Part shown: piece by piece, positions 1 to 64,000 of the stretch
How positions within the stretch are numbered: position 1 is the first letter of the stretch
How the letters are laid out: each line of letters starts with the position of its first letter
From: an archaeon
GTDB taxonomy: Archaea; Nanobdellota; Nanobdellia; Woesearchaeales; GW2011-AR9
NCBI GenBank assembly: GCA_018670085.1
Contig: JABHRS010000035.1
Location: 70,189 to 134,188 of the forward strand
DNA: 64,000 bases
Reading direction: 5' to 3'
Translations under genes and position numbers: made by a program
Notes under the pieces: generated by a model
Told to the model about the DNA's origin: nothing
Databases searched by the model: none
Seen by the model: only the letters and a program-made list of their open reading frames with translations

Positions 1-773
1 AAAACTGATGGATGAAAACGCCGAAGTGGATCATGCCATTCCACAAATTGAGTATAAAAAAATGATTTTAAGACATACCAAATAGTTCCAAACATTAATT
101 CAAAACGTAATTTACGTGGAAGTCCAGCAACTGAGAACTCTCTTGGGAGCAAACGTTCTAAAACAGGATATCTCTCTTTATATTCCATATAAAACTCATA
201 CAAAGCATTATGTCCCCAAGGAATCATCAAAAAAGGTTCAGGAAAATGAATGTTTCCTGGATGTACAAATTTTTCTGGATGTACTTTGAAATAATAATCC
301 ATTTGTGATCCATGTTCTACAAACAGCAAATTATCTCTAAATTCAAATCCTGGATATAAAATTCTAGTTTGAAGTGATAAATCATTACCTGCAATTGCCT
401 TTGTGATTGCTTTTTGAACTAAAGGAAAAAACAGATCATAATCATGATTACCATAAATAAAAATCACTCGGTTATCAGGACGGAGTTTTAGGAAAAGAGT
501 AATTATCTTAAAAAATTTAGGATGTGCTTTTTTAATTAATCCAAATTTTTCAACAGATCTCTTCTCTGTAAAGTGTCTTGGATAACTACCATCCTTTAAA
601 GGACATTTAATGAAATCAAAAGTGTCGCCATTAAAAATCAGATCACAAGGATTTTTTTTAGCATCATCAAATATTCCCTTTAATGTATCACAGAATAAAC
701 CTTCTTCAAGAAAGTCATCACTACGATTCCCCCCTCCAAGTTCAGTATCTGAAAACAATAAACTAAGTCTCAT
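1..773 (-). CDS. Metallophosphoesterase (calcineurin-like), partial; the C-terminus lies beyond the left window edge
   Basis: Absent from the ORF track because it runs off the edge. Hand translation of the minus strand from the ATG at 773 gives MRLSLLFSDTELGGGNRSDDFLEEGLFCDTLKGIFDDAKKNPCDLIFNGDTFDFIKCP. Further on it gives PDNRVIFIYGNHD. These are the GD and GNHD motifs of metallophosphoesterases. The stretches I hand-translated (773-641, 479-441, 119-3) contain no stop and the frame runs open into the left edge; the intervening parts were not checked codon by codon. Confidence 0.7.
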   Translation of the reverse strand, partial: MRLSLLFSDTELGGGNRSDDFLEEGLFCDTLKGIFDDAKKNPCDLIFNGDTFDFIKCPLKDGSYPRHFTEKRSVEKFGLIKKAHPKFFKIITLFLKLRPDNRVIFIYGNHDYDLFFPLVQKAITKAIAGNDLSLQTRILYPGFEFRDNLLFVEHGSQMDYYFKVHPEKFVHPGNIHFPEPFLMIPWGHNALYEFYMEYKERYPVLERLLPREFSVAGLPRKLRFELMFGTIWYVLKSFFYTQFVEWHDPLRRFHPSV

Positions 774-907
774 AATAAGAAGAACATTTTAGTGCTTTTT
801 AATAATTTTGATTTTTTACTAAGATTAAATCATAAGACCCATTAATAAATAATTCAAATTTTCACAAGAAAGCTTTTTAAAGTACTTCTAACGATGAGTA
901 CTTTAGA

Positions 908-1045
908 ATGGTTAAACGAAGAGCGAAATTTGTAAAAGGTTGGGGAGTTATCCCAGAAAATGGTGGAAAATTTGTCAAAGACACTGAAGCCATCAGAAAA
1001 CAAAAAGAAAAATATACTCAAAATGCTGCAGCAGCAACTGAGTAA
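908..1045 (+). CDS. Possible small basic protein (45 aa), unknown function
   Basis: Below the track size cutoff. Hand translation gives MVKRRAKFVKGWGVIPENGGKFVKDTEAIRKQKEKYTQNAAAATE followed by a stop. The composition looks more protein-like than the listed 78-aa antisense ORF (854..1090), which is Phe/Ser/Cys-rich junk. A hairpin plus T-run follows downstream. Confidence 0.3.
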   Translation: MVKRRAKFVKGWGVIPENGGKFVKDTEAIRKQKEKYTQNAAAATE

Positions 1046-1076
1046 ATTCTTTAAAATAAAATAAATAAAAAAATGC

Positions 1077-1100
1077 CTAGAAATTATCAATAATTTCTGG
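1077..1100 (+). terminator. Inverted repeat between convergent genes, followed by a T-rich run (1121-1140)
   Basis: AGAAATTAT..ATAATTTCT is a perfect 9-nt inverted repeat, extendable by flanking pairs. It lies between the small + ORF and the stop of the minus-strand DUF1761 gene. tttttttccttctttttttt follows. Confidence 0.3.
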
Positions 1101-1155
1101 CACCACTTATGTGGAAATAATTTTTTTCCTTCTTTTTTTTACACACAGATTAACA

Positions 1156-1575
1156 TTAGCCCATAAGCTGTAGAGCAATTGCCATTACAGCTAGAGCAAC
1201 CAAACTATGTAATGTGTTCAAGAAGAATAGTTCAAATGATTTCCCTTCCCAAAGTACAGAGCCAATTTGTGTTGTTGCGATCATTCCAAGCCATAGTAAA
1301 AACACCACAACCAATGCTGCAGGGATACTAGCTGCACCAGAATATGCTAAAAAAATACTCAAAACACATGCCATAACTAATTGTGACACAAAGCCTGTGA
1401 CCATTTGTTTTGCCATTCCCTTCTCTTTGGATTCTTTCATCTTCTTCTTACTAATTCCAGCAAGCGCCATCCATTTATTTCCAAAGACATTTGGTGAATA
1501 CCAAATCATTCCAACAAGCATTGCAGCAATTGCAGCAACCAATACTCCCAAAAAATTTATTCCATAAAATCCCAT
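1156..1575 (-). CDS. DUF1761-family integral membrane protein
   Basis: The protein has four hydrophobic segments and the N-terminal pattern MIWYSPNVFGNKW typical of DUF1761. I place the start at the ATG (MGFYG...) six nt after GAGGTGA rather than at the track GTG at 1584. Confidence 0.65.
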   Translation of the reverse strand: MGFYGINFLGVLVAAIAAMLVGMIWYSPNVFGNKWMALAGISKKKMKESKEKGMAKQMVTGFVSQLVMACVLSIFLAYSGAASIPAALVVVFLLWLGMIATTQIGSVLWEGKSFELFFLNTLHSLVALAVMAIALQLMG

Positions 1576-1770
1576 ATATATCACCTCAATGAATATTTAT
1601 AATATTAGAAAATAGAATGAGGATATAAATTCTTTGAATTTCATAATATACTCAAAGTAAATTTTATATACTAAAAGTAATATGTAATCCAAAGTACCTG
1701 AACAAATAAAAACTATCAAAAAAATCAAAAGAGTTAGGTAAGAGAAAAAATTTTTGGAGATGAGAAAAAC

Positions 1771-2499
1771 ATGGAAGGAACAATTAAGTGGTATAACCCA
1801 AAGAATGGCTATGGTTTCATAGCAGGTGAAGATGGAGAAGATTATTTTGTCCATTTTACAGCAGTCCCACAAGGGATTAAAATTTATCCTGATGATCAAG
1901 TATCATTTGAAGCTGTTGAAACTGATAAAGGTAAACAGGCTCAAAATGTCCAAAAAATTGGCGAAGCAGTACCTAAAACAGATTCTGAAGAAAGCACTGA
2001 ACCTGTACAGGCAGCGGAAAATACTGAAGCTGAACCAGCAACAGAAAATAATTCTGAATCAAGTTCTGAAGAACCAGTAACTGAGGAAACTACAACAGAA
2101 GAACCAGAAACTGAGGAAGCTACAACAGAAGAACCAGAAACTGAGGAAGCTACAACAGAAGAACCAGAAACTGAGGAAGCTACAACAGAAGAACCAGTAA
2201 CTGAGGAAACTACAACAGAAGAACCAGAAACTGAAGAAACTACAACAGAAGAACCAGAAACTGAGGAAGCTACAACAGAAGAACCAGTAACTGAAGAAAC
2301 TACAACAGAAGAACCAGTAACCGAGGAACCTGCAGCAGAACCAGAATCTCCAGAAGAGGAAAAGCAAATTGAAGAAGACGTGGATGCCGCAACTGAAGAA
2401 GCAATCAATGCCGAAGAAAAAACTGAAGATCCTGCTCCAGTTGAAACTCCAGCGCCTTCAGACACAGATAATTCAACAACTGAAGAAAAACAGGAATGA
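1771..2499 (+). CDS. Cold-shock domain protein with a long acidic T/E/P repeat tail
   Basis: The N-terminus GTIKWYNPKNGYGFIAGEDGEDYFVHFTAV carries the CspA-type RNP1/RNP2 pattern (KGYGFI, VFVHF). About 170 aa of TEEPETEEATTEEPETEE repeats follow. GGAG lies upstream of the ATG. Confidence 0.9.
   Translation: MEGTIKWYNPKNGYGFIAGEDGEDYFVHFTAVPQGIKIYPDDQVSFEAVETDKGKQAQNVQKIGEAVPKTDSEESTEPVQAAENTEAEPATENNSESSSEEPVTEETTTEEPETEEATTEEPETEEATTEEPETEEATTEEPVTEETTTEEPETEETTTEEPETEEATTEEPVTEETTTEEPVTEEPAAEPESPEEEKQIEEDVDAATEEAINAEEKTEDPAPVETPAPSDTDNSTTEEKQE
2071..2340 (+). repeat. Nine tandem copies of a 30-bp in-frame coding repeat (gaaccagaaactgaggaagctacaacagaa and variants)
   Basis: The 30-nt period is directly visible, with point variants (cagaaa/cagtaa, gaagc/gaaac). 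It encodes EPETEEATTE-type decapeptides inside the CSD gene. Confidence 0.95.
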
Positions 2500-2621
2500 A
2501 ATTTTTTTTATTTTCCTTTTTTTTATCAAAAAACAATCATTTTAAACATAAGATATATAATAAAAACAGATTCTAAAGAATTTAATCATAATAAACTAAT
2601 AAAAATATTGGGGAACAAAAA

Positions 2622-3047
2622 ATGGCAATAGAAAACGGAAAGAGAGTAAAAGTAGAATACACAGGAACTTTAGACGATGGAACAGTATTTGATTCATCTG
2701 AAGGAAAAGCACCATTAGAATTTACTGTTGGTGAAGGAAAAGTTATCAAAGGTTTTGATGACGCTGTAAAAGAGATGTCTCTTGATGAAGAAAAAGAAAT
2801 CAAGATTCCAAGCGCTGAAGCTTATGGAGATATCAAAGCAGAACTTGTTAAAAAAGTTCCACGTGATCAACTTCCAAAAGAACAAGAACCACAAGTTGGA
2901 ATGATTCTTGGTGTTGGTATGCCAAATGGTCAACAAATTCCAGCAAGAATTACTGAAGTAGCTGACAACGAAGTTACAATTGACTTGAACCACCCATTAG
3001 CTGGTAAAAATTTAAATTTCAAGTTAAAAGTAGTTGGTGTTGAATAA
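2622..3047 (+). CDS. FKBP-type peptidyl-prolyl cis-trans isomerase (SlyD-like short archaeal type)
   Basis: KVEYTGTLDDGTVFDSS...PLEFTVGEGKVIKGFDDAV...AEAYG, followed by an insert-in-flap segment and HPLAGKNLNFKLKVVGV. This is the classic SlyD/FKBP17 pattern. Confidence 0.9.
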   Translation: MAIENGKRVKVEYTGTLDDGTVFDSSEGKAPLEFTVGEGKVIKGFDDAVKEMSLDEEKEIKIPSAEAYGDIKAELVKKVPRDQLPKEQEPQVGMILGVGMPNGQQIPARITEVADNEVTIDLNHPLAGKNLNFKLKVVGVE

Positions 3048-3068
3048 ATTTCACAAACCAAAATACTA

Positions 3069-3192
3069 ACGCGTAGGTCCACTTGCCGGACTCTATAAAA
3101 AATCAGACAACTTCAACTAGCATTTTTGTTTTCACCAGAAAATAAAAATACCCGCGTAGTTGAATGAAGTAGCCCGGCCTGACCACCGCCAC
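3069..3192. ncRNA. Candidate structured RNA (unclassified): two GC-rich islands in an AT-rich intergenic spacer
   Basis: The islands are acgcgtaggtccacttgccggactc (about 60% GC) and cccgcgtagttgaatgaagtagcccggcctgaccaccgcc (about 65% GC), in a genome of roughly 33% GC. GGTC/GACC, GCCGG/CCGGC and GCG/CGC can pair the two islands around an insert of about 85 nt. Both islands share CGCGTAG. I found no cloverleaf on either strand. Confidence 0.25.
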
Positions 3193-3225
3193 AGTATTTG
3201 AGATTAATTTTTTTCTTTTACTTTT

Positions 3226-4341
3226 TTAACTTTCTAAATAATCAAAAATCACAGTGTATACAACACCGCTAGTTTCGCTGCTCCAATCTCCATAATACAA
3301 TCTCAAAGTTCCATCCTCATTTTCGATAGCTTCAACATCAGCACCATGAATTCCAATGTATCCTTCTTTTTCCCAACTTACACCATCAGAACTTGTTGCC
3401 AAAAAGATTTCTGAATGAGAATTATAAAACATCACATATTGCCCTTGTGCTTCCCAATACAAAACTTTTGGTTTTAAAATTTGAAAAATATCCTCAACCT
3501 TAGTTGCCTTAGCTTCCAAATCACTATAAACAATTGTAGCAGTAGATTCACGCTCCCAAACTAATCCATCTTCAGAATAAGCTGACCAAATTTCTCCGCT
3601 ACCAACTTCTTCATTAGCACTTGACTCTTCATCAAAATACATTTGATACCCAGTATCAATTTCAATAACTGAAGCTGAGATAATACTGTAACCATCTCGT
3701 GCACTAACAGCCAAGCCTTCATAGTCTGCATCAACTCCGTTAACAATTAACGAACTGTCTAAATCTCCAAACTCACTTTCACTATTCTGGTCAGCATCAT
3801 TTGGATGCCATCCATGAAATACTCTCACAACATCTCCAAAGTTAAATGCTCTTGGCGCACCAACCCCAAACGCTTTGCTCTCTGACATTAATTCCCAGTT
3901 CAATGCATCAGTTGAACTATATGCATAACTTCCTCTTGTAACATCTAACATAGAATCAATTGAATCATCAAAATGATGCAAATACATTAGCCAAGTTCCA
4001 TCTTCCAATTTCACAATAGTAGGGTCTGCGAATCCGCCAGTGTAAAGTAACTCAGCTTCAGAAATAGAATATTTTTGTTCTGAACTTTCTTCAAATTGAA
4101 TTTGATTATATTCGTCTGGGTTGTTATTACTAGAATCAACCATTACTCCCATACCTTGAATGTCAGCGTTCGGGTCAAATGCATCAAGTGGTTCTTCGCC
4201 AATATTTGGATTATTATATTCAGGGACTTCTTGCATATCCTCGTTAACAATTTCAGCTTTCTCTTCAATTATTTCTACTTCAGAACAAGCAGTTAACATT
4301 AATAATAATGACAATAATACCAGTATAATTTTCCATCCCAT
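3226..4341 (-). CDS. Secreted lipoprotein-like beta-propeller protein with BNR/Asp-box repeats (glycosidase-like fold)
   Basis: There is a signal peptide with an LTAC lipobox-like site. Asp-box-like motifs are SEDGLVWERE and SSDGVSWEKE. Repeated blade-like segments include DPTIVKLEDGTWLMY. The function is not assignable. Confidence 0.6.
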   Translation of the reverse strand: MGWKIILVLLSLLLMLTACSEVEIIEEKAEIVNEDMQEVPEYNNPNIGEEPLDAFDPNADIQGMGVMVDSSNNNPDEYNQIQFEESSEQKYSISEAELLYTGGFADPTIVKLEDGTWLMYLHHFDDSIDSMLDVTRGSYAYSSTDALNWELMSESKAFGVGAPRAFNFGDVVRVFHGWHPNDADQNSESEFGDLDSSLIVNGVDADYEGLAVSARDGYSIISASVIEIDTGYQMYFDEESSANEEVGSGEIWSAYSEDGLVWERESTATIVYSDLEAKATKVEDIFQILKPKVLYWEAQGQYVMFYNSHSEIFLATSSDGVSWEKEGYIGIHGADVEAIENEDGTLRLYYGDWSSETSGVVYTVIFDYLES

Positions 4342-4457
4342 AAAATGAGTAAATATTTTTGCTATAAAAAACTACTGGAATAATCATTTAAAGAAAAAAG
4401 AAAAAAATTACAACCTAAAACAAAGCATTAAATAGCCCAAAACTTTCTTTTCTTTTT

Positions 4458-4793
4458 ATGACAAAAGGAAACATTCATCACCACCTTCGAAAAAGGATTC
4501 TAAAAAACAAAGAAACTTTTCCGCACAAGAATAAATACAAACGTTTTCTTGATCACATTATTTACGCAATTGGTGTCGCTGGACCAATTTTTACTTTACC
4601 CCAACTTTACAAAGTTTGGATTGAACAAAATGTTGCTGGTGTTTCTTTACTCTCATGGGGAGGATTTCTAATAATCGCAATAGTTTGGTTACTGTATGGA
4701 ATCGCACACAAAGAATGGCCAATTATTGTAACTTATTCAGCTTGGATTGCAGTCGAATTCCCATTAGTTGTTGGGATATTAGTGTTTGGTTAA
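4458..4793 (+). CDS. Small 3-TM membrane protein, PQ-loop/SemiSWEET-like
   Basis: A basic N-terminus is followed by three hydrophobic helices, with a PQLYK motif at the end of TM1. Size and topology match SemiSWEET/PQ-loop proteins. Confidence 0.5.
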   Translation: MTKGNIHHHLRKRILKNKETFPHKNKYKRFLDHIIYAIGVAGPIFTLPQLYKVWIEQNVAGVSLLSWGGFLIIAIVWLLYGIAHKEWPIIVTYSAWIAVEFPLVVGILVFG

Positions 4794-4859
4794 ATTCTAT
4801 TAATGGTAAACAAGCTCACCACTAATCATTAAATTACTAAGAACTGATCAATAAATTCA

Positions 4860-5069
4860 ATGACTAAAATCAAAAAAGAAGATGTATACATCAACTTATT
4901 CATGGGTACTTCATATCAACTCCAAGATCCACAAACTGTTGGTGAGTTACGAAGTCAATTGGAGCAAATTATTCAAGACCTTCCACATGATAACAAAGCA
5001 AAAATTTCTGAAGTTTATCTAAAAGACAACAAGTTAGTGTACACTCTAAAAGATGGAATTATCGAATAG
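4860..5069 (+). CDS. Hypothetical protein (69 aa)
   Basis: An ATG-initiated ORF with ordinary composition in a gap with no competing ORF. Confidence 0.45.
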   Translation: MTKIKKEDVYINLFMGTSYQLQDPQTVGELRSQLEQIIQDLPHDNKAKISEVYLKDNKLVYTLKDGIIE

Positions 5070-5086
5070 AACAGATATCTTATTAA

Positions 5087-5719
5087 ATGGGCCCCTGCAT
5101 TTTAAGATACGTGACACAAGAACTATTAGAAACATTATGTGCTGAAGTTGATTACCAAATTTTCAAAGAGAATGAGTATTCAACTAATAAAATTCTAAAC
5201 AAACATCAAATTCCTAAATCAGATCCAGATAGAAACAATCTTGAGACATTTGTAAACGAATATGCTGCCCTCATTCAACAGTATAATAGTCAAAAGAAAA
5301 AACTTAACAGGCCACAAGATTTAGATTTAAACCTTGGTCGTATTGCTTGGAATAGTGTGTTTGGTTCTATGTTAGGTGGAATGTTAGTTAAAGATGCTTA
5401 TGCAGCAGCAGTAGGCGCATTAGCTGCTTTTGCAATCACAACATACAATGAAGCAAGTTCAACAAATATGAATTTAACACCAGTTTTCTGGGGTGCACTT
5501 GTAGGTGGCACAGTTGGAGGAATATTTGATTACAACAACACAGAAATGGATATAGGAACTTATGTTGGGGCAGGTATTGGCACTGCCTTAGTACTAGCAG
5601 ATCAGTTTAAGAAAAGATCAAACAAAAAACCACAGCTAAGCCTTACTGAAGTAAGTCAAAATTACAATACTCAAAAAGAAAATCTAATCAAATTAACAGC
5701 AGGCATTATGAATCAATGA
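5087..5719 (+). CDS. Hypothetical membrane protein with a glycine-zipper C-terminal half
   Basis: The C-terminus has GxxxG-rich hydrophobic segments (GSMLGGMLV, GALVGGTVGGI, GAGIGTALV). The ATG is embedded in the repeated motif TTAAATGGGCCCC. Confidence 0.55.
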   Translation: MGPCILRYVTQELLETLCAEVDYQIFKENEYSTNKILNKHQIPKSDPDRNNLETFVNEYAALIQQYNSQKKKLNRPQDLDLNLGRIAWNSVFGSMLGGMLVKDAYAAAVGALAAFAITTYNEASSTNMNLTPVFWGALVGGTVGGIFDYNNTEMDIGTYVGAGIGTALVLADQFKKRSNKKPQLSLTEVSQNYNTQKENLIKLTAGIMNQ

Positions 5720-5827
5720 TTATTTTGAGCATTTTCTGTTTAAAGCCCACAATTTCTCAATAAAAAAGTTATTGTGACCAGAAGGACCATCAAAAGCTAA
5801 GAGTTTTTGTTACCGGAAGGTTCTTAA

Positions 5828-6199
5828 ATGGGCCCCCACATTTCTATATACATGGTAGTCCTCTTAAAAAAAAAGTGTAATCGATGTCGAAAAAATTATG
5901 TCAAATGCAGCAAACGCCAAGGTTACATCCTATGTTATCCTTGTCAAAAACCACAATTAGATGTGGAAATTGAAGACAAAACAATGAAAAAACTTTTTGA
6001 TATCCCAGAGGAATTTTACAAAGAAAATAGCTTTTTATGTGAATTGAAGAGCAAATATATCAGGTTCGGTTCCCTTTCAGAAAAGCAAATTGCAGTTTTT
6101 GAAAAAATCGTTGGTGAACTCAAAGAAGAGATGGGCGAAGAAACAGAAAAGAAAGAAATCAATGTCCAAGATATTGAATTAAGTGACCGAGCTTACTAA
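5828..6199 (+). CDS. Hypothetical Cys-rich (zinc-ribbon-like) protein
   Basis: CNRC...C...CYPC within the first 40 aa. The ATG lies in the second copy of TTAAATGGGCCCC. An alternative ATG at 5842 (MVVLLKKK) is possible. Confidence 0.5.
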   Translation: MGPHISIYMVVLLKKKCNRCRKNYVKCSKRQGYILCYPCQKPQLDVEIEDKTMKKLFDIPEEFYKENSFLCELKSKYIRFGSLSEKQIAVFEKIVGELKEEMGEETEKKEINVQDIELSDRAY

Positions 6200-6205
6200 A
6201 AAATT

Positions 6206-6227
6206 TTATTATTATTATTATTATTAT
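6206..6227. repeat. (TTA)7 microsatellite
   Basis: Seven perfect tta units lie immediately after the stop of the 5828..6199 gene. Confidence 0.95.
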
Positions 6228-6304
6228 CAGCTAAACTATCAAATTCAAAAATAAAAATATCAACAACAGATCACAAGACCGTTGAGATAACAGGTTAAAC
6301 AAAT

Positions 6305-7948
6305 ATGGAAAATAAAATATATAAAAGTAAAAGTAGTTCTAGTAACAAAAAAACAAGCAGCAAAAACAAAACCCAAGTTAGGGTTCATAAAATTATTGCA
6401 GATTCTGGTCTATGTTCAAGGCGTAATGCTGAAACACTAATCACATCAGGCCGAGTAAAAGTTAATGGTGAATACGTTGAGATTGGTCAAAGTGCAAATC
6501 CAAAAACTGATAAAATCACAGTTGACGATCAACCACTAGAACAACAAAAAAAGCGTTATATTATGATGCATAAACCATTTTCATATCACACAACTACTAA
6601 AGATCCTTACACTCAAAACACAGTTATTTCAATTCTAGAAAAAGCAGGCATTAAAGAGCGACTCTACCCGGTTGGACGTTTAGATAAAAATGCTAGTGGG
6701 TTATTACTTTTAACAAACGATGGTGATTGGGCAAATAATGTCATTCATCCAAGTGTCGGTTTTGAGAAAGAATATCATGCTAAAACTAACAAAGCTTTAA
6801 GCACTGATCAAATGAATAAAATCAAAAAAGGGATTATGCTTGATGACGGTCCAGTACAAGCTAGAATAAAACCAGTATCTAGAGGATTTTATTCTTTAAC
6901 ATTAAAGGCTGGACGACATAAAATTGTAAAACGTATTTTCAAATATTTTGATGTACATGTTACTGGATTAAAACGAGTAAGAATTGGTCCATACAAACTT
7001 GGTACATTAAAAATTGGTGATATTAAAGAGATTAAACCCGCAACAATTAACCAAACAGTTGATGGAACAAAACACAATCATAAAACTCACTTCTCAGACA
7101 TTAAAAACAGATTCAAAAGAGAAAAAGACAGATTAAAGACCAGAGAAATGGATCGAATTGTTAAAAAACCAAAAAGAGCACATCTGAATAAAGTTTCTCC
7201 AAAAATCGATCGTGACTATACCAAAAGAAGACGTGACCGTGAACGGGGAGTTACAACTGCAAGAGAACCAAGAGCACCTAGACATTCAAGAGGAGCAAGG
7301 TTCGAAAGTGAAAACAAAGAGTATACAACCAGAGATAAACGTTACAGTGTTGAACCTACAAGAGCACCAAGAGAAAGAAGACCTGCAAGAGGGTTCAAAG
7401 CTTTCAATAAGGACAGCCACAGTTCTACAAGCCCAAGACGTGCAGCAGGTTCAGTTAGAGACCAATTAAATGATTTTAAGAAAAGTTTTGGTAGATCCGA
7501 TAGATCTCCAACTAGAAGAAACAGTCCATCTCATGGTTTCAACCGTTCAGATGATCGTCCAGCATATAGTAGAGATCGTCAATCAAGGGGTTTCAGCAGA
7601 GATTCTCCTGCAAGATCTTCAAGAAGAAGTAATGATTCGCCAAGAAAATCATATTCCAATAGAGGATCAAGTTCTAGTGGATTCACTCCATTCGATAAAA
7701 ATAAACCAATTAAGAGTGCTGACTTTCGTGAATCTAAAAGAGACAATAGTGACAGGGTTCCAAGGAAAAAACGTGCTCCAGTTGATCGTGTTTATGACCA
7801 AGAACCTTCAGGGCATTCTAAAGATCCAAAAAGACTTCATGTAGCAAAAGCTTCCAAACCATTTGATTTGAAGAAAATGCTAAGAAAAGTTGGTAAGAAG
7901 AAAGATCCGATGAAGGCTAAGAAAGGCGCGAAGAAGCGTTGGGCTTGA
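6305..7948 (+). CDS. Pseudouridine synthase, RsuA/RluB family, with a roughly 300-aa Arg/Ser/Lys-rich tail
   Basis: An S4 domain (RVHKIIADSGLCSRRNAETLITSGRVKVNG) is followed by the catalytic motif GRLDKNASGLLLLTNDG. Residues from about 250 to 547 are RS/RD/K low complexity. Confidence 0.9.
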   Translation: MENKIYKSKSSSSNKKTSSKNKTQVRVHKIIADSGLCSRRNAETLITSGRVKVNGEYVEIGQSANPKTDKITVDDQPLEQQKKRYIMMHKPFSYHTTTKDPYTQNTVISILEKAGIKERLYPVGRLDKNASGLLLLTNDGDWANNVIHPSVGFEKEYHAKTNKALSTDQMNKIKKGIMLDDGPVQARIKPVSRGFYSLTLKAGRHKIVKRIFKYFDVHVTGLKRVRIGPYKLGTLKIGDIKEIKPATINQTVDGTKHNHKTHFSDIKNRFKREKDRLKTREMDRIVKKPKRAHLNKVSPKIDRDYTKRRRDRERGVTTAREPRAPRHSRGARFESENKEYTTRDKRYSVEPTRAPRERRPARGFKAFNKDSHSSTSPRRAAGSVRDQLNDFKKSFGRSDRSPTRRNSPSHGFNRSDDRPAYSRDRQSRGFSRDSPARSSRRSNDSPRKSYSNRGSSSSGFTPFDKNKPIKSADFRESKRDNSDRVPRKKRAPVDRVYDQEPSGHSKDPKRLHVAKASKPFDLKKMLRKVGKKKDPMKAKKGAKKRWA

Positions 7949-7949
7949 T

Positions 7950-8585
7950 TCAATTATCTGAATCAACATTGCCCCAATCAAACGAGTCCCAATAAAAATC
8001 AGGCATTTTATCTACAAATTCCCTGACCATTTCAATCTTATTTGGTCCAGATTCATTTGCAATCTCTAAGATATGTTCATATCTTTTTTGATTCATTCGT
8101 AGACCATCCTTCTGCATTTCATCACTTGAAGCAACAGACCTAGGTAATCTTCGTTCTTCAAAATACCTTAGCATAGTTTGCAAAGTTTCCTCTTTACTTG
8201 AAACAAAATAATCAACTGTCCCATCAGGCATATCAAGTCGCTGCTGACTTTCATACAAATTTGTAGCAATTGTAAAAACTTCACTTTGCAAATCTACTAG
8301 AAAAACATAAACTGGATCATTAAGTGGTATTGCTTGCAAAGGCCTATGTTTATGGCCTATATTATCCAAAATCCTACAATATGCTGGAACTTTCTCGCCC
8401 CTATCTTTCATTCCCTCATACTTACGTTGTCCATCTAAAGGAAAAAAATCCCCAAGTCCAATATCAGTTAAATCCAAAACATCAGGACAATCATCTGAAA
8501 GTCTCATAATATATTCTGTTCTTTTATCATCGAATTTGTTATAAAGTTCTTCCTTTCTTCTAGTAGTTGGTGTTACATCATCCAT
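7950..8585 (-). CDS. Hypothetical protein (211 aa)
   Basis: A long ATG ORF with ordinary soluble-protein composition. I recognise no motif. Confidence 0.6.
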   Translation of the reverse strand: MDDVTPTTRRKEELYNKFDDKRTEYIMRLSDDCPDVLDLTDIGLGDFFPLDGQRKYEGMKDRGEKVPAYCRILDNIGHKHRPLQAIPLNDPVYVFLVDLQSEVFTIATNLYESQQRLDMPDGTVDYFVSSKEETLQTMLRYFEERRLPRSVASSDEMQKDGLRMNQKRYEHILEIANESGPNKIEMVREFVDKMPDFYWDSFDWGNVDSDN

Positions 8586-8710
8586 CTAAAAATAAGCAGA
8601 ATTGTTTTATATAAGTATTTCTAAGCTTAAAAATAAGATTAAGTGAATAATCCTCCTAAAAGTTTATAACTAGGGGTTTCGTCAAGATACTGACACACAG
8701 CTTAACTAAC

Positions 8711-9343
8711 ATGAAAGAAAACAAACAAACCCAAAATTTATACAACGTTCTTGGCATTCAAAAAAACGCTAATCATGATGAGATTAAAAAAGCGTATAGA
8801 AATCTTGCATTAAAATATCATCCTGATAGAAATCTAAACAACCCCTCTTCTGAAGCAAAGTTCCGACAGGTAACAAAGGCTTATGAAACGTTAGGTGATT
8901 CAGACAGCAGACAAAAATATGACAAAAGTCTAAGATCATATACTTATATTGACGATACTGTAAATCAAACTTGGACGCCAAGACCAGAACCTACCAGGTC
9001 AAGAGACAGACCAAATTTTTTTGATAAACAACCAGGGTCTGTAACAGCAGAATATAGCTTCCAAATTACTGAAAAACATTTAGCATTTCTAGGTGTAACA
9101 GTCTGTACTTATTTAGGCCATGCTTTAGCAATTAGAAAAGGCTTTGACTCCGCTGTCTTTAATTTAATCAATCCAGACTTTATAATGAACACTTACCGCG
9201 AAATACAAACTAGCAAACCTGAACTTGCAAATTCACTAACAGGAATACTGGGTGCTGGTACTTTTTTGGTAGCTTCAACAATAGCTTTGAGTGCAGTTAT
9301 GTATGGAGAAGAACTTTATGATTATTTAGATTCTAAATTATAA
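8711..9343 (+). CDS. J-domain (DnaJ-like) protein with a C-terminal membrane anchor
   Basis: NLYNVLGIQKNANHDEIKKAYRNLALKYHPDRN...KAYETLGDSDSRQKYD contains the HPD tripeptide. Hydrophobic segments occur near the C-terminus. There is no Gly/Phe or zinc-finger region. Confidence 0.85.
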   Translation: MKENKQTQNLYNVLGIQKNANHDEIKKAYRNLALKYHPDRNLNNPSSEAKFRQVTKAYETLGDSDSRQKYDKSLRSYTYIDDTVNQTWTPRPEPTRSRDRPNFFDKQPGSVTAEYSFQITEKHLAFLGVTVCTYLGHALAIRKGFDSAVFNLINPDFIMNTYREIQTSKPELANSLTGILGAGTFLVASTIALSAVMYGEELYDYLDSKL

Positions 9344-9398
9344 AATAATAAACAATAGAATTAGCTTACTTAAACAAACAAAAAAACAAAAAATAAAT

Positions 9399-9956
9399 TT
9401 AATTCTCTCCTAAATAACCTTCATAAGGATGAGCTTTACTTTGCATATCAAAATATTTCTTAACCATAGATTGAAGATTAATCACCCGGTAATGCAGGCC
9501 ATCAAAATAAGTAGATTCAATATTTGGTCCCATAATTTGGGCATACCAAGTAGACATTTTTTTAATCAGCCAGCCATCACCCTTAAATTTTCTTTGCCAA
9601 TCAACATCCACGATATAATCAATTTTAACTTCAATCCTAGCATTGGTTAATTGTTTTTTACGACCATCAACATCAACTTTAACTTCAGTCATATCCCAAA
9701 CATGGATGTGAATTAAAATAGTATACTTAACAAAGTCAGTTACATTTTTTAGAAAATCAATTTTAATCTCTTGCTCAGCACCTTTGGGAGATGGAATTTT
9801 ATGTTTATATTGTTTTTCATGAACTTTATACCCATAATTTTTTCCCCAATCAATTAAAGCAGCATACAAAGTGTCAAAATCAAATAGTCCGTTATAACGA
9901 ACCCTCATTGAAGGACCACTCTGGTTACTGTAGGGAAAATTAGCCATACTAAACAT
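9399..9956 (-). CDS. Hypothetical protein (185 aa)
   Basis: An ORF with ordinary composition and no recognised motif. Confidence 0.55.
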   Translation of the reverse strand: MFSMANFPYSNQSGPSMRVRYNGLFDFDTLYAALIDWGKNYGYKVHEKQYKHKIPSPKGAEQEIKIDFLKNVTDFVKYTILIHIHVWDMTEVKVDVDGRKKQLTNARIEVKIDYIVDVDWQRKFKGDGWLIKKMSTWYAQIMGPNIESTYFDGLHYRVINLQSMVKKYFDMQSKAHPYEGYLGEN

Positions 9957-10153
9957 GAATAATTCAACGTATTTAAAGTAAACGATTTTTAAGAATAAAA
10001 AATAAAATATCTAATCAACAACATTTTATATTAAACATGTAAATTTGATTAAACATCACACCCACACCACAATAAAACATTTAAAGACATAAATCTAAAA
10101 TTTCTGAACAACTATTAAAAATTAAAAAAATAAAAATCATATTAAGAGGCATT

Positions 10154-12223
10154 ATGGTAAGAGCAAGGTGGAGTTCCAGAACAATTTTTCTATTCGCAGC
10201 AATTGGTTCAGCTGTGGGTCTTGGTAACTTATGGAGATTCCCATACCTAACACACAAATTCGGTGGTGGAGCATTTCTAATTCCATACCTAATTGCGCTT
10301 TTAGTTCTTGGTACACCATTATTAATTTTAGAATTTGCTGTTGGTCAAAAACTTCAAAAAGGTGCTGTTGACGCATTTAAAACAGTTCACCACAAACTTT
10401 CAGGAATAGGTTATGGAGCATTAGTTGCAGCATTCATTGTAGTTACCTATTACTCGGCAATTATGGCTTGGGCCTTAGTATATTTTATCAACAGTTTTCA
10501 ATCAAAATTACCTTGGGCAGTTGACCCTAGTGGATTTTTCTTCAACGGAGTTCTTCAAATATCAGAAGGAGTTGGAACATTTGGCGGAATTAACTGGCTT
10601 CTTTTCTCTGCATTAGCTGCAGTTTGGATTACAATATATTTCTGTGTTCGTCGTGGAGTAAAAAGTGTTGGCAAAATTGTTGCAATTACAATGCCACTCC
10701 CAATAATCTTACTTGTAGTACTTCTCTTAAGAGGGATTACTTTAAATGGAGCAGCTTCAGGGATCTGGTATTATTTAGCTCCAAATTTTGCAGCTTTACT
10801 TTCAACAGATATTTGGATTGCAGCAGCTTCACAAATATTTTTCACACTCAGTTTAGCTTTTGGAATCATGCTTGCTTATGCAAGTTACAACAAAGAAACT
10901 CAAGACATCTTAGGAGACGCATATATTACCGGCATTGCAAATTCAGCAATTAGTTTATTAGCAGGTTTTGTAGTTTTTAGTGTTCTGGGGTATATGTCAA
11001 CCACAACTAGCTTGCCAATTGAAGAAGTTGTAGCAGCTGGCCCAGGTTTAGCATTTATAGTTTTTCCTCAAGCCCTCTCACTTATGCCATGGGGAAATTT
11101 TTTCTCTGCATTGTTTTTCTTAACATTGCTTACTCTTGGAATTGATAGTGCTTTCTCCCTTGTTGAGGGTATTAACACTGCGATAATGGATAGAAGAACA
11201 AAAGATAATAAAAGAAAAGATCAAAAAACTTTGAAACGAATTGCTGCAATTGTTTGTACATTAGCATTTTTGATGGGGATTTTATTCACAAGTAGAGCAG
11301 GATTATACTATTTAGATATCATTGATCATTTTATCACCAATTTTGGATTAATCATGTTTGGAATTTTAGAATGTTTAGCAATAGGTTGGGTTTATGGTGC
11401 TGAAAAAATGCGAAACTACATCAATTCCACAAGTACAATGAAGCTTGGAAAATGGTGGAATTACGCAATCAAATACTTTATCCCTTTAGTTCTTGGGGTT
11501 CTAATTTTGGCTCAATTATACAAAGAAACCCAGGCACCATATGAAGGTTACCCTGCTTGGGCAATTTTAATTGGTTGGTTAAGTGTTGCAATTCCGATAT
11601 TAGTTGTTGCAGGTCCGTTGCTACTGTCTAAAAAGGATGTTAAAAATGATTCCAAGAAGGATACTAAAGAAGATCCAAAAAATGACACTCAAGAAAACAC
11701 TAAAGGTTCAACTGAAACCAGCAAAAATGTAGTTGAGAGTCCAAAAATAGAGACTGCAAAATTACAAGAATCAAATAAAATATTGAATGATACAAATCCA
11801 AAATCAGCTAAGCTTGAAGAAAAAATTGAAGAAAAAAAGGAAGACAAGGAAGAAAAGGAAAACAAAGAAGCTGAAGATAAATTAGCTGAAGAGTTATTGA
11901 ATAATCCTGATAATTTAGAAAAGTTAGAATTCGACGAAACAATTGAAGCTTCAATAGCAGCTGAATTAAATGATGAAAAATTCTATGAGTTCAAAAGAAA
12001 TAACAAATTAAAGAGAACTGAAAAAAAGAAAGCTCAAGAAGTTTCTAAAGAATCAGAAGCAAAAAAAAAAGTAGCAAAAAAAGAGAATATTAAGGTTAAA
12101 CCTAAAACTAAATCGAAAAAAGCAAAAACTACAGAATCCAAGAAAAAAGTCCCAAAAAAGAAAGCTGTTAAAAAGAAAAAAAGCACTACAAAGAAAAAAT
12201 CTACAGTTAAAGATAAAAAATAA
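10154..12223 (+). CDS. Sodium:neurotransmitter symporter (SNF/NSS) family transporter with a roughly 190-aa Lys/Glu-rich tail
   Basis: The N-terminal signature is WSSRTIFLFAAIGSAVGLGNLWRFPYL...GGGAFLIPY. About 11-12 hydrophobic segments follow. The tail KKDVKNDSKKDTKEDPKND...KKKSTTKKKSTVKDKK follows those. Confidence 0.92.
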   Translation: MVRARWSSRTIFLFAAIGSAVGLGNLWRFPYLTHKFGGGAFLIPYLIALLVLGTPLLILEFAVGQKLQKGAVDAFKTVHHKLSGIGYGALVAAFIVVTYYSAIMAWALVYFINSFQSKLPWAVDPSGFFFNGVLQISEGVGTFGGINWLLFSALAAVWITIYFCVRRGVKSVGKIVAITMPLPIILLVVLLLRGITLNGAASGIWYYLAPNFAALLSTDIWIAAASQIFFTLSLAFGIMLAYASYNKETQDILGDAYITGIANSAISLLAGFVVFSVLGYMSTTTSLPIEEVVAAGPGLAFIVFPQALSLMPWGNFFSALFFLTLLTLGIDSAFSLVEGINTAIMDRRTKDNKRKDQKTLKRIAAIVCTLAFLMGILFTSRAGLYYLDIIDHFITNFGLIMFGILECLAIGWVYGAEKMRNYINSTSTMKLGKWWNYAIKYFIPLVLGVLILAQLYKETQAPYEGYPAWAILIGWLSVAIPILVVAGPLLLSKKDVKNDSKKDTKEDPKNDTQENTKGSTETSKNVVESPKIETAKLQESNKILNDTNPKSAKLEEKIEEKKEDKEEKENKEAEDKLAEELLNNPDNLEKLEFDETIEASIAAELNDEKFYEFKRNNKLKRTEKKKAQEVSKESEAKKKVAKKENIKVKPKTKSKKAKTTESKKKVPKKKAVKKKKSTTKKKSTVKDKK

Positions 12224-12232
12224 AACTAATGA

Positions 12233-12886
12233 TTACTTTTGTAAACCAATTTCTAAACTATTCGCTCTGCTTTTAACCTTTGATGCCAAGAGTAACAATC
12301 TTCTCTCAGCGATATTAAAACTTTCACCACAATCCCAAGAACAAGGAAAATGACTGAGTAAACAAATATCTTCATCTCTTTTTGAAATATCTAATAAGCG
12401 TAAATCAATCTTATTTTTCAGACTGTTTTCTTCATGATCAATTGATTCTAATTCAGGGTTAGAATTTTCAGGGCCAAATCGGTGTAAAAAATATTCAATA
12501 CAACATTTTGGATATCCAAGCAGTTCCCCTAGTAATTGATCATTTCTTTGATGTTCAGATAACGCAGCTAATAAAGAACTTTTTTCATCTTTTGCGATAT
12601 AACAAATGATTGCACCACTACGTTTGTCAGATAAGTCTACTCTTTCCCCTTTGTTAGAAAAAGTCTCTCCTGTTTCTAAATCACTAAATATTATTTTAAA
12701 TTTGGATTTCACTAAAAAAAGATTATTTCCAGAACAATAATTTTCAACAGCAGAGATTTCATTTGAAAAAAATAATTGCCTCACAACATTCTTTTCATCA
12801 CTTTGTAAATAGACAATTTCATCAGCTTTCAATTTAGAACCAAATACACTCACCAGTTGATGATAGTGTTTATCATTTAGCGACAT
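12233..12886 (-). CDS. Hypothetical Cys-motif protein (LGYPKCCIEYF ... SHFPCSWDC)
   Basis: A long ORF with two conserved-looking Cys pairs that suggest metal binding. I cannot name the family with certainty. Confidence 0.55.
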   Translation of the reverse strand: MSLNDKHYHQLVSVFGSKLKADEIVYLQSDEKNVVRQLFFSNEISAVENYCSGNNLFLVKSKFKIIFSDLETGETFSNKGERVDLSDKRSGAIICYIAKDEKSSLLAALSEHQRNDQLLGELLGYPKCCIEYFLHRFGPENSNPELESIDHEENSLKNKIDLRLLDISKRDEDICLLSHFPCSWDCGESFNIAERRLLLLASKVKSRANSLEIGLQK

Positions 12887-13055
12887 GTTAGGATAGTATC
12901 ATTAATCATTTAATAAGTTTTATATCATTTAAGCTTAGAAAGAGTTTACTAAGTAAGGTTTAAGATTAGATTAAGATTAAGAAAAGAAAATAAAAAAAGA
13001 AAATGATTAAAAAATAAACCAGCAATAAACCAACGATAGATCAGCAAATATTCAC

Positions 13056-14018
13056 TCAACTAACAATCAAATCCCGATAGATTGAAAATGGATTTTGCCC
13101 ATCAACAATCAATTTTTTCACCAGATTATACCCTTTATCATGAATCCCATTAGCAGCAGGTAGTGTGGATACAAAAGCGCCAGCAAGCCCTGCGATATCA
13201 TTATCTCGAATTACATCCATCCAAGCAAAACTAAATGAGTATGCTTTAGCTTCTTCTAACGCAGGGTCATCAAGGGTTTTGCTAAGAACGTGACCAATCT
13301 CGTGTCCAACAGTTAACATAACTGAAGCCAAAGATCCTTCAATTACAAATATCTCTGACATTAATCCGAGTTGCCGCCTATTGTAGGAAACTCCAACAAC
13401 GCCTGGCATTGGACAAATCTTTCTAAACGCTGCAACTGATAATACTGAAACTTTAATGTCATCTGGGAAAGTCTCACCCATTAATTTTTCAAAGGTTTCT
13501 TTGATTTCACCCTCTATAACTGTTGCTTCTCCAACAAAAGTTCCACCAAATTTAGGATTAATGAACTCAATTGGATTAAAATCCATTTCAATATGTGTTA
13601 AAGAGGAATTACTACCAACACTCATTAAATCCAATGAAGATTCTTTGCCTCTTACAGCATTTGGATTTGCCCCATAACTTAACATGATATTCGATGCATA
13701 TCCTGGATTCATTCCAATCATATTAGCTCCAGCAGATAATCCTAAATCAGAATGTGAATAAGCCATACTTAAACTTGACTTTGAACTAAAATAAGAAGAA
13801 CTAAATGATGAAATCGATCGCGCTAAAGACGGTGCCTCAGCAGTTGATATTGAAGGACTGTAGAATGAAGAATCCGAAGACGAACGAACTGAACTTGCAC
13901 TATAGGTTACAACAGTGGATTTATGCACTGAAATTTCTAACTTAGACTCACTCATGTACATTCTAGTAGATTCTTGCGACCTGTATGTACTAGAGGAACT
14001 TTGTGACAAATATTTCAT
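13056..14018 (-). CDS. Putative zinc metallopeptidase (HExxH) with a Ser-rich N-terminal region
   Basis: The C-terminal half contains TVGHEIGHVL, followed by EEAKAYSF as a possible third ligand region. The N-terminal roughly 100 aa are Ser-rich low complexity. Confidence 0.55.
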   Translation of the reverse strand: MKYLSQSSSSTYRSQESTRMYMSESKLEISVHKSTVVTYSASSVRSSSDSSFYSPSISTAEAPSLARSISSFSSSYFSSKSSLSMAYSHSDLGLSAGANMIGMNPGYASNIMLSYGANPNAVRGKESSLDLMSVGSNSSLTHIEMDFNPIEFINPKFGGTFVGEATVIEGEIKETFEKLMGETFPDDIKVSVLSVAAFRKICPMPGVVGVSYNRRQLGLMSEIFVIEGSLASVMLTVGHEIGHVLSKTLDDPALEEAKAYSFSFAWMDVIRDNDIAGLAGAFVSTLPAANGIHDKGYNLVKKLIVDGQNPFSIYRDLIVS

Positions 14019-14112
14019 TATTTAACTAAGAAGAAGAATACAGCTAAAAAACCTTGGGATAAAGTGAGACAAATAAGTCAAGAATACTCGCGCATCCATA
14101 AATCACCAAGAT

Positions 14113-14226
14113 TCAAAAAAATCCCAATATTTTTAGAATTCCTAATATAATCCCAACAACTCCTAAAATAATTCCGGTAAATCCAAGAACATTTACAATT
14201 TTATTCCAATTATTCTTATTCACCAT
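14113..14226 (-). CDS. Possible 37-aa single-pass membrane peptide
   Basis: Hand translation gives MVNKNNWNKIVNVLGFTGIILGVVGIILGILKILGFF followed by a stop. It is below the track cutoff. Confidence 0.25.
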   Translation of the reverse strand: MVNKNNWNKIVNVLGFTGIILGVVGIILGILKILGFF

Positions 14227-14378
14227 AAACACAAATATCACCACTATATACATTTGTTATTAAAATATCTGATAAAATAAACTATTTAATAATTTCATAT
14301 ATACCAAATATATCGTTATATACATTGCACAGCAGAAAAAATAACTCAAGAGATAAACTAAAAAAAGAAAAAAGAAAA

Positions 14379-14921
14379 TTACTCAACTACAATTTCCAGC
14401 AGATAAGTTGTCAAAATCGCATCAACAAACAGATATGTATCTGCTTCTGTAAATGTGTAGCTATAACTTTCACCAGATTCTAACATACTACTTTTAATTG
14501 CTGTATGACTTTGTGTACCAATTAACATAGCTTGAGAAAAAGTTCCTTCCCTAGCATTGGCAAATTCCACTGTATCACCAACTGAGATACTTAATTCATC
14601 TGGCTCAAATCCACCGCTTACAAATTCAATTACATGATCAGCGGAGCTTGAATCTTCCACTACTGCTTCTTCAAGTTCAGAACTTTCTTCTTCAACAACT
14701 TCTTCAGTTTCAGATTCTTCTTCTTCAGCAACTTCCAATTCTTCTTCAACTTCTTCACTATCTTCTTGAACAACTTCTAACTCTTCTTCAGCTTCAACTG
14801 TTTCACCAGCATCTTCCCAGATAGATTCTTCAATTTCAGGAGAATCAACTGGAGTACAAGACCCAAGTAACAAAGCTATTGTCAACATTAAAAAAACACT
14901 ACTAATTAATTTTACTTTCAT
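14379..14921 (-). CDS. Secreted lipoprotein-like acidic protein with a C-terminal cupredoxin-like beta-sandwich
   Basis: I place the start at ATG 14921 (MKVKLISS...), five nt after TGAGGTG. The signal peptide ends in GSC. An E-rich linker follows. The C-terminus HVIEFVSGGFEPDELSISVGDTVEF resembles plastocyanin-like domains, but I do not see a full Cu-ligand set. Confidence 0.55.
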   Translation of the reverse strand: MKVKLISSVFLMLTIALLLGSCTPVDSPEIEESIWEDAGETVEAEEELEVVQEDSEEVEEELEVAEEEESETEEVVEEESSELEEAVVEDSSSADHVIEFVSGGFEPDELSISVGDTVEFANAREGTFSQAMLIGTQSHTAIKSSMLESGESYSYTFTEADTYLFVDAILTTYLLEIVVE

Positions 14922-14969
14922 ATGGCACCTCAATTTGTTAATATAAATAAAAAATAATAATCAATAAAT

Positions 14970-15434
14970 CTATTGAAACAATGCTGCAATGTCAACAGCA
15001 GCAAGCATCATAGAAAGTTTCATTTTTCTCCAAAATCCATCTGCTTCGTAATCAACTTCTCCAGTTGTGAGTCCATCACGAAGGGATTTTCCAAATGCTT
15101 CACCTGCATTTTCTTCTATAAAGGATTGTGAAACCTGAATTGTATAACCAGGCTCTTCTATAGCCCCACTACCAGCAGTTGTGATTATTCCAGATTCAAC
15201 AATGATATGATAAACTAAAGAATCACCATCTGCAAGAACAATTTGAATTTGTAATGTCTCATCACTGATAAAAGGCTGAAGCATGTTTGGAACTTCCTTG
15301 CCTTCAAATGTTGCAAGTTCTGACTCAAACTCATCAGTAAAACTTTCAAATCCACTGTTATCATCTACAACGGCAAAAGCAAAACTGAAGATTAAGCAAA
15401 ACATTAAACCAAAGATAATTACTTTATTTTTCAT
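14970..15434 (-). CDS. Secreted hypothetical protein
   Basis: I place the start at ATG 15434 (MKNKVIIFGLMF...), preceded by GTGAGGT. There is an N-terminal signal peptide. Confidence 0.55.
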   Translation of the reverse strand: MKNKVIIFGLMFCLIFSFAFAVVDDNSGFESFTDEFESELATFEGKEVPNMLQPFISDETLQIQIVLADGDSLVYHIIVESGIITTAGSGAIEEPGYTIQVSQSFIEENAGEAFGKSLRDGLTTGEVDYEADGFWRKMKLSMMLAAVDIAALFQ

Positions 15435-15445
15435 ATTATACCTCA

Positions 15446-17521
15446 CTAAATACATGTACATTTTTCACTAGCATCAGCTTCGCAAGTATTTCTCCCAGCA
15501 TCAGCAAACAAACATGTTTGAGAATAACTTTCACAAATATCATTACAAACACCTTCTTCATGATAAACAGTCGCTGAGTTTAACCAATCAAGTAAATCTG
15601 AATAACTCCAAAGAAATCCAGTGTATGCTTCTTGAACAACAACTGTTGCAAGTTCAGCGTCTGGTAGTACAATTTTAACACATTCATTTTCAAAGCAACC
15701 ATAACTGTCATCAGCTGGGTTACATTTTAAGTTATTACAATCATTATCAGCGCAATCAATTAGACCGTCTAAATCGTTGTCAACTGAGTCTCGGCATCCG
15801 TTTGCTGAAGATTCAGAGCAAGAGTATGTGTTTTGTAAAATATCATCTGGGAAATAACTTACGTCAGTACATTGGTAGTATGTTGTATAAATAGCATCAC
15901 TTTCACAATAGGATTCAGACAAATATTCAGCATCAATACAGGAATCTTCTAATGTCACATCCCTATTTCCACAATAACCATCTATTAAAGGATCATCACC
16001 ATCTGTATCACCCCCTATATCACCAGCCACAGTTCCAGCTGAAGAAGGCTCACCAGATAAATCAACACAATATGGTTCACCCATGTCACCACCGCAACCT
16101 TTACCACATTCGTAAACTATTCCCTTTGGTATATTACCATCACAATAAGTTTCCAATAAATGAGTTCCATCAAGACACTCATCCCTTGCAATAACGTTCC
16201 CATCAATATCTTCAAGTCTTCCATCATCTTCCAGTACTAAGCCCCCATCAGTATCTTCAAAACAAGTTGGAACAATATATTCTCCTGTACAAACATCAGA
16301 ACTACAAACCGATTCAGATTCCAAAGCACAAGAATAAATTGAATCCATAAAGTTACCAGATCCACTATTGCCATCTCCCATCATATCACAGTAAAAATCA
16401 TAATCAGTTGAAGAGCAAAAACGATTTGATGTGAAAGTTAAATCCTCTTCTTCAGACGATCCAGTGTAAAATCCATTAGTAGAGTTAATTACTACATTGG
16501 AATCAAAATCAATCTCACTTGAAACAGAAGTACCTAAAAAATAAAACCCGTTCTCTGCCCCTACGATGTAGTTATTTGAAACTGTAGTATCTGCATTCCA
16601 ACCAGTAAACTGGATACCAATACCAGCGTCCTCATCAACCCAAAAAAACTCATTTGAATCAATAGCAAACTCAGCACCAGAATCTGCAGTTTGCAAAGAG
16701 ATCCCATAGTTTTCCATATCTAAGAAATAGTTACCAGAGATTTCATGACTACCAACAGGATCATAATAATTTATCCCTGAACCATCATCCTCAAAATGAT
16801 TTCCTTTTACCTCAGTTCCAGAAACACCAGAATTAAAATCGATAGCAATACCAGCAAGGCTGATATCTTGTCCAGAATTGTAAAAATAATTATTCTCAAT
16901 TAAGATATTACTAGAATCATCAACAATAAAGATTTGATATACGGGATCAGTAGATGAAAATACTGAATCTGTTATGGTTAAGTCTGACACTGCATGCAAA
17001 GTATAAATATCATTATTTTGATTATCTGAAAAATCATCTACACCAGAAACAGTTACACCATCTCCAGATGAGATATACATCCCCTTATTATTCTGTGATA
17101 TACTGCCACCACTAACTTGCAGATAATTTCCTTCATACACGTAAATTCCCCATAAAAAATTCTCAATGTGACAGTTTACTATATTCACATTTTCAACACT
17201 AGAAACAGTTATCCCAATATCACTACCTGAACCAGATATACTGTAACCTTGACAATCCAAAGTTACTCCATCAGTTACAATACTCAAACCAGAAGATGAA
17301 CAAACCATATTACCATCCAGAGTAGTATCTTCACTAATTGGTTCACTACACTCAACTGTTGTTTCTGAAGCTCCAGATTCAGCAGCACCACTAGTTGGTT
17401 CTGACGCATCATCGGCTGTAGGATCATCACCTGACGTATCTTCTGCTGCTAACACAGTCCCACTAAGCACTAAAGAAAATAACACTAACAACACCACAAA
17501 ATATCTTAACCTTACCATCAT
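15446..17521 (-). CDS. Secreted right-handed parallel beta-helix (PbH1/NosD-like) repeat protein with a Cys-rich C-terminal region
   Basis: There is a signal peptide. Many roughly 22-aa repeats have N/G/I-V periodicity (NVNIVNCHIENF, ISQNNKGMYISSGDG, IENNYFYNSGQDISL, VSNNYIVGAENGFYF). The C-terminal 250 aa are rich in Cys and D-x-D motifs. Confidence 0.75.
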   Translation of the reverse strand: MMVRLRYFVVLLVLFSLVLSGTVLAAEDTSGDDPTADDASEPTSGAAESGASETTVECSEPISEDTTLDGNMVCSSSGLSIVTDGVTLDCQGYSISGSGSDIGITVSSVENVNIVNCHIENFLWGIYVYEGNYLQVSGGSISQNNKGMYISSGDGVTVSGVDDFSDNQNNDIYTLHAVSDLTITDSVFSSTDPVYQIFIVDDSSNILIENNYFYNSGQDISLAGIAIDFNSGVSGTEVKGNHFEDDGSGINYYDPVGSHEISGNYFLDMENYGISLQTADSGAEFAIDSNEFFWVDEDAGIGIQFTGWNADTTVSNNYIVGAENGFYFLGTSVSSEIDFDSNVVINSTNGFYTGSSEEEDLTFTSNRFCSSTDYDFYCDMMGDGNSGSGNFMDSIYSCALESESVCSSDVCTGEYIVPTCFEDTDGGLVLEDDGRLEDIDGNVIARDECLDGTHLLETYCDGNIPKGIVYECGKGCGGDMGEPYCVDLSGEPSSAGTVAGDIGGDTDGDDPLIDGYCGNRDVTLEDSCIDAEYLSESYCESDAIYTTYYQCTDVSYFPDDILQNTYSCSESSANGCRDSVDNDLDGLIDCADNDCNNLKCNPADDSYGCFENECVKIVLPDAELATVVVQEAYTGFLWSYSDLLDWLNSATVYHEEGVCNDICESYSQTCLFADAGRNTCEADASEKCTCI

Positions 17522-17599
17522 AAAGAAACAAGCATTATTGATATATAAAGATTACTTTAATTCACCAAACTAAACATAATTTGTATTCAAACATCACAC

Positions 17600-19480
17600 T
17601 CAAGATCTATGCTTACGAAACCTATGCATATAAAGCCACATTATCAAAACACCAAACAACAACCCTTGTAAAAATCCATTAATAAAATTCTTTGAATCCA
17701 AAGAGATTCCTAAATTTGAAAATACTTTCTCAACAAGTCCAGAACTTGCCTCTGGAAAATACATATTTAATTCACTCATCTCCAAAGCATATTCATAGTA
17801 GAGTAAAGCAGAATATGGACTTTCACTTTTCAAATTTTCTGCAAATAAATAATATGAATAACCCAAAATTGGAAACTGCCCTTCCTTAGTATTTCGCAGT
17901 AATGTTCTAAGAGCAGCCTCTTCTTTACCAACCAAATATTCCTCAGGCACCACTGTACCAAGACCAATACTACTAACAATAGACGAGCTTTCAGCTTTAG
18001 CTTGAGCTGCCTGAACCAAACAAAGTTCAAAGTCACCAGCTTCCCATGCATCTTGAGCTACATTAATTTTCTCCCCGATATAACCAATATCATAACCTGA
18101 AAAAAATAAAGTAGCATATCGATACCTCTCTTCAGCTTCCAAAATTTTTGCATGACAAGCTAACTGCAATGCATCTAAACTAATATCCAACTCCTTACCA
18201 TCCATCTCAAAAAATTCCATCCAAGTAATTGCTGACATTAACCTCTCATTTGCATAACTCAAAGCATAACTACTATTTTCAGATAAAGCAATCTCCATAT
18301 ATTCGCCAGCTTCCCGAAGCCGCTCTTTAACGACCATCTTAGTTTGCAAATCTGAAATTGTCAATAACTCTTCAGACTCTACTACTTGCTGCAAATAAGA
18401 AACATTTTGTGCCAATTTTTCAACAAGCAAGGATCTTTCTACAGGAGTAAGATTATAATTTTCATAGATTTGATAATTCAAATAAACATTTAATCCAAAA
18501 CAAGCACTAGCAGAAGCATAAAAATTTTCATCCAACCTAGCTAACACAGACACATTTTCCCGACTTTCAATTTCCATCAACACTTCTTCAGGAATATCCA
18601 AAAGATTTTCACTATAGCTTTTTTCCAATTGCTTCAACAAAGATTCACTTCGAAAACATAAGTTATCATCCAAGCCTTTCATAATCTCAATATAACTTTC
18701 ATCAACTTTGAGTTCACCAAGTTCAATTGTATAATTCTCACCAGTTAATTCAAATAACATATCAGATAAATCAACAACTTCAGTTGAAGAAATCCCCAGA
18801 ACATACTCAGAATAATCACGCAAATTTAGTTCAGGTGAACTAGTTAATTTTGGAAAATACTCTGGATAGATAGAACTCCAACTAGCAACATTACTTTCTT
18901 CAGAAGTAGAACTTATAGAGTCAGATTCAATTATTTCACTAAGCGCTCCAAGTGGAACTAATACTCCATCTAAATTCTCATCAGCTGCAGCTTCAATTTT
19001 ACTTTTCACTCCCCCAACTGGACCTACAGTTCCCCCAGAGTTAATAGTACCAGTTACTGCAATAGCCTCATTATGTTCTAAGTCCATTACTGCAATTGCG
19101 GTTAAAGCAGCTGTTGCGGATCCTGCACTAGGTCCTCCGATAATTGCAGTATCACTACGAATCGTATAAAAAAAATCATAACGGTCGCAATTTAAAGAAA
19201 AATAATCACAAGCAATATCTTTTGCATATCTAGTAGATGCTTGAGTATCAATTTTAGTGAGAGGAGTTGTATCTAAAAATACCCGACCACTACCTTCGCG
19301 CAGTTCCAAAAATAAATCAGCAGATTTTCCAACAGTAGTGCCGTCCTCTAAAGTTTGAACTGCTAATAATTCAATATGCCTTTCATCATATGGACTAGCT
19401 AAAATTAATGAAGAACAAAGTGTTAAAACCAAACATAAAAAGATTAAACAAACTACAAATTTTTGAAACTTAGAAACCAT
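17600..19480 (-). CDS. Membrane-anchored Lon-type (S16) serine protease domain protein without an AAA+ module
   Basis: GPSAGSATAALTAIAV...GTINSGGTVGPVGGVKSKIEAA matches the Lon proteolytic domain Ser-Lys dyad. There is an N-terminal signal anchor (start at ATG 19480, MVSKFQKF...), a long helical region and a C-terminal TM. No Walker motifs are present. Confidence 0.75.
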   Translation of the reverse strand: MVSKFQKFVVCLIFLCLVLTLCSSLILASPYDERHIELLAVQTLEDGTTVGKSADLFLELREGSGRVFLDTTPLTKIDTQASTRYAKDIACDYFSLNCDRYDFFYTIRSDTAIIGGPSAGSATAALTAIAVMDLEHNEAIAVTGTINSGGTVGPVGGVKSKIEAAADENLDGVLVPLGALSEIIESDSISSTSEESNVASWSSIYPEYFPKLTSSPELNLRDYSEYVLGISSTEVVDLSDMLFELTGENYTIELGELKVDESYIEIMKGLDDNLCFRSESLLKQLEKSYSENLLDIPEEVLMEIESRENVSVLARLDENFYASASACFGLNVYLNYQIYENYNLTPVERSLLVEKLAQNVSYLQQVVESEELLTISDLQTKMVVKERLREAGEYMEIALSENSSYALSYANERLMSAITWMEFFEMDGKELDISLDALQLACHAKILEAEERYRYATLFFSGYDIGYIGEKINVAQDAWEAGDFELCLVQAAQAKAESSSIVSSIGLGTVVPEEYLVGKEEAALRTLLRNTKEGQFPILGYSYYLFAENLKSESPYSALLYYEYALEMSELNMYFPEASSGLVEKVFSNLGISLDSKNFINGFLQGLLFGVLIMWLYMHRFRKHRS

Positions 19481-19618
19481 ACTAACAATTGGCAATCAAT
19501 GGTATTTAAACATTATTCTTCTACTGACTATCCAGAAAGAATTTTGCCAATGATTATGCACTAGCAACAAGCATCAAAATTAAAAAAACGCAGTAACAAC
19601 AAAGATACATCAAAATAT

Positions 19619-20095
19619 TTAATAGATAAATTCTACTTTCTTTATTTGACGCATATCACGATATTTTAAATGTAATTTCTTAGTATTTTTTCCAATACCA
19701 ATCAACACAATATCTTTACCCATTGCTTTAACTCTAAAAATATCCCCACCATAATTAACAGTGTCTCCTTTGGAAAATCCAGGTAAACGAAACAATGCAG
19801 TTAATCGATAAGCATCTTTACCTTTAACCTGAGTATGTAAACTAGAACTATATATTAATTGACCACCAAACTTCTGTTGTAGACGCTTACCAATCGCCCG
19901 AGTATAATCATTATCACTGATGAAATAATCCTTTCCATTTTTAACCTTTCTAACATCACTTACTGCGATATGCCCTTCACCCAAATCCTTTTCTACAAAT
20001 GCTACAACAGCATCATTAATATTACGAATCTGTAATATGCCCTCAAAATACCTTGAATGTTTTCCTTCTAACGATCTAACCATTTTATTCTTCAA
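19619..20095 (-). CDS. NMD3-family-like protein (short form lacking the Zn-binding N-terminus)
   Basis: YFEGILQIRN, GKDYFISD, FGG...SSSLHT...RLTALFRLP follow the conserved NMD3 core pattern (xxQLR, GxDFYF, RLP). An alternative ATG exists at 20083. Confidence 0.55.
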   Translation of the reverse strand: MKNKMVRSLEGKHSRYFEGILQIRNINDAVVAFVEKDLGEGHIAVSDVRKVKNGKDYFISDNDYTRAIGKRLQQKFGGQLIYSSSLHTQVKGKDAYRLTALFRLPGFSKGDTVNYGGDIFRVKAMGKDIVLIGIGKNTKKLHLKYRDMRQIKKVEFIY

Positions 20096-21644
20096 TCCCC
20101 AATTTTTCTAAGATTAAATCAACTGAAAAAGGCAATAAATCTTGATATTCTTGACCCATACCCAAATACAAAATTGGTTTACCAGTCACATAACAGATAC
20201 TAAGTGGCGCACCACCCATTTCATCAATATCTGCCTTTGTTAAAATAACTCCATCGATTCCAAGTGTAGATTCATATTTCTCAGCTTGTTCAACACAATC
20301 ATTCCCAGTAATACTTTCACCAATAAAAATTTTACAATCAGGTTTTGCAACCCTCATCATTTTTTCAAGCTCTGCCATTAAGTTAGTATTTGAATGTAAA
20401 CGTCCAGCAGTATCAATTAAAACTACATCAATATTATTTTTTTCAGCATATTTTTTAGCATCAAATGCCACCGCTGCAGCATCGCTCCCATAATCATGTT
20501 TAATTAATTTTGTTTCTAATTTATCAGCATGATCTTGTAATTGATCAATTGCAGCTGCTCTAAATGTATCGCCTGCTGCCAAGACAACGCTAAGCCCTTT
20601 GGATTTTAATAAATGAGTTAACTTTGCAATAGTTGTGGTTTTACCACTCCCATTAATTCCAAAAAAGATAATAGTGTACGGTTTTTCCTCTTTTTTAAAT
20701 TCAGCAATTTCAGCAAGTAAATCCTTTGTATCAATTGACAATATATCTCGCAGAGTAGTAGCCAAAACTTCTTGAATTTTTTTAGCAACATCTCTTGGGA
20801 GTGGTTTATCAACCAGTTCCAAAGAAAGATCAGATTTAATTCTATCAATAACTTTCACAGACACATTACTCTCCAGCAAAACAATTTCTAAATCCCAAAA
20901 TAACTCTTCAAATTTTTCTAAATTAATAGTTTTAGTAGTTAATTTTTCTTTAATCTTAGAGAAAAAAGATTTTTTTTCAGCTACTGGTTCTTCAAGAATT
21001 TTCTTCTCTTCAGCTTTAATTACAGATTCAGACTCAATTGCTTCAATTGTTTCAGCTGATTCAATCTCTTCTTTAGTCTCTGGAACTACTTCTTTCACAG
21101 TTTCTAAGATCAATTCTACATTCTCTTCTACTGCCTCTTTATGTTCTTCAGAATCAATTTCTTCATCAGCATCCAAATCCAAAAGTTCAGCTTTGCTTGG
21201 TTCCGGAGCAATTTCATCAGCAACCTCAACTTCACTAGCATCTTTTGTTTCTTCTTTTGACTCATCTAAATCCAAAGAAAGTAACTCATCTGCTGTGGGT
21301 AAAGATTCCCCAGATTCGTCAACCAAATCAGCAACTTTTTCTTCGACCAATTCTTCAACTTCAGATTCAACTTCAACAGCATCAACTTCTTGTAAAACTA
21401 CTTCTTTATCATTTTCTTTTTCTTCAAGAACAACTTTATCATCTTCAGAAACAATGGATTCATCTGATACTTCATCCAAAATTTCAGCTTTACTTAGTTC
21501 AAGTGCATTTTCATCAGAAACTTCTACAGGCTGCTCTGTTTCTTTTGCTTCAACTGATTCAACTTCAGCTTCAATCTCCTCTTCAACCTTTTTAGAAAAA
21601 ATAGAAAATGTTTTCTTTAATTTATCCTTTAATTTTCCAAACAT
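20085..21644 (-). CDS. ftsY: Signal recognition particle receptor FtsY with a roughly 220-aa acidic N-terminal region
   Basis: The SRP GTPase motifs are present: GINGSGKTTTIAKL, DTAGR, TKADIDEMGG. The N-terminus is E/D/V low complexity. Confidence 0.95.
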   Translation of the reverse strand: MFGKLKDKLKKTFSIFSKKVEEEIEAEVESVEAKETEQPVEVSDENALELSKAEILDEVSDESIVSEDDKVVLEEKENDKEVVLQEVDAVEVESEVEELVEEKVADLVDESGESLPTADELLSLDLDESKEETKDASEVEVADEIAPEPSKAELLDLDADEEIDSEEHKEAVEENVELILETVKEVVPETKEEIESAETIEAIESESVIKAEEKKILEEPVAEKKSFFSKIKEKLTTKTINLEKFEELFWDLEIVLLESNVSVKVIDRIKSDLSLELVDKPLPRDVAKKIQEVLATTLRDILSIDTKDLLAEIAEFKKEEKPYTIIFFGINGSGKTTTIAKLTHLLKSKGLSVVLAAGDTFRAAAIDQLQDHADKLETKLIKHDYGSDAAAVAFDAKKYAEKNNIDVVLIDTAGRLHSNTNLMAELEKMMRVAKPDCKIFIGESITGNDCVEQAEKYESTLGIDGVILTKADIDEMGGAPLSICYVTGKPILYLGMGQEYQDLLPFSVDLILEKLGIEE

Positions 21645-21709
21645 CTTCAGTCTCTCCTAGTTAGTTTTCAGTGTGAATTTTCAATATAAACATGTAACAA
21701 TTTTTTATT

Positions 21710-22138
21710 TTAATTAACCCTAGCATTAGATTCTTCCATCTCAAGTTTAGTGATAGTTTCCAAAATAGTATTAGAGATTGTTTGCATTTCTGTCTCAATT
21801 AATTTGCTCTGATGCATCATCTTAACATCATGACCTTTAACCATCTCGATAACATCAGCAATTGGTTTTTCAACAGTAATCCCATTTCCGATATTAACAA
21901 TAGCAACACTTGAGTCATTTAACTTTGTTTTAACAAAAATCCCATCAGCAATTGGTGACAATATCTCTGTCCCATTTTCGGTTATTCTTAACTCATCAAG
22001 AGCATTCACAGTAATTGCAATAGTTTCTTGTTTTTCTTGAATTTCTTCAAGTTGTTTAGAAAGATCCTCTAATTGTTCTTGCATCTGCTGAAGTTGCATT
22101 ATTTGCTGCATATTATCCATATTAAATGACTGATCCAT
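21710..22138 (-). CDS. pfdA: Prefoldin alpha subunit
   Basis: It is 142 aa. N- and C-terminal coiled coils flank two beta-hairpin segments (ILSPIADGIFVKTKL..., VNIGNGITVEKPI). Confidence 0.75.
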   Translation of the reverse strand: MDQSFNMDNMQQIMQLQQMQEQLEDLSKQLEEIQEKQETIAITVNALDELRITENGTEILSPIADGIFVKTKLNDSSVAIVNIGNGITVEKPIADVIEMVKGHDVKMMHQSKLIETEMQTISNTILETITKLEMEESNARVN

Positions 22139-22263
22139 ACTAGTATTTTAACATAGATCATTTATAAAGACTTGCTTTCTTTTTTAAATGAGCCTCAGAT
22201 TTAACTCCTAGAAAGTAACTATCAGGGAAATATTTTTAAAAGATGTTCTAAATCCGACATTTT

Positions 22264-23253
22264 ATGTCAATTATTCCATTCACAGAGAGATATATATTTG
22301 AAATTAGTTATGGTATAGCTGAAACTCCAAATCTTTCCTGGGCTGCAAACAAAGAAGCAAAATCAGATAAGGTAAATATCCCTGATCTTCATAATGGTGG
22401 AACAATAGATGGCCTACTAACTGCACTTAATCAGATTGACGAATCAAGATTGGCTGGAAAGTTACTTCTAAAAATTCACAACAATGGAAATTTAAGAGAT
22501 TTGAGTGACGTAATGGATGGCACAACTTGTGGAATCCAAGAATATTTGACTAGTTTAGATTCTTTTAATGGGGCAGATGGCACAGCAAATTTCGATTGGG
22601 AAAAGAGAATGAGATTTGAAGTCCAAGATGCCATTGCAATAGTTGAACAGCTTAAAAAAGGCGGAATAGATCCAAACGTTACTGAAAGATTAGCATATAA
22701 TCTTCTTAGAAAAAATGAAATTGACCCATTGACAGGATTAAACACCAAATTTGGTTACATGCTTAAAAAAATAAAACGTGAAAAAAAATTATTAAGAGAT
22801 AACTTACCTGAAGGAACCAAACATTATTTCTTAACCGCAGATGTCTGTTCTATGAAAATTGGTAATCAAAACATTGGAGAAGGAAATGTTGATTTGTATT
22901 TAACTGCTGCAGCAACTGCATTTAGAGATTCTCTTCGAACTAGTTCATATGAAGATTTAAGTTGGGATGAAGATTCAATTAGAGATAAAAATCCAAAAGG
23001 TTATCGTAGAGGCGAAGATAAAAGTAGCGAAAAAGAGAGAAACCATAAGCTAAGCAATATATCTGACATCATTTTACCTGGCCTAAAGGAAAGAGCAATT
23101 AATTTAAGACCGAATGGATCAGGTGGAGATGAATTAGTTGCAAGCATATATACCTCAAACGATCCAAGGTCAATTGAAGTTATGGTTGAAAGAATTAATA
23201 GAAATATGTACAAAGCAATGTGTGAAGTTCAGTTAGGAGTTTCTAACAGATAA
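22264..23253 (+). CDS. Divergent GGDEF-like nucleotidyl cyclase palm-domain protein (GGDEL variant) with an unknown N-terminal domain
   Basis: The motifs appear in canonical GGDEF-domain order. DPLTGLN is at aa 154-160. YFLTADVCSMKIGNQNIGEGNVDLYL compares with hhDhDxFKxhNDxxGHxxGDxxL. RPNGSGGDELVASIY is at aa 282-296. A roughly 50-aa charged insert lies between them. Confidence 0.55.
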   Translation: MSIIPFTERYIFEISYGIAETPNLSWAANKEAKSDKVNIPDLHNGGTIDGLLTALNQIDESRLAGKLLLKIHNNGNLRDLSDVMDGTTCGIQEYLTSLDSFNGADGTANFDWEKRMRFEVQDAIAIVEQLKKGGIDPNVTERLAYNLLRKNEIDPLTGLNTKFGYMLKKIKREKKLLRDNLPEGTKHYFLTADVCSMKIGNQNIGEGNVDLYLTAAATAFRDSLRTSSYEDLSWDEDSIRDKNPKGYRRGEDKSSEKERNHKLSNISDIILPGLKERAINLRPNGSGGDELVASIYTSNDPRSIEVMVERINRNMYKAMCEVQLGVSNR

Positions 23254-23329
23254 TCTATTTGAGAAATTTAAATAAAAATTAAAAAAAACAAAAAAACAAA
23301 AAAAATATTAAAACATAAAATACCAAAAA

Positions 23330-23533
23330 TCAAATTTTCTTCAATAAAGATTCTAATTTACTTTTATATTGAGCTTCTACTTTAAGAAAACTCAAATCTT
23401 CGGAAACTGCCGCTGACTTAGTTAAATACTCAGCATTCACTAACATTAATTTTTTAATATCTTTCTTGAAATGAGCAATTTCCTTTGCCACTAGAATCTT
23501 AATTATTTCCTTTTCCTCTTTTGTAAAAACCAT
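23330..23533 (-). CDS. Hypothetical small helical protein (67 aa)
   Basis: An ATG ORF with K/E-rich helical composition, in an otherwise empty gap. Confidence 0.4.
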   Translation of the reverse strand: MVFTKEEKEIIKILVAKEIAHFKKDIKKLMLVNAEYLTKSAAVSEDLSFLKVEAQYKSKLESLLKKI

Positions 23534-23631
23534 AAAATTAAACAGCCATTTAGACTTTATAAAAACATCGAATATCTCTTGTAACGAATCACCTTAGAAT
23601 AGTTTTTAAATGAGCCCAAAATCAACAATAT

Positions 23632-24654
23632 ATGCTAAGCAAAGTCCAAATCGCAGAACTTGAAAAACAACAATACCGGATGGTAGGAGACCACAGTGCA
23701 GTTAAAGTATGTGGATGGACCAAAAATATGTTAACTGGCAAAGGTGGATGTTACAAGTATAAATTCTATGGGATTCGTAGTCACCAATGTATGCAAATGA
23801 CAAGCTCCATGCACTGTGCTAATAGATGTACATTTTGTTGGAGAGGAGAAAAAGCGCCAGTTCAAAAAAAATGGAATGGAGTGGTTGATTCACCTGATGA
23901 GATTATTGAATTATCTAAAAAAGAACATACAAAACTATTATTGGGTTATGGTGGAAATGATAAAACAAACTCAATGATGTACAAACAATCAAAGGAAGTA
24001 CGTCACGTTGCACTATCACTTACAGGAGAACCAATTGCGTATCCTAAGATAAATGAATTACTTGAAAAATTTCATCAACAAAAAATTTCCACATTTTTAG
24101 TAACCAACGCTCAGTACCCAGAACAGATTGAAAAAATCAAAAATATCACTCAATTTTATATCTCAGTTGATGCACCAAACAAAGTAAAATTAAAAGAAAT
24201 TGACAGGCCTTTATTTCCTGACTTTTATGAGAGGCTTCTAAAATCCCTTGACTTAATGAAACAAGCAACTTACCGGACTTGTATCAGGTTAACATTAATT
24301 AAAGGTCAAAACGATTTAGATATGGCAGGATATAAACAATTAATTGAGAGAGGTAGTCCAGACTTTATTGAAGTTAAAGGATACATGCATGTAGGAGCAT
24401 CTAGAAAATATTTAGAAAGAGAGAATATGCCTATGCATTCTGAAGTAGATGATTTTACCAAGGAATTAATTGAATCATTAGACGATTATGAGATAGTTAG
24501 CGAACATACTGCAAGTAGAGTTCTTTGTTTAATACACAAACGTATGAACAAACAACAGTATATTGATTTTCCAAAATTCTTTGAAATAGTAAACAATGAT
24601 GGGATTGCCAAAACATTGGATTATAGCAGTGATAAGATGACCCCAAATTGCTAA
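23632..24654 (+). CDS. taw1: tRNA 4-demethylwyosine synthase (Taw1/TYW1, radical SAM)
   Basis: The radical SAM motif CANRCTFCWR is present, together with upstream Cys residues (VKVCGWTK, GGCYK) typical of the auxiliary cluster. The size is archaeal Taw1-like. Confidence 0.88.
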   Translation: MLSKVQIAELEKQQYRMVGDHSAVKVCGWTKNMLTGKGGCYKYKFYGIRSHQCMQMTSSMHCANRCTFCWRGEKAPVQKKWNGVVDSPDEIIELSKKEHTKLLLGYGGNDKTNSMMYKQSKEVRHVALSLTGEPIAYPKINELLEKFHQQKISTFLVTNAQYPEQIEKIKNITQFYISVDAPNKVKLKEIDRPLFPDFYERLLKSLDLMKQATYRTCIRLTLIKGQNDLDMAGYKQLIERGSPDFIEVKGYMHVGASRKYLERENMPMHSEVDDFTKELIESLDDYEIVSEHTASRVLCLIHKRMNKQQYIDFPKFFEIVNNDGIAKTLDYSSDKMTPNC

Positions 24655-24682
24655 AACAAAAAATAAAAAAAATCCAAACACA

Positions 24683-25372
24683 ATGACTAACACAAATATA
24701 CCAAAACATATTGCAATCATTCCAGATGGCAACCGTAGATGGGCAAAAGAAAAAGGCCTAGCTGCAAGTTTGGGGCATAAAAAAGCATCTGAAGCTGAAA
24801 AATTAAAAAAATTATACTTAGCTGCAAAAAAACTAAAAGTAGAATGTATCACTCTTTGGGGATTTTCAACAGAAAATTGGAAACGTAGTGAAACCGAAAA
24901 AAAATTTCTATTCGACTTGTTTACAAAACTGATAGATTCACTTAGTTCAGAATTACTTGAAGACCAGATCAGATTCATCCATATTGGACGACGGGACAGA
25001 TTACCAAAAGAATTAATGTCCAAAATAAGTACACTTGAAAATCAAACCTCATCTTTCACAGAGTTTACTTTATGTTTAGCCCTTGATTATGGTGGACGCG
25101 ATGAAATAGTGAGGGCAACAAATAAACTTTTAGCAGCAGGCAATCAAGTTACAGAAGAATCATTGACATCTGTCCTTGATACCAAAGACCTCCCAGATTT
25201 AGATTTAATTATTAGAACCAGTGGAGAACAACGTCTATCTGGTTTTATGCCATATCAAAGTGTATATGCAGAATTACTCTTTATCGACAAATATTTCCCT
25301 GACTTTTCAGTTGAAGATTTAGAAAATGCAATTAACAATTTTGGGTCACGTGCCAGACGCTTTGGAAAATAA
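24683..25372 (+). CDS. uppS: cis-Prenyltransferase (undecaprenyl diphosphate synthase family)
   Basis: HIAIIPDGNRRWAKEKG, FSTENWKR, RTSGEQRLSGF. Confidence 0.95.
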   Translation: MTNTNIPKHIAIIPDGNRRWAKEKGLAASLGHKKASEAEKLKKLYLAAKKLKVECITLWGFSTENWKRSETEKKFLFDLFTKLIDSLSSELLEDQIRFIHIGRRDRLPKELMSKISTLENQTSSFTEFTLCLALDYGGRDEIVRATNKLLAAGNQVTEESLTSVLDTKDLPDLDLIIRTSGEQRLSGFMPYQSVYAELLFIDKYFPDFSVEDLENAINNFGSRARRFGK

Positions 25373-25449
25373 AGAGATTAAAGAGAAAAAAAAGGAAGAA
25401 TACTTAGAAATTTAAAAAATTCCAAGAGAAATAAAAAATAATTAGCAAA

Positions 25450-27468
25450 TCACTTCTTAACAGTATTTTTCAAATACTCATTTAAAACCTTAATTGTATC
25501 CAGGCGGTTATGAACTTTAGTAATTTTCCGAGCAGCCTTTTTCATTTTAAATGCGTCTTTAATCCAAAGTGAAAACTCATTATCTTTACCAACACCATAG
25601 AGTAAGAATTCTTCATTACTCATATTTTTCAAAGATGAAACTAAACCTTCTAAATCTTCTATGATAGTTCCATCTTCAAGCTTAAAGGTGTTATATCGAG
25701 TAATGTGTGGTCTTTTCAGCATATTTTTTGTAGAGATATTTAATGAGAACATTGAAAGTGATACTTTTTGCATGATTAAAACAGCAAGGATCACAATTAC
25801 TACATAAGCAACTAATGTCCAAAGGTCAGTCCCAAGTTCTACAAATCCACTTTCAAAAATTAATGATTTCTTAAGTAACTCACTTGATAACATATAAGGA
25901 TTAAACATCAACAGATCCCTGATTGATTGAGAAAATGTTTCAATTGGTAAAATCAAGTTTGATAAAAAAGCTGAGATTGAACCAACTGAGATAAACCCAA
26001 TAGTAAGTCCTTCTTGGGTCTTAAAAATATATCCAAGTAAATATCCAAAGAAGATGAAAAACGTGATTGTGAGTAATAAGATAGTAAATGTTACAGCATA
26101 ATTATTCATCACCGGAATCTCCAAATAAAATATTGCAGCAACCAAAACAACCGCAACTTGAAAAAATAGAATTGAAAAATTAGTTCCAAATCTTGCCAAA
26201 AGATGCATTAAATTACTTGTTGGGCTTGTATTGTTTCTAAAAAATGCTAAAGATTGTTTTTCAATATTAACCAAATTACTTGAAAGCATCATTCCAACAA
26301 ACACAATTAATAACATTAGATAATATGGAAACATAAATAATGACTTATCAGAACTTGATACAATCTCATTGAATTGAATTTCATATTCATTTTCTACATT
26401 TTGACCAGCAAGTGCACTGATAGTATTAGCTGATGTTTTAATGTTAGCTAAGCCAGCAGAAATCTCATCAATTTTTGATTCAATATCTGATATACTAGAA
26501 GCAATATTATCACTATTTGAAATCAACACATCACCACTTGCAATAGCCTCATTCAATTTTAAATTTAAAGATGACAATGAAGCCTGAAGAACTTCAATAT
26601 TTGCTGTAATGTTATCAGAATCAATAATTGCCTCCATCGCATCATACTCGGTTTCTAATGCAGTTTCAGAAACGACATAACTATCAACTTCACTCATTAA
26701 ATCTTCCAACTGATCATACAAAACTTCATAATCAGTTTCAACTAAATCAGAATTAACTTCAGATACTGACATTTCAAATTCAGCATCAGTTAGATCCAAT
26801 CCCAATTCCCCTGCAGCTGAAACAGATTCACTTGATGCAGATTTGATTGTGTCAATACTTGGATCAATAGTGTTATCAATAAAATCTCCTGCAGTATTAG
26901 CAATGGATTGAACAGAACCAATTTCAAGTCCTATTTCTTCAATAATTTGTTTTATCTTTTCCTCAGTCATCTCCTCTGACTTCCCTTCAATTTTTTGTCC
27001 AACTGAAAGCATGATCGACTCCACAATGTTTATCCGAGATTGGTCTACATAAAATACTACTTGCTTTTTATCAGAACCACTATCATCAACAATTTCTACA
27101 CCAACATCATCTGCAACATCAACTAAATCAGATAGATCATCATCCAACTCTAACTCATCAGCAGAACCAGGGAAATGTAAACACAAATTAACTTTCGAAG
27201 ATTTCATATCTTCAATACAATCATAAATCATAGTGTAATCAACTAAGCTATAACCCTCAGCAACCAAACTTTCTGTAAATTCATCAGCTGTTCCTTCAAG
27301 ATCACTTGTATCCACAACTCCAACTGAGAAAGATATTTCCTCACTAGAAGAAAATGTGAACAAGATCAGAGCAATGATAATCATAGGCCCAATGAAAACT
27401 GTAAAAGCAGAAGATTTAGATCTAAGTAATAATTTGAAATTTTTGTATAAAATTGTAAATAACTTCAT
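25450..27468 (-). CDS. ABC-2 type permease with a large extracytoplasmic coiled-coil (YhgE/Pip-like) insert and a C-terminal soluble extension
   Basis: An N-terminal TM is followed by about 340 aa of acidic/coiled-coil region, then five or more TM segments and a roughly 100-aa tail. Its start overlaps the stop of the upstream ATPase gene in ATGA. Confidence 0.8.
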   Translation of the reverse strand: MKLFTILYKNFKLLLRSKSSAFTVFIGPMIIIALILFTFSSSEEISFSVGVVDTSDLEGTADEFTESLVAEGYSLVDYTMIYDCIEDMKSSKVNLCLHFPGSADELELDDDLSDLVDVADDVGVEIVDDSGSDKKQVVFYVDQSRINIVESIMLSVGQKIEGKSEEMTEEKIKQIIEEIGLEIGSVQSIANTAGDFIDNTIDPSIDTIKSASSESVSAAGELGLDLTDAEFEMSVSEVNSDLVETDYEVLYDQLEDLMSEVDSYVVSETALETEYDAMEAIIDSDNITANIEVLQASLSSLNLKLNEAIASGDVLISNSDNIASSISDIESKIDEISAGLANIKTSANTISALAGQNVENEYEIQFNEIVSSSDKSLFMFPYYLMLLIVFVGMMLSSNLVNIEKQSLAFFRNNTSPTSNLMHLLARFGTNFSILFFQVAVVLVAAIFYLEIPVMNNYAVTFTILLLTITFFIFFGYLLGYIFKTQEGLTIGFISVGSISAFLSNLILPIETFSQSIRDLLMFNPYMLSSELLKKSLIFESGFVELGTDLWTLVAYVVIVILAVLIMQKVSLSMFSLNISTKNMLKRPHITRYNTFKLEDGTIIEDLEGLVSSLKNMSNEEFLLYGVGKDNEFSLWIKDAFKMKKAARKITKVHNRLDTIKVLNEYLKNTVKK

Positions 27469-28637
27469 TTTGGACCTGCTCCATTTTCTTTATCATCCAC
27501 ATTTTTAGTTTCTGATTTACTAGTTGATTTGCTAGCTGATTTTTTATGCCGTCTTGATTTTCGATGTTTTGTCTTTTTAACTTTAGCTTTATGTTTATTC
27601 TTAAATTTTTTTGGATTACGGATCTTATTTTCATCCACATTGATTACAAGTTTAGAATTCTCTATCTCTACAAAAATCTTATCCAAACTAGGTTTACTAA
27701 TTTCAATCTCCAAAATTTGCTCATTTTGGATATCCAAAATTTTCATTAGTTCACGAATCACAGAGCTAGTATTTGAAGTATCAATTGTAAGTTTTTTATT
27801 TTTTGAATTCCAATCTTTTATTGATTTATCAGAAGTTTTCTTAAGTGCAGTCATAATCTTTTTGTAATTTCCAGGTTTTGATTGTAAGAAAATACTTTCT
27901 TCTAAAGAATGACAAGCCTTAATCTCACTTGGAGAACCATTAGCTGCAACATTCCCATCTTTGAATATGATCAACCTGTCACAAAGATCTTCCAACTCAC
28001 TAATGTTATGACTTACAATAATGATTGTAGTACCTTTATCATTAACCTCTTGTAATATTTCCCATATTTTTCCACTCAAAATTGGATCCAGATCTGAAGT
28101 TGGTTCGTCAAGAATCAAAATTTTAGGGTCATGTATTAATGAACATGCAATATTTAGTCTTTTTTGCATTCCACCAGACATACATTTTGCAATCACATTT
28201 TTTGAGTAATCTAAATCAACTAATTTCAACAAACTTTTTGCATTTAATTCCAAAGATTTTTTTGGAATATCATAAAGAGATCCAAAATACATCAAATTTT
28301 CCATTGCAGTTAAATTAGGATAAAAGCTAGGTTTTTGTGAAGCAAACCCATACATTTTTTTAAGAATTTTATTATTTTTAAACACCGAAACCATAGCAGT
28401 ATCATCAATACTGTTTATCAAATGTTTATCCCTAAATAAGATATCTCCTACTTCAGGTTTAACAAAACCAATAAGCATATTCAAAAATGTTGTTTTTCCT
28501 GAACCACTTTTCCCAATTATTCCTAAAATTTCAGAAGATTTAATCGTAAAACTCACATTATTAAAAATGAATTGTCGACCATAGATTTTAGTCACCCCTT
28601 CAATTCTAAACAAATCTTTTCTTTTATCAATTACCAA
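27465..28637 (-). CDS. ABC transporter ATP-binding protein with a Lys-rich C-terminal tail
   Basis: Walker A is GKSGSGKTT, the signature is MSGGMQKR and Walker B is ILILDEPTSDLD. The tail is KKFKNKHKAKVKKTKHRKSRRHKKSASK. It starts at TTG, and there is no in-frame ATG upstream of Walker A. Confidence 0.9.
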   Translation of the reverse strand: MVIDKRKDLFRIEGVTKIYGRQFIFNNVSFTIKSSEILGIIGKSGSGKTTFLNMLIGFVKPEVGDILFRDKHLINSIDDTAMVSVFKNNKILKKMYGFASQKPSFYPNLTAMENLMYFGSLYDIPKKSLELNAKSLLKLVDLDYSKNVIAKCMSGGMQKRLNIACSLIHDPKILILDEPTSDLDPILSGKIWEILQEVNDKGTTIIIVSHNISELEDLCDRLIIFKDGNVAANGSPSEIKACHSLEESIFLQSKPGNYKKIMTALKKTSDKSIKDWNSKNKKLTIDTSNTSSVIRELMKILDIQNEQILEIEISKPSLDKIFVEIENSKLVINVDENKIRNPKKFKNKHKAKVKKTKHRKSRRHKKSASKSTSKSETKNVDDKENGAGPK

Positions 28638-28870
28638 GATAATAATTAATGTTTTACCCTTTTTAAATCTAGCTAACTATTGAGAAGTAACTACTCATTT
28701 ATGCAAAAAATATAATTAAAAAGAACAGCTGATTAAGAGATAGATCATGGCAATGCGAGGAGTGAAACTTAAACAAAAATAAAAATAGATAAAAAAAATA
28801 AAAAATGTAATCAACAATAAACAATAAACAATTTTATGATGTTATGATTTTAAAAAATAAAAAACACAGA

Positions 28871-29488
28871 TTACTCCAAACAAGAATAGTATAAGTAAAA
28901 TCCATCATCAAGGGAACTCACTCGAAGGTGCGCTTCAACCATGTTTTCCTCAGGCAGAATAATGATCTCATCCTGATTAGGTAGATCTTCATAAATTCCA
29001 TCGCCTTGAGCTTCTAACGCATGATCAGGATCATCAACAATAACTTCAACCAAAGCATTTTCAAAATAAATGTCAAAATCAACAATTTCTATATCATCAC
29101 CTGACTGTGAACCTTCAAGAATAAAGTGCACATAATGATTACCTTGTTCCATGATAACCCCAGAGTAATCAGACAAAAATAAATTGTTCAACAAAAATTC
29201 ATCATTATATGAAGGCTCAAATAATAATCCAATTTTTTCATTATTATAATACTCAACCCCTGAAGGTAATAAAGTAACTACTTCTTCAGCATTGCCAGCA
29301 CCAAAATTCTCAATTCTGGTAAATTCTATAGTGATATAAGCATCATCGCATTGCTCTGACTCAAAAGTAAATGAATCCTTCAGTTGAATTGTAGTCACAT
29401 AATAGTTTGACAGAAACAACACTAAAATAAAAGAGAACAACATTACAAGACCCAGTATCATAAAAATTGTAATTTGCCCTTTTTTCAT
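28871..29488 (-). CDS. Putative archaeal type IV pilin-like protein (class III signal peptide)
   Basis: The N-terminus MKKGQITIFMILGLVMLFSFILVLFL has the short basic leader, Gly-Gln junction and hydrophobic helix seen in archaeal prepilin/archaellin signals. The rest is an acidic beta-rich domain. Confidence 0.5.
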   Translation of the reverse strand: MKKGQITIFMILGLVMLFSFILVLFLSNYYVTTIQLKDSFTFESEQCDDAYITIEFTRIENFGAGNAEEVVTLLPSGVEYYNNEKIGLLFEPSYNDEFLLNNLFLSDYSGVIMEQGNHYVHFILEGSQSGDDIEIVDFDIYFENALVEVIVDDPDHALEAQGDGIYEDLPNQDEIIILPEENMVEAHLRVSSLDDGFYLYYSCLE

Positions 29489-29559
29489 ATAATCAGAATT
29501 ATTTAACAGTTATTAAATGTATCAATTAACTTTATATAAAGATATAACTGAATCACAAC

Positions 29560-31326
29560 ATGGAATTTTCCAAGCTATCAAAACTATATGAAAAATTAGA
29601 ATCCACCAGTTCAGGTAATGAACTTCGTCAAATTCTTTCAGATTTCTTTAAAGAAACATCTAAAAACAATGTAAAAGAACTTCCAACAATTACTCTTTTA
29701 TCTCTTGGAAAAATAGCTGCAGATTATGAGGAGACTGTACTTGGAATTGCCGAAAAACTGATTTTAAAAGCTATTGCAAAAGCTAGTAATAAAGGTCAAA
29801 AAGAGATCACCAAATTAATGCAAACTATGGGCGATGCAGGACTAGTTGCTGCCCAGGTTCTAAAAACAAAAGCTATGACTTTGGTTCCAACAGGATCACT
29901 ATCAACTGAAGAATTATTCAAAAACTTACACAAAATAAAAAAAATTCAAGGTTCAGGTGCACAAGACAGCAAGGAGAAAATATTAATTTCTATGCTCCAA
30001 AAAACAACTGGCAACGAAGCAAAGTATCTAACTAGAATCATCCTTGGTAACATGCGCCTTGGAGTTGCTGACATGACAGTCCTAGATGCATTATCAATTT
30101 GTTTTACAGGTGACAAATCCAATAAAAAAAGATTAGAACGAGCATACAATGTTTGCCCTGATATTGCCAAAATTGCAGAGCAACTAGCTGAATATGGAAT
30201 AGACAAAATAGATGATATCCCAATTAAAGTTGGTAGACCAATTAGAGTAATGCTTGCACAGAGGGTCCACCAAATAAGTGATATGAAAGAAAAATTTTCC
30301 AGTGATATAATCCAAGTTGATGCCAAATATGATGGAGAAAGAGTGCAGGTCCACAAAGCAAGAGATGGAGAGATAACTCTCTTTTCAAGGCGAATGGAAA
30401 ATATTACCAATCAATTTCCTGATTTAGTTGAACATTTACAAAAAGAGATAAATGTCATTGCAACTGAATACATATTGGAAGGAGAGATAATGGCTTTAAG
30501 TGAAGATGGGAAAGAACATCGACATTTTCAAACCTTAATGCAACGAAAACGTAAAACTGAAATTGAAAAATATATCAAAAAAGTACCAGTTTGTCTTTAC
30601 ACATTTGATATTTTATACTTAAATGGGAAATCATTAATGAATGAAAGTATTCTAGTCAGAAATAAAGAGCTAGATAAAATTCTTTACAAAAAAAATCGTA
30701 TTAGAAGAATAGAGATGCTTCAAACTTCAAACATAGATGAGGTTGAATCTTTCTTTCAAAAAATGTTAAAAGATGGTAATGAAGGAATTATCGCAAAATC
30801 CACTGCAGAAAACTCACATTATAAGGCAGGTGCCAGAGATTGGAATTGGATTAAATGGAAAAAAGATTACATGCAAGACATGGTTGACAATTTTGATTTA
30901 GTTGTGATTGGAGCATTTTATGGTAAAGGAAAACGTAGTGGAAATTATGGATCACTGTTATGTGCTACTTACAATCATGACAATGACACCTTTGAATCAA
31001 TATCCAAACTTGGAACAGGATTAAATGACAAAACATTAGAAGAACTTCCTTTCATCCTCCGTAAACATAAATTGGAGAAAAAACCAGCAAGAGTAGTTGT
31101 GAATAAAGAGATGACACCTGATGTTTGGTTTGAACCATATTTGGTTGTAGAAGTTATCGCAGCTGAGATTAGTCAAGGTAAAATGCACTGTGCAGCAAAA
31201 CAAAAAGGTAGCGATCGCGGACTAGCATTAAGATTCCCAAGATTTATTCAAATCCGTGCTGATAAAGGACCTGAAGACGCAACAACAAGTGAAGAATTAC
31301 TTGATATGTATCAAGGTAGTCAGTAA
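29560..31326 (+). CDS. lig: ATP-dependent DNA ligase
   Basis: Motif I is AKYDGERVQVH. EGEIMA, EGIIAKS and WIKWKKDY are also present, along with an OB-fold C-terminus containing LRFPRFIQIR. Confidence 0.95.
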   Translation: MEFSKLSKLYEKLESTSSGNELRQILSDFFKETSKNNVKELPTITLLSLGKIAADYEETVLGIAEKLILKAIAKASNKGQKEITKLMQTMGDAGLVAAQVLKTKAMTLVPTGSLSTEELFKNLHKIKKIQGSGAQDSKEKILISMLQKTTGNEAKYLTRIILGNMRLGVADMTVLDALSICFTGDKSNKKRLERAYNVCPDIAKIAEQLAEYGIDKIDDIPIKVGRPIRVMLAQRVHQISDMKEKFSSDIIQVDAKYDGERVQVHKARDGEITLFSRRMENITNQFPDLVEHLQKEINVIATEYILEGEIMALSEDGKEHRHFQTLMQRKRKTEIEKYIKKVPVCLYTFDILYLNGKSLMNESILVRNKELDKILYKKNRIRRIEMLQTSNIDEVESFFQKMLKDGNEGIIAKSTAENSHYKAGARDWNWIKWKKDYMQDMVDNFDLVVIGAFYGKGKRSGNYGSLLCATYNHDNDTFESISKLGTGLNDKTLEELPFILRKHKLEKKPARVVVNKEMTPDVWFEPYLVVEVIAAEISQGKMHCAAKQKGSDRGLALRFPRFIQIRADKGPEDATTSEELLDMYQGSQ

Positions 31327-31346
31327 TCATAATACCACAAATATTC

Positions 31347-32222
31347 CTACATTAAAACCAAATTTCTTAAAGTTTTTTCAACATCTGCTCGAAGTGAAGT
31401 GACATTAGTTACAACACTTTTCTGCCTAAAAAATTCCCCTGTTTCCAAAACATCAAAATACCAACCAGGAACCGAGAACCAAATCTTACTCATTGGAAAT
31501 TTATTTGTTCCTGAAACTCCATCAACAAAACCATCAATTAATTCCAATGACATGTTAAGCTGTTTAACTAAATCAGAAGAAGGTCCAGCGGATCTTAAAT
31601 CCTTTCTAATTGATTCAAACACTTGATCATTTGAATCATCGGTTGTGTAAGGTAAATCATTAAAACGAACTATTGGAAGTATAGGCATGTATGTTGGACT
31701 TGCCAAAGAGAATAACTTTCGCATTTGAGATCCAATGGAATATTCGTCTGTAATTATGGGGCGGTCACTTTTAAATTGACTATAAATCCGATTAAATTTT
31801 CTAAATCTTGCCTCTATGCCCTTAAACTCCTTCGATGCAACCATATCTGTGCTCTTCAAAGCAACCAACAATTGTCTAGTCACATCGCTATAAAAATCCC
31901 GCAATGATCCTGGTCTTCTTGAAAGCTGCCCACTACCCCACATCTGAGCTTGACGACTGCCAAGAGAGATGATCACTACCTTGGAAATTCCTGCATCTCC
32001 TAATTTCACCAACTTTTGATATTCGTTGTGCACGGCCAGTTCATCATCAGTAAACTCTGAGATCATGGCAGAGTAAGTTTCTTCAGAAAATTTTTCATAA
32101 ACTTTAGCGATATCTAAAGCATTGCCAACATCTCCATAGTCACACCATTGAACTAGATCATCATTTGCCACATCAAAAACAACCCATGATTTACATTTAA
32201 AGACTGTTATAGTTGAGAACAT
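31347..32222 (-). CDS. Hypothetical protein
   Basis: A long ORF. I prefer the ATG at 32222 (MFSTITVF...) over the upstream non-ATG track start. No motif recognised. Confidence 0.55.
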   Translation of the reverse strand: MFSTITVFKCKSWVVFDVANDDLVQWCDYGDVGNALDIAKVYEKFSEETYSAMISEFTDDELAVHNEYQKLVKLGDAGISKVVIISLGSRQAQMWGSGQLSRRPGSLRDFYSDVTRQLLVALKSTDMVASKEFKGIEARFRKFNRIYSQFKSDRPIITDEYSIGSQMRKLFSLASPTYMPILPIVRFNDLPYTTDDSNDQVFESIRKDLRSAGPSSDLVKQLNMSLELIDGFVDGVSGTNKFPMSKIWFSVPGWYFDVLETGEFFRQKSVVTNVTSLRADVEKTLRNLVLM

Positions 32223-32358
32223 AATACAGAATAAACAATAACAAATCAACAATAAAGTCCCTCAAAGAGATTAAATGAAATTAAAATAAATTAAAAATAA
32301 AAGAAACAAAAAAGAATAACTAATGTATCCCAATCTCTTATAACAGATCAATCATCAA

Positions 32359-33291
32359 TCAATCAAAATTCAAATCACCATCAGAAGAACCGCTTGCACC
32401 TTCATTTACCAAAAAGGAACTAACTGACACAGCATTATTACTAAGATCAGTTTCATAATTTGACAAAACTCCATCAGGATCAATTACAATTTCTATTGTA
32501 ACCAAAATATCAGAAATAGTTGAACTTGAAGTTTCTTCCATTGCCCAATCATACCATTCAGAATCAACTTCCAAATCAACATGGAAATTTGCATTGTCAT
32601 AGAGACTATTATCTGGATTTGCATAAGGGATTTCTCCATCCTCATCAAAGCTTACAAAAGTTTGAGCATAATAGTGCTCAACTTCCCCATCTGGTCCTTC
32701 AGGAATACGTACTCCAACTTCAGCTGCAGGTAAAACTGAGTCTGCACCAAATGAAGTAACTGGAAAATATACTGTCACAATATCTTCTTTATCCCCACTA
32801 ATTTTTGCATTAATAAATCCAGTACCAAACATAGCAAGCCCAATTTCCAAATCAAGTTCAATATCTTCTTCAGCAGCTAATGCCTGCCCATCACAATCTT
32901 TGATTGTCATAACAGAACCAGAATATTCTGACTGAACTGAAGTCTCCTGCATTACTAAATTTGTACCATCACAATAATACTCAACTAATTCGACGCCAAA
33001 TCCATCAGATTGTCTTGAACAAACATCTGTAAATATTAATTCATTATTTCTAATTGTTCGAACAGAAGTTTCCCCATATTGAGTTAAATCTAACCCAGTA
33101 TCAGTTTCCACACAAGAATAAAATCGGACTTGTGAAAGCAATAATGAATCCGAAGTTTGACTAGCACCGATAATAAGGCTGTACGATTCCCCTGCGATGT
33201 TTAGATCGCCTTCAGAAAATAATGAAATTCCAAATAACAAACCCATTACTAAGACTGAAACTGTTAAGAAACCAACTAATTTAGATACCAT
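32359..33291 (-). CDS. Signal-anchored surface protein (paralogous N-terminus to 33459..34850)
   Basis: I place the start at ATG 33291 (MVSKLVGFLTVSVLVMGLLFGISLFSEGDLNIAGES), preceded by TTGAGGTA. The ectodomain is acidic. Confidence 0.65.
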   Translation of the reverse strand: MVSKLVGFLTVSVLVMGLLFGISLFSEGDLNIAGESYSLIIGASQTSDSLLLSQVRFYSCVETDTGLDLTQYGETSVRTIRNNELIFTDVCSRQSDGFGVELVEYYCDGTNLVMQETSVQSEYSGSVMTIKDCDGQALAAEEDIELDLEIGLAMFGTGFINAKISGDKEDIVTVYFPVTSFGADSVLPAAEVGVRIPEGPDGEVEHYYAQTFVSFDEDGEIPYANPDNSLYDNANFHVDLEVDSEWYDWAMEETSSSTISDILVTIEIVIDPDGVLSNYETDLSNNAVSVSSFLVNEGASGSSDGDLNFD

Positions 33292-33321
33292 CTGAACTAC
33301 CTCAATTAATAGAATTAAAAC

Positions 33322-33334
33322 GACTATATAAATC
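33322..33334 (-). promoter_or_regulatory. TATA-box-like element (ATTTATATAGTCG on the coding strand), about 30-43 nt upstream of ATG 33291
   Basis: The same element with the same spacing is found upstream of the paralog at 34881-34893. Confidence 0.4.
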
Positions 33335-33458
33335 ATACTGAAAAAGCTTATTGAAAAATAAATAGATTAAAGAAAAAAGATAAAGAATGTTTAGAAATAA
33401 AAAATAAAAAAATCAAGCACCGCTCTGTGGAAATTAAAAAAAAAGAAAAAGAAAAAAA

Positions 33459-34850
33459 TCAATAAATTCTAAACGCTTCTACATATGAACCAAATTCATT
33501 AACATAATCTCCACTTGCAGCTTCAACTTTGATAACTTCATATTTTTGCCCATCATAAAGCAGATGATAAAGATATTCATCAGCATATTCTAAATTACCA
33601 TCATAACTTAGATCTGCATAATCATCGCCATCACCATATGTCCAAGCAATTGACCCGTCAGTTAAATCCATTGCAAACAAAGGCCACTCAGAGTATAGAT
33701 ATTCCCCATCAGTTTCAAAAAGATCACCAATACCAGCAAAAGGCAAGTCACTGATTTCAGCAAGGTTAACTTCAAAAATTAACTCGCTAGTACCTGTTGA
33801 TATATCGTACGCTTGAATAAATGCTTCACAGTAAGCAGTTCCATCAAAGCCAAGGTACAAAACCCCATCAACTTCTAATGCAGCTTTAGCATACATTTCC
33901 TGGTTAGTAGAAATGCTACAAGCGTCACTTACACTAACACTCGCCAAACTGCTCCTACTTTCATCATTCCAGTGATTATTTTCTGGGATAAGCATTGTAA
34001 CAATATCACCAAGGACAAAATCACCAACACTTAAATCCAAACTAATTGCATTAAAATAACTTCCAGAACCAAGCGATGAATCATAGTGTTTCATACTTCC
34101 AGATTCTGTTAAAACATAAATTAAATCATTTTCATCATCAGCAAAAAATGTTTGATGATAATTATTTCCAACAACTGGGCTGTATAAATAAACATCATCT
34201 ACTTCTACACCAGTTTGCAAGTTATAAGCAAAAATGTAATATCCAGAAGCTTCATACAAGTAACCAGTAGAGGACAAATAATCCATAGAACCATGCTGAT
34301 TCCGATCACAATTTTTCCAAATTTGTGAACCATCGTGAATACTTAATCCATAAACACATCGGTTTGTTGCAACGTTTGCGCTACTTGATCCAAAAGCTAC
34401 AACACCATCTGCTACAACTAAGCTCTCAGGCAAGATACTGTTCAAATTACTCATAGTTGTACTCCAATACTCACTACCATCTTCAAGATATGCAACAACA
34501 TCATTATTAGATTCAATTGTAACAAGCAATTTAATATGATCATTATTGTCTAAAGGATTAGTCCCTTCAACCTCAACTTCATTATAATCAGAAAAACCAT
34601 CAAAATCAGTATCAACTAAATTAATGTCAGTTCCAAGTTCTGTCTCTAAACTGTCCAACAAACCGTCACCATCAGTGTCCGGGTTAACATTAATAGTTGC
34701 TACATACCTACTTGATTGTTTAGCATTAGCAAAACGACCGATTGCATCTCCTGCAACGTTTGAATCATTATCAGAGAACAATGAAACACCAATAAATACA
34801 CTCATAACTAAAACTGAAATCATTAAGAAACCAACTACCTTAGACACCAT
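33459..34850 (-). CDS. Signal-anchored surface protein with thrombospondin-type-3-like Ca-binding repeats and a probable beta-propeller
   Basis: The N-terminus is MVSKVVGFLMISVLVMSVFIGVSLFSDNDSNVAGDA. DTDGDGLLD and DTDFDGFSDYNE repeats are present. The C-terminus has repeated Y/W/G-rich blade-like segments. Confidence 0.7.
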   Translation of the reverse strand: MVSKVVGFLMISVLVMSVFIGVSLFSDNDSNVAGDAIGRFANAKQSSRYVATINVNPDTDGDGLLDSLETELGTDINLVDTDFDGFSDYNEVEVEGTNPLDNNDHIKLLVTIESNNDVVAYLEDGSEYWSTTMSNLNSILPESLVVADGVVAFGSSSANVATNRCVYGLSIHDGSQIWKNCDRNQHGSMDYLSSTGYLYEASGYYIFAYNLQTGVEVDDVYLYSPVVGNNYHQTFFADDENDLIYVLTESGSMKHYDSSLGSGSYFNAISLDLSVGDFVLGDIVTMLIPENNHWNDESRSSLASVSVSDACSISTNQEMYAKAALEVDGVLYLGFDGTAYCEAFIQAYDISTGTSELIFEVNLAEISDLPFAGIGDLFETDGEYLYSEWPLFAMDLTDGSIAWTYGDGDDYADLSYDGNLEYADEYLYHLLYDGQKYEVIKVEAASGDYVNEFGSYVEAFRIY

Positions 34851-34880
34851 TTGAAATACCTCAAATTAATTAATAAAAAA

Positions 34881-34893
34881 GACTATATAAATT
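34881..34893 (-). promoter_or_regulatory. TATA-box-like element (AATTTATATAGTC), about 30-43 nt upstream of ATG 34850
   Basis: This is the duplicate of the element at 33322-33334. The intervening GAGGTA SD-like motif is also duplicated. Confidence 0.4.
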
Positions 34894-34926
34894 ATTCTAA
34901 AATTAAGCTGGTTTTAATCACCATAA

Positions 34927-35271
34927 ATGGGAAAATATAAATATCTAAAGAAATATTTTGATCATATGGCAATGAAAGAACTAGAGAATAAATCAACGAT
35001 GGAAATTATCAAAATATGGATGCCGAAGAGCCTTCTTCATTGGTGGGGATTTATCTTAATGATAGTTGGATTACTAAGTGGTGGATTAATTGGAGTTACA
35101 ATTGGAATAATTTTTGGATCACTGATTATTAAATTAAGCAAAAAATCAGAATCAGAAATGTCAAAAAGAAAAAAATACTTATTAAGTATAACATACAGTG
35201 TAATTACAATATTTTTGATTGTAGTTGCAATGACTATAGTTTCAATTCTTCTCGGAAACGTTACAGCTTAA
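34927..35271 (+). CDS. Hypothetical two-TM membrane protein
   Basis: Two long hydrophobic helices are separated by a KKSESEMSKRKK loop. Confidence 0.5.
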   Translation: MGKYKYLKKYFDHMAMKELENKSTMEIIKIWMPKSLLHWWGFILMIVGLLSGGLIGVTIGIIFGSLIIKLSKKSESEMSKRKKYLLSITYSVITIFLIVVAMTIVSILLGNVTA

Positions 35272-35305
35272 AACTTTTTTTTATTTTTTTAAATTAATTT
35301 AGTAT

Positions 35306-37627
35306 TTAACCAAAATAACTAGCCTTTTCTTTCTTAATTTCCTTAGCTCTTGCTGAATTGAAATAGTCTTGAATTTGATCATACACTTTTTTAGTATCAT
35401 TATCTACTGAAGCTTTGATAATCTCTAATGCCTCATTCAAATTATCCATCGTAACTTTGTTTGCTTTAGGATCATGACGCAAAGCAATCATTCCAGCTTC
35501 ACGGCATACCGCCTGAATATCAGCACCAACGTAACCATCAGTTTTTTTAGATAATTTTTCTAAATCAAAATCATCTGAAACTGGCATTCCTTTAGTATAT
35601 ATTTCAAACAATTCCAATCTTCCAACTTGATCAGGTGCTGGTGTTAAAATTATACTATCAAACCTACCTGGGCGAAGTAATGCAGTATCCAAAACATCAG
35701 GACGATTAGTAGCTGCAATTACCACAACATCACACAAATCTTCCAAACCATCCATCTCAATTAACATTTGATTAAGCAAACTTTCATTAGAATCTGAAAA
35801 TGCACTGGATCCTGTACCGCGACGTTTAGCAAAGGAATCAATTTCATCAAAAAACACTATACTTGGTGAAGTCTGCCTTGCTCGTGAAAACACCTTTCTG
35901 AGTTGCTCAGCCTCTTTTCCAACTAATCCTTCTTGCTGTAAACTACTACTATTAACTAAGATAAAGTTAGCTTCACTTTCTTTGGCAACAGCCTTTGCAA
36001 GCAGAGTTTTACCTGTTCCAGGAGGGCCATAAAGTAACACACCTTTTGGTGGTCTAATACCTAAACGAGAAAATCGCTCTTTATACTTCATCGGCCACTC
36101 AACTGCTTCCTTTAATCGATCTTTAACTTCATCAAGTCCACCTACATCAGACCAAGACACTTTTGGTGTTTCAACCAATACTTCACGCATAGCACTTGGG
36201 CGGACTGTTTTAAGTGCATCCAAGAAATCTTGCTGACCGATCCGTAATTTTTCCAATATCTCAGTTGGAATTTCTTGACCCTCTTCTACACCTTCTAATT
36301 TTAAATCAGGTAAAAGACGACGAAGTACAATCATAGCAGCTTCCTTAGAAAGTGCAGAAACATCCGCTCCTACAAAACCATGTGTAATTTCTGAAATTCT
36401 TTCTAAATTAACATCTTCAGAAAGTGGCATGTTTCTGGTGTGTATTTGTAATATTTCCAATCTACCTCTTGCATCAGGAACTCCAATTTCAATTTCACGA
36501 TCAAATCTTCCTGGACGGCGAAGTGCAGGATCAAGTGAATTTGGTCGATTAGTTGCAGCAATTATCACAACTTTCCCACGAACAGTTAATCCATCCAAAT
36601 TTTTCAGAAGTTCTGAAACTGGTGTATTCAAAAATTCATTTGTTCCTCGGTCTTGACGTTTAAACGCAATAGAATCTAATTCATCAATAAATAAAATAGT
36701 TGGAGCATTTTCTTTTGCTTCTTCGAATATTTTTTGCATGGTTTTTTCAGTTTCACCTGGAATCCCACTAATAACATCGCTTGCTTTAAGCTCCATAAAA
36801 TGTACACCACTCTCACTTGCAACAGCTTTTGCAAGCAAAGTTTTTCCAGTCCCTGGTGGCCCATACAAAAGCACCCCACGTGGTGGATCAATTCCTAAAG
36901 TATCAAAAATTTGTGGATGTCTAAGAGGAAGTTCAATCATCTCTCTAACTTTTTTAATCTCTTCACCAAGACCACCAATATCTTCATAATTAACACCAAG
37001 GTGCATTTCCTCAACAGATACCTTAGCTATACTTGTGCTCAATTCAATTTCAGTTTCACGTCCAATAATTATTGGAACTCCCTTAGGTTCAACCTCAACT
37101 ACCATAAATCTCAAATCACCAAGACCAAGTCCAGAGAAACGATCTTCCATCGCAGAAAAAATATCATTAACTGCATGAGGTAAAGCAATGTCACCTCTAC
37201 GTTTTGATTGACCAAGTGAGACTAAATCTCCTTTTACAACTGCTTTACCTAAAAGACCAATTTTAAAAAATTGAGGAGATGCTCTTACTACAACTTGTTT
37301 TGTTGCAGGTGCCAACTTCACTTTACTTGCAACAGCAGGTTCAACCGTACTAACTTCAACAAATTCTCCAACACTAGTTCGTGCATTACTTCTAGAATTC
37401 CCATCCATTCGAATAATGTTTAAACCAATGTCTCCTGGGTACGCTCTATCAACAACAGCAACTGTTGCACGCATTCCATTAATTCGTACAACATCACCTG
37501 GGTTAGCACCAATTTTACGTAAATAACTAGAATCAATTTTTACTATTCCTTTGTTCACATCTTCTTGGACTGACTCCATCACTTTCAGTCTAATTTCAGA
37601 GAGAACTACTGACACATCTTCACCCAT
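35306..37627 (-). CDS. Cdc48/VCP-like AAA+ ATPase (double AAA)
   Basis: The N-domain (RLKVMES...VVRINGMRATVAVV) is followed by two AAA modules, each with GPPGTGKTLLAKAVA and a Walker B (ILFIDELD, IVFFDEID), plus SRH regions. Confidence 0.95.
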   Translation of the reverse strand: MGEDVSVVLSEIRLKVMESVQEDVNKGIVKIDSSYLRKIGANPGDVVRINGMRATVAVVDRAYPGDIGLNIIRMDGNSRSNARTSVGEFVEVSTVEPAVASKVKLAPATKQVVVRASPQFFKIGLLGKAVVKGDLVSLGQSKRRGDIALPHAVNDIFSAMEDRFSGLGLGDLRFMVVEVEPKGVPIIIGRETEIELSTSIAKVSVEEMHLGVNYEDIGGLGEEIKKVREMIELPLRHPQIFDTLGIDPPRGVLLYGPPGTGKTLLAKAVASESGVHFMELKASDVISGIPGETEKTMQKIFEEAKENAPTILFIDELDSIAFKRQDRGTNEFLNTPVSELLKNLDGLTVRGKVVIIAATNRPNSLDPALRRPGRFDREIEIGVPDARGRLEILQIHTRNMPLSEDVNLERISEITHGFVGADVSALSKEAAMIVLRRLLPDLKLEGVEEGQEIPTEILEKLRIGQQDFLDALKTVRPSAMREVLVETPKVSWSDVGGLDEVKDRLKEAVEWPMKYKERFSRLGIRPPKGVLLYGPPGTGKTLLAKAVAKESEANFILVNSSSLQQEGLVGKEAEQLRKVFSRARQTSPSIVFFDEIDSFAKRRGTGSSAFSDSNESLLNQMLIEMDGLEDLCDVVVIAATNRPDVLDTALLRPGRFDSIILTPAPDQVGRLELFEIYTKGMPVSDDFDLEKLSKKTDGYVGADIQAVCREAGMIALRHDPKANKVTMDNLNEALEIIKASVDNDTKKVYDQIQDYFNSARAKEIKKEKASYFG

Positions 37628-37849
37628 TTTTTCACCCTTATTTTGTCCTTAATCCAGGTATTTAAAGATTGTGGATGTCTGTTAGGTAGATGGATATTTG
37701 AGTTAAAATTTCAGAATACTTTAGGATCATTTAACAATGATTAAACCAAGTTATTACAATATTTAACCAGATAGAAACTAGAATTAAAAAAAAGACAATT
37801 ATAACATTAACATGAAAGAAAAGAAAAAATATAAATAAAAAAATTAAAA

Positions 37850-38284
37850 TTACTTCTTAGCTGCAGCTTTAGGCTTTACTTTGGAAGTTTTAACTTTTGG
37901 AAGTGGAAGTGGACTTGGTAAACTAACTTCTTCACTTACTTTAATTGCTTGAATATTTCCTTTATGAAGTGCCGCGTTTACAACCCTCTCCATGATATCA
38001 GCTGGAATATTCTTATTTTTCTTCCATTGATCCCTAATTTCTTTAATCTTTTCTTCAGTATCGGTGAAGAAAACTTGTCCTTCAACATCAATACTTCCAA
38101 GATCAGGTTCATACCTGCAATTAAATGTAAATGTAAATTTTAATCCACTGCTTCCAGGAATGTTGAATTGTAAATCTTCAATATCTTTGATAGATACATT
38201 GTTATTAATTCGGATTTGACCACCTTTAGCATCCAATTTCCTTTCTGCAACAACTTTATACAAATTAATTTTTACTATACCCAT
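37850..38284 (-). CDS. Hypothetical protein (144 aa) with a Lys-rich C-terminus
   Basis: A clean ATG ORF with no recognised motif. Confidence 0.55.
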   Translation of the reverse strand: MGIVKINLYKVVAERKLDAKGGQIRINNNVSIKDIEDLQFNIPGSSGLKFTFTFNCRYEPDLGSIDVEGQVFFTDTEEKIKEIRDQWKKNKNIPADIMERVVNAALHKGNIQAIKVSEEVSLPSPLPLPKVKTSKVKPKAAAKK

Positions 38285-38459
38285 TTATGTTCACCTTTAC
38301 TTAGTTTATATTTTATAATCACTCTTTTTTAATAATTATTTTTAATTAGTCATATTAGAGAATGTGTTTGTGATTTTATATTAAAAACCTCAAATTTATT
38401 CCTCTTATTTAGTTGCTACCAGGTACTCTTTATAAATATTCCTTTGATCTAAAGAATAA

Positions 38460-38816
38460 TCACATTCTGAGCACAGTTGGTATTTCAAGACCAAGATACT
38501 TGAATCTTTGAACAGATTCACCAGAATCCAATACTTTTTCTCCCATAAAACTATCCACTTCTCTAACCCAAAATTTCCCATCACCATATAACTCTTGGTA
38601 CAACACGAAATCTAAACCAGGCCTATCTATGCCTTCAATTTTAAACCCGGTCTTTTCTTTATTAGAATATATTTTCACTTGATTCAAACTTTCATGGTGC
38701 AAGGCTTTTGCAAAGAAAACATCATCTTCTGATGAAGAACAATATTGACCAACCCCATACGCAAGGTAAAAGTTACCTCTGAAATGTTGATAAAAACTTG
38801 GATTGAATTCTGTCAT
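38460..38816 (-). CDS. DUF1653-like protein
   Basis: YQHFRGNFYLAYGV and VLYQELYGDGKFWVREVDSFMGEKV resemble the DUF1653 pattern (Y+HYKG..Y, ALYGDG.LWVRP...F). Confidence 0.55.
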   Translation of the reverse strand: MTEFNPSFYQHFRGNFYLAYGVGQYCSSSEDDVFFAKALHHESLNQVKIYSNKEKTGFKIEGIDRPGLDFVLYQELYGDGKFWVREVDSFMGEKVLDSGESVQRFKYLGLEIPTVLRM

Positions 38817-38860
38817 GTGATTAAGCTCATATTACTTTTTATAAAATATACCGTTCTGCA

Positions 38861-39541
38861 CTAATCAACACCTTTTGGTGTTAATGCCCAAACAACATTT
38901 CCAGGACGAATGATTCCTCCCTTTTCTATCCAACCAGCAGAACCACGGTACGTTGTTAGAATTTTTTTATTCGAACCAGTGTCCACCATTTCTAAAGCAG
39001 CTTTTGGAAAATTTCTTTCAAAATCAGGATTCCCATATTCCCCAGCTAATTGCAAACCTGCAACTTTACATGGAAGCATTCCAGCATAAACTACCAGCAC
39101 AACATCATCGGGCCTACATCCTTTGTAATCACCTTGATCAGAAGAAATAACTAGATAAGTCATTGGCGCCAAATGAGATAATCCGCCTGGCCTATCAACT
39201 TCAAGCCCATCAATAACTAAATTTACTCCCAAGGATTCTGGAGTTAATTTTTTTTCAAGTCCCAACCTACATTTAATTTTGTTAATTTCATCAGAAGAAA
39301 TCCCACACCATTGACGATTGTTTCTAAATTGGATTCCTCTCTCATATAATTTCTTTGTCCTACCACCAGTTATTGCAGTGAAACCAAAGTGTCTATCCCC
39401 TACGATCCCTTCTGGATTTAGAGTTAAACTTTCTACTGCTTTTGTTAAAGAATAATCAGCACCCTTATACAAAGGATCAGGATTCACAGATATGTAGGTA
39501 CCATTTACTTGACCTTTTCGCATTATATTTTCAAATTTCAT
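38861..39541 (-). CDS. MOSC-domain-like protein
   Basis: The EGIVGDRHFG motif and the overall size fit a MOSC beta-barrel. The assignment is weak. Confidence 0.45.
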   Translation of the reverse strand: MKFENIMRKGQVNGTYISVNPDPLYKGADYSLTKAVESLTLNPEGIVGDRHFGFTAITGGRTKKLYERGIQFRNNRQWCGISSDEINKIKCRLGLEKKLTPESLGVNLVIDGLEVDRPGGLSHLAPMTYLVISSDQGDYKGCRPDDVVLVVYAGMLPCKVAGLQLAGEYGNPDFERNFPKAALEMVDTGSNKKILTTYRGSAGWIEKGGIIRPGNVVWALTPKGVD

Positions 39542-39651
39542 GTTGATGAATTATCTGAAAACTTGATATTTAAATAAATGGAAACACTGTTCTATTATTT
39601 AATATCAAAAAGAAGAAAAGAAAAAAAAGAAAAAAGAAAAATAAGTTCTTA

Positions 39652-40548
39652 CTATTTCTTCACCACTAAACTCATAATCTTACTCACAAGCCTTGCCAAA
39701 GTATAAGCCTCAACACGTGACTGATTTGTAAGATTCAAAGATCTGTTTGGACTATACTGATATACTGGTGCAAATTCTACAATGTCCGCGCCAACAACTT
39801 CTTTCAAAGAAAAACAAAGTTTCAAAATTTCAATAACTTGTTTCCAAAGTAGACCTCCTGGTTCTGGAGTTCCAGTGCCACTAATTACTGATGGATCAAA
39901 TCCGTCAACATCAATTGTGATATACAGTTTTTCAGATTCCAATTTCAATAAAGCAGACTTTACTTTCTCCAGATCAAAATCCCAAGCATAAATTGTTTGA
40001 ACCTTTTCATTTAAATCAACGGCAGCCCTCTCATCTTTATCTTGACTACGAATTCCAACTGCTACAATTTCATGTTTATCAACCAATTGACGCATTACAC
40101 AAGCATGATTAAGTTTGCTTCCATTCCAAGAATCTCTGAAATCACTATGTGCATCAATTTGCAAAATTGCAAAGTTGTCATGTAACTTCTCAGCAGCTTG
40201 AACCAAGCCAATACTTACAGCATGATCTCCTCCAAGTCCAATTACAAATTTATTAGATCCAACAGATTCAACAGATTCCTGAATTTTTGAAAGCATTTCT
40301 TCAGGAGTAGAATCACTAAGTTTCAAAACAGGATTTACGAATACTCCTTTCTCAAAATATTCAATATTGAATTCGGCATCATAGTATTCCAAATGTTCTG
40401 ATGCCTTGATAATTTCAATAGACCCAGAAGCTGCTCCTGCACCATAAGTCAAATCTTTTTCATAACTAATTGGCAAGATCACAAATTTACAATCTTTTAA
40501 GTTTCGATATTCTTTTGGCAATTGCATCCAAGTTAATTCCAAACTCAT
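39652..40548 (-). CDS. speB: Agmatinase (arginase/ureohydrolase family)
   Basis: The Mn-binding motifs are present: GGDHAVSIG, LQIDAHSDF, ITIDVDGFDPS. Its start overlaps the upstream stop by 4 nt. Confidence 0.88.
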   Translation of the reverse strand: MSLELTWMQLPKEYRNLKDCKFVILPISYEKDLTYGAGAASGSIEIIKASEHLEYYDAEFNIEYFEKGVFVNPVLKLSDSTPEEMLSKIQESVESVGSNKFVIGLGGDHAVSIGLVQAAEKLHDNFAILQIDAHSDFRDSWNGSKLNHACVMRQLVDKHEIVAVGIRSQDKDERAAVDLNEKVQTIYAWDFDLEKVKSALLKLESEKLYITIDVDGFDPSVISGTGTPEPGGLLWKQVIEILKLCFSLKEVVGADIVEFAPVYQYSPNRSLNLTNQSRVEAYTLARLVSKIMSLVVKK

Positions 40549-41666
40549 TCTACAATCCTCGTTTCAGGAACATCCAAATTACAAAAATTACTAGAAAAAT
40601 TGTAAGCTCCAGAGTTCAAAAACACTAGTTCATCTCCAACAGATACTGGATTCAAATAAACCCGGTAACGAAATAAATCCAAACTGCAAGGAGTTAGTCC
40701 TTTAATGCAATACTGCAAACTACCTTCACTACCTTTGTTTTTTTCTCCCTCAATTAATAATTTTACAGGTACAATTACAGCATCCATATCGCTGTTATAA
40801 ACAGAAGCGTTTACAACCACAGTTCCAGCATCAACAGCAATTACTTTAGCAATCAATTTTCCAGATGGAGCTGCAATAAATCTTCCAGGTTCAATAATCA
40901 ATTTGATTTTTTTCTCAGTTAACCAGTCCCTAAATAGATCAATTTTTTTGAAGATCCCAGTAAGTAAACGCATATCAGTGTTAGCGTAAGCTGCTGGCAA
41001 TCCGCCGCCCATATTAACAACATCAATGCAGTCAAAAAATTCTTCATCAAATAATTCAGCTAATTCAAAACCATAGTTCCACTCGCTCATGTTTTGGGTT
41101 TTACGGTGAAAATGGATTCCTATTTTTTCAATTTGATCAAGTTTACTCAATTCTTTAACTTTAGAATTAATTAATTCTGAATTCATTCCAAATACAAAAT
41201 ATTTCTCGGTTCGAATGGAATTTTCCCTCAATTTTAAACGGAGCAATAAATGAATCTTCAAGTCCAGGTGTTTAGATAAAAAATTCTCAAGCATTTCCAG
41301 ATCATGTAAATTATCAACTGCAAATTTTCTAACTCCTAGATTAACCAAATAATTAATTTCTTCAAAATCCCACGCTTGTGCTAAAAATAAAACCCTAGTA
41401 TAATCAGTAATGTTTACAAGTTCATTAACTAAATGTACACTAAATAAACAACTAACTTCTTTTTCTAAAATACTAGAAACAATTGGATTAGTTTTTGAGC
41501 TGTATGAAACCATATCACAATGTTCATTAACTAGATTAAATTGAGATAATACTTTAGATTTTGATAATTCAAAATACGCATTATTCTTCTTAAATGTAGT
41601 AACTGTAACTCCAGCAACTTCTGTAACTCCAGCAGTTGAATTGTTAGAATTATTTGCATCATTCAT
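40545..41666 (-). CDS. PLP-dependent (fold type III) Orn/DAP/Arg decarboxylase family enzyme, probably arginine decarboxylase by context
   Basis: SYSSKTNP contains the PLP lysine. GIHFHRKTQN, NMGGGLPAAY and EPGRFIAAPSG are present. I place the start at ATG 41666 (MNDANN...), overlapping the dhs stop as ATGAATGA. Confidence 0.8.
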   Translation of the reverse strand: MNDANNSNNSTAGVTEVAGVTVTTFKKNNAYFELSKSKVLSQFNLVNEHCDMVSYSSKTNPIVSSILEKEVSCLFSVHLVNELVNITDYTRVLFLAQAWDFEEINYLVNLGVRKFAVDNLHDLEMLENFLSKHLDLKIHLLLRLKLRENSIRTEKYFVFGMNSELINSKVKELSKLDQIEKIGIHFHRKTQNMSEWNYGFELAELFDEEFFDCIDVVNMGGGLPAAYANTDMRLLTGIFKKIDLFRDWLTEKKIKLIIEPGRFIAAPSGKLIAKVIAVDAGTVVVNASVYNSDMDAVIVPVKLLIEGEKNKGSEGSLQYCIKGLTPCSLDLFRYRVYLNPVSVGDELVFLNSGAYNFSSNFCNLDVPETRIVE

Positions 41667-42615
41667 TTTTATTCGCTCCAAAAGGTAATAATCCTTCTTC
41701 TTCAAATTGTTCAAGTGCATTAATCATCGCAAGTGGGAATGTAATAGTTACATCGCCATGAACGGTTGCAACATCACTGTCATCCTTTACTTTACCCCAA
41801 GACTTAGCTTCATTAGTTGTAGCTCCGCTCATACTCCCACTAGTTTTATGCGCAGTTGTCATATATACAGCATAAGATGCTCCACCGTTGAGTAAAGTTG
41901 CAAGAATTGCATGATGTTTACTAATACTTCCACCAAGTGCAATTACTGCTTTCTTTTCATCATGGTTACTCGAAAACAAAATGTTTCCAAAATCAGCTAC
42001 TACATCAATTACAAAATCCCGATGTTTTTGTTGAAATAGGTAAAGATGAAATCCAAATGACCCATCTGTTATTGCCGGACAAAAAATTGGAACATTATTT
42101 TTAGCAGCTTGGTACAAAATACTACTCTCATCATCTAAAATTAATCCCAGTTCTCGAAGTAATTCTGAAGGCGTCCATTTTTTCTGCTTTTCATACAGCT
42201 TAGCCAGGACAGGTCCAATCCAATCTTCAAACTTCATATAACTCTCATTTTTAATTAAAACATTTCCAACCCTGTTAACACCTTTTTCATGAAGTTCCAC
42301 ATCATCTGCTGAAAAACTTCCAATAGAAAATTTCTCTCCAAGTGATTTCATAATATCTTCTTCGATTCCACCAACAGTTGTAACTAACACATCAGCGATT
42401 CCAAGTTCCACTAATTGTGCAAAAAAACCACGAAGTCCACAAGAGACCATATTCGATGTGAAAGTTAAATACAGCTTAGCTGAATTTTTTTTCATTTTGA
42501 CAATTACTTCACTTGCTCTTGCAAGTTGCACACTTTGATAACCAACTTTTCCATACTGACCAACTAAGTCAGATACTTTCATCTGTTTTTTCCATTTAAA
42601 ATCTGTTACATACAT
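41659..42615 (-). CDS. dys: Deoxyhypusine synthase
   Basis: TSNMVSCGLRG, TTVGGIEEDI and NEAKSWGKVK (catalytic Lys region) are present. The length of 318 aa is typical for archaeal DHS. Confidence 0.88.
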   Translation of the reverse strand: MYVTDFKWKKQMKVSDLVGQYGKVGYQSVQLARASEVIVKMKKNSAKLYLTFTSNMVSCGLRGFFAQLVELGIADVLVTTVGGIEEDIMKSLGEKFSIGSFSADDVELHEKGVNRVGNVLIKNESYMKFEDWIGPVLAKLYEKQKKWTPSELLRELGLILDDESSILYQAAKNNVPIFCPAITDGSFGFHLYLFQQKHRDFVIDVVADFGNILFSSNHDEKKAVIALGGSISKHHAILATLLNGGASYAVYMTTAHKTSGSMSGATTNEAKSWGKVKDDSDVATVHGDVTITFPLAMINALEQFEEEGLLPFGANKNE

Positions 42616-42831
42616 ATTATTTCACCATTAATTGTTATTATTTATCATTGTTTGTTAATTTAAATTTCACTTAATAAAAACCACAAATTCATGCCACAAC
42701 AGATTATAAAAACAATTGAGACACAAAGCTCACACTATTAATTTATTCAAGAAAAAGAGGTTCTAACTTCCACGTTTACGAACTGAACTCATTGTTATCT
42801 ATAATATCACTCTTATTTAAAAATCTAAGGG

Positions 42832-44781
42832 TTAAAGTACTGAATATACTAAATCACAAACCGCTTGTGGTAATCTTAATACAGATGGAACATTTTGAGA
42901 AAATGTAGTGTTTTTGGTTAAAATATCAAAATAGTCACTTGGATCATTATCAACATTAAAGTAAAATGTTCTAATTCCCAGAGCTTCAACTTCCCCAAAT
43001 GCCATAGAGGTATCAATCACAGGGTCACCTGCATCATAACCAGCTGCTACTGGTTTTCCATCAGTGAATACAAATAGGTTTTTTTCTTTAGCTACCATTT
43101 TGTTTAACTCAGCAGCAACGCCACGAATAGCCACTCCATCCGCATTCCCACCCTCTGTTTCTAATGCACCTAAATTTTCCAAACTATCTATTCTGTATAG
43201 ATTTGTTTTCTCAGTGTCTGTTGAAAAAGCATACAATAAAACTCTGTCCCCAACAGCCGGATGAGTTAAAGCTTGGTACAATAACCCAGCAGCTTCCTTT
43301 TCAACATCAATTACTCGCTTTCCATCCGCTAGTTGATTTCCAGTAGACCCACTAATGTCAATTAAAATTACGTTCAATGTATCACGTCTAATAATTTTCT
43401 GACTGTCATAAATTCTAGCATTTGCTGCTAAGTTTGGATCACTAAGTACTTCAATAACAGCCTCCATGTTTAATTGATCAGGATCTTCTTGAAACCTAAC
43501 TCTTTGCATAGCGTTTGGTCTAAGTTTTGCAAAATGTCCAACAATTTGCTCCCTTAAATGGGAATATTTAGCAAGTTCCGTTACAAATTGATCGTTACGT
43601 CCTTCATAAGTTTGGTATTGCAAACTCGCAATGAACATATACGACTTTTTAAGATCATTATAAGTTATAATTTGAACTTTGTTTGGATCTTTTTTATCCT
43701 GCACATCTTCTTTAATAGATCCAGCCTTTGACATGCCAACACCACTGGCTGAATTAACAAAAGGACTTTTTTTACTAAAATTTCCTGCTAACTTTCCCAA
43801 TGTAGATTCAGCTGTATCTGCTGCACTAAAATCATGCACATCACCACGAAATCCAACATAAACTTTTTGAGTTTTATCTTTAGCTCCTTCATCCGAAGCA
43901 CCTGTTCCTTGACCTTGACCTTCACCTTCGCTTTCACCTTTACCTTTACTATCTTTATCAGATGCTGGTGCATTAACTGGTGCATACCTAGAGTTCTCAT
44001 TTGGAAATTCTTGCTCAATTTTTGGAAATGCTTTTGTTACCAGTTCATATAATTCTGGAACATCAGACCATACAACTTCAACTGATCTTCTGTCATGCCT
44101 TGGCCCATAAATATTATTTGTAATCATCATTGCCCGCTCTAGTACATCAGCTGCAATTCTAACACCTATTTTGTTTAATTGATCATTATCAACTTTAAAT
44201 TCTAATGTTTCTCTTTCCACATCCTTTACAGCAGGGTTAAACATTGAAGGTAATCCCTTACAGATAATCTGTGTGGAGAATATATCCATGAATCTTTCAT
44301 GTACAGTTGCTGACAGCTTATTTTTACTTGAATAAAACTGATTTGATCCAACTAATAAATTCACATCTTGTCTTTGTAAATAAAATTGACCATTGTATTC
44401 AATTCTCGCATCATCTGTAATGTTGTATAACGAATGAGCTAGCCCTTCATTTTCAAAAGATTTCAAATATTCTCTTCCATCAACAAAGAATGATCCTTCT
44501 AAGATGTGTAAAATTTCATGAACCAAATCAGAACGGTATAAGCTCATATTCCTGTTATTGAATAAATCTCTTTTTGAATCCTTAAAATCACTTTTTTGAG
44601 AAGGTAAGAAAATTCTTTTCCCATCAGTTTGTGGTCTTCTACCAGAAAGCAGAGGAAATACCCCAAGGTACCCTACCATTACTCTTTCTAATTGGGGTTT
44701 TGCTTTTTTAAAGTTTAAAGCGTACCAATTATCTATCGCACAGATAGCTTGCTTTTCATCATCAGTAAATTCTCTTGACAT
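42832..44781 (-). CDS. VWA-domain protein with intact MIDAS and an N-terminal HExxH putative metallopeptidase-like domain (NorD/CbbO- or DUF2201-like architecture)
   Basis: The C-terminus has VILIDISGSTG (DxSxS), then GGNADG, then VFTDGKP. The N-terminus has DLVHEILHILEG. A Gly/Glu/Lys low-complexity linker lies in the middle. I prefer ATG 44781 (MSREF...); the track start at 44796 is TTG. Confidence 0.8.
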   Translation of the reverse strand: MSREFTDDEKQAICAIDNWYALNFKKAKPQLERVMVGYLGVFPLLSGRRPQTDGKRIFLPSQKSDFKDSKRDLFNNRNMSLYRSDLVHEILHILEGSFFVDGREYLKSFENEGLAHSLYNITDDARIEYNGQFYLQRQDVNLLVGSNQFYSSKNKLSATVHERFMDIFSTQIICKGLPSMFNPAVKDVERETLEFKVDNDQLNKIGVRIAADVLERAMMITNNIYGPRHDRRSVEVVWSDVPELYELVTKAFPKIEQEFPNENSRYAPVNAPASDKDSKGKGESEGEGQGQGTGASDEGAKDKTQKVYVGFRGDVHDFSAADTAESTLGKLAGNFSKKSPFVNSASGVGMSKAGSIKEDVQDKKDPNKVQIITYNDLKKSYMFIASLQYQTYEGRNDQFVTELAKYSHLREQIVGHFAKLRPNAMQRVRFQEDPDQLNMEAVIEVLSDPNLAANARIYDSQKIIRRDTLNVILIDISGSTGNQLADGKRVIDVEKEAAGLLYQALTHPAVGDRVLLYAFSTDTEKTNLYRIDSLENLGALETEGGNADGVAIRGVAAELNKMVAKEKNLFVFTDGKPVAAGYDAGDPVIDTSMAFGEVEALGIRTFYFNVDNDPSDYFDILTKNTTFSQNVPSVLRLPQAVCDLVYSVL

Positions 44782-44934
44782 TTTTATATAACTCAAATAT
44801 TTTTAAACATCTCAAAAATTGTACCCAGAACTAATTTATTTGCTCAAGGAGTTTTCTATCTATTATTAGCAAAAATTGATCCTATTATGCTAACAAAAAA
44901 ACCCCCTCTTTTTGTTAATATTCAATATTGTTAA

Positions 44935-44958
44935 CTCATTTTTAAAGCTTTTGTCAAG
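44935..44958 (-). promoter_or_regulatory. Copy 2 of the shared 24-nt motif (coding strand CTTGACAAAAGCTTTAAAAATGAG), upstream of the VWA gene
   Basis: It matches the motif at 55872-55895 at 21 of 24 positions. It contains a BRE/TATA-like core AAAGCTTTAAAAAT. An adjacent GTTGTCGTAAAAT (44958-44972) resembles GTTTTGTCGTAATTT at 55835-55850. Confidence 0.4.
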
Positions 44959-45033
44959 ATTTTACGACAACCAAGATTAAAACCAGTTTACAGTCCTATG
45001 TGGGTGTTATAAATGTTAACTTAGACCATAATT

Positions 45034-46293
45034 TTACAGGTTTATCTCCCTACTTTCCAAAGTTCCAATTCTGTATTTATCTCCACCGATCAGATCATCA
45101 TCTTCAGTAAATCCGTCGACAATATGTTCCGCCCATTGGTTTACTACACCAGATTCCAATGCTTCAGGCAATTTTTCAAAGAAAAACTGATCAGCATTAT
45201 GACGTTGAGAACTGTTGTAAGCTTGGTAAATTAAATCAATATCACTTGACAGGAATATTTTCATCTGTGAAATGGATAAAAGTGGTTCAAACTGATCAAA
45301 AATATCCTTTTGTTGATGAGACAAGTTAGAAGAATTTTGATAAACCTCAATATAATCTCTGCAAGAATCTTGAACATATAAATGATTCTGATTTTTATCC
45401 GCACCCGATAAAACAGCTATTAAATCCCTCATAAATTTGTCCTGGAGATTCAATAGTCTTGCAGATTTATATCCATCAGCTATTCTTGCATATTCACTAT
45501 CTTGCATAACAGGGATTATTTTTGTTATTTCATCCAGCATAAGTTCATTTAATATGCCTTTCCAATATGCTGTCTTTTCATCAGATGGATCATTTCCTAA
45601 AAAATTAATGAATTCAGTTGGAACAATATATGGAATTGATGGCATTCGTAAATATGCCAAAACTTCAGCAGCATTTTTTGCAGTTTCAAAACCATTATCA
45701 ATCACATATTTAACAGCATTAGCAAAACCAACTGCAAATAAAGTGTTAGGCACCATATTCAGATAACGAATACTTTCAAATAATTTTATTTTACCATCAT
45801 CACTATCAATTTCTTGATAAATCCCAAAAAGCTCCTTTAGATGATGTTCAATAAAAGAATTATTTTCTAACGAAAAGTCATCATAATTTGCAAAATTTCT
45901 TGCATCTTCCAACATCTTTTCAAAATTGGATAGTTCAGGATTATTTTCTATGTCAATTTCAGAAAATAATCTTAATGTAATTCCAGTTAAAATTGGTTCT
46001 GAGTTAATCATGTTAATCTCCTCATCAGAAAAAGTTCTAGCAGCTGCAAATGTTTTAGTGACATCAACATTTCCTAAAAAATCACGATAAATGTCATCAT
46101 TTTCAAAATAAGTATTGAACTTAATGAAACTATTATAATTAGATTCCCCAACTGTTTCTATAAAAGTAGACAGCCCATCTTCTTGTAGTATTCGTTCCAA
46201 ATCATATGTATTCGCTTTAGCACAAAGTTTGATGTACTTTTTAGCATGCAAATCATCAGCCTGTATAGTATCAGATATTATTTCACCATTCAT
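45034..46293 (-). CDS. Paralog 5 (about 419 aa) of the family with the conserved C-terminal module FFEKLPEALESGVVNQWAEHIVDGFTEDDDLIGGDKYRI
   Basis: I place the start at ATG 46293, which forms ATGA with the upstream stop, with GAGGTG 8-10 nt upstream. The protein is alpha-helical by composition. No known domain recognised. Confidence 0.8.
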   Translation of the reverse strand: MNGEIISDTIQADDLHAKKYIKLCAKANTYDLERILQEDGLSTFIETVGESNYNSFIKFNTYFENDDIYRDFLGNVDVTKTFAAARTFSDEEINMINSEPILTGITLRLFSEIDIENNPELSNFEKMLEDARNFANYDDFSLENNSFIEHHLKELFGIYQEIDSDDGKIKLFESIRYLNMVPNTLFAVGFANAVKYVIDNGFETAKNAAEVLAYLRMPSIPYIVPTEFINFLGNDPSDEKTAYWKGILNELMLDEITKIIPVMQDSEYARIADGYKSARLLNLQDKFMRDLIAVLSGADKNQNHLYVQDSCRDYIEVYQNSSNLSHQQKDIFDQFEPLLSISQMKIFLSSDIDLIYQAYNSSQRHNADQFFFEKLPEALESGVVNQWAEHIVDGFTEDDDLIGGDKYRIGTLESREINL

Positions 46294-47759
46294 TTGCAAG
46301 ACACCTCAAGTTCTCGACTATAGATCGGTCCAATTCTGTATTTGTCTCCACCAATCACATCTTTATCTTCAAGATTGCATCTATCAATTATACTCTCAGC
46401 CCACTCAGATACAATTCCTTGTTCCATAACTCGAGGTAAATTTTCAAAAAAATTATCTTCAAAATGACCAATCATGGCATAACCAAAAGCTTCACTTACT
46501 ATAGAAAATTCATCGGAAGGCAATTTTAAAAAATAACTCATTGGACTTTTATCAAAATGACCCACTGTTTGGGTAAAAAATGAAGAATTACTACAATAAT
46601 TGTCATAACCTGAATATTTTGAAGTATCGAGATTTACAGCTGTGTAGAATAAGCCAATATCTTTCTCAGACAGAGATTTAGGTTCAAATCTCCACAAGAT
46701 AAAAGCCTCCCTTAAATAATCAAAATTTCCTGAGACTGCTTCGAGCAATTTACTAACAAAAGTATTGCCTCCATTCTCCCACCAAACAGAATTTCTTGTA
46801 CTTGCAAAATTTCTAGCAATCTCAATATCAGAACAAATACCATCAACTAGCAAATCTTTAACCTCACTATTTTTATCTGTCCACAATGCATAAGCTTTTT
46901 GACTAATTGCTGCATCTTGCTTTAACATACTAGCTAATTCAATCCCGATGGAGTTATACAAATTTGAACCACAATTTCCAATAATATATTCCGCCAACTC
47001 CAGATCATCTCCTATCAGATCAAGAATTTCAGCTCTCAAATGGTTGATTTTTGGATTTACTGATTCAAAACTAGTGCTAGTCCCAAAAAAAGACATAAAT
47101 ATCTTTTTAGCTCCAGCATCAACTTTTAATGATCTCAGAATATCCTTAGAAAATAATTTAAATCTACCATCTTCATTCAGAGACTCTATCGCATTAAAAA
47201 TTTCACTATAATCTCCTTTTAAACTAGCAATTAATTGATCTTTGTTTCTTATCACAAATTCCAAAGGCAGATCTGAAAAAGATCTATGTCTTAAAGTATA
47301 ACTTTTAGACATATTTTCAATCAGTTTAGATTCAAAAGAGATATATCTTTTCTGATCCCAATAGTTCACTACATCAAGAGAAAACTTCCCTGTCCAATCA
47401 GAGTTAAGATGAGTACCCAAATTATTATGTAAATACTCAAATCTCCAATCATCAAATGATACTCCACCAGTGAGCATATCAGTTTCACCGATATACTTAG
47501 CCAAAATATTACCAGTAAGTTCTAAACTTTCTTTAGTCCAATATTTTAAGGCCTGATATGCAAAATTATGAACCTCAATAAGATTATTATTTTCAGGTCT
47601 ATCTAAGCTAGAATGATTATCCAAACTTTCCTCCAATGAACTAGCTACTAACTTAAATTTGCTAAGTCCTAATCCTTCTTCTTCCTCAGATAACCCATAT
47701 CCAAAAGATTTAGTTAGATCAGAAAAACCAGCTTCAATTAATTTATCATCAAGACTCAT
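46290..47759 (-). CDS. Paralog 4 (about 489 aa); C-terminal module FFENLPRVMEQGIVSEWAESIIDRCNLEDKDVIGGDKYRI
   Basis: It is a full-length paralog of 49528..51018 with the same N-terminus, MSLDDKLIEAGFSDLTKS. There is an ATGA overlap with the upstream gene, and GGAGGTGA lies upstream. Confidence 0.8.
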   Translation of the reverse strand: MSLDDKLIEAGFSDLTKSFGYGLSEEEEGLGLSKFKLVASSLEESLDNHSSLDRPENNNLIEVHNFAYQALKYWTKESLELTGNILAKYIGETDMLTGGVSFDDWRFEYLHNNLGTHLNSDWTGKFSLDVVNYWDQKRYISFESKLIENMSKSYTLRHRSFSDLPLEFVIRNKDQLIASLKGDYSEIFNAIESLNEDGRFKLFSKDILRSLKVDAGAKKIFMSFFGTSTSFESVNPKINHLRAEILDLIGDDLELAEYIIGNCGSNLYNSIGIELASMLKQDAAISQKAYALWTDKNSEVKDLLVDGICSDIEIARNFASTRNSVWWENGGNTFVSKLLEAVSGNFDYLREAFILWRFEPKSLSEKDIGLFYTAVNLDTSKYSGYDNYCSNSSFFTQTVGHFDKSPMSYFLKLPSDEFSIVSEAFGYAMIGHFEDNFFENLPRVMEQGIVSEWAESIIDRCNLEDKDVIGGDKYRIGPIYSRELEVSCK

Positions 47760-49531
47760 TTGCAACTCACCTCCACTTCTCGGTAATTTCCAATAGTATC
47801 TGTTGCAACCCGATACCTATCTCCACCGATTAAATCTGGATCAAGTTCATTGCAGCTTTCAATAATATGTTCAGTCCAACTTTGATGATCACCATTTCTT
47901 ACCATGATAGCAAAATTTTCAAAAAAATCTTCATGTATCCAACCTGGGCTTAACAATTCATGAGCATGATACATTCTTTCCCTCTCGTGAGCAGGTATTT
48001 GCATAAACTCTTTAACCGATAAATATTCAACAGCTTTGTTCATATAATCCACATTACCCCTATTTTCATTAGATCTTTCATTCAAAAAATTTTCAAACAG
48101 TTGAAATTTATCATCAGAAAAATCACTTTCGATCCAGTCCTTCAAATCTTCAACATATTCTAAAAGAGCAGGTCTTGACAATGAATACACAGTAGTAATT
48201 GAGATTAATTGAGATGCATCAGCTTTTGCTATAGTTTCAATTGGAATATGTTTCAATACCTCAGAAAATCCATCATATACAGATTGATAATCAACATCTG
48301 TTAAATGAGTCAACCTGTTAAAATCATGAAATAACTTAGAGTACATTTCAAGCGCCTTCTTTCTAGTTTCCACATCTCTATCAACAGAATAAAACCTTTT
48401 AACAAAATCTTTATCAAGTCCTATATTGTTAGAAAATTGATATAAATGCATTAAATCGCGTGAATATCCTTCATCATTAACAAATTGTACTCTCGAATTT
48501 TCAGGAAATACATTTTCAGGATCTTCTAATTTAAGTTTCCAGTATGATTCTTCTTTCACTGAAGATATATCTCTGCAATCATGTTTAGAATTATCTTGAG
48601 CATTAAGTGCTTCAGTTAAAATTGAAAAATAGATATTAGAAAAATTGATATTAGAAAATTTATCCAGAAACTCATTTGTTAATTCTTTTTTACTTAAAAC
48701 AGAAGTCATCAACAATTCTTGGTTCATTATCAACTCAGAATTACTAAGTTCAGAAATAGCTTTAACCAAAAAAGGTGAATCCTTTAATCCTTCAATTAAT
48801 TGTGGCAATACTCTTTTTCTTCTTCTTTGATAGAGACTATTTGTGATTGCATTGTAGGAATGTTCAACACTTTTACTAACTGATCCCAGGACCAGATCTT
48901 CATAACGATCATGTAAACTCAGTACAATCCCATTTCCAACAGATGGTTTATTATTAAGAGAAATCAAAAATTCATAAGCTAATTTCGGATCATTTTCTAT
49001 TTCTTTATTAACTTCATCAAAATTAAACCACCTAGAATAATCAACAGATCCACACAGTTTAGAATAAGCATCAGGTACATCAAAATGAGATGATTTTAAC
49101 AAACTAGCATACAAGCTAACATCATGACATATCTCTTTTAATTCATCCCTAACACTCAATAATTTAAGAGCAGACCATCCCTTAAATGTTATGTGAATAA
49201 AATCATTTTTACTAATACCAATATCTTCATCTATTCCTTTGTGATCAACAATATTTTCTAATAATTTTTTTCTAATCGGCAAAAACCTCCAAAGTGGTAA
49301 ATCTTTACCTAGTTCGAAAGAGTGCGATCGGTTCAATCCTTTAACCAAATCTGTTGCATACTTAATCATCCTAGGATATTTCCAAATTTTTAAAGCCAAA
49401 GAACAAAGTTCAGATGAATCAACTATTTGCTCTAAGAATGACTCCGCCTGTGGATAAAATTCACTAGAACTCATTAAAGAACCAGCTTTTAAAGCATCCA
49501 ATGAATCTGGATTTTCAAATTTATTACTCAT
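47756..49531 (-). CDS. Paralog 3 (591 aa); C-terminal module FFENFAIMVRNGDHQSWTEHIIESCNELDPDLIGGDRYRV
   Basis: There is an ATGA overlap with the upstream gene. The roughly 500-aa N-terminal region is divergent. Confidence 0.8.
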   Translation of the reverse strand: MSNKFENPDSLDALKAGSLMSSSEFYPQAESFLEQIVDSSELCSLALKIWKYPRMIKYATDLVKGLNRSHSFELGKDLPLWRFLPIRKKLLENIVDHKGIDEDIGISKNDFIHITFKGWSALKLLSVRDELKEICHDVSLYASLLKSSHFDVPDAYSKLCGSVDYSRWFNFDEVNKEIENDPKLAYEFLISLNNKPSVGNGIVLSLHDRYEDLVLGSVSKSVEHSYNAITNSLYQRRRKRVLPQLIEGLKDSPFLVKAISELSNSELIMNQELLMTSVLSKKELTNEFLDKFSNINFSNIYFSILTEALNAQDNSKHDCRDISSVKEESYWKLKLEDPENVFPENSRVQFVNDEGYSRDLMHLYQFSNNIGLDKDFVKRFYSVDRDVETRKKALEMYSKLFHDFNRLTHLTDVDYQSVYDGFSEVLKHIPIETIAKADASQLISITTVYSLSRPALLEYVEDLKDWIESDFSDDKFQLFENFLNERSNENRGNVDYMNKAVEYLSVKEFMQIPAHERERMYHAHELLSPGWIHEDFFENFAIMVRNGDHQSWTEHIIESCNELDPDLIGGDRYRVATDTIGNYREVEVSCK

Positions 49532-51018
49532 TTAGCCACCATCCCAAGTTCGTGCCTATAACTTACAGCTTCAATCCTATACCGATCTCCACCAATAAAT
49601 CCATCTTTATCTTCTTCACATCTCTCAATTATATTCTCAGCCCACTCATATACAGTGCCTTCTTCCAATATTTCTGGAAACATAATGTTAAATTCATTTA
49701 CAAAATGATGATCTAGGGAATAATCATAAGCCTTAATTGCTGAATCCATCGCATGTAAAGGTAATTGTAAAAATATTTTAACATGTGATTTATCTAAATT
49801 TTTCATTAACTCATAAAAACCATCAGATGATTTAGAATAACTTTCAAATCCAGAATGTTTTGAAGCATCAAGGTCAACTGCAGTGTACAACAAGTTTAAA
49901 CATTTCTCAGTTAATTGATCATTATCAAAATCCCAGGAACAAATCCCATTTTTTAAATAAGCAAAATTTCCTGAAACTGTTTGTAATAATTTAAAGAGTG
50001 AATCTTTTCCTTCATTTTTCCACCAAGCTTGTCTTCTATCTTCACAATATTTATTCGTAACTTCAGCATCAGTGCAGATTCCATCAATTAATAAATCACT
50101 AACTTCAGCACTCATAGTTTCAGTGTTATTATTCCAATGATCATAAATTTGCCCACATTTTGTTGCATCTTGTTTTAAAATATTAGCTAATTCAACCCCA
50201 ATATGGTTATATAAATTTGTAGGCCAGTTAGTAATAATATCCCAAGCTAAACCTAAATCACCTCCAAGTATATCAATGATCTCATCTTTTAAATAACTAA
50301 TTTTCATATTTCCAACTTTAAAATTATTACTAATATCTCCTAAATTAAGTAAAAAAGTCTTTTTATCTTCATTATCAATTTTTAATGAACTCACAATATC
50401 TTTAGAAAATAATTCAAATCTACCTTTATCAGTGTTCAAAGAGCTTAACACAGCAAAAATATCAAGATGATTTCCGTTTAATTTAGAGATCAGTTCATCT
50501 TTATTTCTCAATAAAAAATCTAAAGGTAAATTTGAAAAAGATTCATACTTTAAAGTATCATTTTTGAAAATATTTTCAATTAATTTAGATTCGAACTTAG
50601 TATATTTAGCCTCATCCCAAGTAAGTACTGCTTCATAAGAAAACTTCTCTACTCCATCAAGATTAAGAAAACTATCTAGAGTATTATGTAAATACTCAAA
50701 TCTCCAATTATCAAGCACCATCCCAGAAGTGAATAAACTACATTCAGGAAAGTACTTAGCCAAAATATTTCCAGTGAGTTCCAAACTTTCTTTAGTCCAT
50801 CTTTTTAACGCAGAATATGCAAAATTATTAGCATTTCCAAGATTTACACATTCAGGATCATCTGTATCACACAACTGATACAAACTTTCTTCCAATGATT
50901 TAGCAAAAAGTTCAAATTGGCTAAACTCTAATCCTCCTTCTTCTTCAGGCAACCCATACTTCAAAGATTTAGTTAGATCAGAAAAACCAGCTTCAATTAA
51001 TTTATCATCAAGACTCAT
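49528..51018 (-). CDS. Paralog 2 (496 aa); C-terminal module FNIMFPEILEEGTVYEWAENIIERCEEDKDGFIGGDRYRI
   Basis: There is an ATGA overlap with the upstream gene, and GATGGTGG lies upstream. It is collinear with paralog 4 along its whole length. Confidence 0.8.
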   Translation of the reverse strand: MSLDDKLIEAGFSDLTKSLKYGLPEEEGGLEFSQFELFAKSLEESLYQLCDTDDPECVNLGNANNFAYSALKRWTKESLELTGNILAKYFPECSLFTSGMVLDNWRFEYLHNTLDSFLNLDGVEKFSYEAVLTWDEAKYTKFESKLIENIFKNDTLKYESFSNLPLDFLLRNKDELISKLNGNHLDIFAVLSSLNTDKGRFELFSKDIVSSLKIDNEDKKTFLLNLGDISNNFKVGNMKISYLKDEIIDILGGDLGLAWDIITNWPTNLYNHIGVELANILKQDATKCGQIYDHWNNNTETMSAEVSDLLIDGICTDAEVTNKYCEDRRQAWWKNEGKDSLFKLLQTVSGNFAYLKNGICSWDFDNDQLTEKCLNLLYTAVDLDASKHSGFESYSKSSDGFYELMKNLDKSHVKIFLQLPLHAMDSAIKAYDYSLDHHFVNEFNIMFPEILEEGTVYEWAENIIERCEEDKDGFIGGDRYRIEAVSYRHELGMVAK

Positions 51019-54000
51019 TTGGCCACCATCACACTATAAATCATAACAGGATCAACTAATCTCCCAACACTCTCTCGATACCTATCCCCACCAATAAAAT
51101 CATCATCTTCTGTGAACTGATCAATAATTGCCAAAGACCAATCTTCAGCAGTACCTTCTTGAATCATTTGAGATAAATTTTCTTCAAAATATCTCTCTGC
51201 ACCATGAGTTTTAACTATTCTATAAGCATTACTTACTGAGATAAACTCTGAGATAGAAAGCGAGACTAGTTCTTCACTTGGAACTCTATAAGAAATATTT
51301 TTCCAATCATTAATATAACCTTCAGGAATATTAGAATACTGTTGATATAATTTTTGAACTATCCCATCTTGATTAAAATAACCAGTTAATGAAGTATTTT
51401 CTTGTTCCAAATAATTAACTAATCCTCTCATTAGACCACTATTAACGTTTTGTGTAAAACGATAGAAATCTTTTGCTAATAAAAATTCATCCGCGGAAAA
51501 ACCAATTAAATCATCAAATGATAAATCCATTGCCAAACATTTCCAAACATTATGATCCCCAGGATCAACTGTGTCTAAATGATCTTTGATTTTTTGATAT
51601 TTGGAACCAACTATTGAAAAAGCTAACATTAAATCATTTTTATTCTTTAGTTCTTTATTCACATCATTGTAAAAATCAAGCACAGTAAGCCCATTAGAAA
51701 ATAATTTAGAACTTATTCCAAAAGTCATCTCTTCAGGTGATAATTTAACTAATGCTTCCAAAGAAAATTTAACCATAAATGACCCAAAAGTTTCTTTATG
51801 TTCTTCAAGTATAGCACTCTCAACTTTATCTAAATCTTGATATAATTTAAGCTGATTTTCTAACTCTAATTTGATTTGATCCTTATCTTTTTCACCAATA
51901 TCATCAAAAACAGATAATTCATTTCTACCCCATTTCCGGTCATAAACACCTACATGTCGTAATAAGGCATATTCATTATTCCCAAGTTCTAACTCTAACA
52001 CTTTTTCACGGCCAATGATAGGGTTATCAATTAATTCTAAGATAGTTGAACAATGTTTAGAGTCAACTCTGTAAAAGTGGGAAACCAATCTACGATCCCC
52101 AGCAACTTTTAGTGCATCCTTATGTTCAAGATTCTTATTTTTGTGTAACCTGTTTGCTACTTGGATATATTTTGGACCATGTTCTACTGTAGCATTCATC
52201 ATTTCTTCTAGTCTAACACTTCTGTGAAAATTACTAAAGCCAGCAGAACCAAATAACAAACTAGTTTTCATTTCTTGGATCAACACATTTCGATCTACTT
52301 TACTCAACCCAAAATAGAAATCAGTAAATGGTTTTAAAGAAACTTCTTCATCTCTTCCAATTTCAAAAGATCTAAGACTGTTAGCTTTTCTCCAATCTTC
52401 ACTAAAAGCTGCAAAACCTTTATCTGAAAAATCACTATATCGTCTTAATTGTAATCCAATTGAAGATGCCTCAAATCTATAGCATTTTTCTTGCTCAGAG
52501 TCATGTAGTTTAGAAAATTTTTCTAATAACTTATTTATAGAAAGAGTTCCATCCAAAATACGAAGATCAAAGTAGTTTTTCTTCACCATTCTTTGAACAA
52601 TTGAGAAATATTTGGGGTCAACTTCTCTAATTAAATAAGCACAACCTCCAACGTGACCTGAAGCATCTACCAACACTTCCCTCTCTGTGTTAGTTAATTT
52701 TGCAACATAAGAAACACTATCACAATTCTTCTTAGCCAGTTGGACTCTCTTAACCAACCCATACTCTAATCCATTAAAATCTGACATAATTTCACAAACC
52801 TCCTCAACTCTAGAAATTGATCCAGATTCCAAATGTTCTTCCTCAGATTCAATTTTAGCTCCTAACTGCTCTCTACTAGCTATGATAGACAGTTTCTTCA
52901 ACTTATCAGCATCAACTAACATAGCAACTGATTTACCAAGTTTTAACAAAATATTATTCAATCCACGTCTTTCTAATTGTTTTAAAGACATAATTGATTC
53001 AAAGCTTGCGGACTTAGAAACTTGCAAATAATCAACTGAAGATTTTGAAACCCCAGAGAACCCAATATAAAAAGCGGCAGGTAATTTTGATTCATCAACC
53101 AATTCATTCAGAGATTTTGCCCCAATTTTTTGCCAATCATCTAAATTTTGAATTACCTCAAGAGCTCCAGGCCCAGCATCATCATTACAAAAATTATTAT
53201 CAAGGTAAGAATCAACCCCATTTCTAAAATCCAGATTTAATTCTTTATAAAAATCTCTAAATCCACTACTAAACTCATCACTGGAAATAGAGTCAGAGTC
53301 CTTGGTCCAAACTTCATAAAAAGATCTTACTGTATCCAAAAAGTGATTATTAATCTCCCTAAATTTTTGATCCTGTAAATCCACTACTCTCTTCTGAAAT
53401 TTATCTTCTTCAAAACAATCATTCATTCTCTTAATTAACCCAGAACTATCACCATCAGCTGCTTTTTTTATTTCAGAGATCCATCTAGGTGGAGCACCAT
53501 TATCTTTAGCAACAGCTGCATGAATTTTTGGTAAAAAATTTCTTGACAATTGATTTAATAATCGTTTATTCCCTTTAGCTGTAGAATATAATTTTTTCAA
53601 TAAAGGGTTACCAAGAATATAAATCCCCCTCTCACCTACAAAGGACCGCAGATTTTCATAAAATTCCACTTTCTCTTGTTTAGCTCCAGCGCCAACTAAA
53701 TTTTTCAAATACTGTTTAGATAATCCTTCAGAAAATCTTGCTTCCTCAACAAATCGCTCAGTAGTCAAAAATCTTGATGCTGGAACTTGATCAATATACC
53801 TAATATAAACTTGTTGAAGTGAATCTGAACTACTTTCAATCAATGTTTCAATTTTTTTGGAAACAGACAAAACATTTTTTCGTTTCATCCCAGTTGCCAT
53901 TGAAGATAACAAATTTGATTTCATTAACTTCTGAAAATAAGATCTTGATCCTTTTTTTCCACTCTTAGCGTAGATCATAAAAGCTTCAAAACGCTGATCA

Positions 54001-54461
54001 AATCCTAGCTCAGTATAATTTCTACTCAATAAATCCAAACTTTCATTAGTAGATTTTATCACGCTTCGATATTCCCTACCGTTCAAATCTCCAAGTTGAT
54101 CAAAAACTAAGTTTAATAGTTCAGGGGATTTCTCAAATTCCCTTTTTTCTGCTAACAAGAATGTTTCATCCATTCGATATTGCAGTTCAGAGATATTTTC
54201 TGCATCGTCTTCAATTGAATGTTTATTAACCAAATTTTCTAAAGCGCCAATAACTATTTCAGAATTAGTATTAGAAGAATTAGCTAATTTATGAGCATAA
54301 TGTAGTACATTATTAACATCATATTTTAAAGATAAAGATAATTTATCAAATAATTTCAAAATAGAATCCAAATTGAATTTTGATAAAGCAGGTATCTCAT
54401 CAACAAGTTCATCACTAAAAATAGCTCCTAATTCATCATCAACAATATATCCAAGTGCCAT
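51015..54461 (-). CDS. Paralog 1 (1148 aa); large helical protein ending in the module YFEENLSQMIQEGTAEDWSLAIIDQFTEDDDFIGGDRYRE
   Basis: It is the first gene of the coupled array. GGCGGTGATG lies upstream of its ATG. An oligo-T run (coding strand) at 54501-54523 separates it from the AAA+ gene. Confidence 0.8.
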   Translation of the reverse strand: MALGYIVDDELGAIFSDELVDEIPALSKFNLDSILKLFDKLSLSLKYDVNNVLHYAHKLANSSNTNSEIVIGALENLVNKHSIEDDAENISELQYRMDETFLLAEKREFEKSPELLNLVFDQLGDLNGREYRSVIKSTNESLDLLSRNYTELGFDQRFEAFMIYAKSGKKGSRSYFQKLMKSNLLSSMATGMKRKNVLSVSKKIETLIESSSDSLQQVYIRYIDQVPASRFLTTERFVEEARFSEGLSKQYLKNLVGAGAKQEKVEFYENLRSFVGERGIYILGNPLLKKLYSTAKGNKRLLNQLSRNFLPKIHAAVAKDNGAPPRWISEIKKAADGDSSGLIKRMNDCFEEDKFQKRVVDLQDQKFREINNHFLDTVRSFYEVWTKDSDSISSDEFSSGFRDFYKELNLDFRNGVDSYLDNNFCNDDAGPGALEVIQNLDDWQKIGAKSLNELVDESKLPAAFYIGFSGVSKSSVDYLQVSKSASFESIMSLKQLERRGLNNILLKLGKSVAMLVDADKLKKLSIIASREQLGAKIESEEEHLESGSISRVEEVCEIMSDFNGLEYGLVKRVQLAKKNCDSVSYVAKLTNTEREVLVDASGHVGGCAYLIREVDPKYFSIVQRMVKKNYFDLRILDGTLSINKLLEKFSKLHDSEQEKCYRFEASSIGLQLRRYSDFSDKGFAAFSEDWRKANSLRSFEIGRDEEVSLKPFTDFYFGLSKVDRNVLIQEMKTSLLFGSAGFSNFHRSVRLEEMMNATVEHGPKYIQVANRLHKNKNLEHKDALKVAGDRRLVSHFYRVDSKHCSTILELIDNPIIGREKVLELELGNNEYALLRHVGVYDRKWGRNELSVFDDIGEKDKDQIKLELENQLKLYQDLDKVESAILEEHKETFGSFMVKFSLEALVKLSPEEMTFGISSKLFSNGLTVLDFYNDVNKELKNKNDLMLAFSIVGSKYQKIKDHLDTVDPGDHNVWKCLAMDLSFDDLIGFSADEFLLAKDFYRFTQNVNSGLMRGLVNYLEQENTSLTGYFNQDGIVQKLYQQYSNIPEGYINDWKNISYRVPSEELVSLSISEFISVSNAYRIVKTHGAERYFEENLSQMIQEGTAEDWSLAIIDQFTEDDDFIGGDRYRESVGRLVDPVMIYSVMVAK

Positions 54462-54543
54462 AGTATCTTACATCACCGCCCAACAACACCTTTAAAAGAT
54501 AAAATTAAAAAAAATAAAAAACGATCAAAATCAAAACTCAGAT

Positions 54544-55782
54544 TTAAGGAGTCTGATTAAAGTTAGTTCTCTGTTGTCTTGCCGGAATTAAATTAAGATG
54601 TTCAGCAATGGAAGTTACTGCATCGCGCCTAGTTGCACCATCTCCAGACCCTAAATTCTTAGAACCATATTGTCCAAAACAAATCTGATCAATGCATATA
54701 CGAGTGCTATGAATACTGGCCTTACCAGAACTCATTCCCATCCCAATCAATGAATCATATTCCTTAGCAGCAGCTCTTTGAATCCGCTGCGAAGGTAAAT
54801 GTAAATCAACTTGACTCATTTTTCCAAAATCACTCAAATAAGCAACAACTGCATCTGGAATATTACTAGTTCCACTTAAAGAAAATTTTTTAGTAACTCC
54901 AATAAATTCTGCTAAGTTTAATGCAAATCTTGCTCTTTCAGTGCCATCAAGTGGAAGCAAGGGGGATACTGGCCCAGGTACAGCTGATGCTGCAGCAATT
55001 GGTGCTGACCCAGAACCTGCAACTGCTGGCAAAAATGTTTGATACTTCAATGCACCACTCGGTAATTCAGCATTTTCTCCACTAAAAAAGGAAGTCCAAC
55101 TATCATTAACTTTCTTAAAAAAAGCCAATCTTTTCTCTGAATCATCATAACTAATTGCTCTTTCTTCAAAAGGTAATTCACTTTGATAATTCCAAGCTAA
55201 TGCAGCTTCAAGAGCTGCTGATAAATATTTGAATTCAACATGCACAAATCTATCCGCAACAGAATCTTCTAGTTCCCTTTTATCCAATCGGTTAGTTGGG
55301 TTATAAGATAAAACTCCAAAAAATCCCTCTTTTGCAGAAATCACTGTACCATCACGACGAGTAATTCTTCGTCTATCATCAAATAATGAGTTCAATCTTT
55401 TTTGAACAGTACCAGGTAATTGATCAACTTCATCAGCATAAAAAATTCCACCAGCTGCAGCAGCCTTAGTAGCCACCCCATTTTCCCAAACAGTTTTGGT
55501 TCCGCCGTTACTTTTTAATCCAGGAAATCCAACTAACCCTGATTCAGTCATAAATTCATCACAAGTAATATCATATAATGCTGGTAACCCTGGATCCTTC
55601 CAGTTACCAAAGAAATTTCCCTGAACAACCTTACCAAATTGTTCAACTAATTCCGTTCTTCCAACACCCGGCGGGCCAGACATTGCTAAATGCTCATTAT
55701 TAGTGTAAGTTAAGAATAATCGTTGTACTTCATCAATTCCTTCTGGTGATAGCTGATTTGCAATATATTTCATGTCTTCCAT
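54544..55782 (-). CDS. MoxR/AAA_5-type AAA+ ATPase (CbbQ/NorQ/GvpN-like core) with an atypical Walker A GPPGVGRT and a roughly 200-aa C-terminal extension
   Basis: Walker A is SGPPGVGRT; I confirmed the Arg codon AGA by hand at 55657-55659. Walker B is GGIFYADEVDQL. Sensor-1 region is VLSYNPT. SVADRF is also present. An Ala/Pro/Ser-rich linker and a further domain follow. Confidence 0.8.
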   Translation of the reverse strand: MEDMKYIANQLSPEGIDEVQRLFLTYTNNEHLAMSGPPGVGRTELVEQFGKVVQGNFFGNWKDPGLPALYDITCDEFMTESGLVGFPGLKSNGGTKTVWENGVATKAAAAGGIFYADEVDQLPGTVQKRLNSLFDDRRRITRRDGTVISAKEGFFGVLSYNPTNRLDKRELEDSVADRFVHVEFKYLSAALEAALAWNYQSELPFEERAISYDDSEKRLAFFKKVNDSWTSFFSGENAELPSGALKYQTFLPAVAGSGSAPIAAASAVPGPVSPLLPLDGTERARFALNLAEFIGVTKKFSLSGTSNIPDAVVAYLSDFGKMSQVDLHLPSQRIQRAAAKEYDSLIGMGMSSGKASIHSTRICIDQICFGQYGSKNLGSGDGATRRDAVTSIAEHLNLIPARQQRTNFNQTP

Positions 55783-55871
55783 TTTGGGTATCCTGTATTC
55801 TTGTGTTAAATATGTTTAACCTTAGTAACACCTCAAAATTACGACAAAACCTATGACTCTCAACCTAATTC

Positions 55872-55895
55872 CTCATTTATAAAGCTTTTGTACAG
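55872..55895 (-). promoter_or_regulatory. Copy 1 of the shared 24-nt motif (coding strand CTGTACAAAAGCTTTATAAATGAG), upstream of the AAA+ gene
   Basis: It contains the BRE/TATA-like core AAAGCTTTATAAAT, about 90-110 nt upstream of ATG 55782. See the copy at 44935-44958. Confidence 0.4.
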
Positions 55896-55978
55896 TAATT
55901 ACTCTATAGAAGTGAATTTGATGTGCGAAGGAAGTGAGATATTGAATAAGGTGATAAAAATTAGAACTTTTTTGAATA

Positions 55979-57229
55979 TTAATTATTAATTTTAGCAACT
56001 TTAAGTCGGCCTTTCTTATCTAATTGCCTTGACAAGAATGAAGTTAATACATAATCATGATCATAAAGCAAATGTGCAACCACTTCCTTAAGAGAAAATG
56101 CATCTTTGTAATCAATAATTGCCTGAATTTTCTCATCATCAAAAGCATATTCACAGAAAAATTCCACACAAAATTTCTTTTCATCATCTATTCTTTGTTT
56201 CCAATCATCAAGTTCATAATGTAATCTAGAATCCCATTTTCGGATCACACCTTGATACAAACGCATCGGATGGGTTTCATCTTCGAAATCAGTTACAGCC
56301 CAAATTCCTGCGTGTTCAAGTTTGTACTTTTTAAAAGCCAATTGTAATACAGCTTTCACATCAAAAATTCCTTTATCAGCTGAAGTGTTACAAATATACA
56401 AAAATGCTTCATAAGTTGCTTTACAACATCTAGTAAATAATCTCTCAGTTGCTTTCGATTTATCACTATATTTCCAATCAAAAACTTTAACTCCATAATT
56501 TTCAATTAGAAATTGTTTAGCAGAGTTAATAATGAACAAATTTTTAAAACATTGATATAGTCTCCCTCTTTCATCAAAACAATCAATACTTAAAATGTTA
56601 TGAATTCGATCAGCAAGTTTTACTTGAATCGCTCTTTCACGTGTTTCAAGATCTTTACAGTTAAAGATATAAGAGATAGATTTGTAGTAAAAATCTCGTT
56701 TTAATCTAGTTAGCAGTTTTAATGTTTCAATAATTTTTCCAACAGCAGAAGAGTCAATATTTTCTTTTTCACAAAAATCATACAAATCCTTTTCAAATTT
56801 AGAAACAAGTTTAATCTCATACTCATCTAGTAAAACCTTTCCTTCAGCAGATTTATCATCCAGACCTTTTTCTTTTTTATAAATATCAACCTGCTCTTCG
56901 ATATGATCATGCATTAGCCCACAAAGTAAAGTAATTGTATCTTTAACTCCACTACGTTTTAAATTCAAGACCACATTTAGTGGATGTAAGAAAGATTCAA
57001 AACCATTTTTTCTTGGAGGCATTTCAGAATACAACTCCTGGGATAGGCCATAAAGAAATTCACATAAAGGAAATAGAGGATCACGAATATCAAACATCGT
57101 CTCAACTCTTCTAACTAATTTTAAAGGTTCCCAAGCCCGCAAAGATTCAAAACGTTCTTTTCTTTTTTTTACGCACTCATCAGGATTCATAATATTCACA
57201 TGCCACACAAGATCCAATTCTTCACTCAT
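55979..57229 (-). CDS. HD-domain phosphohydrolase with RelA/SpoT/Mesh1-type motif set, plus an unknown C-terminal domain
   Basis: FLHPLNVVLNL..., then LLCGLMHDHIEEQVD, then VKLADRIHNILSI. This matches the HP / HD(x)xE[DE] / KLADRxHN order of (p)ppGpp hydrolase domains. About 170 aa follow with no recognised motif. Confidence 0.7.
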   Translation of the reverse strand: MSEELDLVWHVNIMNPDECVKKRKERFESLRAWEPLKLVRRVETMFDIRDPLFPLCEFLYGLSQELYSEMPPRKNGFESFLHPLNVVLNLKRSGVKDTITLLCGLMHDHIEEQVDIYKKEKGLDDKSAEGKVLLDEYEIKLVSKFEKDLYDFCEKENIDSSAVGKIIETLKLLTRLKRDFYYKSISYIFNCKDLETRERAIQVKLADRIHNILSIDCFDERGRLYQCFKNLFIINSAKQFLIENYGVKVFDWKYSDKSKATERLFTRCCKATYEAFLYICNTSADKGIFDVKAVLQLAFKKYKLEHAGIWAVTDFEDETHPMRLYQGVIRKWDSRLHYELDDWKQRIDDEKKFCVEFFCEYAFDDEKIQAIIDYKDAFSLKEVVAHLLYDHDYVLTSFLSRQLDKKGRLKVAKINN

Positions 57230-57235
57230 CTTGTA

Positions 57236-57267
57236 TTTTGTATATAAAGTACAATTTGTATATAAAT
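57236..57267. promoter_or_regulatory. Tandem TTTGTATATAAA boxes in the divergent intergenic region
   Basis: Two copies lie at 57237-57248 and 57255-57266. Read on the minus strand, the first gives TTTATATAC about 10-20 nt upstream of the HD gene ATG (57229). That is consistent with a leaderless or very short-leader archaeal transcript. Confidence 0.4.
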
Positions 57268-57398
57268 ATTTGGCTTTGCAACAGAAATAATCCAGAAATA
57301 AAAATAAATAGACAAAAAATTAAATTAAAAATCATCAGAAACATTTATAAAAATAACTTCAAAAGACTAAAACAGAGTTGTTGGTTGCAGTGATAAAC

Positions 57399-58202
57399 AT
57401 GGTAGAAACTGAACCCGAATTTGCAGCAACAACTGGATCAAAGCAAGAGTTAGAACTCAAAAGGCGTATGCCAAAAAATCTCGAGTACAAGATTTCTGGA
57501 ATAATAGAAGTGTTCAAAGATAGATATTGCACCAGCAACAACAAATCATTTAGTGTTGAGCAAAAACCATTAAATGATGAAATAAAAGAAGGCTTAGATG
57601 AAATTCTCAAAAAACTAGGTTATCAAGTAGCTACAGAACATCATATCCATGATATAGAATACAACAGAACACATTTGGATGGATTAACACATGATACCTT
57701 CAAAATTCATTCAGAAGGATTGGAATACTTCAGTTTTGAAACACAAAAAAGAAAAAACCCAAAACAATGGATCGCAGGTACTTTATCTGATAGTTATATT
57801 CTAGCAAGTTCTGATATTAGAAATAAGTATATTAGGTTATGTGCAAGCATAGGAATGATAACAACTTCAGCATCTGTGTTACCTTTCGGACCATCAATCG
57901 CTAACTTAATATTTTCAAACCCAAGCACGACAACAAGTAGTTCGGTAACTGTTGCAGTAGTAACTTTAACTGGACTCGCAGGAGCTCTAATTGGATATGC
58001 AATTGGACAAAATAAACATCCTTCACACACAGAAGGTCAAATTTACTTCTATAACAATGATGTCACAACCATTAAAAAAAATGTTATGAGACATACCCGC
58101 TGGAAACACAACAGACATAATGGTATAACTGTATCAAAAGGTCCAGATTACAAAAGACTAGAAGCTGCACTAAAACCAATAGAATACTTTGAATTTTCAT
58201 AA
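57399..58202 (+). CDS. Hypothetical protein with a C-terminal hydrophobic/glycine-zipper segment
   Basis: I prefer ATG 57399 (MVETEPEF...) over the TTG track start. A TM-like segment VAVVTLTGLAGALIGYAIG is present. Confidence 0.55.
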   Translation: MVETEPEFAATTGSKQELELKRRMPKNLEYKISGIIEVFKDRYCTSNNKSFSVEQKPLNDEIKEGLDEILKKLGYQVATEHHIHDIEYNRTHLDGLTHDTFKIHSEGLEYFSFETQKRKNPKQWIAGTLSDSYILASSDIRNKYIRLCASIGMITTSASVLPFGPSIANLIFSNPSTTTSSSVTVAVVTLTGLAGALIGYAIGQNKHPSHTEGQIYFYNNDVTTIKKNVMRHTRWKHNRHNGITVSKGPDYKRLEAALKPIEYFEFS

Positions 58203-58311
58203 ATTTCAATCTTTATTTAAAAGCAAATCACTAAAAAATATACCAGCGAGAACTTAAAATTTCATTGATTTCTTCCAAACACTTTTAAACAACTATAAAT
58301 TTTAAACAATT

Positions 58312-59124
58312 ATGCCACTTGTAGATGTTCATTGCCACATCAACCACAAACTCTTCGAAGGAAAGGTTGAAGAAATCATAGCTAATGCAGCAAGAGCAGG
58401 CCTTAAAGCAGTAGTTCTAAGTGGAGTAAACCCAGAAGCAAACCTGGAAGTTCTAGAATATGCTAAAAAATACCCATTGATTAAAGCAAGCCTTGGAATT
58501 TACCCAATTGATGCTTTAGGTCTTAGTCCAGATGAAGTTGGTCTTCCGCACCACGAAGGACCAATTAATTTAACAGAACAATTTGCATTTTTCGAAGCAA
58601 ACTTGGACAAAATCATCTCAATTGGCGAAGTTGGGATGGATTTTCATTGGGTAAGTAAAGATGAAACCTTTGAAAAACAAAAAGAAAATTTCCAAAAGAT
58701 AATTCGGTTTTGTATTAAAGTTAAGAAACCAATTGTGATTCATTCTCGTAAAGCTGAAGTTGAATGTCTTAATGTTTTAGAGGAAGAAATCAAAAATAAT
58801 GAAATTCCAGTAATCCATCATTGTTTTGGTGGGAAAAAAGCGTTGATCAAACGAGGGGCTGAGCTTGGCCACAATTTTAGTGTTCCAGCTAACATCGCAA
58901 GAAACAGTGGATTTGAATCACTAGTAAAAATTGTACCAAACAAACAGTTATTAACTGAAACTGACAGTCCTTGGTTAAGTCCATTTAAAGGCACAACAAA
59001 TGAACCAGCCAATGTTACAGAATCGATTAAAAAAATTGCAGAAATCAAGGAACTTAGTATTAAAGATGCTGAAGATTTAGTCTGGAGTAACTTCAAAAGA
59101 ATTTTCAATTATGAAGAAGAATAA
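58312..59124 (+). CDS. tatD: TatD-family metal-dependent hydrolase/DNase
   Basis: VDVHCHINH, GEVGMDFHW, IVIHSR, HHCFGG, LLTETDSPWL. Confidence 0.9.
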   Translation: MPLVDVHCHINHKLFEGKVEEIIANAARAGLKAVVLSGVNPEANLEVLEYAKKYPLIKASLGIYPIDALGLSPDEVGLPHHEGPINLTEQFAFFEANLDKIISIGEVGMDFHWVSKDETFEKQKENFQKIIRFCIKVKKPIVIHSRKAEVECLNVLEEEIKNNEIPVIHHCFGGKKALIKRGAELGHNFSVPANIARNSGFESLVKIVPNKQLLTETDSPWLSPFKGTTNEPANVTESIKKIAEIKELSIKDAEDLVWSNFKRIFNYEEE

Positions 59125-59197
59125 TTAATACCTCATTTTCTCCTTTCAAGAGTGATACTAAAATAATAAATACAACTTAGTTTCTCAAAATAATTAG

Positions 59198-59785
59198 ATG
59201 GCAAATTCGAGTAATTCTACTTTCACAATTATTGATATTGAGACCACTGGTCTTTCAAAATACCATGACAAGATTACTGAAATTGCAGCAGTTAGAATCC
59301 AAAATGGCCAAATAGTTGAAGAATTCCAAAGTCTTGTAAATCCAGAAACTAGTATTCCAAGATTTATTACAAAACTTACCGGAATCGATAACGAGATGGT
59401 TAAAGATGCACCAAACATCCAACAGGTACTCCCAAGCTTCATCAATTTCCTAAAAGATGACACTTTTGTAGCTCACAACGCCACCTTTGATTTTGGTTTC
59501 TTAGAACACAACTGTTTAAAACATCACAATCATAAATTAGAAAACACAAAACTTTGTACAAGAAAACTTGCCAACAGGTTATTTCCGCAACTTCCAAGGA
59601 AACGCCTAGGTGATTTGTGTAATCATTTAGAAATCCACAACAGCGCTGCCCACCGTGCAATGGGTGATGTAAAAGCAACTGTCGGAGTTTTCCATGCTAT
59701 GTTAGATAAAATGCACAATTATGAAATTCAAGAGTTACATCAAATAGTTAAATTTGAAAGAGCACCAAAACGTAAACAGAAATAA
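59198..59785 (+). CDS. DEDDh 3'-5' exonuclease (DnaQ/epsilon-like)
   Basis: ExoI is FTIIDIETTGLS, ExoII is VAHNATFDFGFL and ExoIII is HRAMGDVKAT. Confidence 0.9.
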   Translation: MANSSNSTFTIIDIETTGLSKYHDKITEIAAVRIQNGQIVEEFQSLVNPETSIPRFITKLTGIDNEMVKDAPNIQQVLPSFINFLKDDTFVAHNATFDFGFLEHNCLKHHNHKLENTKLCTRKLANRLFPQLPRKRLGDLCNHLEIHNSAAHRAMGDVKATVGVFHAMLDKMHNYEIQELHQIVKFERAPKRKQK

Positions 59786-59804
59786 ACTCACAGGAAAAGA
59801 AAAT

Positions 59805-60314
59805 ATGCAAATTACAATTGATACAAATAAAGATTCAATCGAAGACATCAAAAGAGTGATAGAATTGCTAAATCAGTACACAGGATCAAAGTTTGAAAAA
59901 TATTACAACAGAGATAGCAACGATGATAATCAAGCTAGTGAAAAGGAATCTGAAAAAAAATCTGAAATTGACAAAACAACAGAAGAAAATATGTCTCCTT
60001 TCAAAGAACAATTATTAGATGAAGATCCAATCAACAACAATCCTGAGATAAAAGAGAAAAATCAATCAACAAGTAACCATACAAATCTAATGCCAAATTT
60101 TAGTCACAAACCAGAACCGACTGCAACAAATGTAACAGAAAAATCAGTAAACACTTACCAAAATACTCCGACTGCAATGAAAGCAAATCCTGGAACTCCA
60201 CCAGACTTCACGGCATATTTAGAACTTCTAAAAAATAAACAAGAAAAAACAGTCCAAGGAATTATTTCAAAAAATAATCAAAATAATGAAAAATTTCAAG
60301 TATATGATCAATAA
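59805..60314 (+). CDS. Hypothetical low-complexity (N/Q/K/E/T-rich) protein
   Basis: I prefer ATG 59805 (MQITIDTNK...). The track start at 59754 would overlap the exonuclease gene. Confidence 0.45.
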   Translation: MQITIDTNKDSIEDIKRVIELLNQYTGSKFEKYYNRDSNDDNQASEKESEKKSEIDKTTEENMSPFKEQLLDEDPINNNPEIKEKNQSTSNHTNLMPNFSHKPEPTATNVTEKSVNTYQNTPTAMKANPGTPPDFTAYLELLKNKQEKTVQGIISKNNQNNEKFQVYDQ

Positions 60315-60351
60315 GAGTAATCTATTTAAAAAAGCAATTTAAGAGATATCT

Positions 60352-61689
60352 ATGACTAAAATTTTCATTAAAACATTTGGATCAGCAACTAACAAAGCTG
60401 ATAGTGAACAAATGAAAGGTCTTCTAAAACAAGCAGAATTTGAGATTATAAACACAATTGATAATGCTGATTTAGTGATAATAAACAGTTGCAGTTTAAA
60501 CCAAAAAAAAGAATTAGAGATTAAATCATTAATTGAAAATATAAAAGAAACTTATAAAATTGTGATCATTGCAGGTTGTTTAGCACAGCTCCAATCAAAA
60601 GAATATCAAGAGTTTTCATTAATTGGAACAAAACAGATCAATAACATTGTAGAAGTTGTTGAAGAAGCACTGAACAACAACACAGTCCGGTGTCTGATGA
60701 CAAATGAATTACCAGAGTTAAATACTTCAATTATTAGAAATAACGATTTAATTGAAATAATCCCAATTACTAGAGGATACCTCAATCAATGTAATTTTTG
60801 TAAACTAAAATCAGAACAAGATACACTGCAATCATACTCCGTTGAAGATATAATCAAAAGAGCAAATAAAGCAATTCAAGACGGAGTAAAACAAATCTGG
60901 TTAACTAGTCAAGACACAGCAAATTATGGTTTTGATATAAACACAAATTTACCAATTCTAATTAATCAAATTACAAATATCCCCAGTGACTTTAGAGTCA
61001 GAATTGGGATGATGACTCCGCATAACCTACAAAAAATTCAAACTGAGTTAATTGAATCTTACAAAAATCCCAAAATATTCAAATTTTTACATCTTCCAAT
61101 TAATTCTGGGAATAATAATGTTCTCAAAAATATGAAACTAAATTATAACATTGAAGATTTTGATAAACAAGTTTTAGCATTCAGACGAGCAATTCCAAAC
61201 ATCTCAGTTATGACTGATGTGATTGTTGGTTTTCCATCTGAAACTCCACAGCAATTTTTTAACACAATTACTTTACTAAGAAAAACAAGTCCAGACTATA
61301 CTAACGTCTCAAAATTTGAAAATAATTCAATCAGTACAGAGCTAAATGAAAGTGAAATTGATGAAGGTATGGTCGAAGAAAATGAAATCAAACGTCGGTT
61401 TCGTGTGACAAATGAAGTGTCCCAAAATATTGCTTTACTTGCTCATGAGAAGTGGCATAATTGGGTTGGAGAAATAATTCTAACTAAAAAAGATAAACAT
61501 ACAAACCAATTTATTGGATATACTCCAAGTTATACTCAAGTTGCAGTTGCTGGAGACTACAAGTTAGGACAAAAACTTAATGTAAAGATCACAAAGACAG
61601 GCATTTATGGCTTAATTGGCGAAAAAGAGAGTAAAAATAGCTTGAAATCAGAAGAGAATGTAGTTAAGTTGCAAATTGTTAATGATTGA
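60352..61689 (+). CDS. MiaB/MtaB-like methylthiotransferase homolog (UPF0004 + radical SAM + TRAM) with degenerate Fe-S ligand motifs
   Basis: The domain order is clear. However, the expected GC..N..DSE reads GSATNKADSE. The radical SAM CxxxCxxC reads YLNQCNFC, with a Tyr codon TAC at 60778-60780. Confidence 0.8.
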   Translation: MTKIFIKTFGSATNKADSEQMKGLLKQAEFEIINTIDNADLVIINSCSLNQKKELEIKSLIENIKETYKIVIIAGCLAQLQSKEYQEFSLIGTKQINNIVEVVEEALNNNTVRCLMTNELPELNTSIIRNNDLIEIIPITRGYLNQCNFCKLKSEQDTLQSYSVEDIIKRANKAIQDGVKQIWLTSQDTANYGFDINTNLPILINQITNIPSDFRVRIGMMTPHNLQKIQTELIESYKNPKIFKFLHLPINSGNNNVLKNMKLNYNIEDFDKQVLAFRRAIPNISVMTDVIVGFPSETPQQFFNTITLLRKTSPDYTNVSKFENNSISTELNESEIDEGMVEENEIKRRFRVTNEVSQNIALLAHEKWHNWVGEIILTKKDKHTNQFIGYTPSYTQVAVAGDYKLGQKLNVKITKTGIYGLIGEKESKNSLKSEENVVKLQIVND

Positions 61690-61786
61690 TTCTGATAGAA
61701 TAAATAGCAAAAATTAACTATGTAAGTACTAGTCAGTAGTTATTATTGCGAAGCATTTAAATAAAAACCGCCTATTTCGAATAACA

Positions 61787-62569
61787 ATGGCAGAGTTATC
61801 AGACTATCTATTAATTATTGGATTACCAAGCATGGTTGCATTACCATTTTTCTTTTTAGATTCACAGCTAGATAAAGATCGCCTATTTTCTAATTATTCC
61901 AATAGCATGCCAAATGGAGCTCAGGCAAATACAGGTTCCAGCAGCTCAGAACCAATAACTGAAGAAAAACCAAAAGGTCCTTGTCCAGACAACTATCTAA
62001 ACAGAAAAACGCCTCTAAAAGAGTTAATTTCAACTTACCAAACAGAACACCCAGAAGCAGAGATGGAAAAAGCCATTCATGTTAAAAAACAGTGTAGACT
62101 TGTAACAATAATGCTCGATGATGTTCCAATCAAACAATATGACGCTGCTCTTGGTAGTAACCCAGATTTTGATAAATCCCATGAAGGTGATAGAGCAACA
62201 CCAGTTGGAACTTTTTATGTCGCAGATAAAGATTTAGAAAGCAAAGGTCAAACGGCCTGGTATAAAGCCCTACATATTAGTTACCCAAATAAAGAAGATG
62301 CTGCAAGAGGCCTACGTAATGGTCTGATAAAACAATGGGAAGCAAATGCAATCAATAAAGCAATTGATAATTGTCAAATGCCTCCACAAAACACCCAACT
62401 AGGTAGTTTACTAAAAATGCATGGCAAAGGTGGCTACATCTCAAGTAGAGATTGGACTTGGGGCTGTGTAGGATTAGATAATTCAGTAATGGATGAAGTT
62501 TATGCATTTGCAGACAAAGGATGCAGAAAAGATGGTACATTTAAGACTAAGCTTGTAATTGAATATTAA
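61787..62569 (+). CDS. YafK/YkuD-family L,D-transpeptidase-fold protein with an N-terminal membrane anchor
   Basis: ATPVGTFYV, LHISYPNKEDAARG, MHGKGG...DWTWGCVGLDNSVMDEVY. This is the His...Cys catalytic pattern of the YkuD/YafK family. Confidence 0.7.
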   Translation: MAELSDYLLIIGLPSMVALPFFFLDSQLDKDRLFSNYSNSMPNGAQANTGSSSSEPITEEKPKGPCPDNYLNRKTPLKELISTYQTEHPEAEMEKAIHVKKQCRLVTIMLDDVPIKQYDAALGSNPDFDKSHEGDRATPVGTFYVADKDLESKGQTAWYKALHISYPNKEDAARGLRNGLIKQWEANAINKAIDNCQMPPQNTQLGSLLKMHGKGGYISSRDWTWGCVGLDNSVMDEVYAFADKGCRKDGTFKTKLVIEY

Positions 62570-62657
62570 TAACATCTATAATGATTACAACTTATTTGAA
62601 TAATTCAAATTAATAATTTGTTTAAAAAATAAAAAATAAAATAATTCCTTACAAAAT

Positions 62658-64000
62658 TTACCTAGCAGCAAATTCTTCGAAACAAGCAACTTCATTCTTA
62701 TCCAGATCTAAACAATTATTCCCATCACTAGTATAAAGCCAGTCATCTCCTTGTTTGAAATAATGCGTTCTAACACTTCTACCACCATTGGCGTTTACAT
62801 ATGTAACTTCACGTGATCTTGCAAGGTCCTCCATACTTTTTGAAGGGTCACCTACACTTTCATACAATGGTGCTGTCCCATCCCATCCCTGTATACTGTC
62901 CAAAGATTCATAACGAGAATCCAATCTATCCAAACCAGAATAACCACCATCAATAACAGTATTACATGCACTAAATGAAACCGAACTTACTGTGTCTGAA
63001 GCTGGAAGCTGATCAAATGGAGAACTATGCCCTGAGTCACCAAAGTATAATTTATCAATTGGATTATGTTCACCTCCATCAGCAAGATCCACATCCACAC
63101 TATCTCGCCAAACATATTCAGAATCCTTCCAATGATGACCAGTAACAATTAAATTTTCACTTTGAGAAGTTAGAGCTACATCACGGCTGTTTACAATATA
63201 ACAACCCCCATTATTCTTACACCAGGATTCCATATCACGAGAAGTGTAAGCATTATCCCCTGAGAACACAATAGTAGTTTTAGGGTCAGAATTACCATCA
63301 CTGATTACTTTACCAAAAGTTTGAGCCATTTTCTGTTCACAGTTTATACCGACTGTGCACGCAACCATTGAAGGTTTAGAAGAGAAGTAATTTGAATCTT
63401 TTTGATATTCATTTGAAGACCAATGATGTAGTATTGTTTCATCACCCTCATCGTACATCACATCAATTCTGCCAGCATTAATTTTGGAAAGATCATTCCC
63501 ATAACTTGAAATATCGTCTCCCTGGCCAATTTTAATAGCACCAAGTAAATCATTATTATCATCTATAGATTGAAATTGAACTGACCCTTCAACAAGATCA
63601 AGAACTTCTATATGGGAAAAGTATACCGGACTTTTAACTTTAATATCATCCCCATTGCTAACTCCGACAAATGCCAATCTTTCCCGATAATCTGGGCTAG
63701 AACCAGGCGTGTTTACAATACAGCTAGAACCATCCACACAAAACTTTTCTGCGCTTCTTCTATCTTCTTGAGTATAATATACCCAACTACCATGTTTTGC
63801 ATCCACAGAGAGAACAGTACCTCCATCATGCAAGATTAAATCAGTTTGTCCAATCAGAATAAATTCCTCTTCTTTAGAATCATAGGGACTATAATAACTA
63901 CCATCAACAGTAATACCTTGAAAAGGAAGCTCAAAAATACCATCTACAAATTCCCCGTCTTCTCCTGCAGTGTACGAAAAAGACCCAACATAAAGAGGCC
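62658..64000 (-). CDS. Hypothetical, probably extracytoplasmic protein; the N-terminus lies beyond the right window edge
   Basis: The track start at 63833 is a TTG. Hand translation shows the frame stays open upstream at least to 63902 (...GSYYSPYDSKEEEFILIGQTDLILHDGG...); I did not translate 63903-64000, so continuation to the window edge is assumed. No motif recognised. Confidence 0.6.
   Translation of the reverse strand, partial: PLYVGSFSYTAGEDGEFVDGIFELPFQGITVDGSYYSPYDSKEEEFILIGQTDLILHDGGTVLSVDAKHGSWVYYTQEDRRSAEKFCVDGSSCIVNTPGSSPDYRERLAFVGVSNGDDIKVKSPVYFSHIEVLDLVEGSVQFQSIDDNNDLLGAIKIGQGDDISSYGNDLSKINAGRIDVMYDEGDETILHHWSSNEYQKDSNYFSSKPSMVACTVGINCEQKMAQTFGKVISDGNSDPKTTIVFSGDNAYTSRDMESWCKNNGGCYIVNSRDVALTSQSENLIVTGHHWKDSEYVWRDSVDVDLADGGEHNPIDKLYFGDSGHSSPFDQLPASDTVSSVSFSACNTVIDGGYSGLDRLDSRYESLDSIQGWDGTAPLYESVGDPSKSMEDLARSREVTYVNANGGRSVRTHYFKQGDDWLYTSDGNNCLDLDKNEVACFEEFAAR

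What the first reader, a model, noticed from the sequence alone, without database searches (positions are those of the whole stretch)
42832..57229. Candidate undescribed AAA+(MoxR-type)/VWA system with a five-paralog array and a SpoT-like HD hydrolase
**What the sequence shows.** Eight consecutive minus-strand genes run in this order:
- an HD hydrolase with the RelA/SpoT motif set
- an AAA_5/MoxR-type ATPase
- five genes (1148, 496, 591, about 489 and about 419 aa) that share only a C-terminal module
- an HExxH + VWA(MIDAS) protein

**Established background.** MoxR-class ATPases work with VWA/MIDAS partners as remodelling or metal-insertion machines. Examples are RavA-ViaA, CbbQ-CbbO, NorQ-NorD and CoxD-CoxE. 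vWA-MoxR modules have also been described as cores of multi-gene conflict or signalling systems. E. coli yehLMPQ is another uncharacterised AAA_5 + VWA + large-helical-protein cluster.

**Inference.** Here the two enzyme partners bracket five co-translated proteins that I cannot assign to any family. Those five could be substrates, scaffold subunits or a diversified adaptor set. A nucleotide-alarmone-type hydrolase heads the locus. I do not recognise this architecture as a described system.
Basis: partly seen in the sequence, partly recalled or inferred. Interest (0 to 1): 0.9.

Follow-up and report, generated by a model that had tools for sequence, protein, structure and literature searches.

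The report
Archaeal ATPase–VWA machine with paralog array
An uncultured small-genome archaeon carries a conserved three-part gene system: a NorQ-like motor ATPase, a NorD-like adhesion-domain partner with an intact zinc-protease motif, and a tandem array of otherwise unknown helical proteins that share one C-terminal "handle"; the neighbouring HD hydrolase gene is probably just a neighbour.

Summary
All eight minus-strand genes exist as described. The ATPase is a NorQ/CbbQ-type MoxR AAA+. The last gene is a NorD-type VWA protein with intact MIDAS, a predicted pore "finger" and an invariant HExxH…D…E N-terminal domain. The five genes between them share a ~90-residue all-helical C-terminal module ending in [IK]-G-[GA]-x-x-Y-R plus a short tail.

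- **Correction:** two of the five (491 and 496 aa) are 51% identical over their full length, so "share only a C-terminal module" is not strictly right.
- **Conservation:** AAA, at least one C-module protein and VWA recur together in about ten independent loci from Woese-/Pacearchaeota-like (DPANN) archaea. Array size runs from 1 to at least 12. One related metagenome carries more than 20 copies, including a 10-gene array with no ATPase beside it.
- **No known family:** the module matches nothing in Pfam, NCBIfam, PADLOC, PHROGs, PDB or BFVD.
- **HD gene:** it is absent from every other AAA/VWA locus, belongs to a conserved housekeeping synteny block and has its own promoter-like region. I exclude it from the core.

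Best reading: a new variant of the MoxR–vWA ternary systems. A NorQD-like motor engages a diversified family of helical proteins through their common C-terminal handle. The biological role (conflict or sensor system, or partner release) is not resolved.

The parts
54544..55782 (-). AAA412: NorQ/CbbQ-type MoxR AAA+ ATPase (AAA_5). Walker A at 55654-55677 reads GPPGVGRT, with the Lys replaced by Arg (codon AGA at 55657-55659). Walker B is FYADE.
   Evidence: - Pfam AAA_5 3.6e-16.
- PDB sequence matches: NorQ 2e-13, CbbQ 4e-12, Midasin AAA modules.
- 75 homologues found. The roughly 45%-identical set is unnamed metagenomic; a Woesearchaeota protein is at 37%.
- The Walker A K->R is unique among 32 aligned family members.
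51015..54461 (-). p1148: the long form of the C-module protein, first gene after the ATPase. The C-module is the last ~100 codons (51015-51317).
   Evidence: - The C-module matches the other four paralogs.
- N-terminal residues 93-333 are homologous to the first post-AAA gene of L002 (954 aa, 1e-20) and L013 (996 aa, 5e-19).
- No hits in Pfam, PDB or PHROGs.
49528..51018 (-). p496: C-module paralog (module at 49528-49830). Full-length paralog of p491.
   Evidence: - 51% identity to p491 over 497 columns.
- ATGA overlap with both neighbouring genes.
- No known family.
47756..49531 (-). p591: C-module paralog (module at 47756-48058).
   Evidence: No known family.
46290..47759 (-). p491: C-module paralog (module at 46290-46592). 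The likely start is the ATG at 47757-47759, which gives an ATGA overlap with the p591 stop codon. The mechanical ORF starts at the TTG at 47765.
45034..46293 (-). p421: the shortest C-module paralog (module at 45034-45336). The likely start is the ATG at 46291-46293.
   Evidence: -.
- AlphaFold2 model of the last 210 residues: the module is a bundle of six helices with pLDDT about 80-90, followed by the GG..YR loop.
42832..44796 (-). VWA654: NorD-type partner protein.
- N-terminal domain with HExxH (44506-44520) and D129/E133.
- Disordered Gly/Lys/Glu-rich linker carrying a conserved YxG[FY]RGD[VA]HD[FY]S motif.
- Beta-hairpin 'finger' at residues 373-396.
- VWA domain with MIDAS DxSxS (43345-43359), T531 and D553.
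- Conserved LP...V C-terminus.
- The true start may be the ATG at 44781.
   Evidence: - NorD is the only PDB sequence match with E below 0.01.
- Invariant columns across 10 family members.
- AlphaFold2 pLDDT 71 overall, 80-90 in the N-terminal domain, finger and VWA domain.
- Foldseek top hits are NorD VWA+finger in NorQD complexes, E 4e-11.
55872..55891 (-). 20-nt motif ACAAAAGCTTTATAAATGAG, 90 nt upstream of the AAA412 start: palindrome AAAGCTTT followed by a TATA-like box. Putative promoter or operator.
   Evidence: - It occurs only twice in the 64 kb, both times in this locus; 0 of 100 shuffles gave 2 matches.
- A near-identical AAAGCTTTAAATA lies about 40 nt upstream of the RHH-AAA operon in L013.
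44935..44954 (-). Second copy of the motif (ACAAAAGCTTTAAAAATGAG), between the p421 stop and the VWA654 start.
   Evidence: Sequence context.
55979..57229 (-). HD416: RelA/SpoT-like HD-domain protein. An adjacent gene, judged NOT to be a core part of the system.
   Evidence: - Motifs and weak family hits.
- It has its own TATA-like sequence upstream.
- Its 47%-identical orthologue in L020/L021 sits with TatD, DS and ArgDC, away from that organism's AAA/VWA pair.
- No homologue in L001, L002, L004, L006, L011, L013, L014 or L022.

Best explanation
The locus encodes a three-component MoxR-vWA system found so far in DPANN-type archaea: (1) a NorQ/CbbQ-type AAA+ hexamer, (2) a NorD-type partner protein, and (3) one to many alpha-helical proteins that all end in the same ~90-residue module.

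**Shown**
- The family assignments of the ATPase and the VWA protein.
- The NorD-like architecture of the VWA protein: N-terminal domain, disordered linker, beta-finger, MIDAS VWA domain, conserved C-terminus.
- The shared C-terminal module, always at the extreme C-terminus.
- The conserved gene linkage of the three components, with translational coupling.

**Inferred by analogy with NorQD, CbbQO and Rea1/Midasin**
- The VWA protein plugs its finger into the ATPase pore.
- Its MIDAS site and/or N-terminal domain grips the common C-terminal module of the helical proteins, which acts as a handle.
- ATP-driven rotation or pulling remodels, releases or activates those proteins.
- The variable N-terminal helical or repeat part of each paralog provides different binding specificities. 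The array would then be a diversified set of adaptors or sensors served by one motor, comparable in logic to the VMAP component of bacterial MoxR-vWA ternary conflict systems.

The invariant HExxH...D...E site in the VWA protein's N-terminal domain probably binds a metal and may add a proteolytic or metal-dependent step. The HD hydrolase next door is a chromosomal neighbour, not a component.
For: **ATPase and VWA partner are a NorQ/NorD-type pair**
- ATPase. VWA.
- AlphaFold2 shows the N-terminal domain, linker, beta-hairpin and VWA domain. Foldseek's top hits are NorD VWA+finger in NorQD complexes, then the MDN1 MIDAS domain.
- MIDAS residues and the C-terminal LP motif are invariant in 10 family members.
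- The NorQD mechanism (finger in pore, C-terminus on the post-sensor-1 loop, MIDAS binding acidic residues of the target) is taken from PMC13036017.

**Conserved linkage**
- Every informative locus with the VWA gene has C-module gene(s) directly adjacent. Every locus with sequence available upstream has the AAA gene. The loci are L001, L002, L004, L006, L009, L011, L013, L014, L022 and L025.
- Gene overlaps of 4 nt link the five paralogs.

**The module behaves like a handle**
- It sits at the extreme C-terminus in essentially all of the 52 hits among 1.84 billion representative proteins, which range from 69 to 1148 aa.
- Within one locus the modules are 34-59% identical, against 20-26% between loci and 20-31% for the preceding 200 residues.

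**Variable part**
- Many members carry ~30-aa tandem helical repeats of differing number.
- Only 2 of 56 have a 19-residue hydrophobic window (Kyte-Doolittle mean above 1.6), so they are probably cytosolic.

**Accessory or mobile behaviour**
- The system's position differs between the window and its syntenic relative.
- TA modules, RHH genes, a Rep-like gene, a transposase or plasmid-like content lie next to some loci.

**Architectural precedent**
- VMAP ternary systems.
Against: - No physical or expression data exist. Which element contacts the C-module (MIDAS site, N-terminal domain or the ATPase) is untested.
- No strictly invariant acidic residue was found in the module to serve as the MIDAS ligand.
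- The GG..YR tail is missing in the more divergent Woesearchaeota variants (L001, L004, L025), so only the helical core (F..GL...L......W..II) is universal.
- This window's ATPase has Arg in place of the Walker A Lys, unlike all 31 relatives aligned. It may hydrolyse ATP poorly or not at all.
- A 10-gene C-module array lies away from any AAA/VWA gene in a relative, so the helical proteins may also function independently.
- The 'sensor/adaptor' role has no direct support. No effector domain is evident other than the HExxH domain.
Confidence: 0.55

Rival explanations
1. ATP-gated maturation protease. The HExxH N-terminal domain of the VWA protein is an active gluzincin-type peptidase. It cleaves the helical proteins at or near the conserved C-terminal G-[GA]-x-x-Y-R motif and removes the short tail. 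The AAA+ ring positions or unfolds the substrate.
For: - H93, E94, H97, D129 and E133 are invariant in 10 of 10 family members. In the model they lie on two consecutive helices preceded by a beta-hairpin, which is a zincin-like layout.
- The bacterial NorD/CbbO-like homologue keeps the TDGKRIFLP motif but lacks HExxH, so the site is specifically retained in this archaeal family.
- The module's Gly-Gly...YR motif is always followed by only 2-19 residues (mode 4-6), with one 35-residue outlier (P0127).
- Peptidases are frequent parts of MoxR-vWA ternary systems.
Against: - No peptidase family matches the N-terminal domain in Pfam, even at E up to 10.
- Foldseek returned only VWA matches, so the fold assignment is untested.
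- The GG..YR motif is absent from the L001, L004 and L025 variants although their VWA proteins keep HExxH.
- Part of the C-terminal residue bias is forced by the ATGA gene overlaps.
Confidence: 0.15
2. Metal-insertion chaperone in the strict NorQD/CobST/CoxDE sense. The HExxH...E site holds a metal ion that the motor inserts into the helical proteins, or into an unlinked enzyme for which the helical proteins are targeting adaptors.
For: - The nearest characterised relatives, NorQD and the CobT-like VWA proteins, are metal-insertion machines (PMC13036017).
- The N-terminal domain has an invariant metal-ligand-like set.
Against: - The C-module has no conserved His, Cys, Asp or Glu cluster.
- No metalloenzyme gene is linked to the system in any of the loci.
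- More than 20 paralogous clients per small genome is unlike any known insertion chaperone.
Confidence: 0.1
3. Self-assembling scaffold or polymer. The helical-repeat proteins form a cytoplasmic structure such as a coat, filament or compartment, with the C-module as the polymerisation or docking unit. The AAA+/VWA pair assembles or disassembles it.
For: - The proteins are all-alpha repeat proteins with a common terminal domain, and copy number is high.
- AAA_5 ATPases such as GvpN act on self-assembling structures (background knowledge, not tested here).
Against: - Sizes (69-1148 aa) and N-terminal parts vary very widely, which is unusual for structural subunits.
- There is no similarity to any known structural protein.
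- Array size varies from 1 to at least 12 between relatives.
Confidence: 0.1
4. One reading: an eight-gene system headed by a SpoT-like HD hydrolase, coupling the AAA+/VWA machine to a nucleotide alarmone signal.
For: - The HD gene is adjacent on the same strand.
- Its 47%-identical orthologue in a related genome lies about 2 kb from a 10-gene C-module array.
Against: - It is absent from all 8 other AAA/VWA loci examined.
- In the relative it is part of the HD-TatD-DS-ArgDC housekeeping block that also flanks the window's locus, while that genome's AAA/VWA pair lies elsewhere.
- A 196-nt gap with its own promoter-like motif separates it from the ATPase gene, and the HD gene has its own TATA-like upstream region.
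Confidence: 0.06

Closest known systems
NorQ/NorD (and CbbQ/CbbO) MoxR AAA+ / VWA chaperone pairs
   Same: - They are the nearest characterised relatives by sequence for both partners.
- The VWA protein has the same architecture: N-terminal domain, long disordered linker, beta 'finger', MIDAS VWA domain, conserved C-terminus (PMC13036017).
- The bacterial homologue shares the TDGKRIFLP motif in its N-terminal domain.
   Different: - No nitric-oxide reductase or Rubisco genes are linked. The linked 'client' genes are a novel helical family in tandem arrays.
- The N-terminal domain keeps an intact HExxH...D...E set that the bacterial homologue lacks.
- The ATPase is about 140 residues longer than NorQ (412 vs about 270 aa).
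- The host is archaeal (DPANN).
MoxR-vWA-VMAP ternary conflict systems (Kaur, Burroughs, Iyer, Aravind 2020, PMC7159879)
   Same: - Three-gene logic: MoxR + vWA + a third protein.
- That third protein has a rapidly varying all-alpha region and a conserved C-terminal domain.
- Peptidase domains are often present.
- Systems are diversified and sit in accessory genomic contexts.
   Different: - The VMAP-C domain is a mixed alpha+beta domain. Here the module is about 90 residues and all-alpha.
- No VMAP or bpMoxR Pfam model matches, apart from a 38-residue Walker A stretch at E 0.005.
- There are no effector domains C-terminal to the vWA domain and no EAD, TIR or caspase domains.
- The third component is multiplied into arrays of up to at least 12.
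- The system occurs in unicellular small-genome archaea rather than multicellular bacteria.
Rea1/Midasin MIDAS domain pulling Ytm1/Rsa4 by their UBL handle
   Same: - AAA_5 modules of Midasin match AAA412, and the MDN1 MIDAS domain is a top structural match of the VWA domain.
- The concept is the same: one motor removing different factors through a common small handle domain.
   Different: - Midasin is a single giant eukaryotic polypeptide.
- Its handle is a beta-grasp UBL domain with a key Glu. Here the handle is helical and no invariant acidic residue was found.
- The functional analogy is inference only.
E. coli yehLMPQ cluster
   Same: It is an uncharacterised cluster of an AAA_5 ATPase, a VWA protein and large proteins.
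   Different: - YehL vs AAA412 reaches only E 0.003 at 21% identity.
- YehP shows no specific match to VWA654.
- YehM, YehQ and YehI have no C-module.

Membership tests
MoxR-class AAA+ (AAA_5; NorQ/CbbQ subgroup) | AAA_5 domain with Walker A, Walker B, sensor and Arg-finger motifs; closest to NorQ/CbbQ | tested here: met
   Pfam AAA_5 59.9 bits against a cutoff of 22. NorQ and CbbQ are the top PDB matches. Walker B DE is present.
MoxR-class AAA+ (AAA_5; NorQ/CbbQ subgroup) | Canonical Walker A lysine (GxxGxGK[ST]) | tested here: not met
   The window protein reads GPPGVGRT (AGA codon at 55657-55659). All 31 other aligned relatives have GK[TS]. This affects predicted activity, not family membership.
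NorD/CbbO-type VWA partner | C-terminal VWA domain with a complete MIDAS (DxSxS...T...D) | tested here: met
   D480, S482, S484, T531 and D553 are invariant in 10 family members. NorD profile match 2.2e-24.
NorD/CbbO-type VWA partner | Finger-like beta extension preceding the VWA domain that enters the AAA+ pore, plus an N-terminal domain and a long flexible linker | tested here: met
   AlphaFold2 gives a beta-hairpin at 373-396 (pLDDT about 88), disorder at 277-370 and a folded N-terminal domain at 30-270. Foldseek aligns 300-307 columns to NorD VWA+finger chains. Actual pore insertion was not testable.
NorQD / CbbQO functional systems | Genetic linkage to the client enzyme (norCB or Rubisco/carboxysome genes) | tested here: not met
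   No such genes occur in the window or in any related locus.
MoxR-vWA-VMAP ternary systems | Third component with a VMAP-C domain (alpha+beta, about 7 strands and 6-7 helices) and VMAP-M middle regions | tested here: not met
   No Pfam VMAP models match the five paralogs or 10 further family members, even at E up to 1. The modelled module is all-helical.
MoxR-vWA-VMAP ternary systems | Conserved co-linear MoxR + vWA + third gene with a variable helical part and a conserved C-terminal domain | tested here: met
   About ten loci show this. This is an architectural resemblance only.
Zincin (gluzincin-like) metallopeptidase, for the VWA protein's N-terminal domain | HExxH on a helix plus a downstream Glu/Asp ligand on the next helix; a protease-like fold | tested here: inconclusive
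   The motif set is invariant and lies on helices 82-99 and 117-136 of the model. No peptidase family matches in Pfam and no separate structural match was obtained.
RelA/SpoT-type HD hydrolase (HD416) | HD_4-type motifs (HP, HDxxE, KLADRLHN) | tested here: met
   The motifs align to Lmo0812 and Rel HD domains and to TIGR00691 locally at 2.6e-5. Whole-domain scores are below the curated cutoffs.
Known anti-phage defence systems (PADLOC-DB) | Any component matching a PADLOC model | tested here: not met
   There are no hits apart from a 26-residue Walker A match to MkoC at E 0.073.

The most novel reading that the evidence does not exclude
This is a DPANN-specific surveillance or host-interaction system.
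- Dozens of diversified cytosolic alpha-repeat 'receptor' proteins per roughly 1-Mb genome share one C-terminal handle.
- They are monitored by a single NorQD-like motor.
- The motor's VWA subunit carries an active zincin. Ligand binding by a receptor licenses ATP-driven extraction and cleavage at the GG-x-x-YR tail.

In effect it would be an archaeal counterpart of the bacterial VMAP ternary immune systems, built from unrelated parts. It would also show what the ancestral, catalytically intact N-terminal domain of NorD/CbbO did.
Probability: 0.15. Interest if true: 0.85.

Novelty: new variant of a known kind. Interest (0 to 1): 0.62.

Why it matters
- **A large investment by small genomes.** DPANN archaea have tiny genomes and live on other cells. 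A protein family expanded to more than 20 copies and tied to a dedicated ATP-driven motor is a large investment, so it probably serves something central to their lifestyle, such as defence, host interaction or turnover of binding partners.
- **A tractable model for MoxR–VWA machines.** How these machines choose and act on targets is poorly understood. Here the presumed targets are encoded next to the motor and share a small, well-defined docking module. That makes a simple system for structural work.
- **A clue to NorD/CbbO evolution.** The intact HExxH site in a NorD-type N-terminal domain suggests that the N-terminal domains of NorD and CbbO derive from a metal-binding, possibly proteolytic, ancestor.

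Tried and rejected
1. **Family assignment of the five paralogs.** Pfam, NCBIfam, PADLOC, PHROGs, PDB phmmer, and Foldseek of the module model against PDB and BFVD gave nothing significant.
2. **Word-indexed homology searches.** The window-only module alignment returned only two fragments of the window's own proteins. A 25-sequence module alignment returned nothing. This is a limit of the index. The exhaustive HMMER search with the window-only profile then found 52 proteins.
3. **Virus origin.** The VWA family was not found in IMG/VR.
4. **Tail mimicry.** I tested whether the C-module tails imitate the C-terminus of their cognate VWA protein, which in NorD docks on NorQ. Cognate and non-cognate tail scores were 10.49 and 10.42, permutation p = 0.46. 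Rejected.
5. **yehLMPQ as a relative.** Rejected.
6. **Spirochaete and Leptospiraceae homologues of the ATPase** (about 33% identity, about 550 aa). The one locus inspected (L024) has the ATPase alone, with no VWA or C-module gene, so the bacterial clade is a different arrangement.
7. **CobNST-like chelatase.** The arrangement of AAA_5, a large subunit and a VWA protein resembles it, but p1148 has no CobN match and CobT_C hits to the VWA proteins are marginal.
8. **N-terminal domain homology to bacterial NorD/CbbO.** hhalign of the family profile against one bacterial homologue aligned only the VWA half. A local HMM gave two weak colinear segments, including TDGKRIFL (E 4e-4 with Z=1). I treat this as weak support only.
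9. **The ~30-aa repeat** common in relatives is not detectable in the window's five proteins.
10. **Source organism.** Exact look-ups of window proteins gave only one named cluster mate, labelled 'archaeon'. The window's own ATPase was not on record for a contig look-up.

Full report
**1. What is in the window**

The region 42832-57229 holds eight consecutive minus-strand ORFs:

| Label | Coordinates |
|---|---|
| HD416 | 55979-57229 |
| AAA412 | 54544-55782 |
| p1148 | 51015-54461 |
| p496 | 49528-51018 |
| p591 | 47756-49531 |
| p491 | 46290-47765 |
| p421 | 45034-46299 |
| VWA654 | 42832-44796 |

- The five middle genes are joined by 4-nt ATGA overlaps once p491 and p421 are started at their ATG (third codon of the mechanical ORF).
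- The gaps are 82 nt (p1148 to AAA), 196 nt (AAA to HD) and 237 nt (VWA to p421).
- The flanks are archaeal housekeeping genes. On one side are CDC48, a MOSC protein, agmatinase, arginine decarboxylase and deoxyhypusine synthase. On the other are TatD, an RNase T-like exonuclease and a MiaB-like radical-SAM enzyme.
- G+C is about 32% throughout. There are no tRNA or Rfam matches in the window.
- The only named near-identical cluster mate of a window protein is labelled just 'archaeon'.

**2. The two recognisable enzymes**

*AAA412*
- It matches Pfam AAA_5 (3.6e-16). Its best solved relatives are NorQ (2e-13) and CbbQ, followed by AAA modules of Midasin.

*VWA654*
- It has a weak Pfam VWA signal, but NorD is its only PDB sequence match with E below 0.01. 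A four-sequence family profile raises that match to 2.2e-24 over the C-terminal 230 residues.
- A 10-sequence family alignment shows several invariant features:
  - the MIDAS residues D480-x-S-x-S, T531 and D553;
  - a C-terminal L-P motif;
  - an N-terminal set T57-D-G, N81/N83/Y87, H93-E-x-x-H97, G101, D129 and E133.
- An AlphaFold2 model built with that alignment has mean pLDDT 71. It shows:
  - a folded N-terminal domain (residues 30-270, pLDDT 80-90), with HExxH inside helix 82-99 and D129/E133 on helix 117-136;
  - a disordered Gly/Lys/Glu-rich linker (277-370);
  - a confident beta-hairpin (373-396);
  - the VWA domain.
- Foldseek places the NorD VWA+finger chains of the 2026 NorQD cryo-EM structures on top (E 4e-11), followed by the MDN1 MIDAS domain.
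- This is the domain plan described for NorD. [quoted passage not shown]
- A bacterial NorD/CbbO-like protein picked up in the genome scan shares the nine-residue TDGKRIFLP motif with VWA654 but has no HExxH. The metal-ligand set is therefore a retained speciality of the archaeal family. No peptidase family matches this domain in Pfam, so 'zincin-like' remains an inference from motifs and predicted helices.

**3. The five unknown genes**

- All five end in a homologous module. BLASTP gives 1e-6 to 1e-14, and W, I-G-G-D, Y and R are invariant.
- They are not unrelated elsewhere. p491 and p496 are 51% identical over their whole length, and p1148 and p421 align over about 180 residues.
- An AlphaFold2 model of the last 210 residues of p421 gives a six-helix bundle for the module (pLDDT about 80-90), then the Gly-Gly...Tyr-Arg loop and a short tail.
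- Nothing in Pfam, NCBIfam, PADLOC, PHROGs, the PDB (sequence or fold) or BFVD resembles these proteins.

**4. Is the arrangement conserved?**

Yes. Contexts of AAA412 homologues, and scans with the VWA family alignment, returned about ten independent loci. I classified their ORFs with BLAST and with module HMMs.

| Locus | Gene order (sizes in aa; Cm = C-module protein) |
|---|---|
| L001 (Woesearchaeota MAG) | AAA - 446 Cm - VWA |
| L006 (Pacearchaeota MAG) | AAA - 220 Cm - VWA |
| L011 | AAA - 860 Cm - VWA |
| L013 | AAA - 996 Cm - VWA |
| L002 | AAA - 954 Cm - 346 Cm - VWA |
| L004 (Woesearchaeota MAG) | AAA - VWA - five paralogs |
| L025 | AAA - 849 Cm - VWA - 710, 658, 1137 Cm |
| L022 | two or more Cm - AAA - four Cm - VWA |
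| L009 | Cm - VWA (contig end) |
| L014 | Cm - VWA - at least eleven further paralogs, to the contig end |

- Every locus with the VWA gene has a C-module gene directly adjacent. Every locus with sequence upstream has the ATPase.
- A 96-kb contig from the metagenome that also holds the L022-type contig carries ten consecutive C-module genes with no ATPase beside them, plus two more about 18 kb away. If the contigs belong to one organism, that is more than 20 copies in a small genome.
- An exhaustive HMMER search with a profile built only from the window's five proteins found 52 proteins at E <= 0.001 among 1.84 billion representatives, one of them a false positive. Lengths range from 69 to 1148 aa, and the module sits at the extreme C-terminus in essentially every case. 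All named members are 'hypothetical protein'.

**5. Anatomy of the module and of the variable part**

- Across 75 sequences the module consensus is: LP..F....AY.FA.Q...E..F..GL...LE.GTV.KWA.TIID.FR..[IK]-G-[GA]-x-x-Y-R, followed by 2-19 residues (mode 4-6), with one 35-residue outlier (P0127).
- F, W, I, GG and Y are each 91-97% conserved (Arg of the YR motif 81%). No acidic position is invariant.
- The GG..YR tail is replaced by other conserved endings in the divergent L001, L004 and L025 variants. The universal core is therefore the helical part.
- Modules within a locus are 34-59% identical. Between loci the figure is 20-26%, and for the preceding 200 residues it is 20-31%. This fits lineage-specific expansion and/or co-evolution with one local partner.
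- Many relatives carry N-terminal tandem ~30-residue repeats (sY.AG..WsDERF...AE.I..GV..DP) in differing numbers. The window's five do not detectably have them.
- Only 2 of 56 members have any TM-like hydrophobic stretch, so the family looks cytosolic.
- The long form that follows the ATPase (p1148 and its counterparts) has its own conserved N-terminal region, with no catalytic-looking motif.

**6. The HD gene**

- HD416 does carry RelA/SpoT-type HD signatures.
- No homologue lies near the system in L001, L002, L004, L006, L011, L013, L014 or L022.
- Its 47%-identical orthologue in L020/L021 sits with orthologues of the window's TatD (61%), deoxyhypusine synthase (76%) and arginine decarboxylase (58%). 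That organism's AAA/VWA pair is on another contig in a different neighbourhood.
- In the window the system lies exactly between HD and DS, that is, inside this conserved block.
- HD416 has its own TATA-like upstream sequence.
- The orthologue does lie about 2 kb from a C-module array, so a lineage-specific link cannot be fully excluded. It is still not a core component.

**7. Regulation clues**

- A 20-nt motif, ACAAAAGCTTTA[A/T]AAATGAG, combines the palindrome AAAGCTTT with a TATA-like box. It occurs exactly twice in the 64 kb, upstream of AAA412 and upstream of VWA654; 0 of 100 shuffles reached two matches.
- A near-identical AAAGCTTTAAATA lies about 40 nt upstream of a small ribbon-helix-helix gene that immediately precedes the ATPase gene in L013. 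RHH-like genes occupy the same position in L022 and L004. The window has no such ORF.
- This suggests two co-regulated transcription units (ATPase + five paralogs; VWA). It is not proof: a T7 run lies between the second motif and the VWA start.

**8. How it most likely works**

*Shown*
- A NorQ-type ATPase, a NorD-type partner with all the structural elements used in NorQD, and a gene-linked family of helical proteins with a common C-terminal module.

*Inferred*
- The VWA protein docks on the hexamer by finger-in-pore.
- Its MIDAS site and/or N-terminal domain binds the module.
- ATP-driven movement remodels or releases the helical proteins, whose variable parts bind different ligands.
- This is the logic proposed for MoxR-vWA ternary systems, where the vWA domain captures a peptide of the third component and MoxR restructures the complex (PMC7159879). 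It is also the logic of Rea1 pulling factors by a common handle.
- The invariant HExxH site may add proteolysis or metal handling.
- The conserved RGD-containing linker motif (Y-x-G-[FY]-R-G-D-[VA]-H-D-[FY]-S, present in 9 of 10 members) is a candidate intramolecular MIDAS ligand. This is speculation, prompted by the NorD linker data.

*Supporting an accessory, possibly conflict-related role*
- The genomic position is variable.
- A ParE/YafQ toxin-antitoxin pair lies beside L004.
- L002 has plasmid- or virus-like gene content.
- L013 has a Rep-like gene and a DDE transposase nearby.
- Other copies are plainly chromosomal.

*Caveat specific to this window*
- The Walker A lysine of AAA412 is arginine (AGA), unlike all 31 relatives aligned. 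This copy may be a slow or inactive ATPase.

**9. Comparison with known systems and novelty**

- By sequence the pair belongs with NorQD/CbbQO. It lacks their clients and adds the HExxH site.
- By architecture it parallels the VMAP ternary systems. It fails their defining sequence and fold features: no VMAP-C or VMAP-M match, an all-alpha module, and no vWA-fused effectors.
- yehLMPQ is not related beyond the AAA_5 class.
- Literature searches for MoxR together with DPANN, Woesearchaeota or archaeal dark matter found no description of this system.
- I therefore class it as a new variant of a known kind: a MoxR-vWA ternary system with a new third-component family, multiplied into arrays, in DPANN archaea.

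**10. Verdict**

| Claim | Confidence |
|---|---|
| Conserved three-component system | about 0.9 |
| Motor-handle mechanism | about 0.55 |
| Any specific biological role | low |

It is wrong to include the HD hydrolase, and it is somewhat overstated on architectural novelty.
- Interest is moderate to high (0.62). The system is conserved, expanded and uncharacterised in an enigmatic archaeal group, and it offers a tractable handle on MoxR-VWA target recognition. No function has been established.

Noticed in passing
window 55654-55677 (minus strand); Arg codon AGA at 55657-55659: The Walker A motif of AAA412 is GPPGVGRT. The catalytic Lys is replaced by Arg, whereas all 31 other family members aligned have GK[TS]. 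This may mean a hydrolysis-impaired ATPase in this organism.
   Followed up: partly
window 44935-44954 and 55872-55891 (minus strand): A 20-nt motif, ACAAAAGCTTTAWAAATGAG (palindrome AAAGCTTT plus a TATA-like box), occurs only twice in the 64 kb: upstream of the VWA gene and upstream of the ATPase gene. A similar AAAGCTTTAAATA precedes the RHH-AAA operon in L013 (position about 2123).
   Followed up: partly
L013 ~2165-2304; L022 ~2545-2681; L004 9715-9999: A small ribbon-helix-helix gene sits immediately upstream of the ATPase gene in several relatives (Pfam RHH_1 above its cutoff for L013, weaker for the other two). The window has no such ORF in its 196-nt gap. L011, and L002 downstream of its VWA gene, have small AbrB-like-looking ORFs without a Pfam match.
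   Followed up: partly
window 43822-43860 approx. (VWA654 residues 313-324): A conserved motif, Y-x-G-[FY]-R-G-D-[VA]-H-D-[FY]-S, lies inside the otherwise disordered linker of the VWA protein and is present in 9 of 10 family members. An RGD-type acidic motif next to a MIDAS domain could be an intramolecular pseudo-ligand.
   Followed up: no
L010 8036-10861 (Pseudomonadota MAG) vs window VWA654 residues 57-65: A bacterial NorD/CbbO-like protein shares the exact nonapeptide TDGKRIFLP with the archaeal family but lacks HExxH. [quoted passage not shown]
   Followed up: partly
L014 218-12827; L020/L021; 96-kb contig of JGI sample 3300072015: C-module genes form very large tandem arrays: at least 12 in L014, and 10 consecutive genes in the 96-kb contig with no ATPase or VWA gene beside them. 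Many carry ~30-residue tandem repeats (sY.AG..WsDERF...AE.I..GV..DP) that match no Pfam repeat family.
   Followed up: partly
window 39652-42615 and 55979-59124 vs L020 5016-11117: The block HD - TatD - deoxyhypusine synthase - arginine decarboxylase - agmatinase is syntenic between the window and a relative (47-76% protein identity). Only the window has the AAA/VWA system inserted between HD and DS. The polyamine/hypusine genes themselves form a tight overlapping cluster.
   Followed up: partly
L011 7470-10451: An RtcB tRNA ligase gene interrupted by an intein with a LAGLIDADG homing-endonuclease domain lies about 1.4 kb downstream of one related system.
   Followed up: no
L024 2967-4604 (Spirochaetota-type contig): Bacterial homologues of the ATPase (about 33% identity, about 550 aa with an N-terminal extension of about 140 residues) appear to stand alone next to a BrnT/BrnA toxin-antitoxin pair, without VWA or C-module genes.
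   Followed up: no
window 57378-58202 (+) and 57359-57610 (-): A 274-aa ORF with no Pfam match lies between HD416 and TatD on the opposite strand. It overlaps an 83-aa minus-strand ORF. I did not investigate it.
   Followed up: no

Follow-up and report, generated by a model that had tools for sequence, protein, structure and literature searches.

Five consecutive genes in the window (the whole 64,000-nucleotide stretch of archaeal DNA analysed here) encode tandem paralogs, p1 to p5, which end in a common C-terminal module and lie between the genes for a MoxR-class AAA+ ATPase and a VWA protein. On balance we favour the view that these paralogs are clients or adaptors of the flanking motor, on which they would dock by means of the module and its tail. 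To our knowledge, MoxR-VWA chaperones are widespread and their targets are known for a handful only: Rubisco, cNOR, the chelatases and RavA-ViaA. Here the partners are genetically obvious, being a helical family whose members share a C-terminal module and end in a short tail specific to the locus, and the system is a tractable one in which to study how a VWA adaptor and an AAA+ ring recognize a partner, with the MIDAS, the pore and the N-domain as the possible routes. It occupies roughly 13 kb of the window amid chromosomal housekeeping genes, and this expenditure in small-genome archaea implies an important function. Three sequence families not described before emerge from the analysis, namely the module, a 30-aa repeat and the VWA protein's N-domain with HExxH.

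The five ORFs form a run on the minus strand (45034-54461). The ATGs at 46293 and 47759 are most likely the true start codons of p1 and p2, and with these starts an ATGA overlap is found at 4/4 paralog junctions, each with a GGTGG or GAGGTG Shine-Dalgarno-like element upstream. The overlap explains the terminal ...VSCK and ...MVAK common to the paralogs. Together, the overlaps and the internal Shine-Dalgarno-like elements indicate that the paralog genes would be expressed in a coupled, co-stoichiometric manner. Since a spacer with a terminator-like element lies between p1 and the VWA gene, these two may be transcribed separately.

Table 1. Features of the gene cluster and of the C-terminal modules (positions in the window)
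Feature	Position	Strand	Length and remarks
MoxR-class AAA+ ATPase (by sequence)	54544..55782	-	412 aa; closest to NorQ/CbbQ
p5	51015..54461	-	1148 aa; large, first-position member
p4	49528..51018	-	496 aa; all-helical (predicted), degenerate 30-aa repeats and C-terminal module
p3	47756..49531	-	591 aa; repeat-containing, with C-terminal module (BLASTP, HMM match)
p2	46290..47759	-	491 aa as ORF, 489 aa from ATG at 47759; recent duplicate of p4
p1	45034..46293	-	421 aa as ORF, 419 aa from ATG at 46293; related to the C-terminal third of p5 but shortened
Spacer between p1 and VWA gene	44782..45033	-	252 nt, AT-rich; possible terminator-like element AACAAAAAGAGGGGGTTTTTTTGTT, read from the sequence
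NorD/CbbO-like VWA protein	42832..44781	-	649 aa counted from ATG
p5 C-terminal module	51069..51338	-	HMM match aa 1042-1131
p4 C-terminal module	49564..49833	-	HMM match aa 396-485; AF2
p3 C-terminal module	47801..48055	-	HMM match aa 493-577
p2 C-terminal module	46332..46586	-	HMM match aa 392-476
p1 C-terminal module	45061..45330	-	HMM match aa 322-411; helical bundle and IGGDKYR tail

The sequence-only reading had described five neighbouring paralogs with a common C-terminal module, and this is confirmed: a stretch of about 70-95 aa (the module itself is about 90 aa) is common to all five, with pairwise BLASTP E values of 1e-7 to 7e-15 for pairs otherwise without similarity. Of the two motifs that had been assigned to it, IGGD[KR]YR is identical across the five window paralogs, while W-x-E-x-I-I-[DE] is approximate only (WAEHIVD in p1, WSLAIID in p5). 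The module did not prove to be a known domain with an unrelated role. Searches of Pfam, NCBIfam, PADLOC and PHROGs returned no significant match for the five paralogs, the sole Pfam match being a sub-threshold SidC_C in p2 (E 0.068; 14 bits, the cut-off being 27), and a Foldseek comparison of the AF2 model of the p1 module with the PDB gave no fold match with E below 1 (best E 1.9). In two independent AF2 models IGGD[KR]YR sits in a low-confidence tail after a confident helical bundle; for the last 150 aa of p1 the pLDDT is above 90 in the bundle and 50-58 in the tail. The tail carrying the conserved motif is predicted to be flexible or disordered.

Across the family a Trp is invariant and a Phe, an Ile, two Gly and a Tyr are nearly so; the Asp of GGD, which had been taken as invariant, is not among them. 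This Asp is present in only 31/70 family members, and whole arrays use GGGNYR, GGxQ..RR, RTGQSLDEVMS or DGVLQEV in place of the GGD tail, so that it cannot be a universal MIDAS ligand. The tail motif is homogeneous inside one locus and different from locus to locus, a pattern which fits a docking element. Gene conversion as the cause of the alike modules and tails is ruled out by the randomised synonymous sites: where residues are identical in the five modules, 63% of the codons are identical versus 59% expected from codon usage. A codon identity this near to expectation means that selection on the protein keeps modules and tails alike.

The N-terminal bodies, thought at first to be strongly diverged except between p2 and p4, are more closely connected than that. 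The likeness of p2 and p4 stands (51% identity over the full length), but p1 is homologous to p5 (BLASTP E 3e-13 over 180 aa; by jackhmmer, p5 residues 860-1129 align with p1 residues 123-408), and p3 shares with p2 and p4 the degenerate 30-aa repeats. Small family members carry a 30-aa repeat in the crisp form SYxAGxxWxDxRFxPxAExIAxGVAxD, and the N-terminal region of p3 (8-100) matches it. The p5 body consists of domain A (about 90-366), domain B (about 546-810) and the region shared with p1 (860-1040), followed by the module. By jackhmmer it is homologous to the large gene after the ATPase at three other loci (L002, L043, L045) and also, in L048, which is a locus lacking the ATPase, to the large module protein. 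The bodies are thus built of recurring domains and are not arbitrary. No toxin, nuclease or peptidase domains were found in them in Pfam and other profile searches. The AF2 model of full-length p4 is entirely helical (about 34 helices, pLDDT 81.4, pTM 0.70), with low confidence from residue 471. An alpha-solenoid (HEAT/ARM-like) was considered for p4 on the strength of this helical model and the repeats of the small members; Foldseek gave weak, non-significant importin/CRM1/VPS35-type matches (E at least 0.18, TM at most 0.3). The proteins of the family are most likely acidic, cytosolic and, as predicted, all-helical.

The ATPase matches Pfam AAA_5 (E 3.6e-16, 59.9 bits against a 22-bit cut-off), and Walker A (GPPGVG.TE) and Walker B (DE) motifs can be read directly in its sequence, features which place it, by sequence, among the MoxR-class AAA+ proteins (AAA_5, NorQ/CbbQ/GvpN group). 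Its best PDB matches are NorQ (9qhd, E 2e-13), CbbQ (6l1q/5c3c) and also midasin. Identity to its 75 homologs is at most 45-49%, and there is a conserved C-terminal extension of about 200 aa. Assignment to the NorQ/CbbQ subfamily proper, whose members have about 270 aa and accompany a nor or cbb target, was rejected: the protein has 412 aa, of which only residues 24-206 align to NorQ, and no nor or cbb genes were found in the window.

The VWA protein matches NorD in the PDB (9qhd_G, E 9e-13 over aa 420-626), while its Pfam VWA/VWA_2 matches fall under the gathering cut-off. The MIDAS is intact, and its elements D475-I-S-G-S479 (DxSxS), N.DG and DG.P are kept throughout the 35 homologs from archaea and spirochaetes. 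The protein is accordingly grouped with the NorD/CbbO-like VWA adaptors, and NorQ/NorD and CbbQ are the closest sequence relatives of the pair among solved structures. An HExxH with a downstream D124/E128 (N..D.RIE) is invariant in the N-domain of all 35 homologs; this domain gave no Pfam or PDB profile match and fell in no peptidase family.

When 1.84 billion representative proteins were scanned exhaustively by HMMER with the module HMM (E<=1e-3), only 45 matched; of these, 44 are credible, and the other, P0102, looks spurious as a family member. The module forms the extreme C-terminus in 44/44 credible members and is not restricted to the window. The NorQ/CbbQ-like AAA_5 ATPase adjoins module genes in 8/8 archaeal loci that are readable downstream of the ATPase, and a VWA gene is present in 7/7 of those whose contig reaches far enough, the locus left out (L008) having one module gene, the first, inside which the contig ends. 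The number of module genes per locus ranges from 1 to at least 6: there is one in L001 and L045, two in L002, three in L013, five at the window locus (ATPase, module genes, VWA gene) and in L004 (ATPase, VWA gene, module genes), and at least six around the ATPase in L043, which also has the VWA gene. On short metagenome contigs, unbroken runs of as many as six module genes occur. The family is rare, previously undescribed, archaeal (DPANN-type) and almost always encoded beside the ATPase/VWA pair, and the system hardly occurs outside DPANN-type archaea with small genomes.

We propose that the motor would consist of a NorQ/CbbQ-like MoxR AAA+ hexamer and a NorD/CbbO-like VWA protein with an HExxH domain. 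The helical paralogs would be dedicated partners of this two-gene motor, either clients or interchangeable adaptors, roles which cannot be told apart from sequence. The shared module and tail would be the common docking element through which one motor engages several different helical bodies, and the motor would then remodel, assemble or release these, using ATP. Physical docking of the tail or module on the motor, its site (the MIDAS, a NorD-like N-domain or the ATPase) and the remodelling outcome are what we infer. Of the earlier notion, that a constant handle at the C-terminus goes with the neighbouring VWA/ATPase system, the general logic survives (8/8 loci with the ATPase, 7/7 with the VWA gene, a predicted flexible tail, locus-specific tails), but the invariant Asp does not.

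Several observations were counted against this proposal. The L048 module protein has no ATPase or VWA gene within 10 kb, a spacer separates p1 from the VWA gene, and the N-terminal 50 aa of p2 and p4 are 72% identical versus only about 48% for their modules. Spirochaete loci with motor homologs have no module genes; their VWA homologs bear an N-terminal extension of about 525 aa, which has no detectable homology to the module family.

The specific idea that the GGD-loop Asp is the sixth ligand of the VWA MIDAS metal, the tail serving as a handle like that of an integrin ligand, is weakened and now seems improbable. It accords with the conserved, intact MIDAS, with the position of the motif in a predicted flexible, exposed tail, as is usual for MIDAS ligands, with the binding of a target carboxylate by the CbbO MIDAS (PMC4660213) and with the occurrence of the Asp in all five window paralogs. 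Yet Gly, Ser, His or Ala replaces the Asp in whole arrays (GGGNYR in six genes of L047, GGAQ in L049), the tail types of L004 and L013 lack it, and some tails have no acidic residue after GG (IGGAQAIRRVA). It is likewise unlikely that a hetero-oligomeric helical scaffold has the module proteins as its subunits, with the module joining the paralogs and the MoxR-VWA pair acting only as an assembly or disassembly chaperone. Translational coupling of the five genes suggests a fixed stoichiometry, the predicted architecture is entirely helical and arrays reach six or more genes; ATV p618/p892, acting on a helical tail protein, offers a loose parallel, and PMC7159879 cites a part played by MoxR-VWA in assembling archaeal virus tails. 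The variation in copy number between loci argues against a fixed complex, and one would more readily associate a disordered tail motif, uniform within a locus, with a docking peptide than with an oligomerisation domain.

We regard as less probable still that the tail is a processing site, at which the HExxH domain of the VWA protein would cleave at or near the Gly-Gly and so mature or release the helical proteins. The conservation of HExxH and the downstream Asp/Glu (35/35 homologs) and the short, predicted disordered tail, with its GG and often 2-7 residues after YR, are in favour of it, as are the MoxR-linked peptide-processing systems, in which zincin peptidases act on variable precursors with conserved C-termini (PMC7159879). 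Set against these are the lack of a peptidase-family match for the domain in Pfam or PDB, the Tyr and Arg after GG, which are conserved as strongly as GG itself, and the spirochaete homologs, which keep the HExxH at loci with no module genes. The tandem, diversified paralogs and the presence of MoxR-VWA modules in conflict systems (PMC7159879) might also recall a polymorphic toxin, effector or conflict system with the variable bodies as effectors, but this we consider very improbable, and the earlier reading of a polymorphic family has no support. PADLOC gave nothing of weight for the window beyond a negligible match for the ATPase; signal peptides and small immunity-like genes are absent; the bodies, devoid of toxin domains, are made of recurring helical domains; and the polarity is reversed, since in polymorphic toxins it is the N-terminus that is constant and the C-terminal toxin that varies. 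A MoxR and VWA core is likewise joined to variable, fast-diversifying third components in the ternary MoxR-VWA conflict systems (Kaur et al. 2020, PMC7159879); the window, in contrast, has only a sub-threshold match to the conflict-system domain bpMoxR (in the ATPase, E 0.005; 16.4 bits, the cut-off being 27) and no effector domains, and its type of host is a DPANN-type archaeon with a housekeeping gene context.

Returning to docking on the motor, we compared the system with known ones, and it would represent a variant of the MoxR-VWA chaperone theme not described before. As in NorQ/NorD, the chaperone that inserts FeB into cNOR, an AAA_5 MoxR ATPase is paired with a VWA protein of about 650 aa composed of an N-domain, a linker and, at the C-terminus, a MIDAS-containing VWA domain, the partner or target gene is in the same cluster, and the best PDB sequence matches are to this pair. 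Unlike it, the window has no nor genes, the ATPase has the additional C-terminal region, the VWA N-domain with its HExxH has no sequence match to the NorD N-domain, and in place of a membrane metalloenzyme the neighbouring genes encode 1 to 6 or more soluble helical paralogs. NorD has been proposed to hold its target at two points (PMC13036017). The Rubisco activase CbbQ/CbbO, again a MoxR hexamer with one VWA adaptor, is the best precedent for a C-terminal tail handle: it requires an acidic residue at the surface, to which the CbbO MIDAS binds, as well as the C-terminal peptide of the Rubisco large subunit, and its ATPase is stimulated by an 11-mer C-terminal peptide (PMC4660213). The window locus differs in that there is no Rubisco, the conserved C-terminal element belongs to a whole paralog family and the acidic residue is not conserved throughout.

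Rea1/Midasin with Rsa4 and Ytm1 also has AAA_5-type modules and one motor that serves several partners through a common handle, its MIDAS domain binding a conserved element common to different assembly factors. Midasin, however, is a eukaryotic protein made as one giant polypeptide; what serves as its handle is not a helical bundle and tail but a UBL domain in which a Glu is conserved, and its partners are not homologous to the window paralogs. The Cdc48/p97 cofactors (UBX, SHP, VIM and PUB/PUL binders) are alike by analogy only, in combining a constant docking module with variable bodies, and belong with another AAA+ clade and other docking modules. In Cdc48/p97, the constant docking module lets one AAA+ machine serve many tasks. 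More tentatively, and with considerable doubt, the window system could be an unrecognised AAA+ hub of DPANN-type archaea, with a NorQD-like MoxR-VWA(-HExxH) motor, an expandable set of interchangeable helical adaptors and a lineage-specific C-terminal tail code. Were this so, the p97-cofactor or midasin-UBL principle would have a counterpart in prokaryotes. The size of an array and the type of its tails would then determine which cellular targets are covered, host-interaction functions in these episymbionts possibly among them.

The five consecutive minus-strand ORFs between the ATPase and VWA genes encode proteins of 421, 491, 591, 496 and 1148 amino acids (p1 to p5, numbered from the VWA side). 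BLASTP comparison bore out the reading of these ORFs as tandem paralogs with a common C-terminal module, every pair sharing the last ~70–95 residues with E values from 1e-7 to 7e-15. The IGGD[KR]YR motif is the same in all five, whereas W-x-E-x-I-I-[DE], proposed alongside it, holds only approximately (WAEHIVD in p1, WSLAIID in p5). Full-length likeness is confined to p2 and p4 (51% identity), in keeping with the claim that the other bodies have diverged, but this divergence is not complete: residues 860–1129 of p5 correspond to p1, and p2, p3 and p4 carry degenerate copies of a 30-residue repeat, SYxAGxxWxDxRFxPxAExIAxGVAxD. Small family members (e.g. P0107, P0086, P0087, P0109) carry it in crisp form; it has no Pfam match. 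The remainder of p5 comprises domain A (~90–366) and domain B (~546–810); its body has homologs in the large gene following the ATPase in three other loci (L002, L043, L045), in proteins P0089 and P0098, and in the large module protein of L048, a locus lacking a nearby ATPase. The bodies are not free-varying. All five proteins are acidic (pI 4.4–5.4), and none has a signal peptide. The coordinates of these and neighbouring features are collected below.

Features of the paralog array and its surroundings
Feature	Position	Strand	Remarks
Polyamine/hypusine set	39652-42615	-	three overlapping genes immediately downstream of VWA gene
VWA protein	42832-44781		downstream of p1, beyond the spacer
AT-rich spacer	44782-45033		252 nt, p1 to VWA gene; holds terminator-like element AACAAAAAGAGGGGGTTTTTTTGTT
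Paralogs p1 to p5	45034-54461	-	five consecutive ORFs
109-aa ORF	45437-45766	+	antisense within p1; most likely spurious
AAA_5/MoxR ATPase	54544-55782		412 aa; directly upstream of paralogs
Weak HD + RelA/SpoT-like signature	55979-57229	-	416 aa; directly upstream of ATPase, same strand
YkuD-type L,D-transpeptidase domain protein	61787-62569	+	

The ORF caller's TTG starts for p1 and p2 are probably artefacts. If p1 begins at the ATG at 46293 and p2 at the one at 47759, all four paralog junctions are ATGA overlaps, each preceded 8–10 nt upstream by GGTGG or GAGGTG; the five genes are thus translationally coupled. The overlaps also explain the final residues, ...VSCK in p2 and p3 and ...MVAK in p4 and p5. 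Given the terminator-like element in the spacer, the VWA gene may be driven by a promoter of its own. Many module proteins start with a short acidic motif, M-[STNK]-[LI]-[ED]-[ED]-hydrophobic (MSLDDKL in p2 and p4; MSIEDKV, MNIEEML and MTLEDTL in other members), and the VWA proteins begin similarly (MTLADLF, MNLENLF, MSLDHLF); in the window it is found at the starts of p1, p2 and p4 (the last at 51018). The ATGA overlap partly dictates its second residue, and the remainder of the motif could represent a further shared element.

Codon identity at identical module residues is 63%, against 59% expected from codon usage. Recent gene conversion was thus ruled out as the cause of the module identity, and the likeness is kept by selection on the protein. 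Since even the closest pair, p2 and p4, is 51% identical at the protein level, synonymous sites are saturated. These two recent duplicates are most conserved over their first 50 residues (72% identity), falling to 28–48% over the last 100, module included.

A search for known domains of unrelated role yielded no significant match in Pfam, NCBIfam, PADLOC or PHROGs, either for p1 to p5 or for members with the crisp repeat, and Foldseek comparison of the module model with the PDB gave no significant hit (best E 1.9). The family is rare. An exhaustive HMMER scan of 1.84 billion representative proteins with a five-sequence module profile (E<=1e-3) matched 45, one of which (P0102) looks spurious; in the other 44, which range from 69 to 1148 amino acids, the match ends a few residues from the C-terminus. 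The exhaustive scan was needed, as word-indexed searches with module alignments recovered only p2/p4 fragments and one extra protein. With a narrower module alignment, the locus search picked up 13 short contigs, which stem from three metagenome samples related to each other. The sole invariant residue of the module is a Trp, with Phe(-16), Ile(+4) and the second Gly of GG nearly invariant (52-sequence alignment), as are the first Gly and the Tyr (46-sequence alignment). The Asp of GGD, described as invariant in the sequence-only reading, is so among the window paralogs but follows GG in 31 of 70 family members. Elsewhere Gly (13), Ser (4), His (3) or another residue takes its place, and in some clades GG.YR is missing entirely. 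One member (L049, 1168-2163) has two tandem module-like domains (residues 154–245 and 245–325), indicating that the helical bundle can be duplicated internally.

AlphaFold2 predicted the last 150 residues of p1 (46-sequence alignment; mean pLDDT 81.8, pTM 0.68) as a helical bundle with pLDDT >90 at residues 40–125. The bundle stops just before the motif, and IGGDKYR and the rest of the tail have pLDDT 50–58. Full-length p4 is predicted to be all-helical, with ~34 helices (pLDDT 81.4, pTM 0.70) and a low-confidence tail from residue 471 onward; Foldseek against the PDB returned nothing significant for it (best E 0.18), the matches being importin, CRM1 and VPS35-type solenoids with TM <=0.3.

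Tracing ATPase homologs (at most 45–49% identical) and module proteins to their contigs revealed the loci listed below. All eight archaeal loci that can be read beyond the ATPase, on its downstream side, contain module genes; the VWA gene is seen in the seven not cut short by a contig end. On short contigs up to six module genes stand in a row (L047, L049, L050, L055). The one exception found is L048, where neither an ATPase nor a VWA gene lies within 10 kb of the module protein. The tail is a disordered, conserved motif, alike among the diverged paralogs of one locus and different between lineages; it behaves like a locus-specific code, the pattern expected of a peptide fitting a lineage-specific partner.

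Gene order and tail motif in the window and in other loci with homologs (number of tail copies in brackets)
Locus	Gene order	Tail motif
Window	ATPase, 5 module genes, VWA	IGGD[KR]YR (5)
L001/L007 (Woesearchaeota MAG)	ATPase, 1 module gene, VWA	
L002/L003	ATPase, 2 module genes, VWA	
L004/5/9 (Woesearchaeota)	ATPase, VWA, 5 module genes	L004: RTGQSLDEVMS (5; one of them LTGQSLSEIMS)
L008	ATPase, 1 large module gene cut by contig end	
L013	ATPase, 1 module gene, VWA, 2 module genes	[DN]GVL.EV (3)
L043	at least 2 module genes, ATPase, 4 module genes, VWA	IGGD[TS]Y[RED] (6)
L045	ATPase, 1 module gene, VWA	
L047		IGGGNYREV (6)
L049		IGGxQ..RR.A (5; one of them IGGTNFRWEAA)

Spirochaetota and Leptospiraceae possess a homologous ATPase-VWA pair without module genes. 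Their VWA protein consists of an extra N-terminal ~525 amino acids joined to a full-length homolog of the archaeal protein. A Rosetta-stone fusion found no support: aligned by hhalign with the module, with domains A and B of p5 and with the 30-residue repeat, this extension scored probabilities of <=3%. In the bacterial loci (L010–L042, e.g. the pair at 9530-14884 of L023) the extension ends in a conserved PD[YF]WYR, and the ATPase has an N-terminal extension of ~150 residues with a weak HTH_23 match. These differences suggest transfer between the domains, with the partner role solved differently.

Among solved structures, those nearest to the ATPase in sequence are NorQ (9qhd, E 2e-13), CbbQ and midasin, and residues 420–626 of the VWA protein are closest to NorD (9qhd_G, E 9e-13). 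The MIDAS of the VWA domain is complete (D475-x-S477-x-S479, N.DG, DG.P). In the N-domain TDG..I.LP, NRN, H88-E-x-x-H92 and N..D.RIE are invariant (35 archaeal plus spirochaete homologs). A supposed resemblance of this HExxH domain to DUF2201_N was not borne out by Pfam and PDB profile searches, which gave no match to a peptidase family or to anything else.

In PMC4660213, the CbbO MIDAS is described as binding a surface carboxylate of Rubisco, the C-terminal peptide of the large subunit being also required and its 11-mer stimulating the ATPase. PMC13036017 has the NorD VWA finger inserting into the NorQ pore and proposes a two-point grip of NorD on its target, through the N-domain and through the MIDAS or linker. 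By analogy, and from the gene linkage, we lean towards p1 to p5 being partners of the flanking NorQD-like motor, acting as clients or interchangeable adaptors. Docking would run through the module and tail that they have in common, and candidate sites for it are the ATPase, the HExxH N-domain and the MIDAS.

That the GGD Asp itself binds the VWA MIDAS, as first supposed, is unlikely at this locus and fails as a general rule because the residue is not conserved in the family. We are similarly doubtful that the paralogs form a hetero-oligomeric helical scaffold put together by the chaperone. Cleavage by the HExxH domain at the GG of the tail seems less probable still, and a toxin or conflict system, which finds no support in domains, context or polarity, is very improbable. 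The ATPase-VWA core belongs to an already known kind of system. That such a core is coupled to an expandable tandem array of helical paralogs, which share a C-terminal module and have a locus-specific tail, appears undescribed, as does the HExxH N-domain on the VWA partner; the papers found on MoxR/VWA with DUF2201 or DPANN deal with other MoxR-VWA systems, and none, in the portions available, describes this one. Array and motor together constitute a real, rare system which is open to experiment.

The rest of the window is housekeeping and archaeal-looking, with genes for CDC48, an ATP-dependent DNA ligase, deoxyhypusine synthase, agmatinase and an SRP54-type GTPase among them; GC content is ~32%. 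Neither a tRNA gene nor an Rfam match at gathering threshold turned up anywhere in the 64 kb. The HD-domain gene upstream of the ATPase is not conserved, the other loci examined lacking it. The polyamine/hypusine set comprises deoxyhypusine synthase, a PLP-dependent Orn/Arg decarboxylase-like protein and an arginase-family agmatinase. The YkuD-type L,D-transpeptidase domain, in an otherwise archaeal-looking window, is unusual for archaea.
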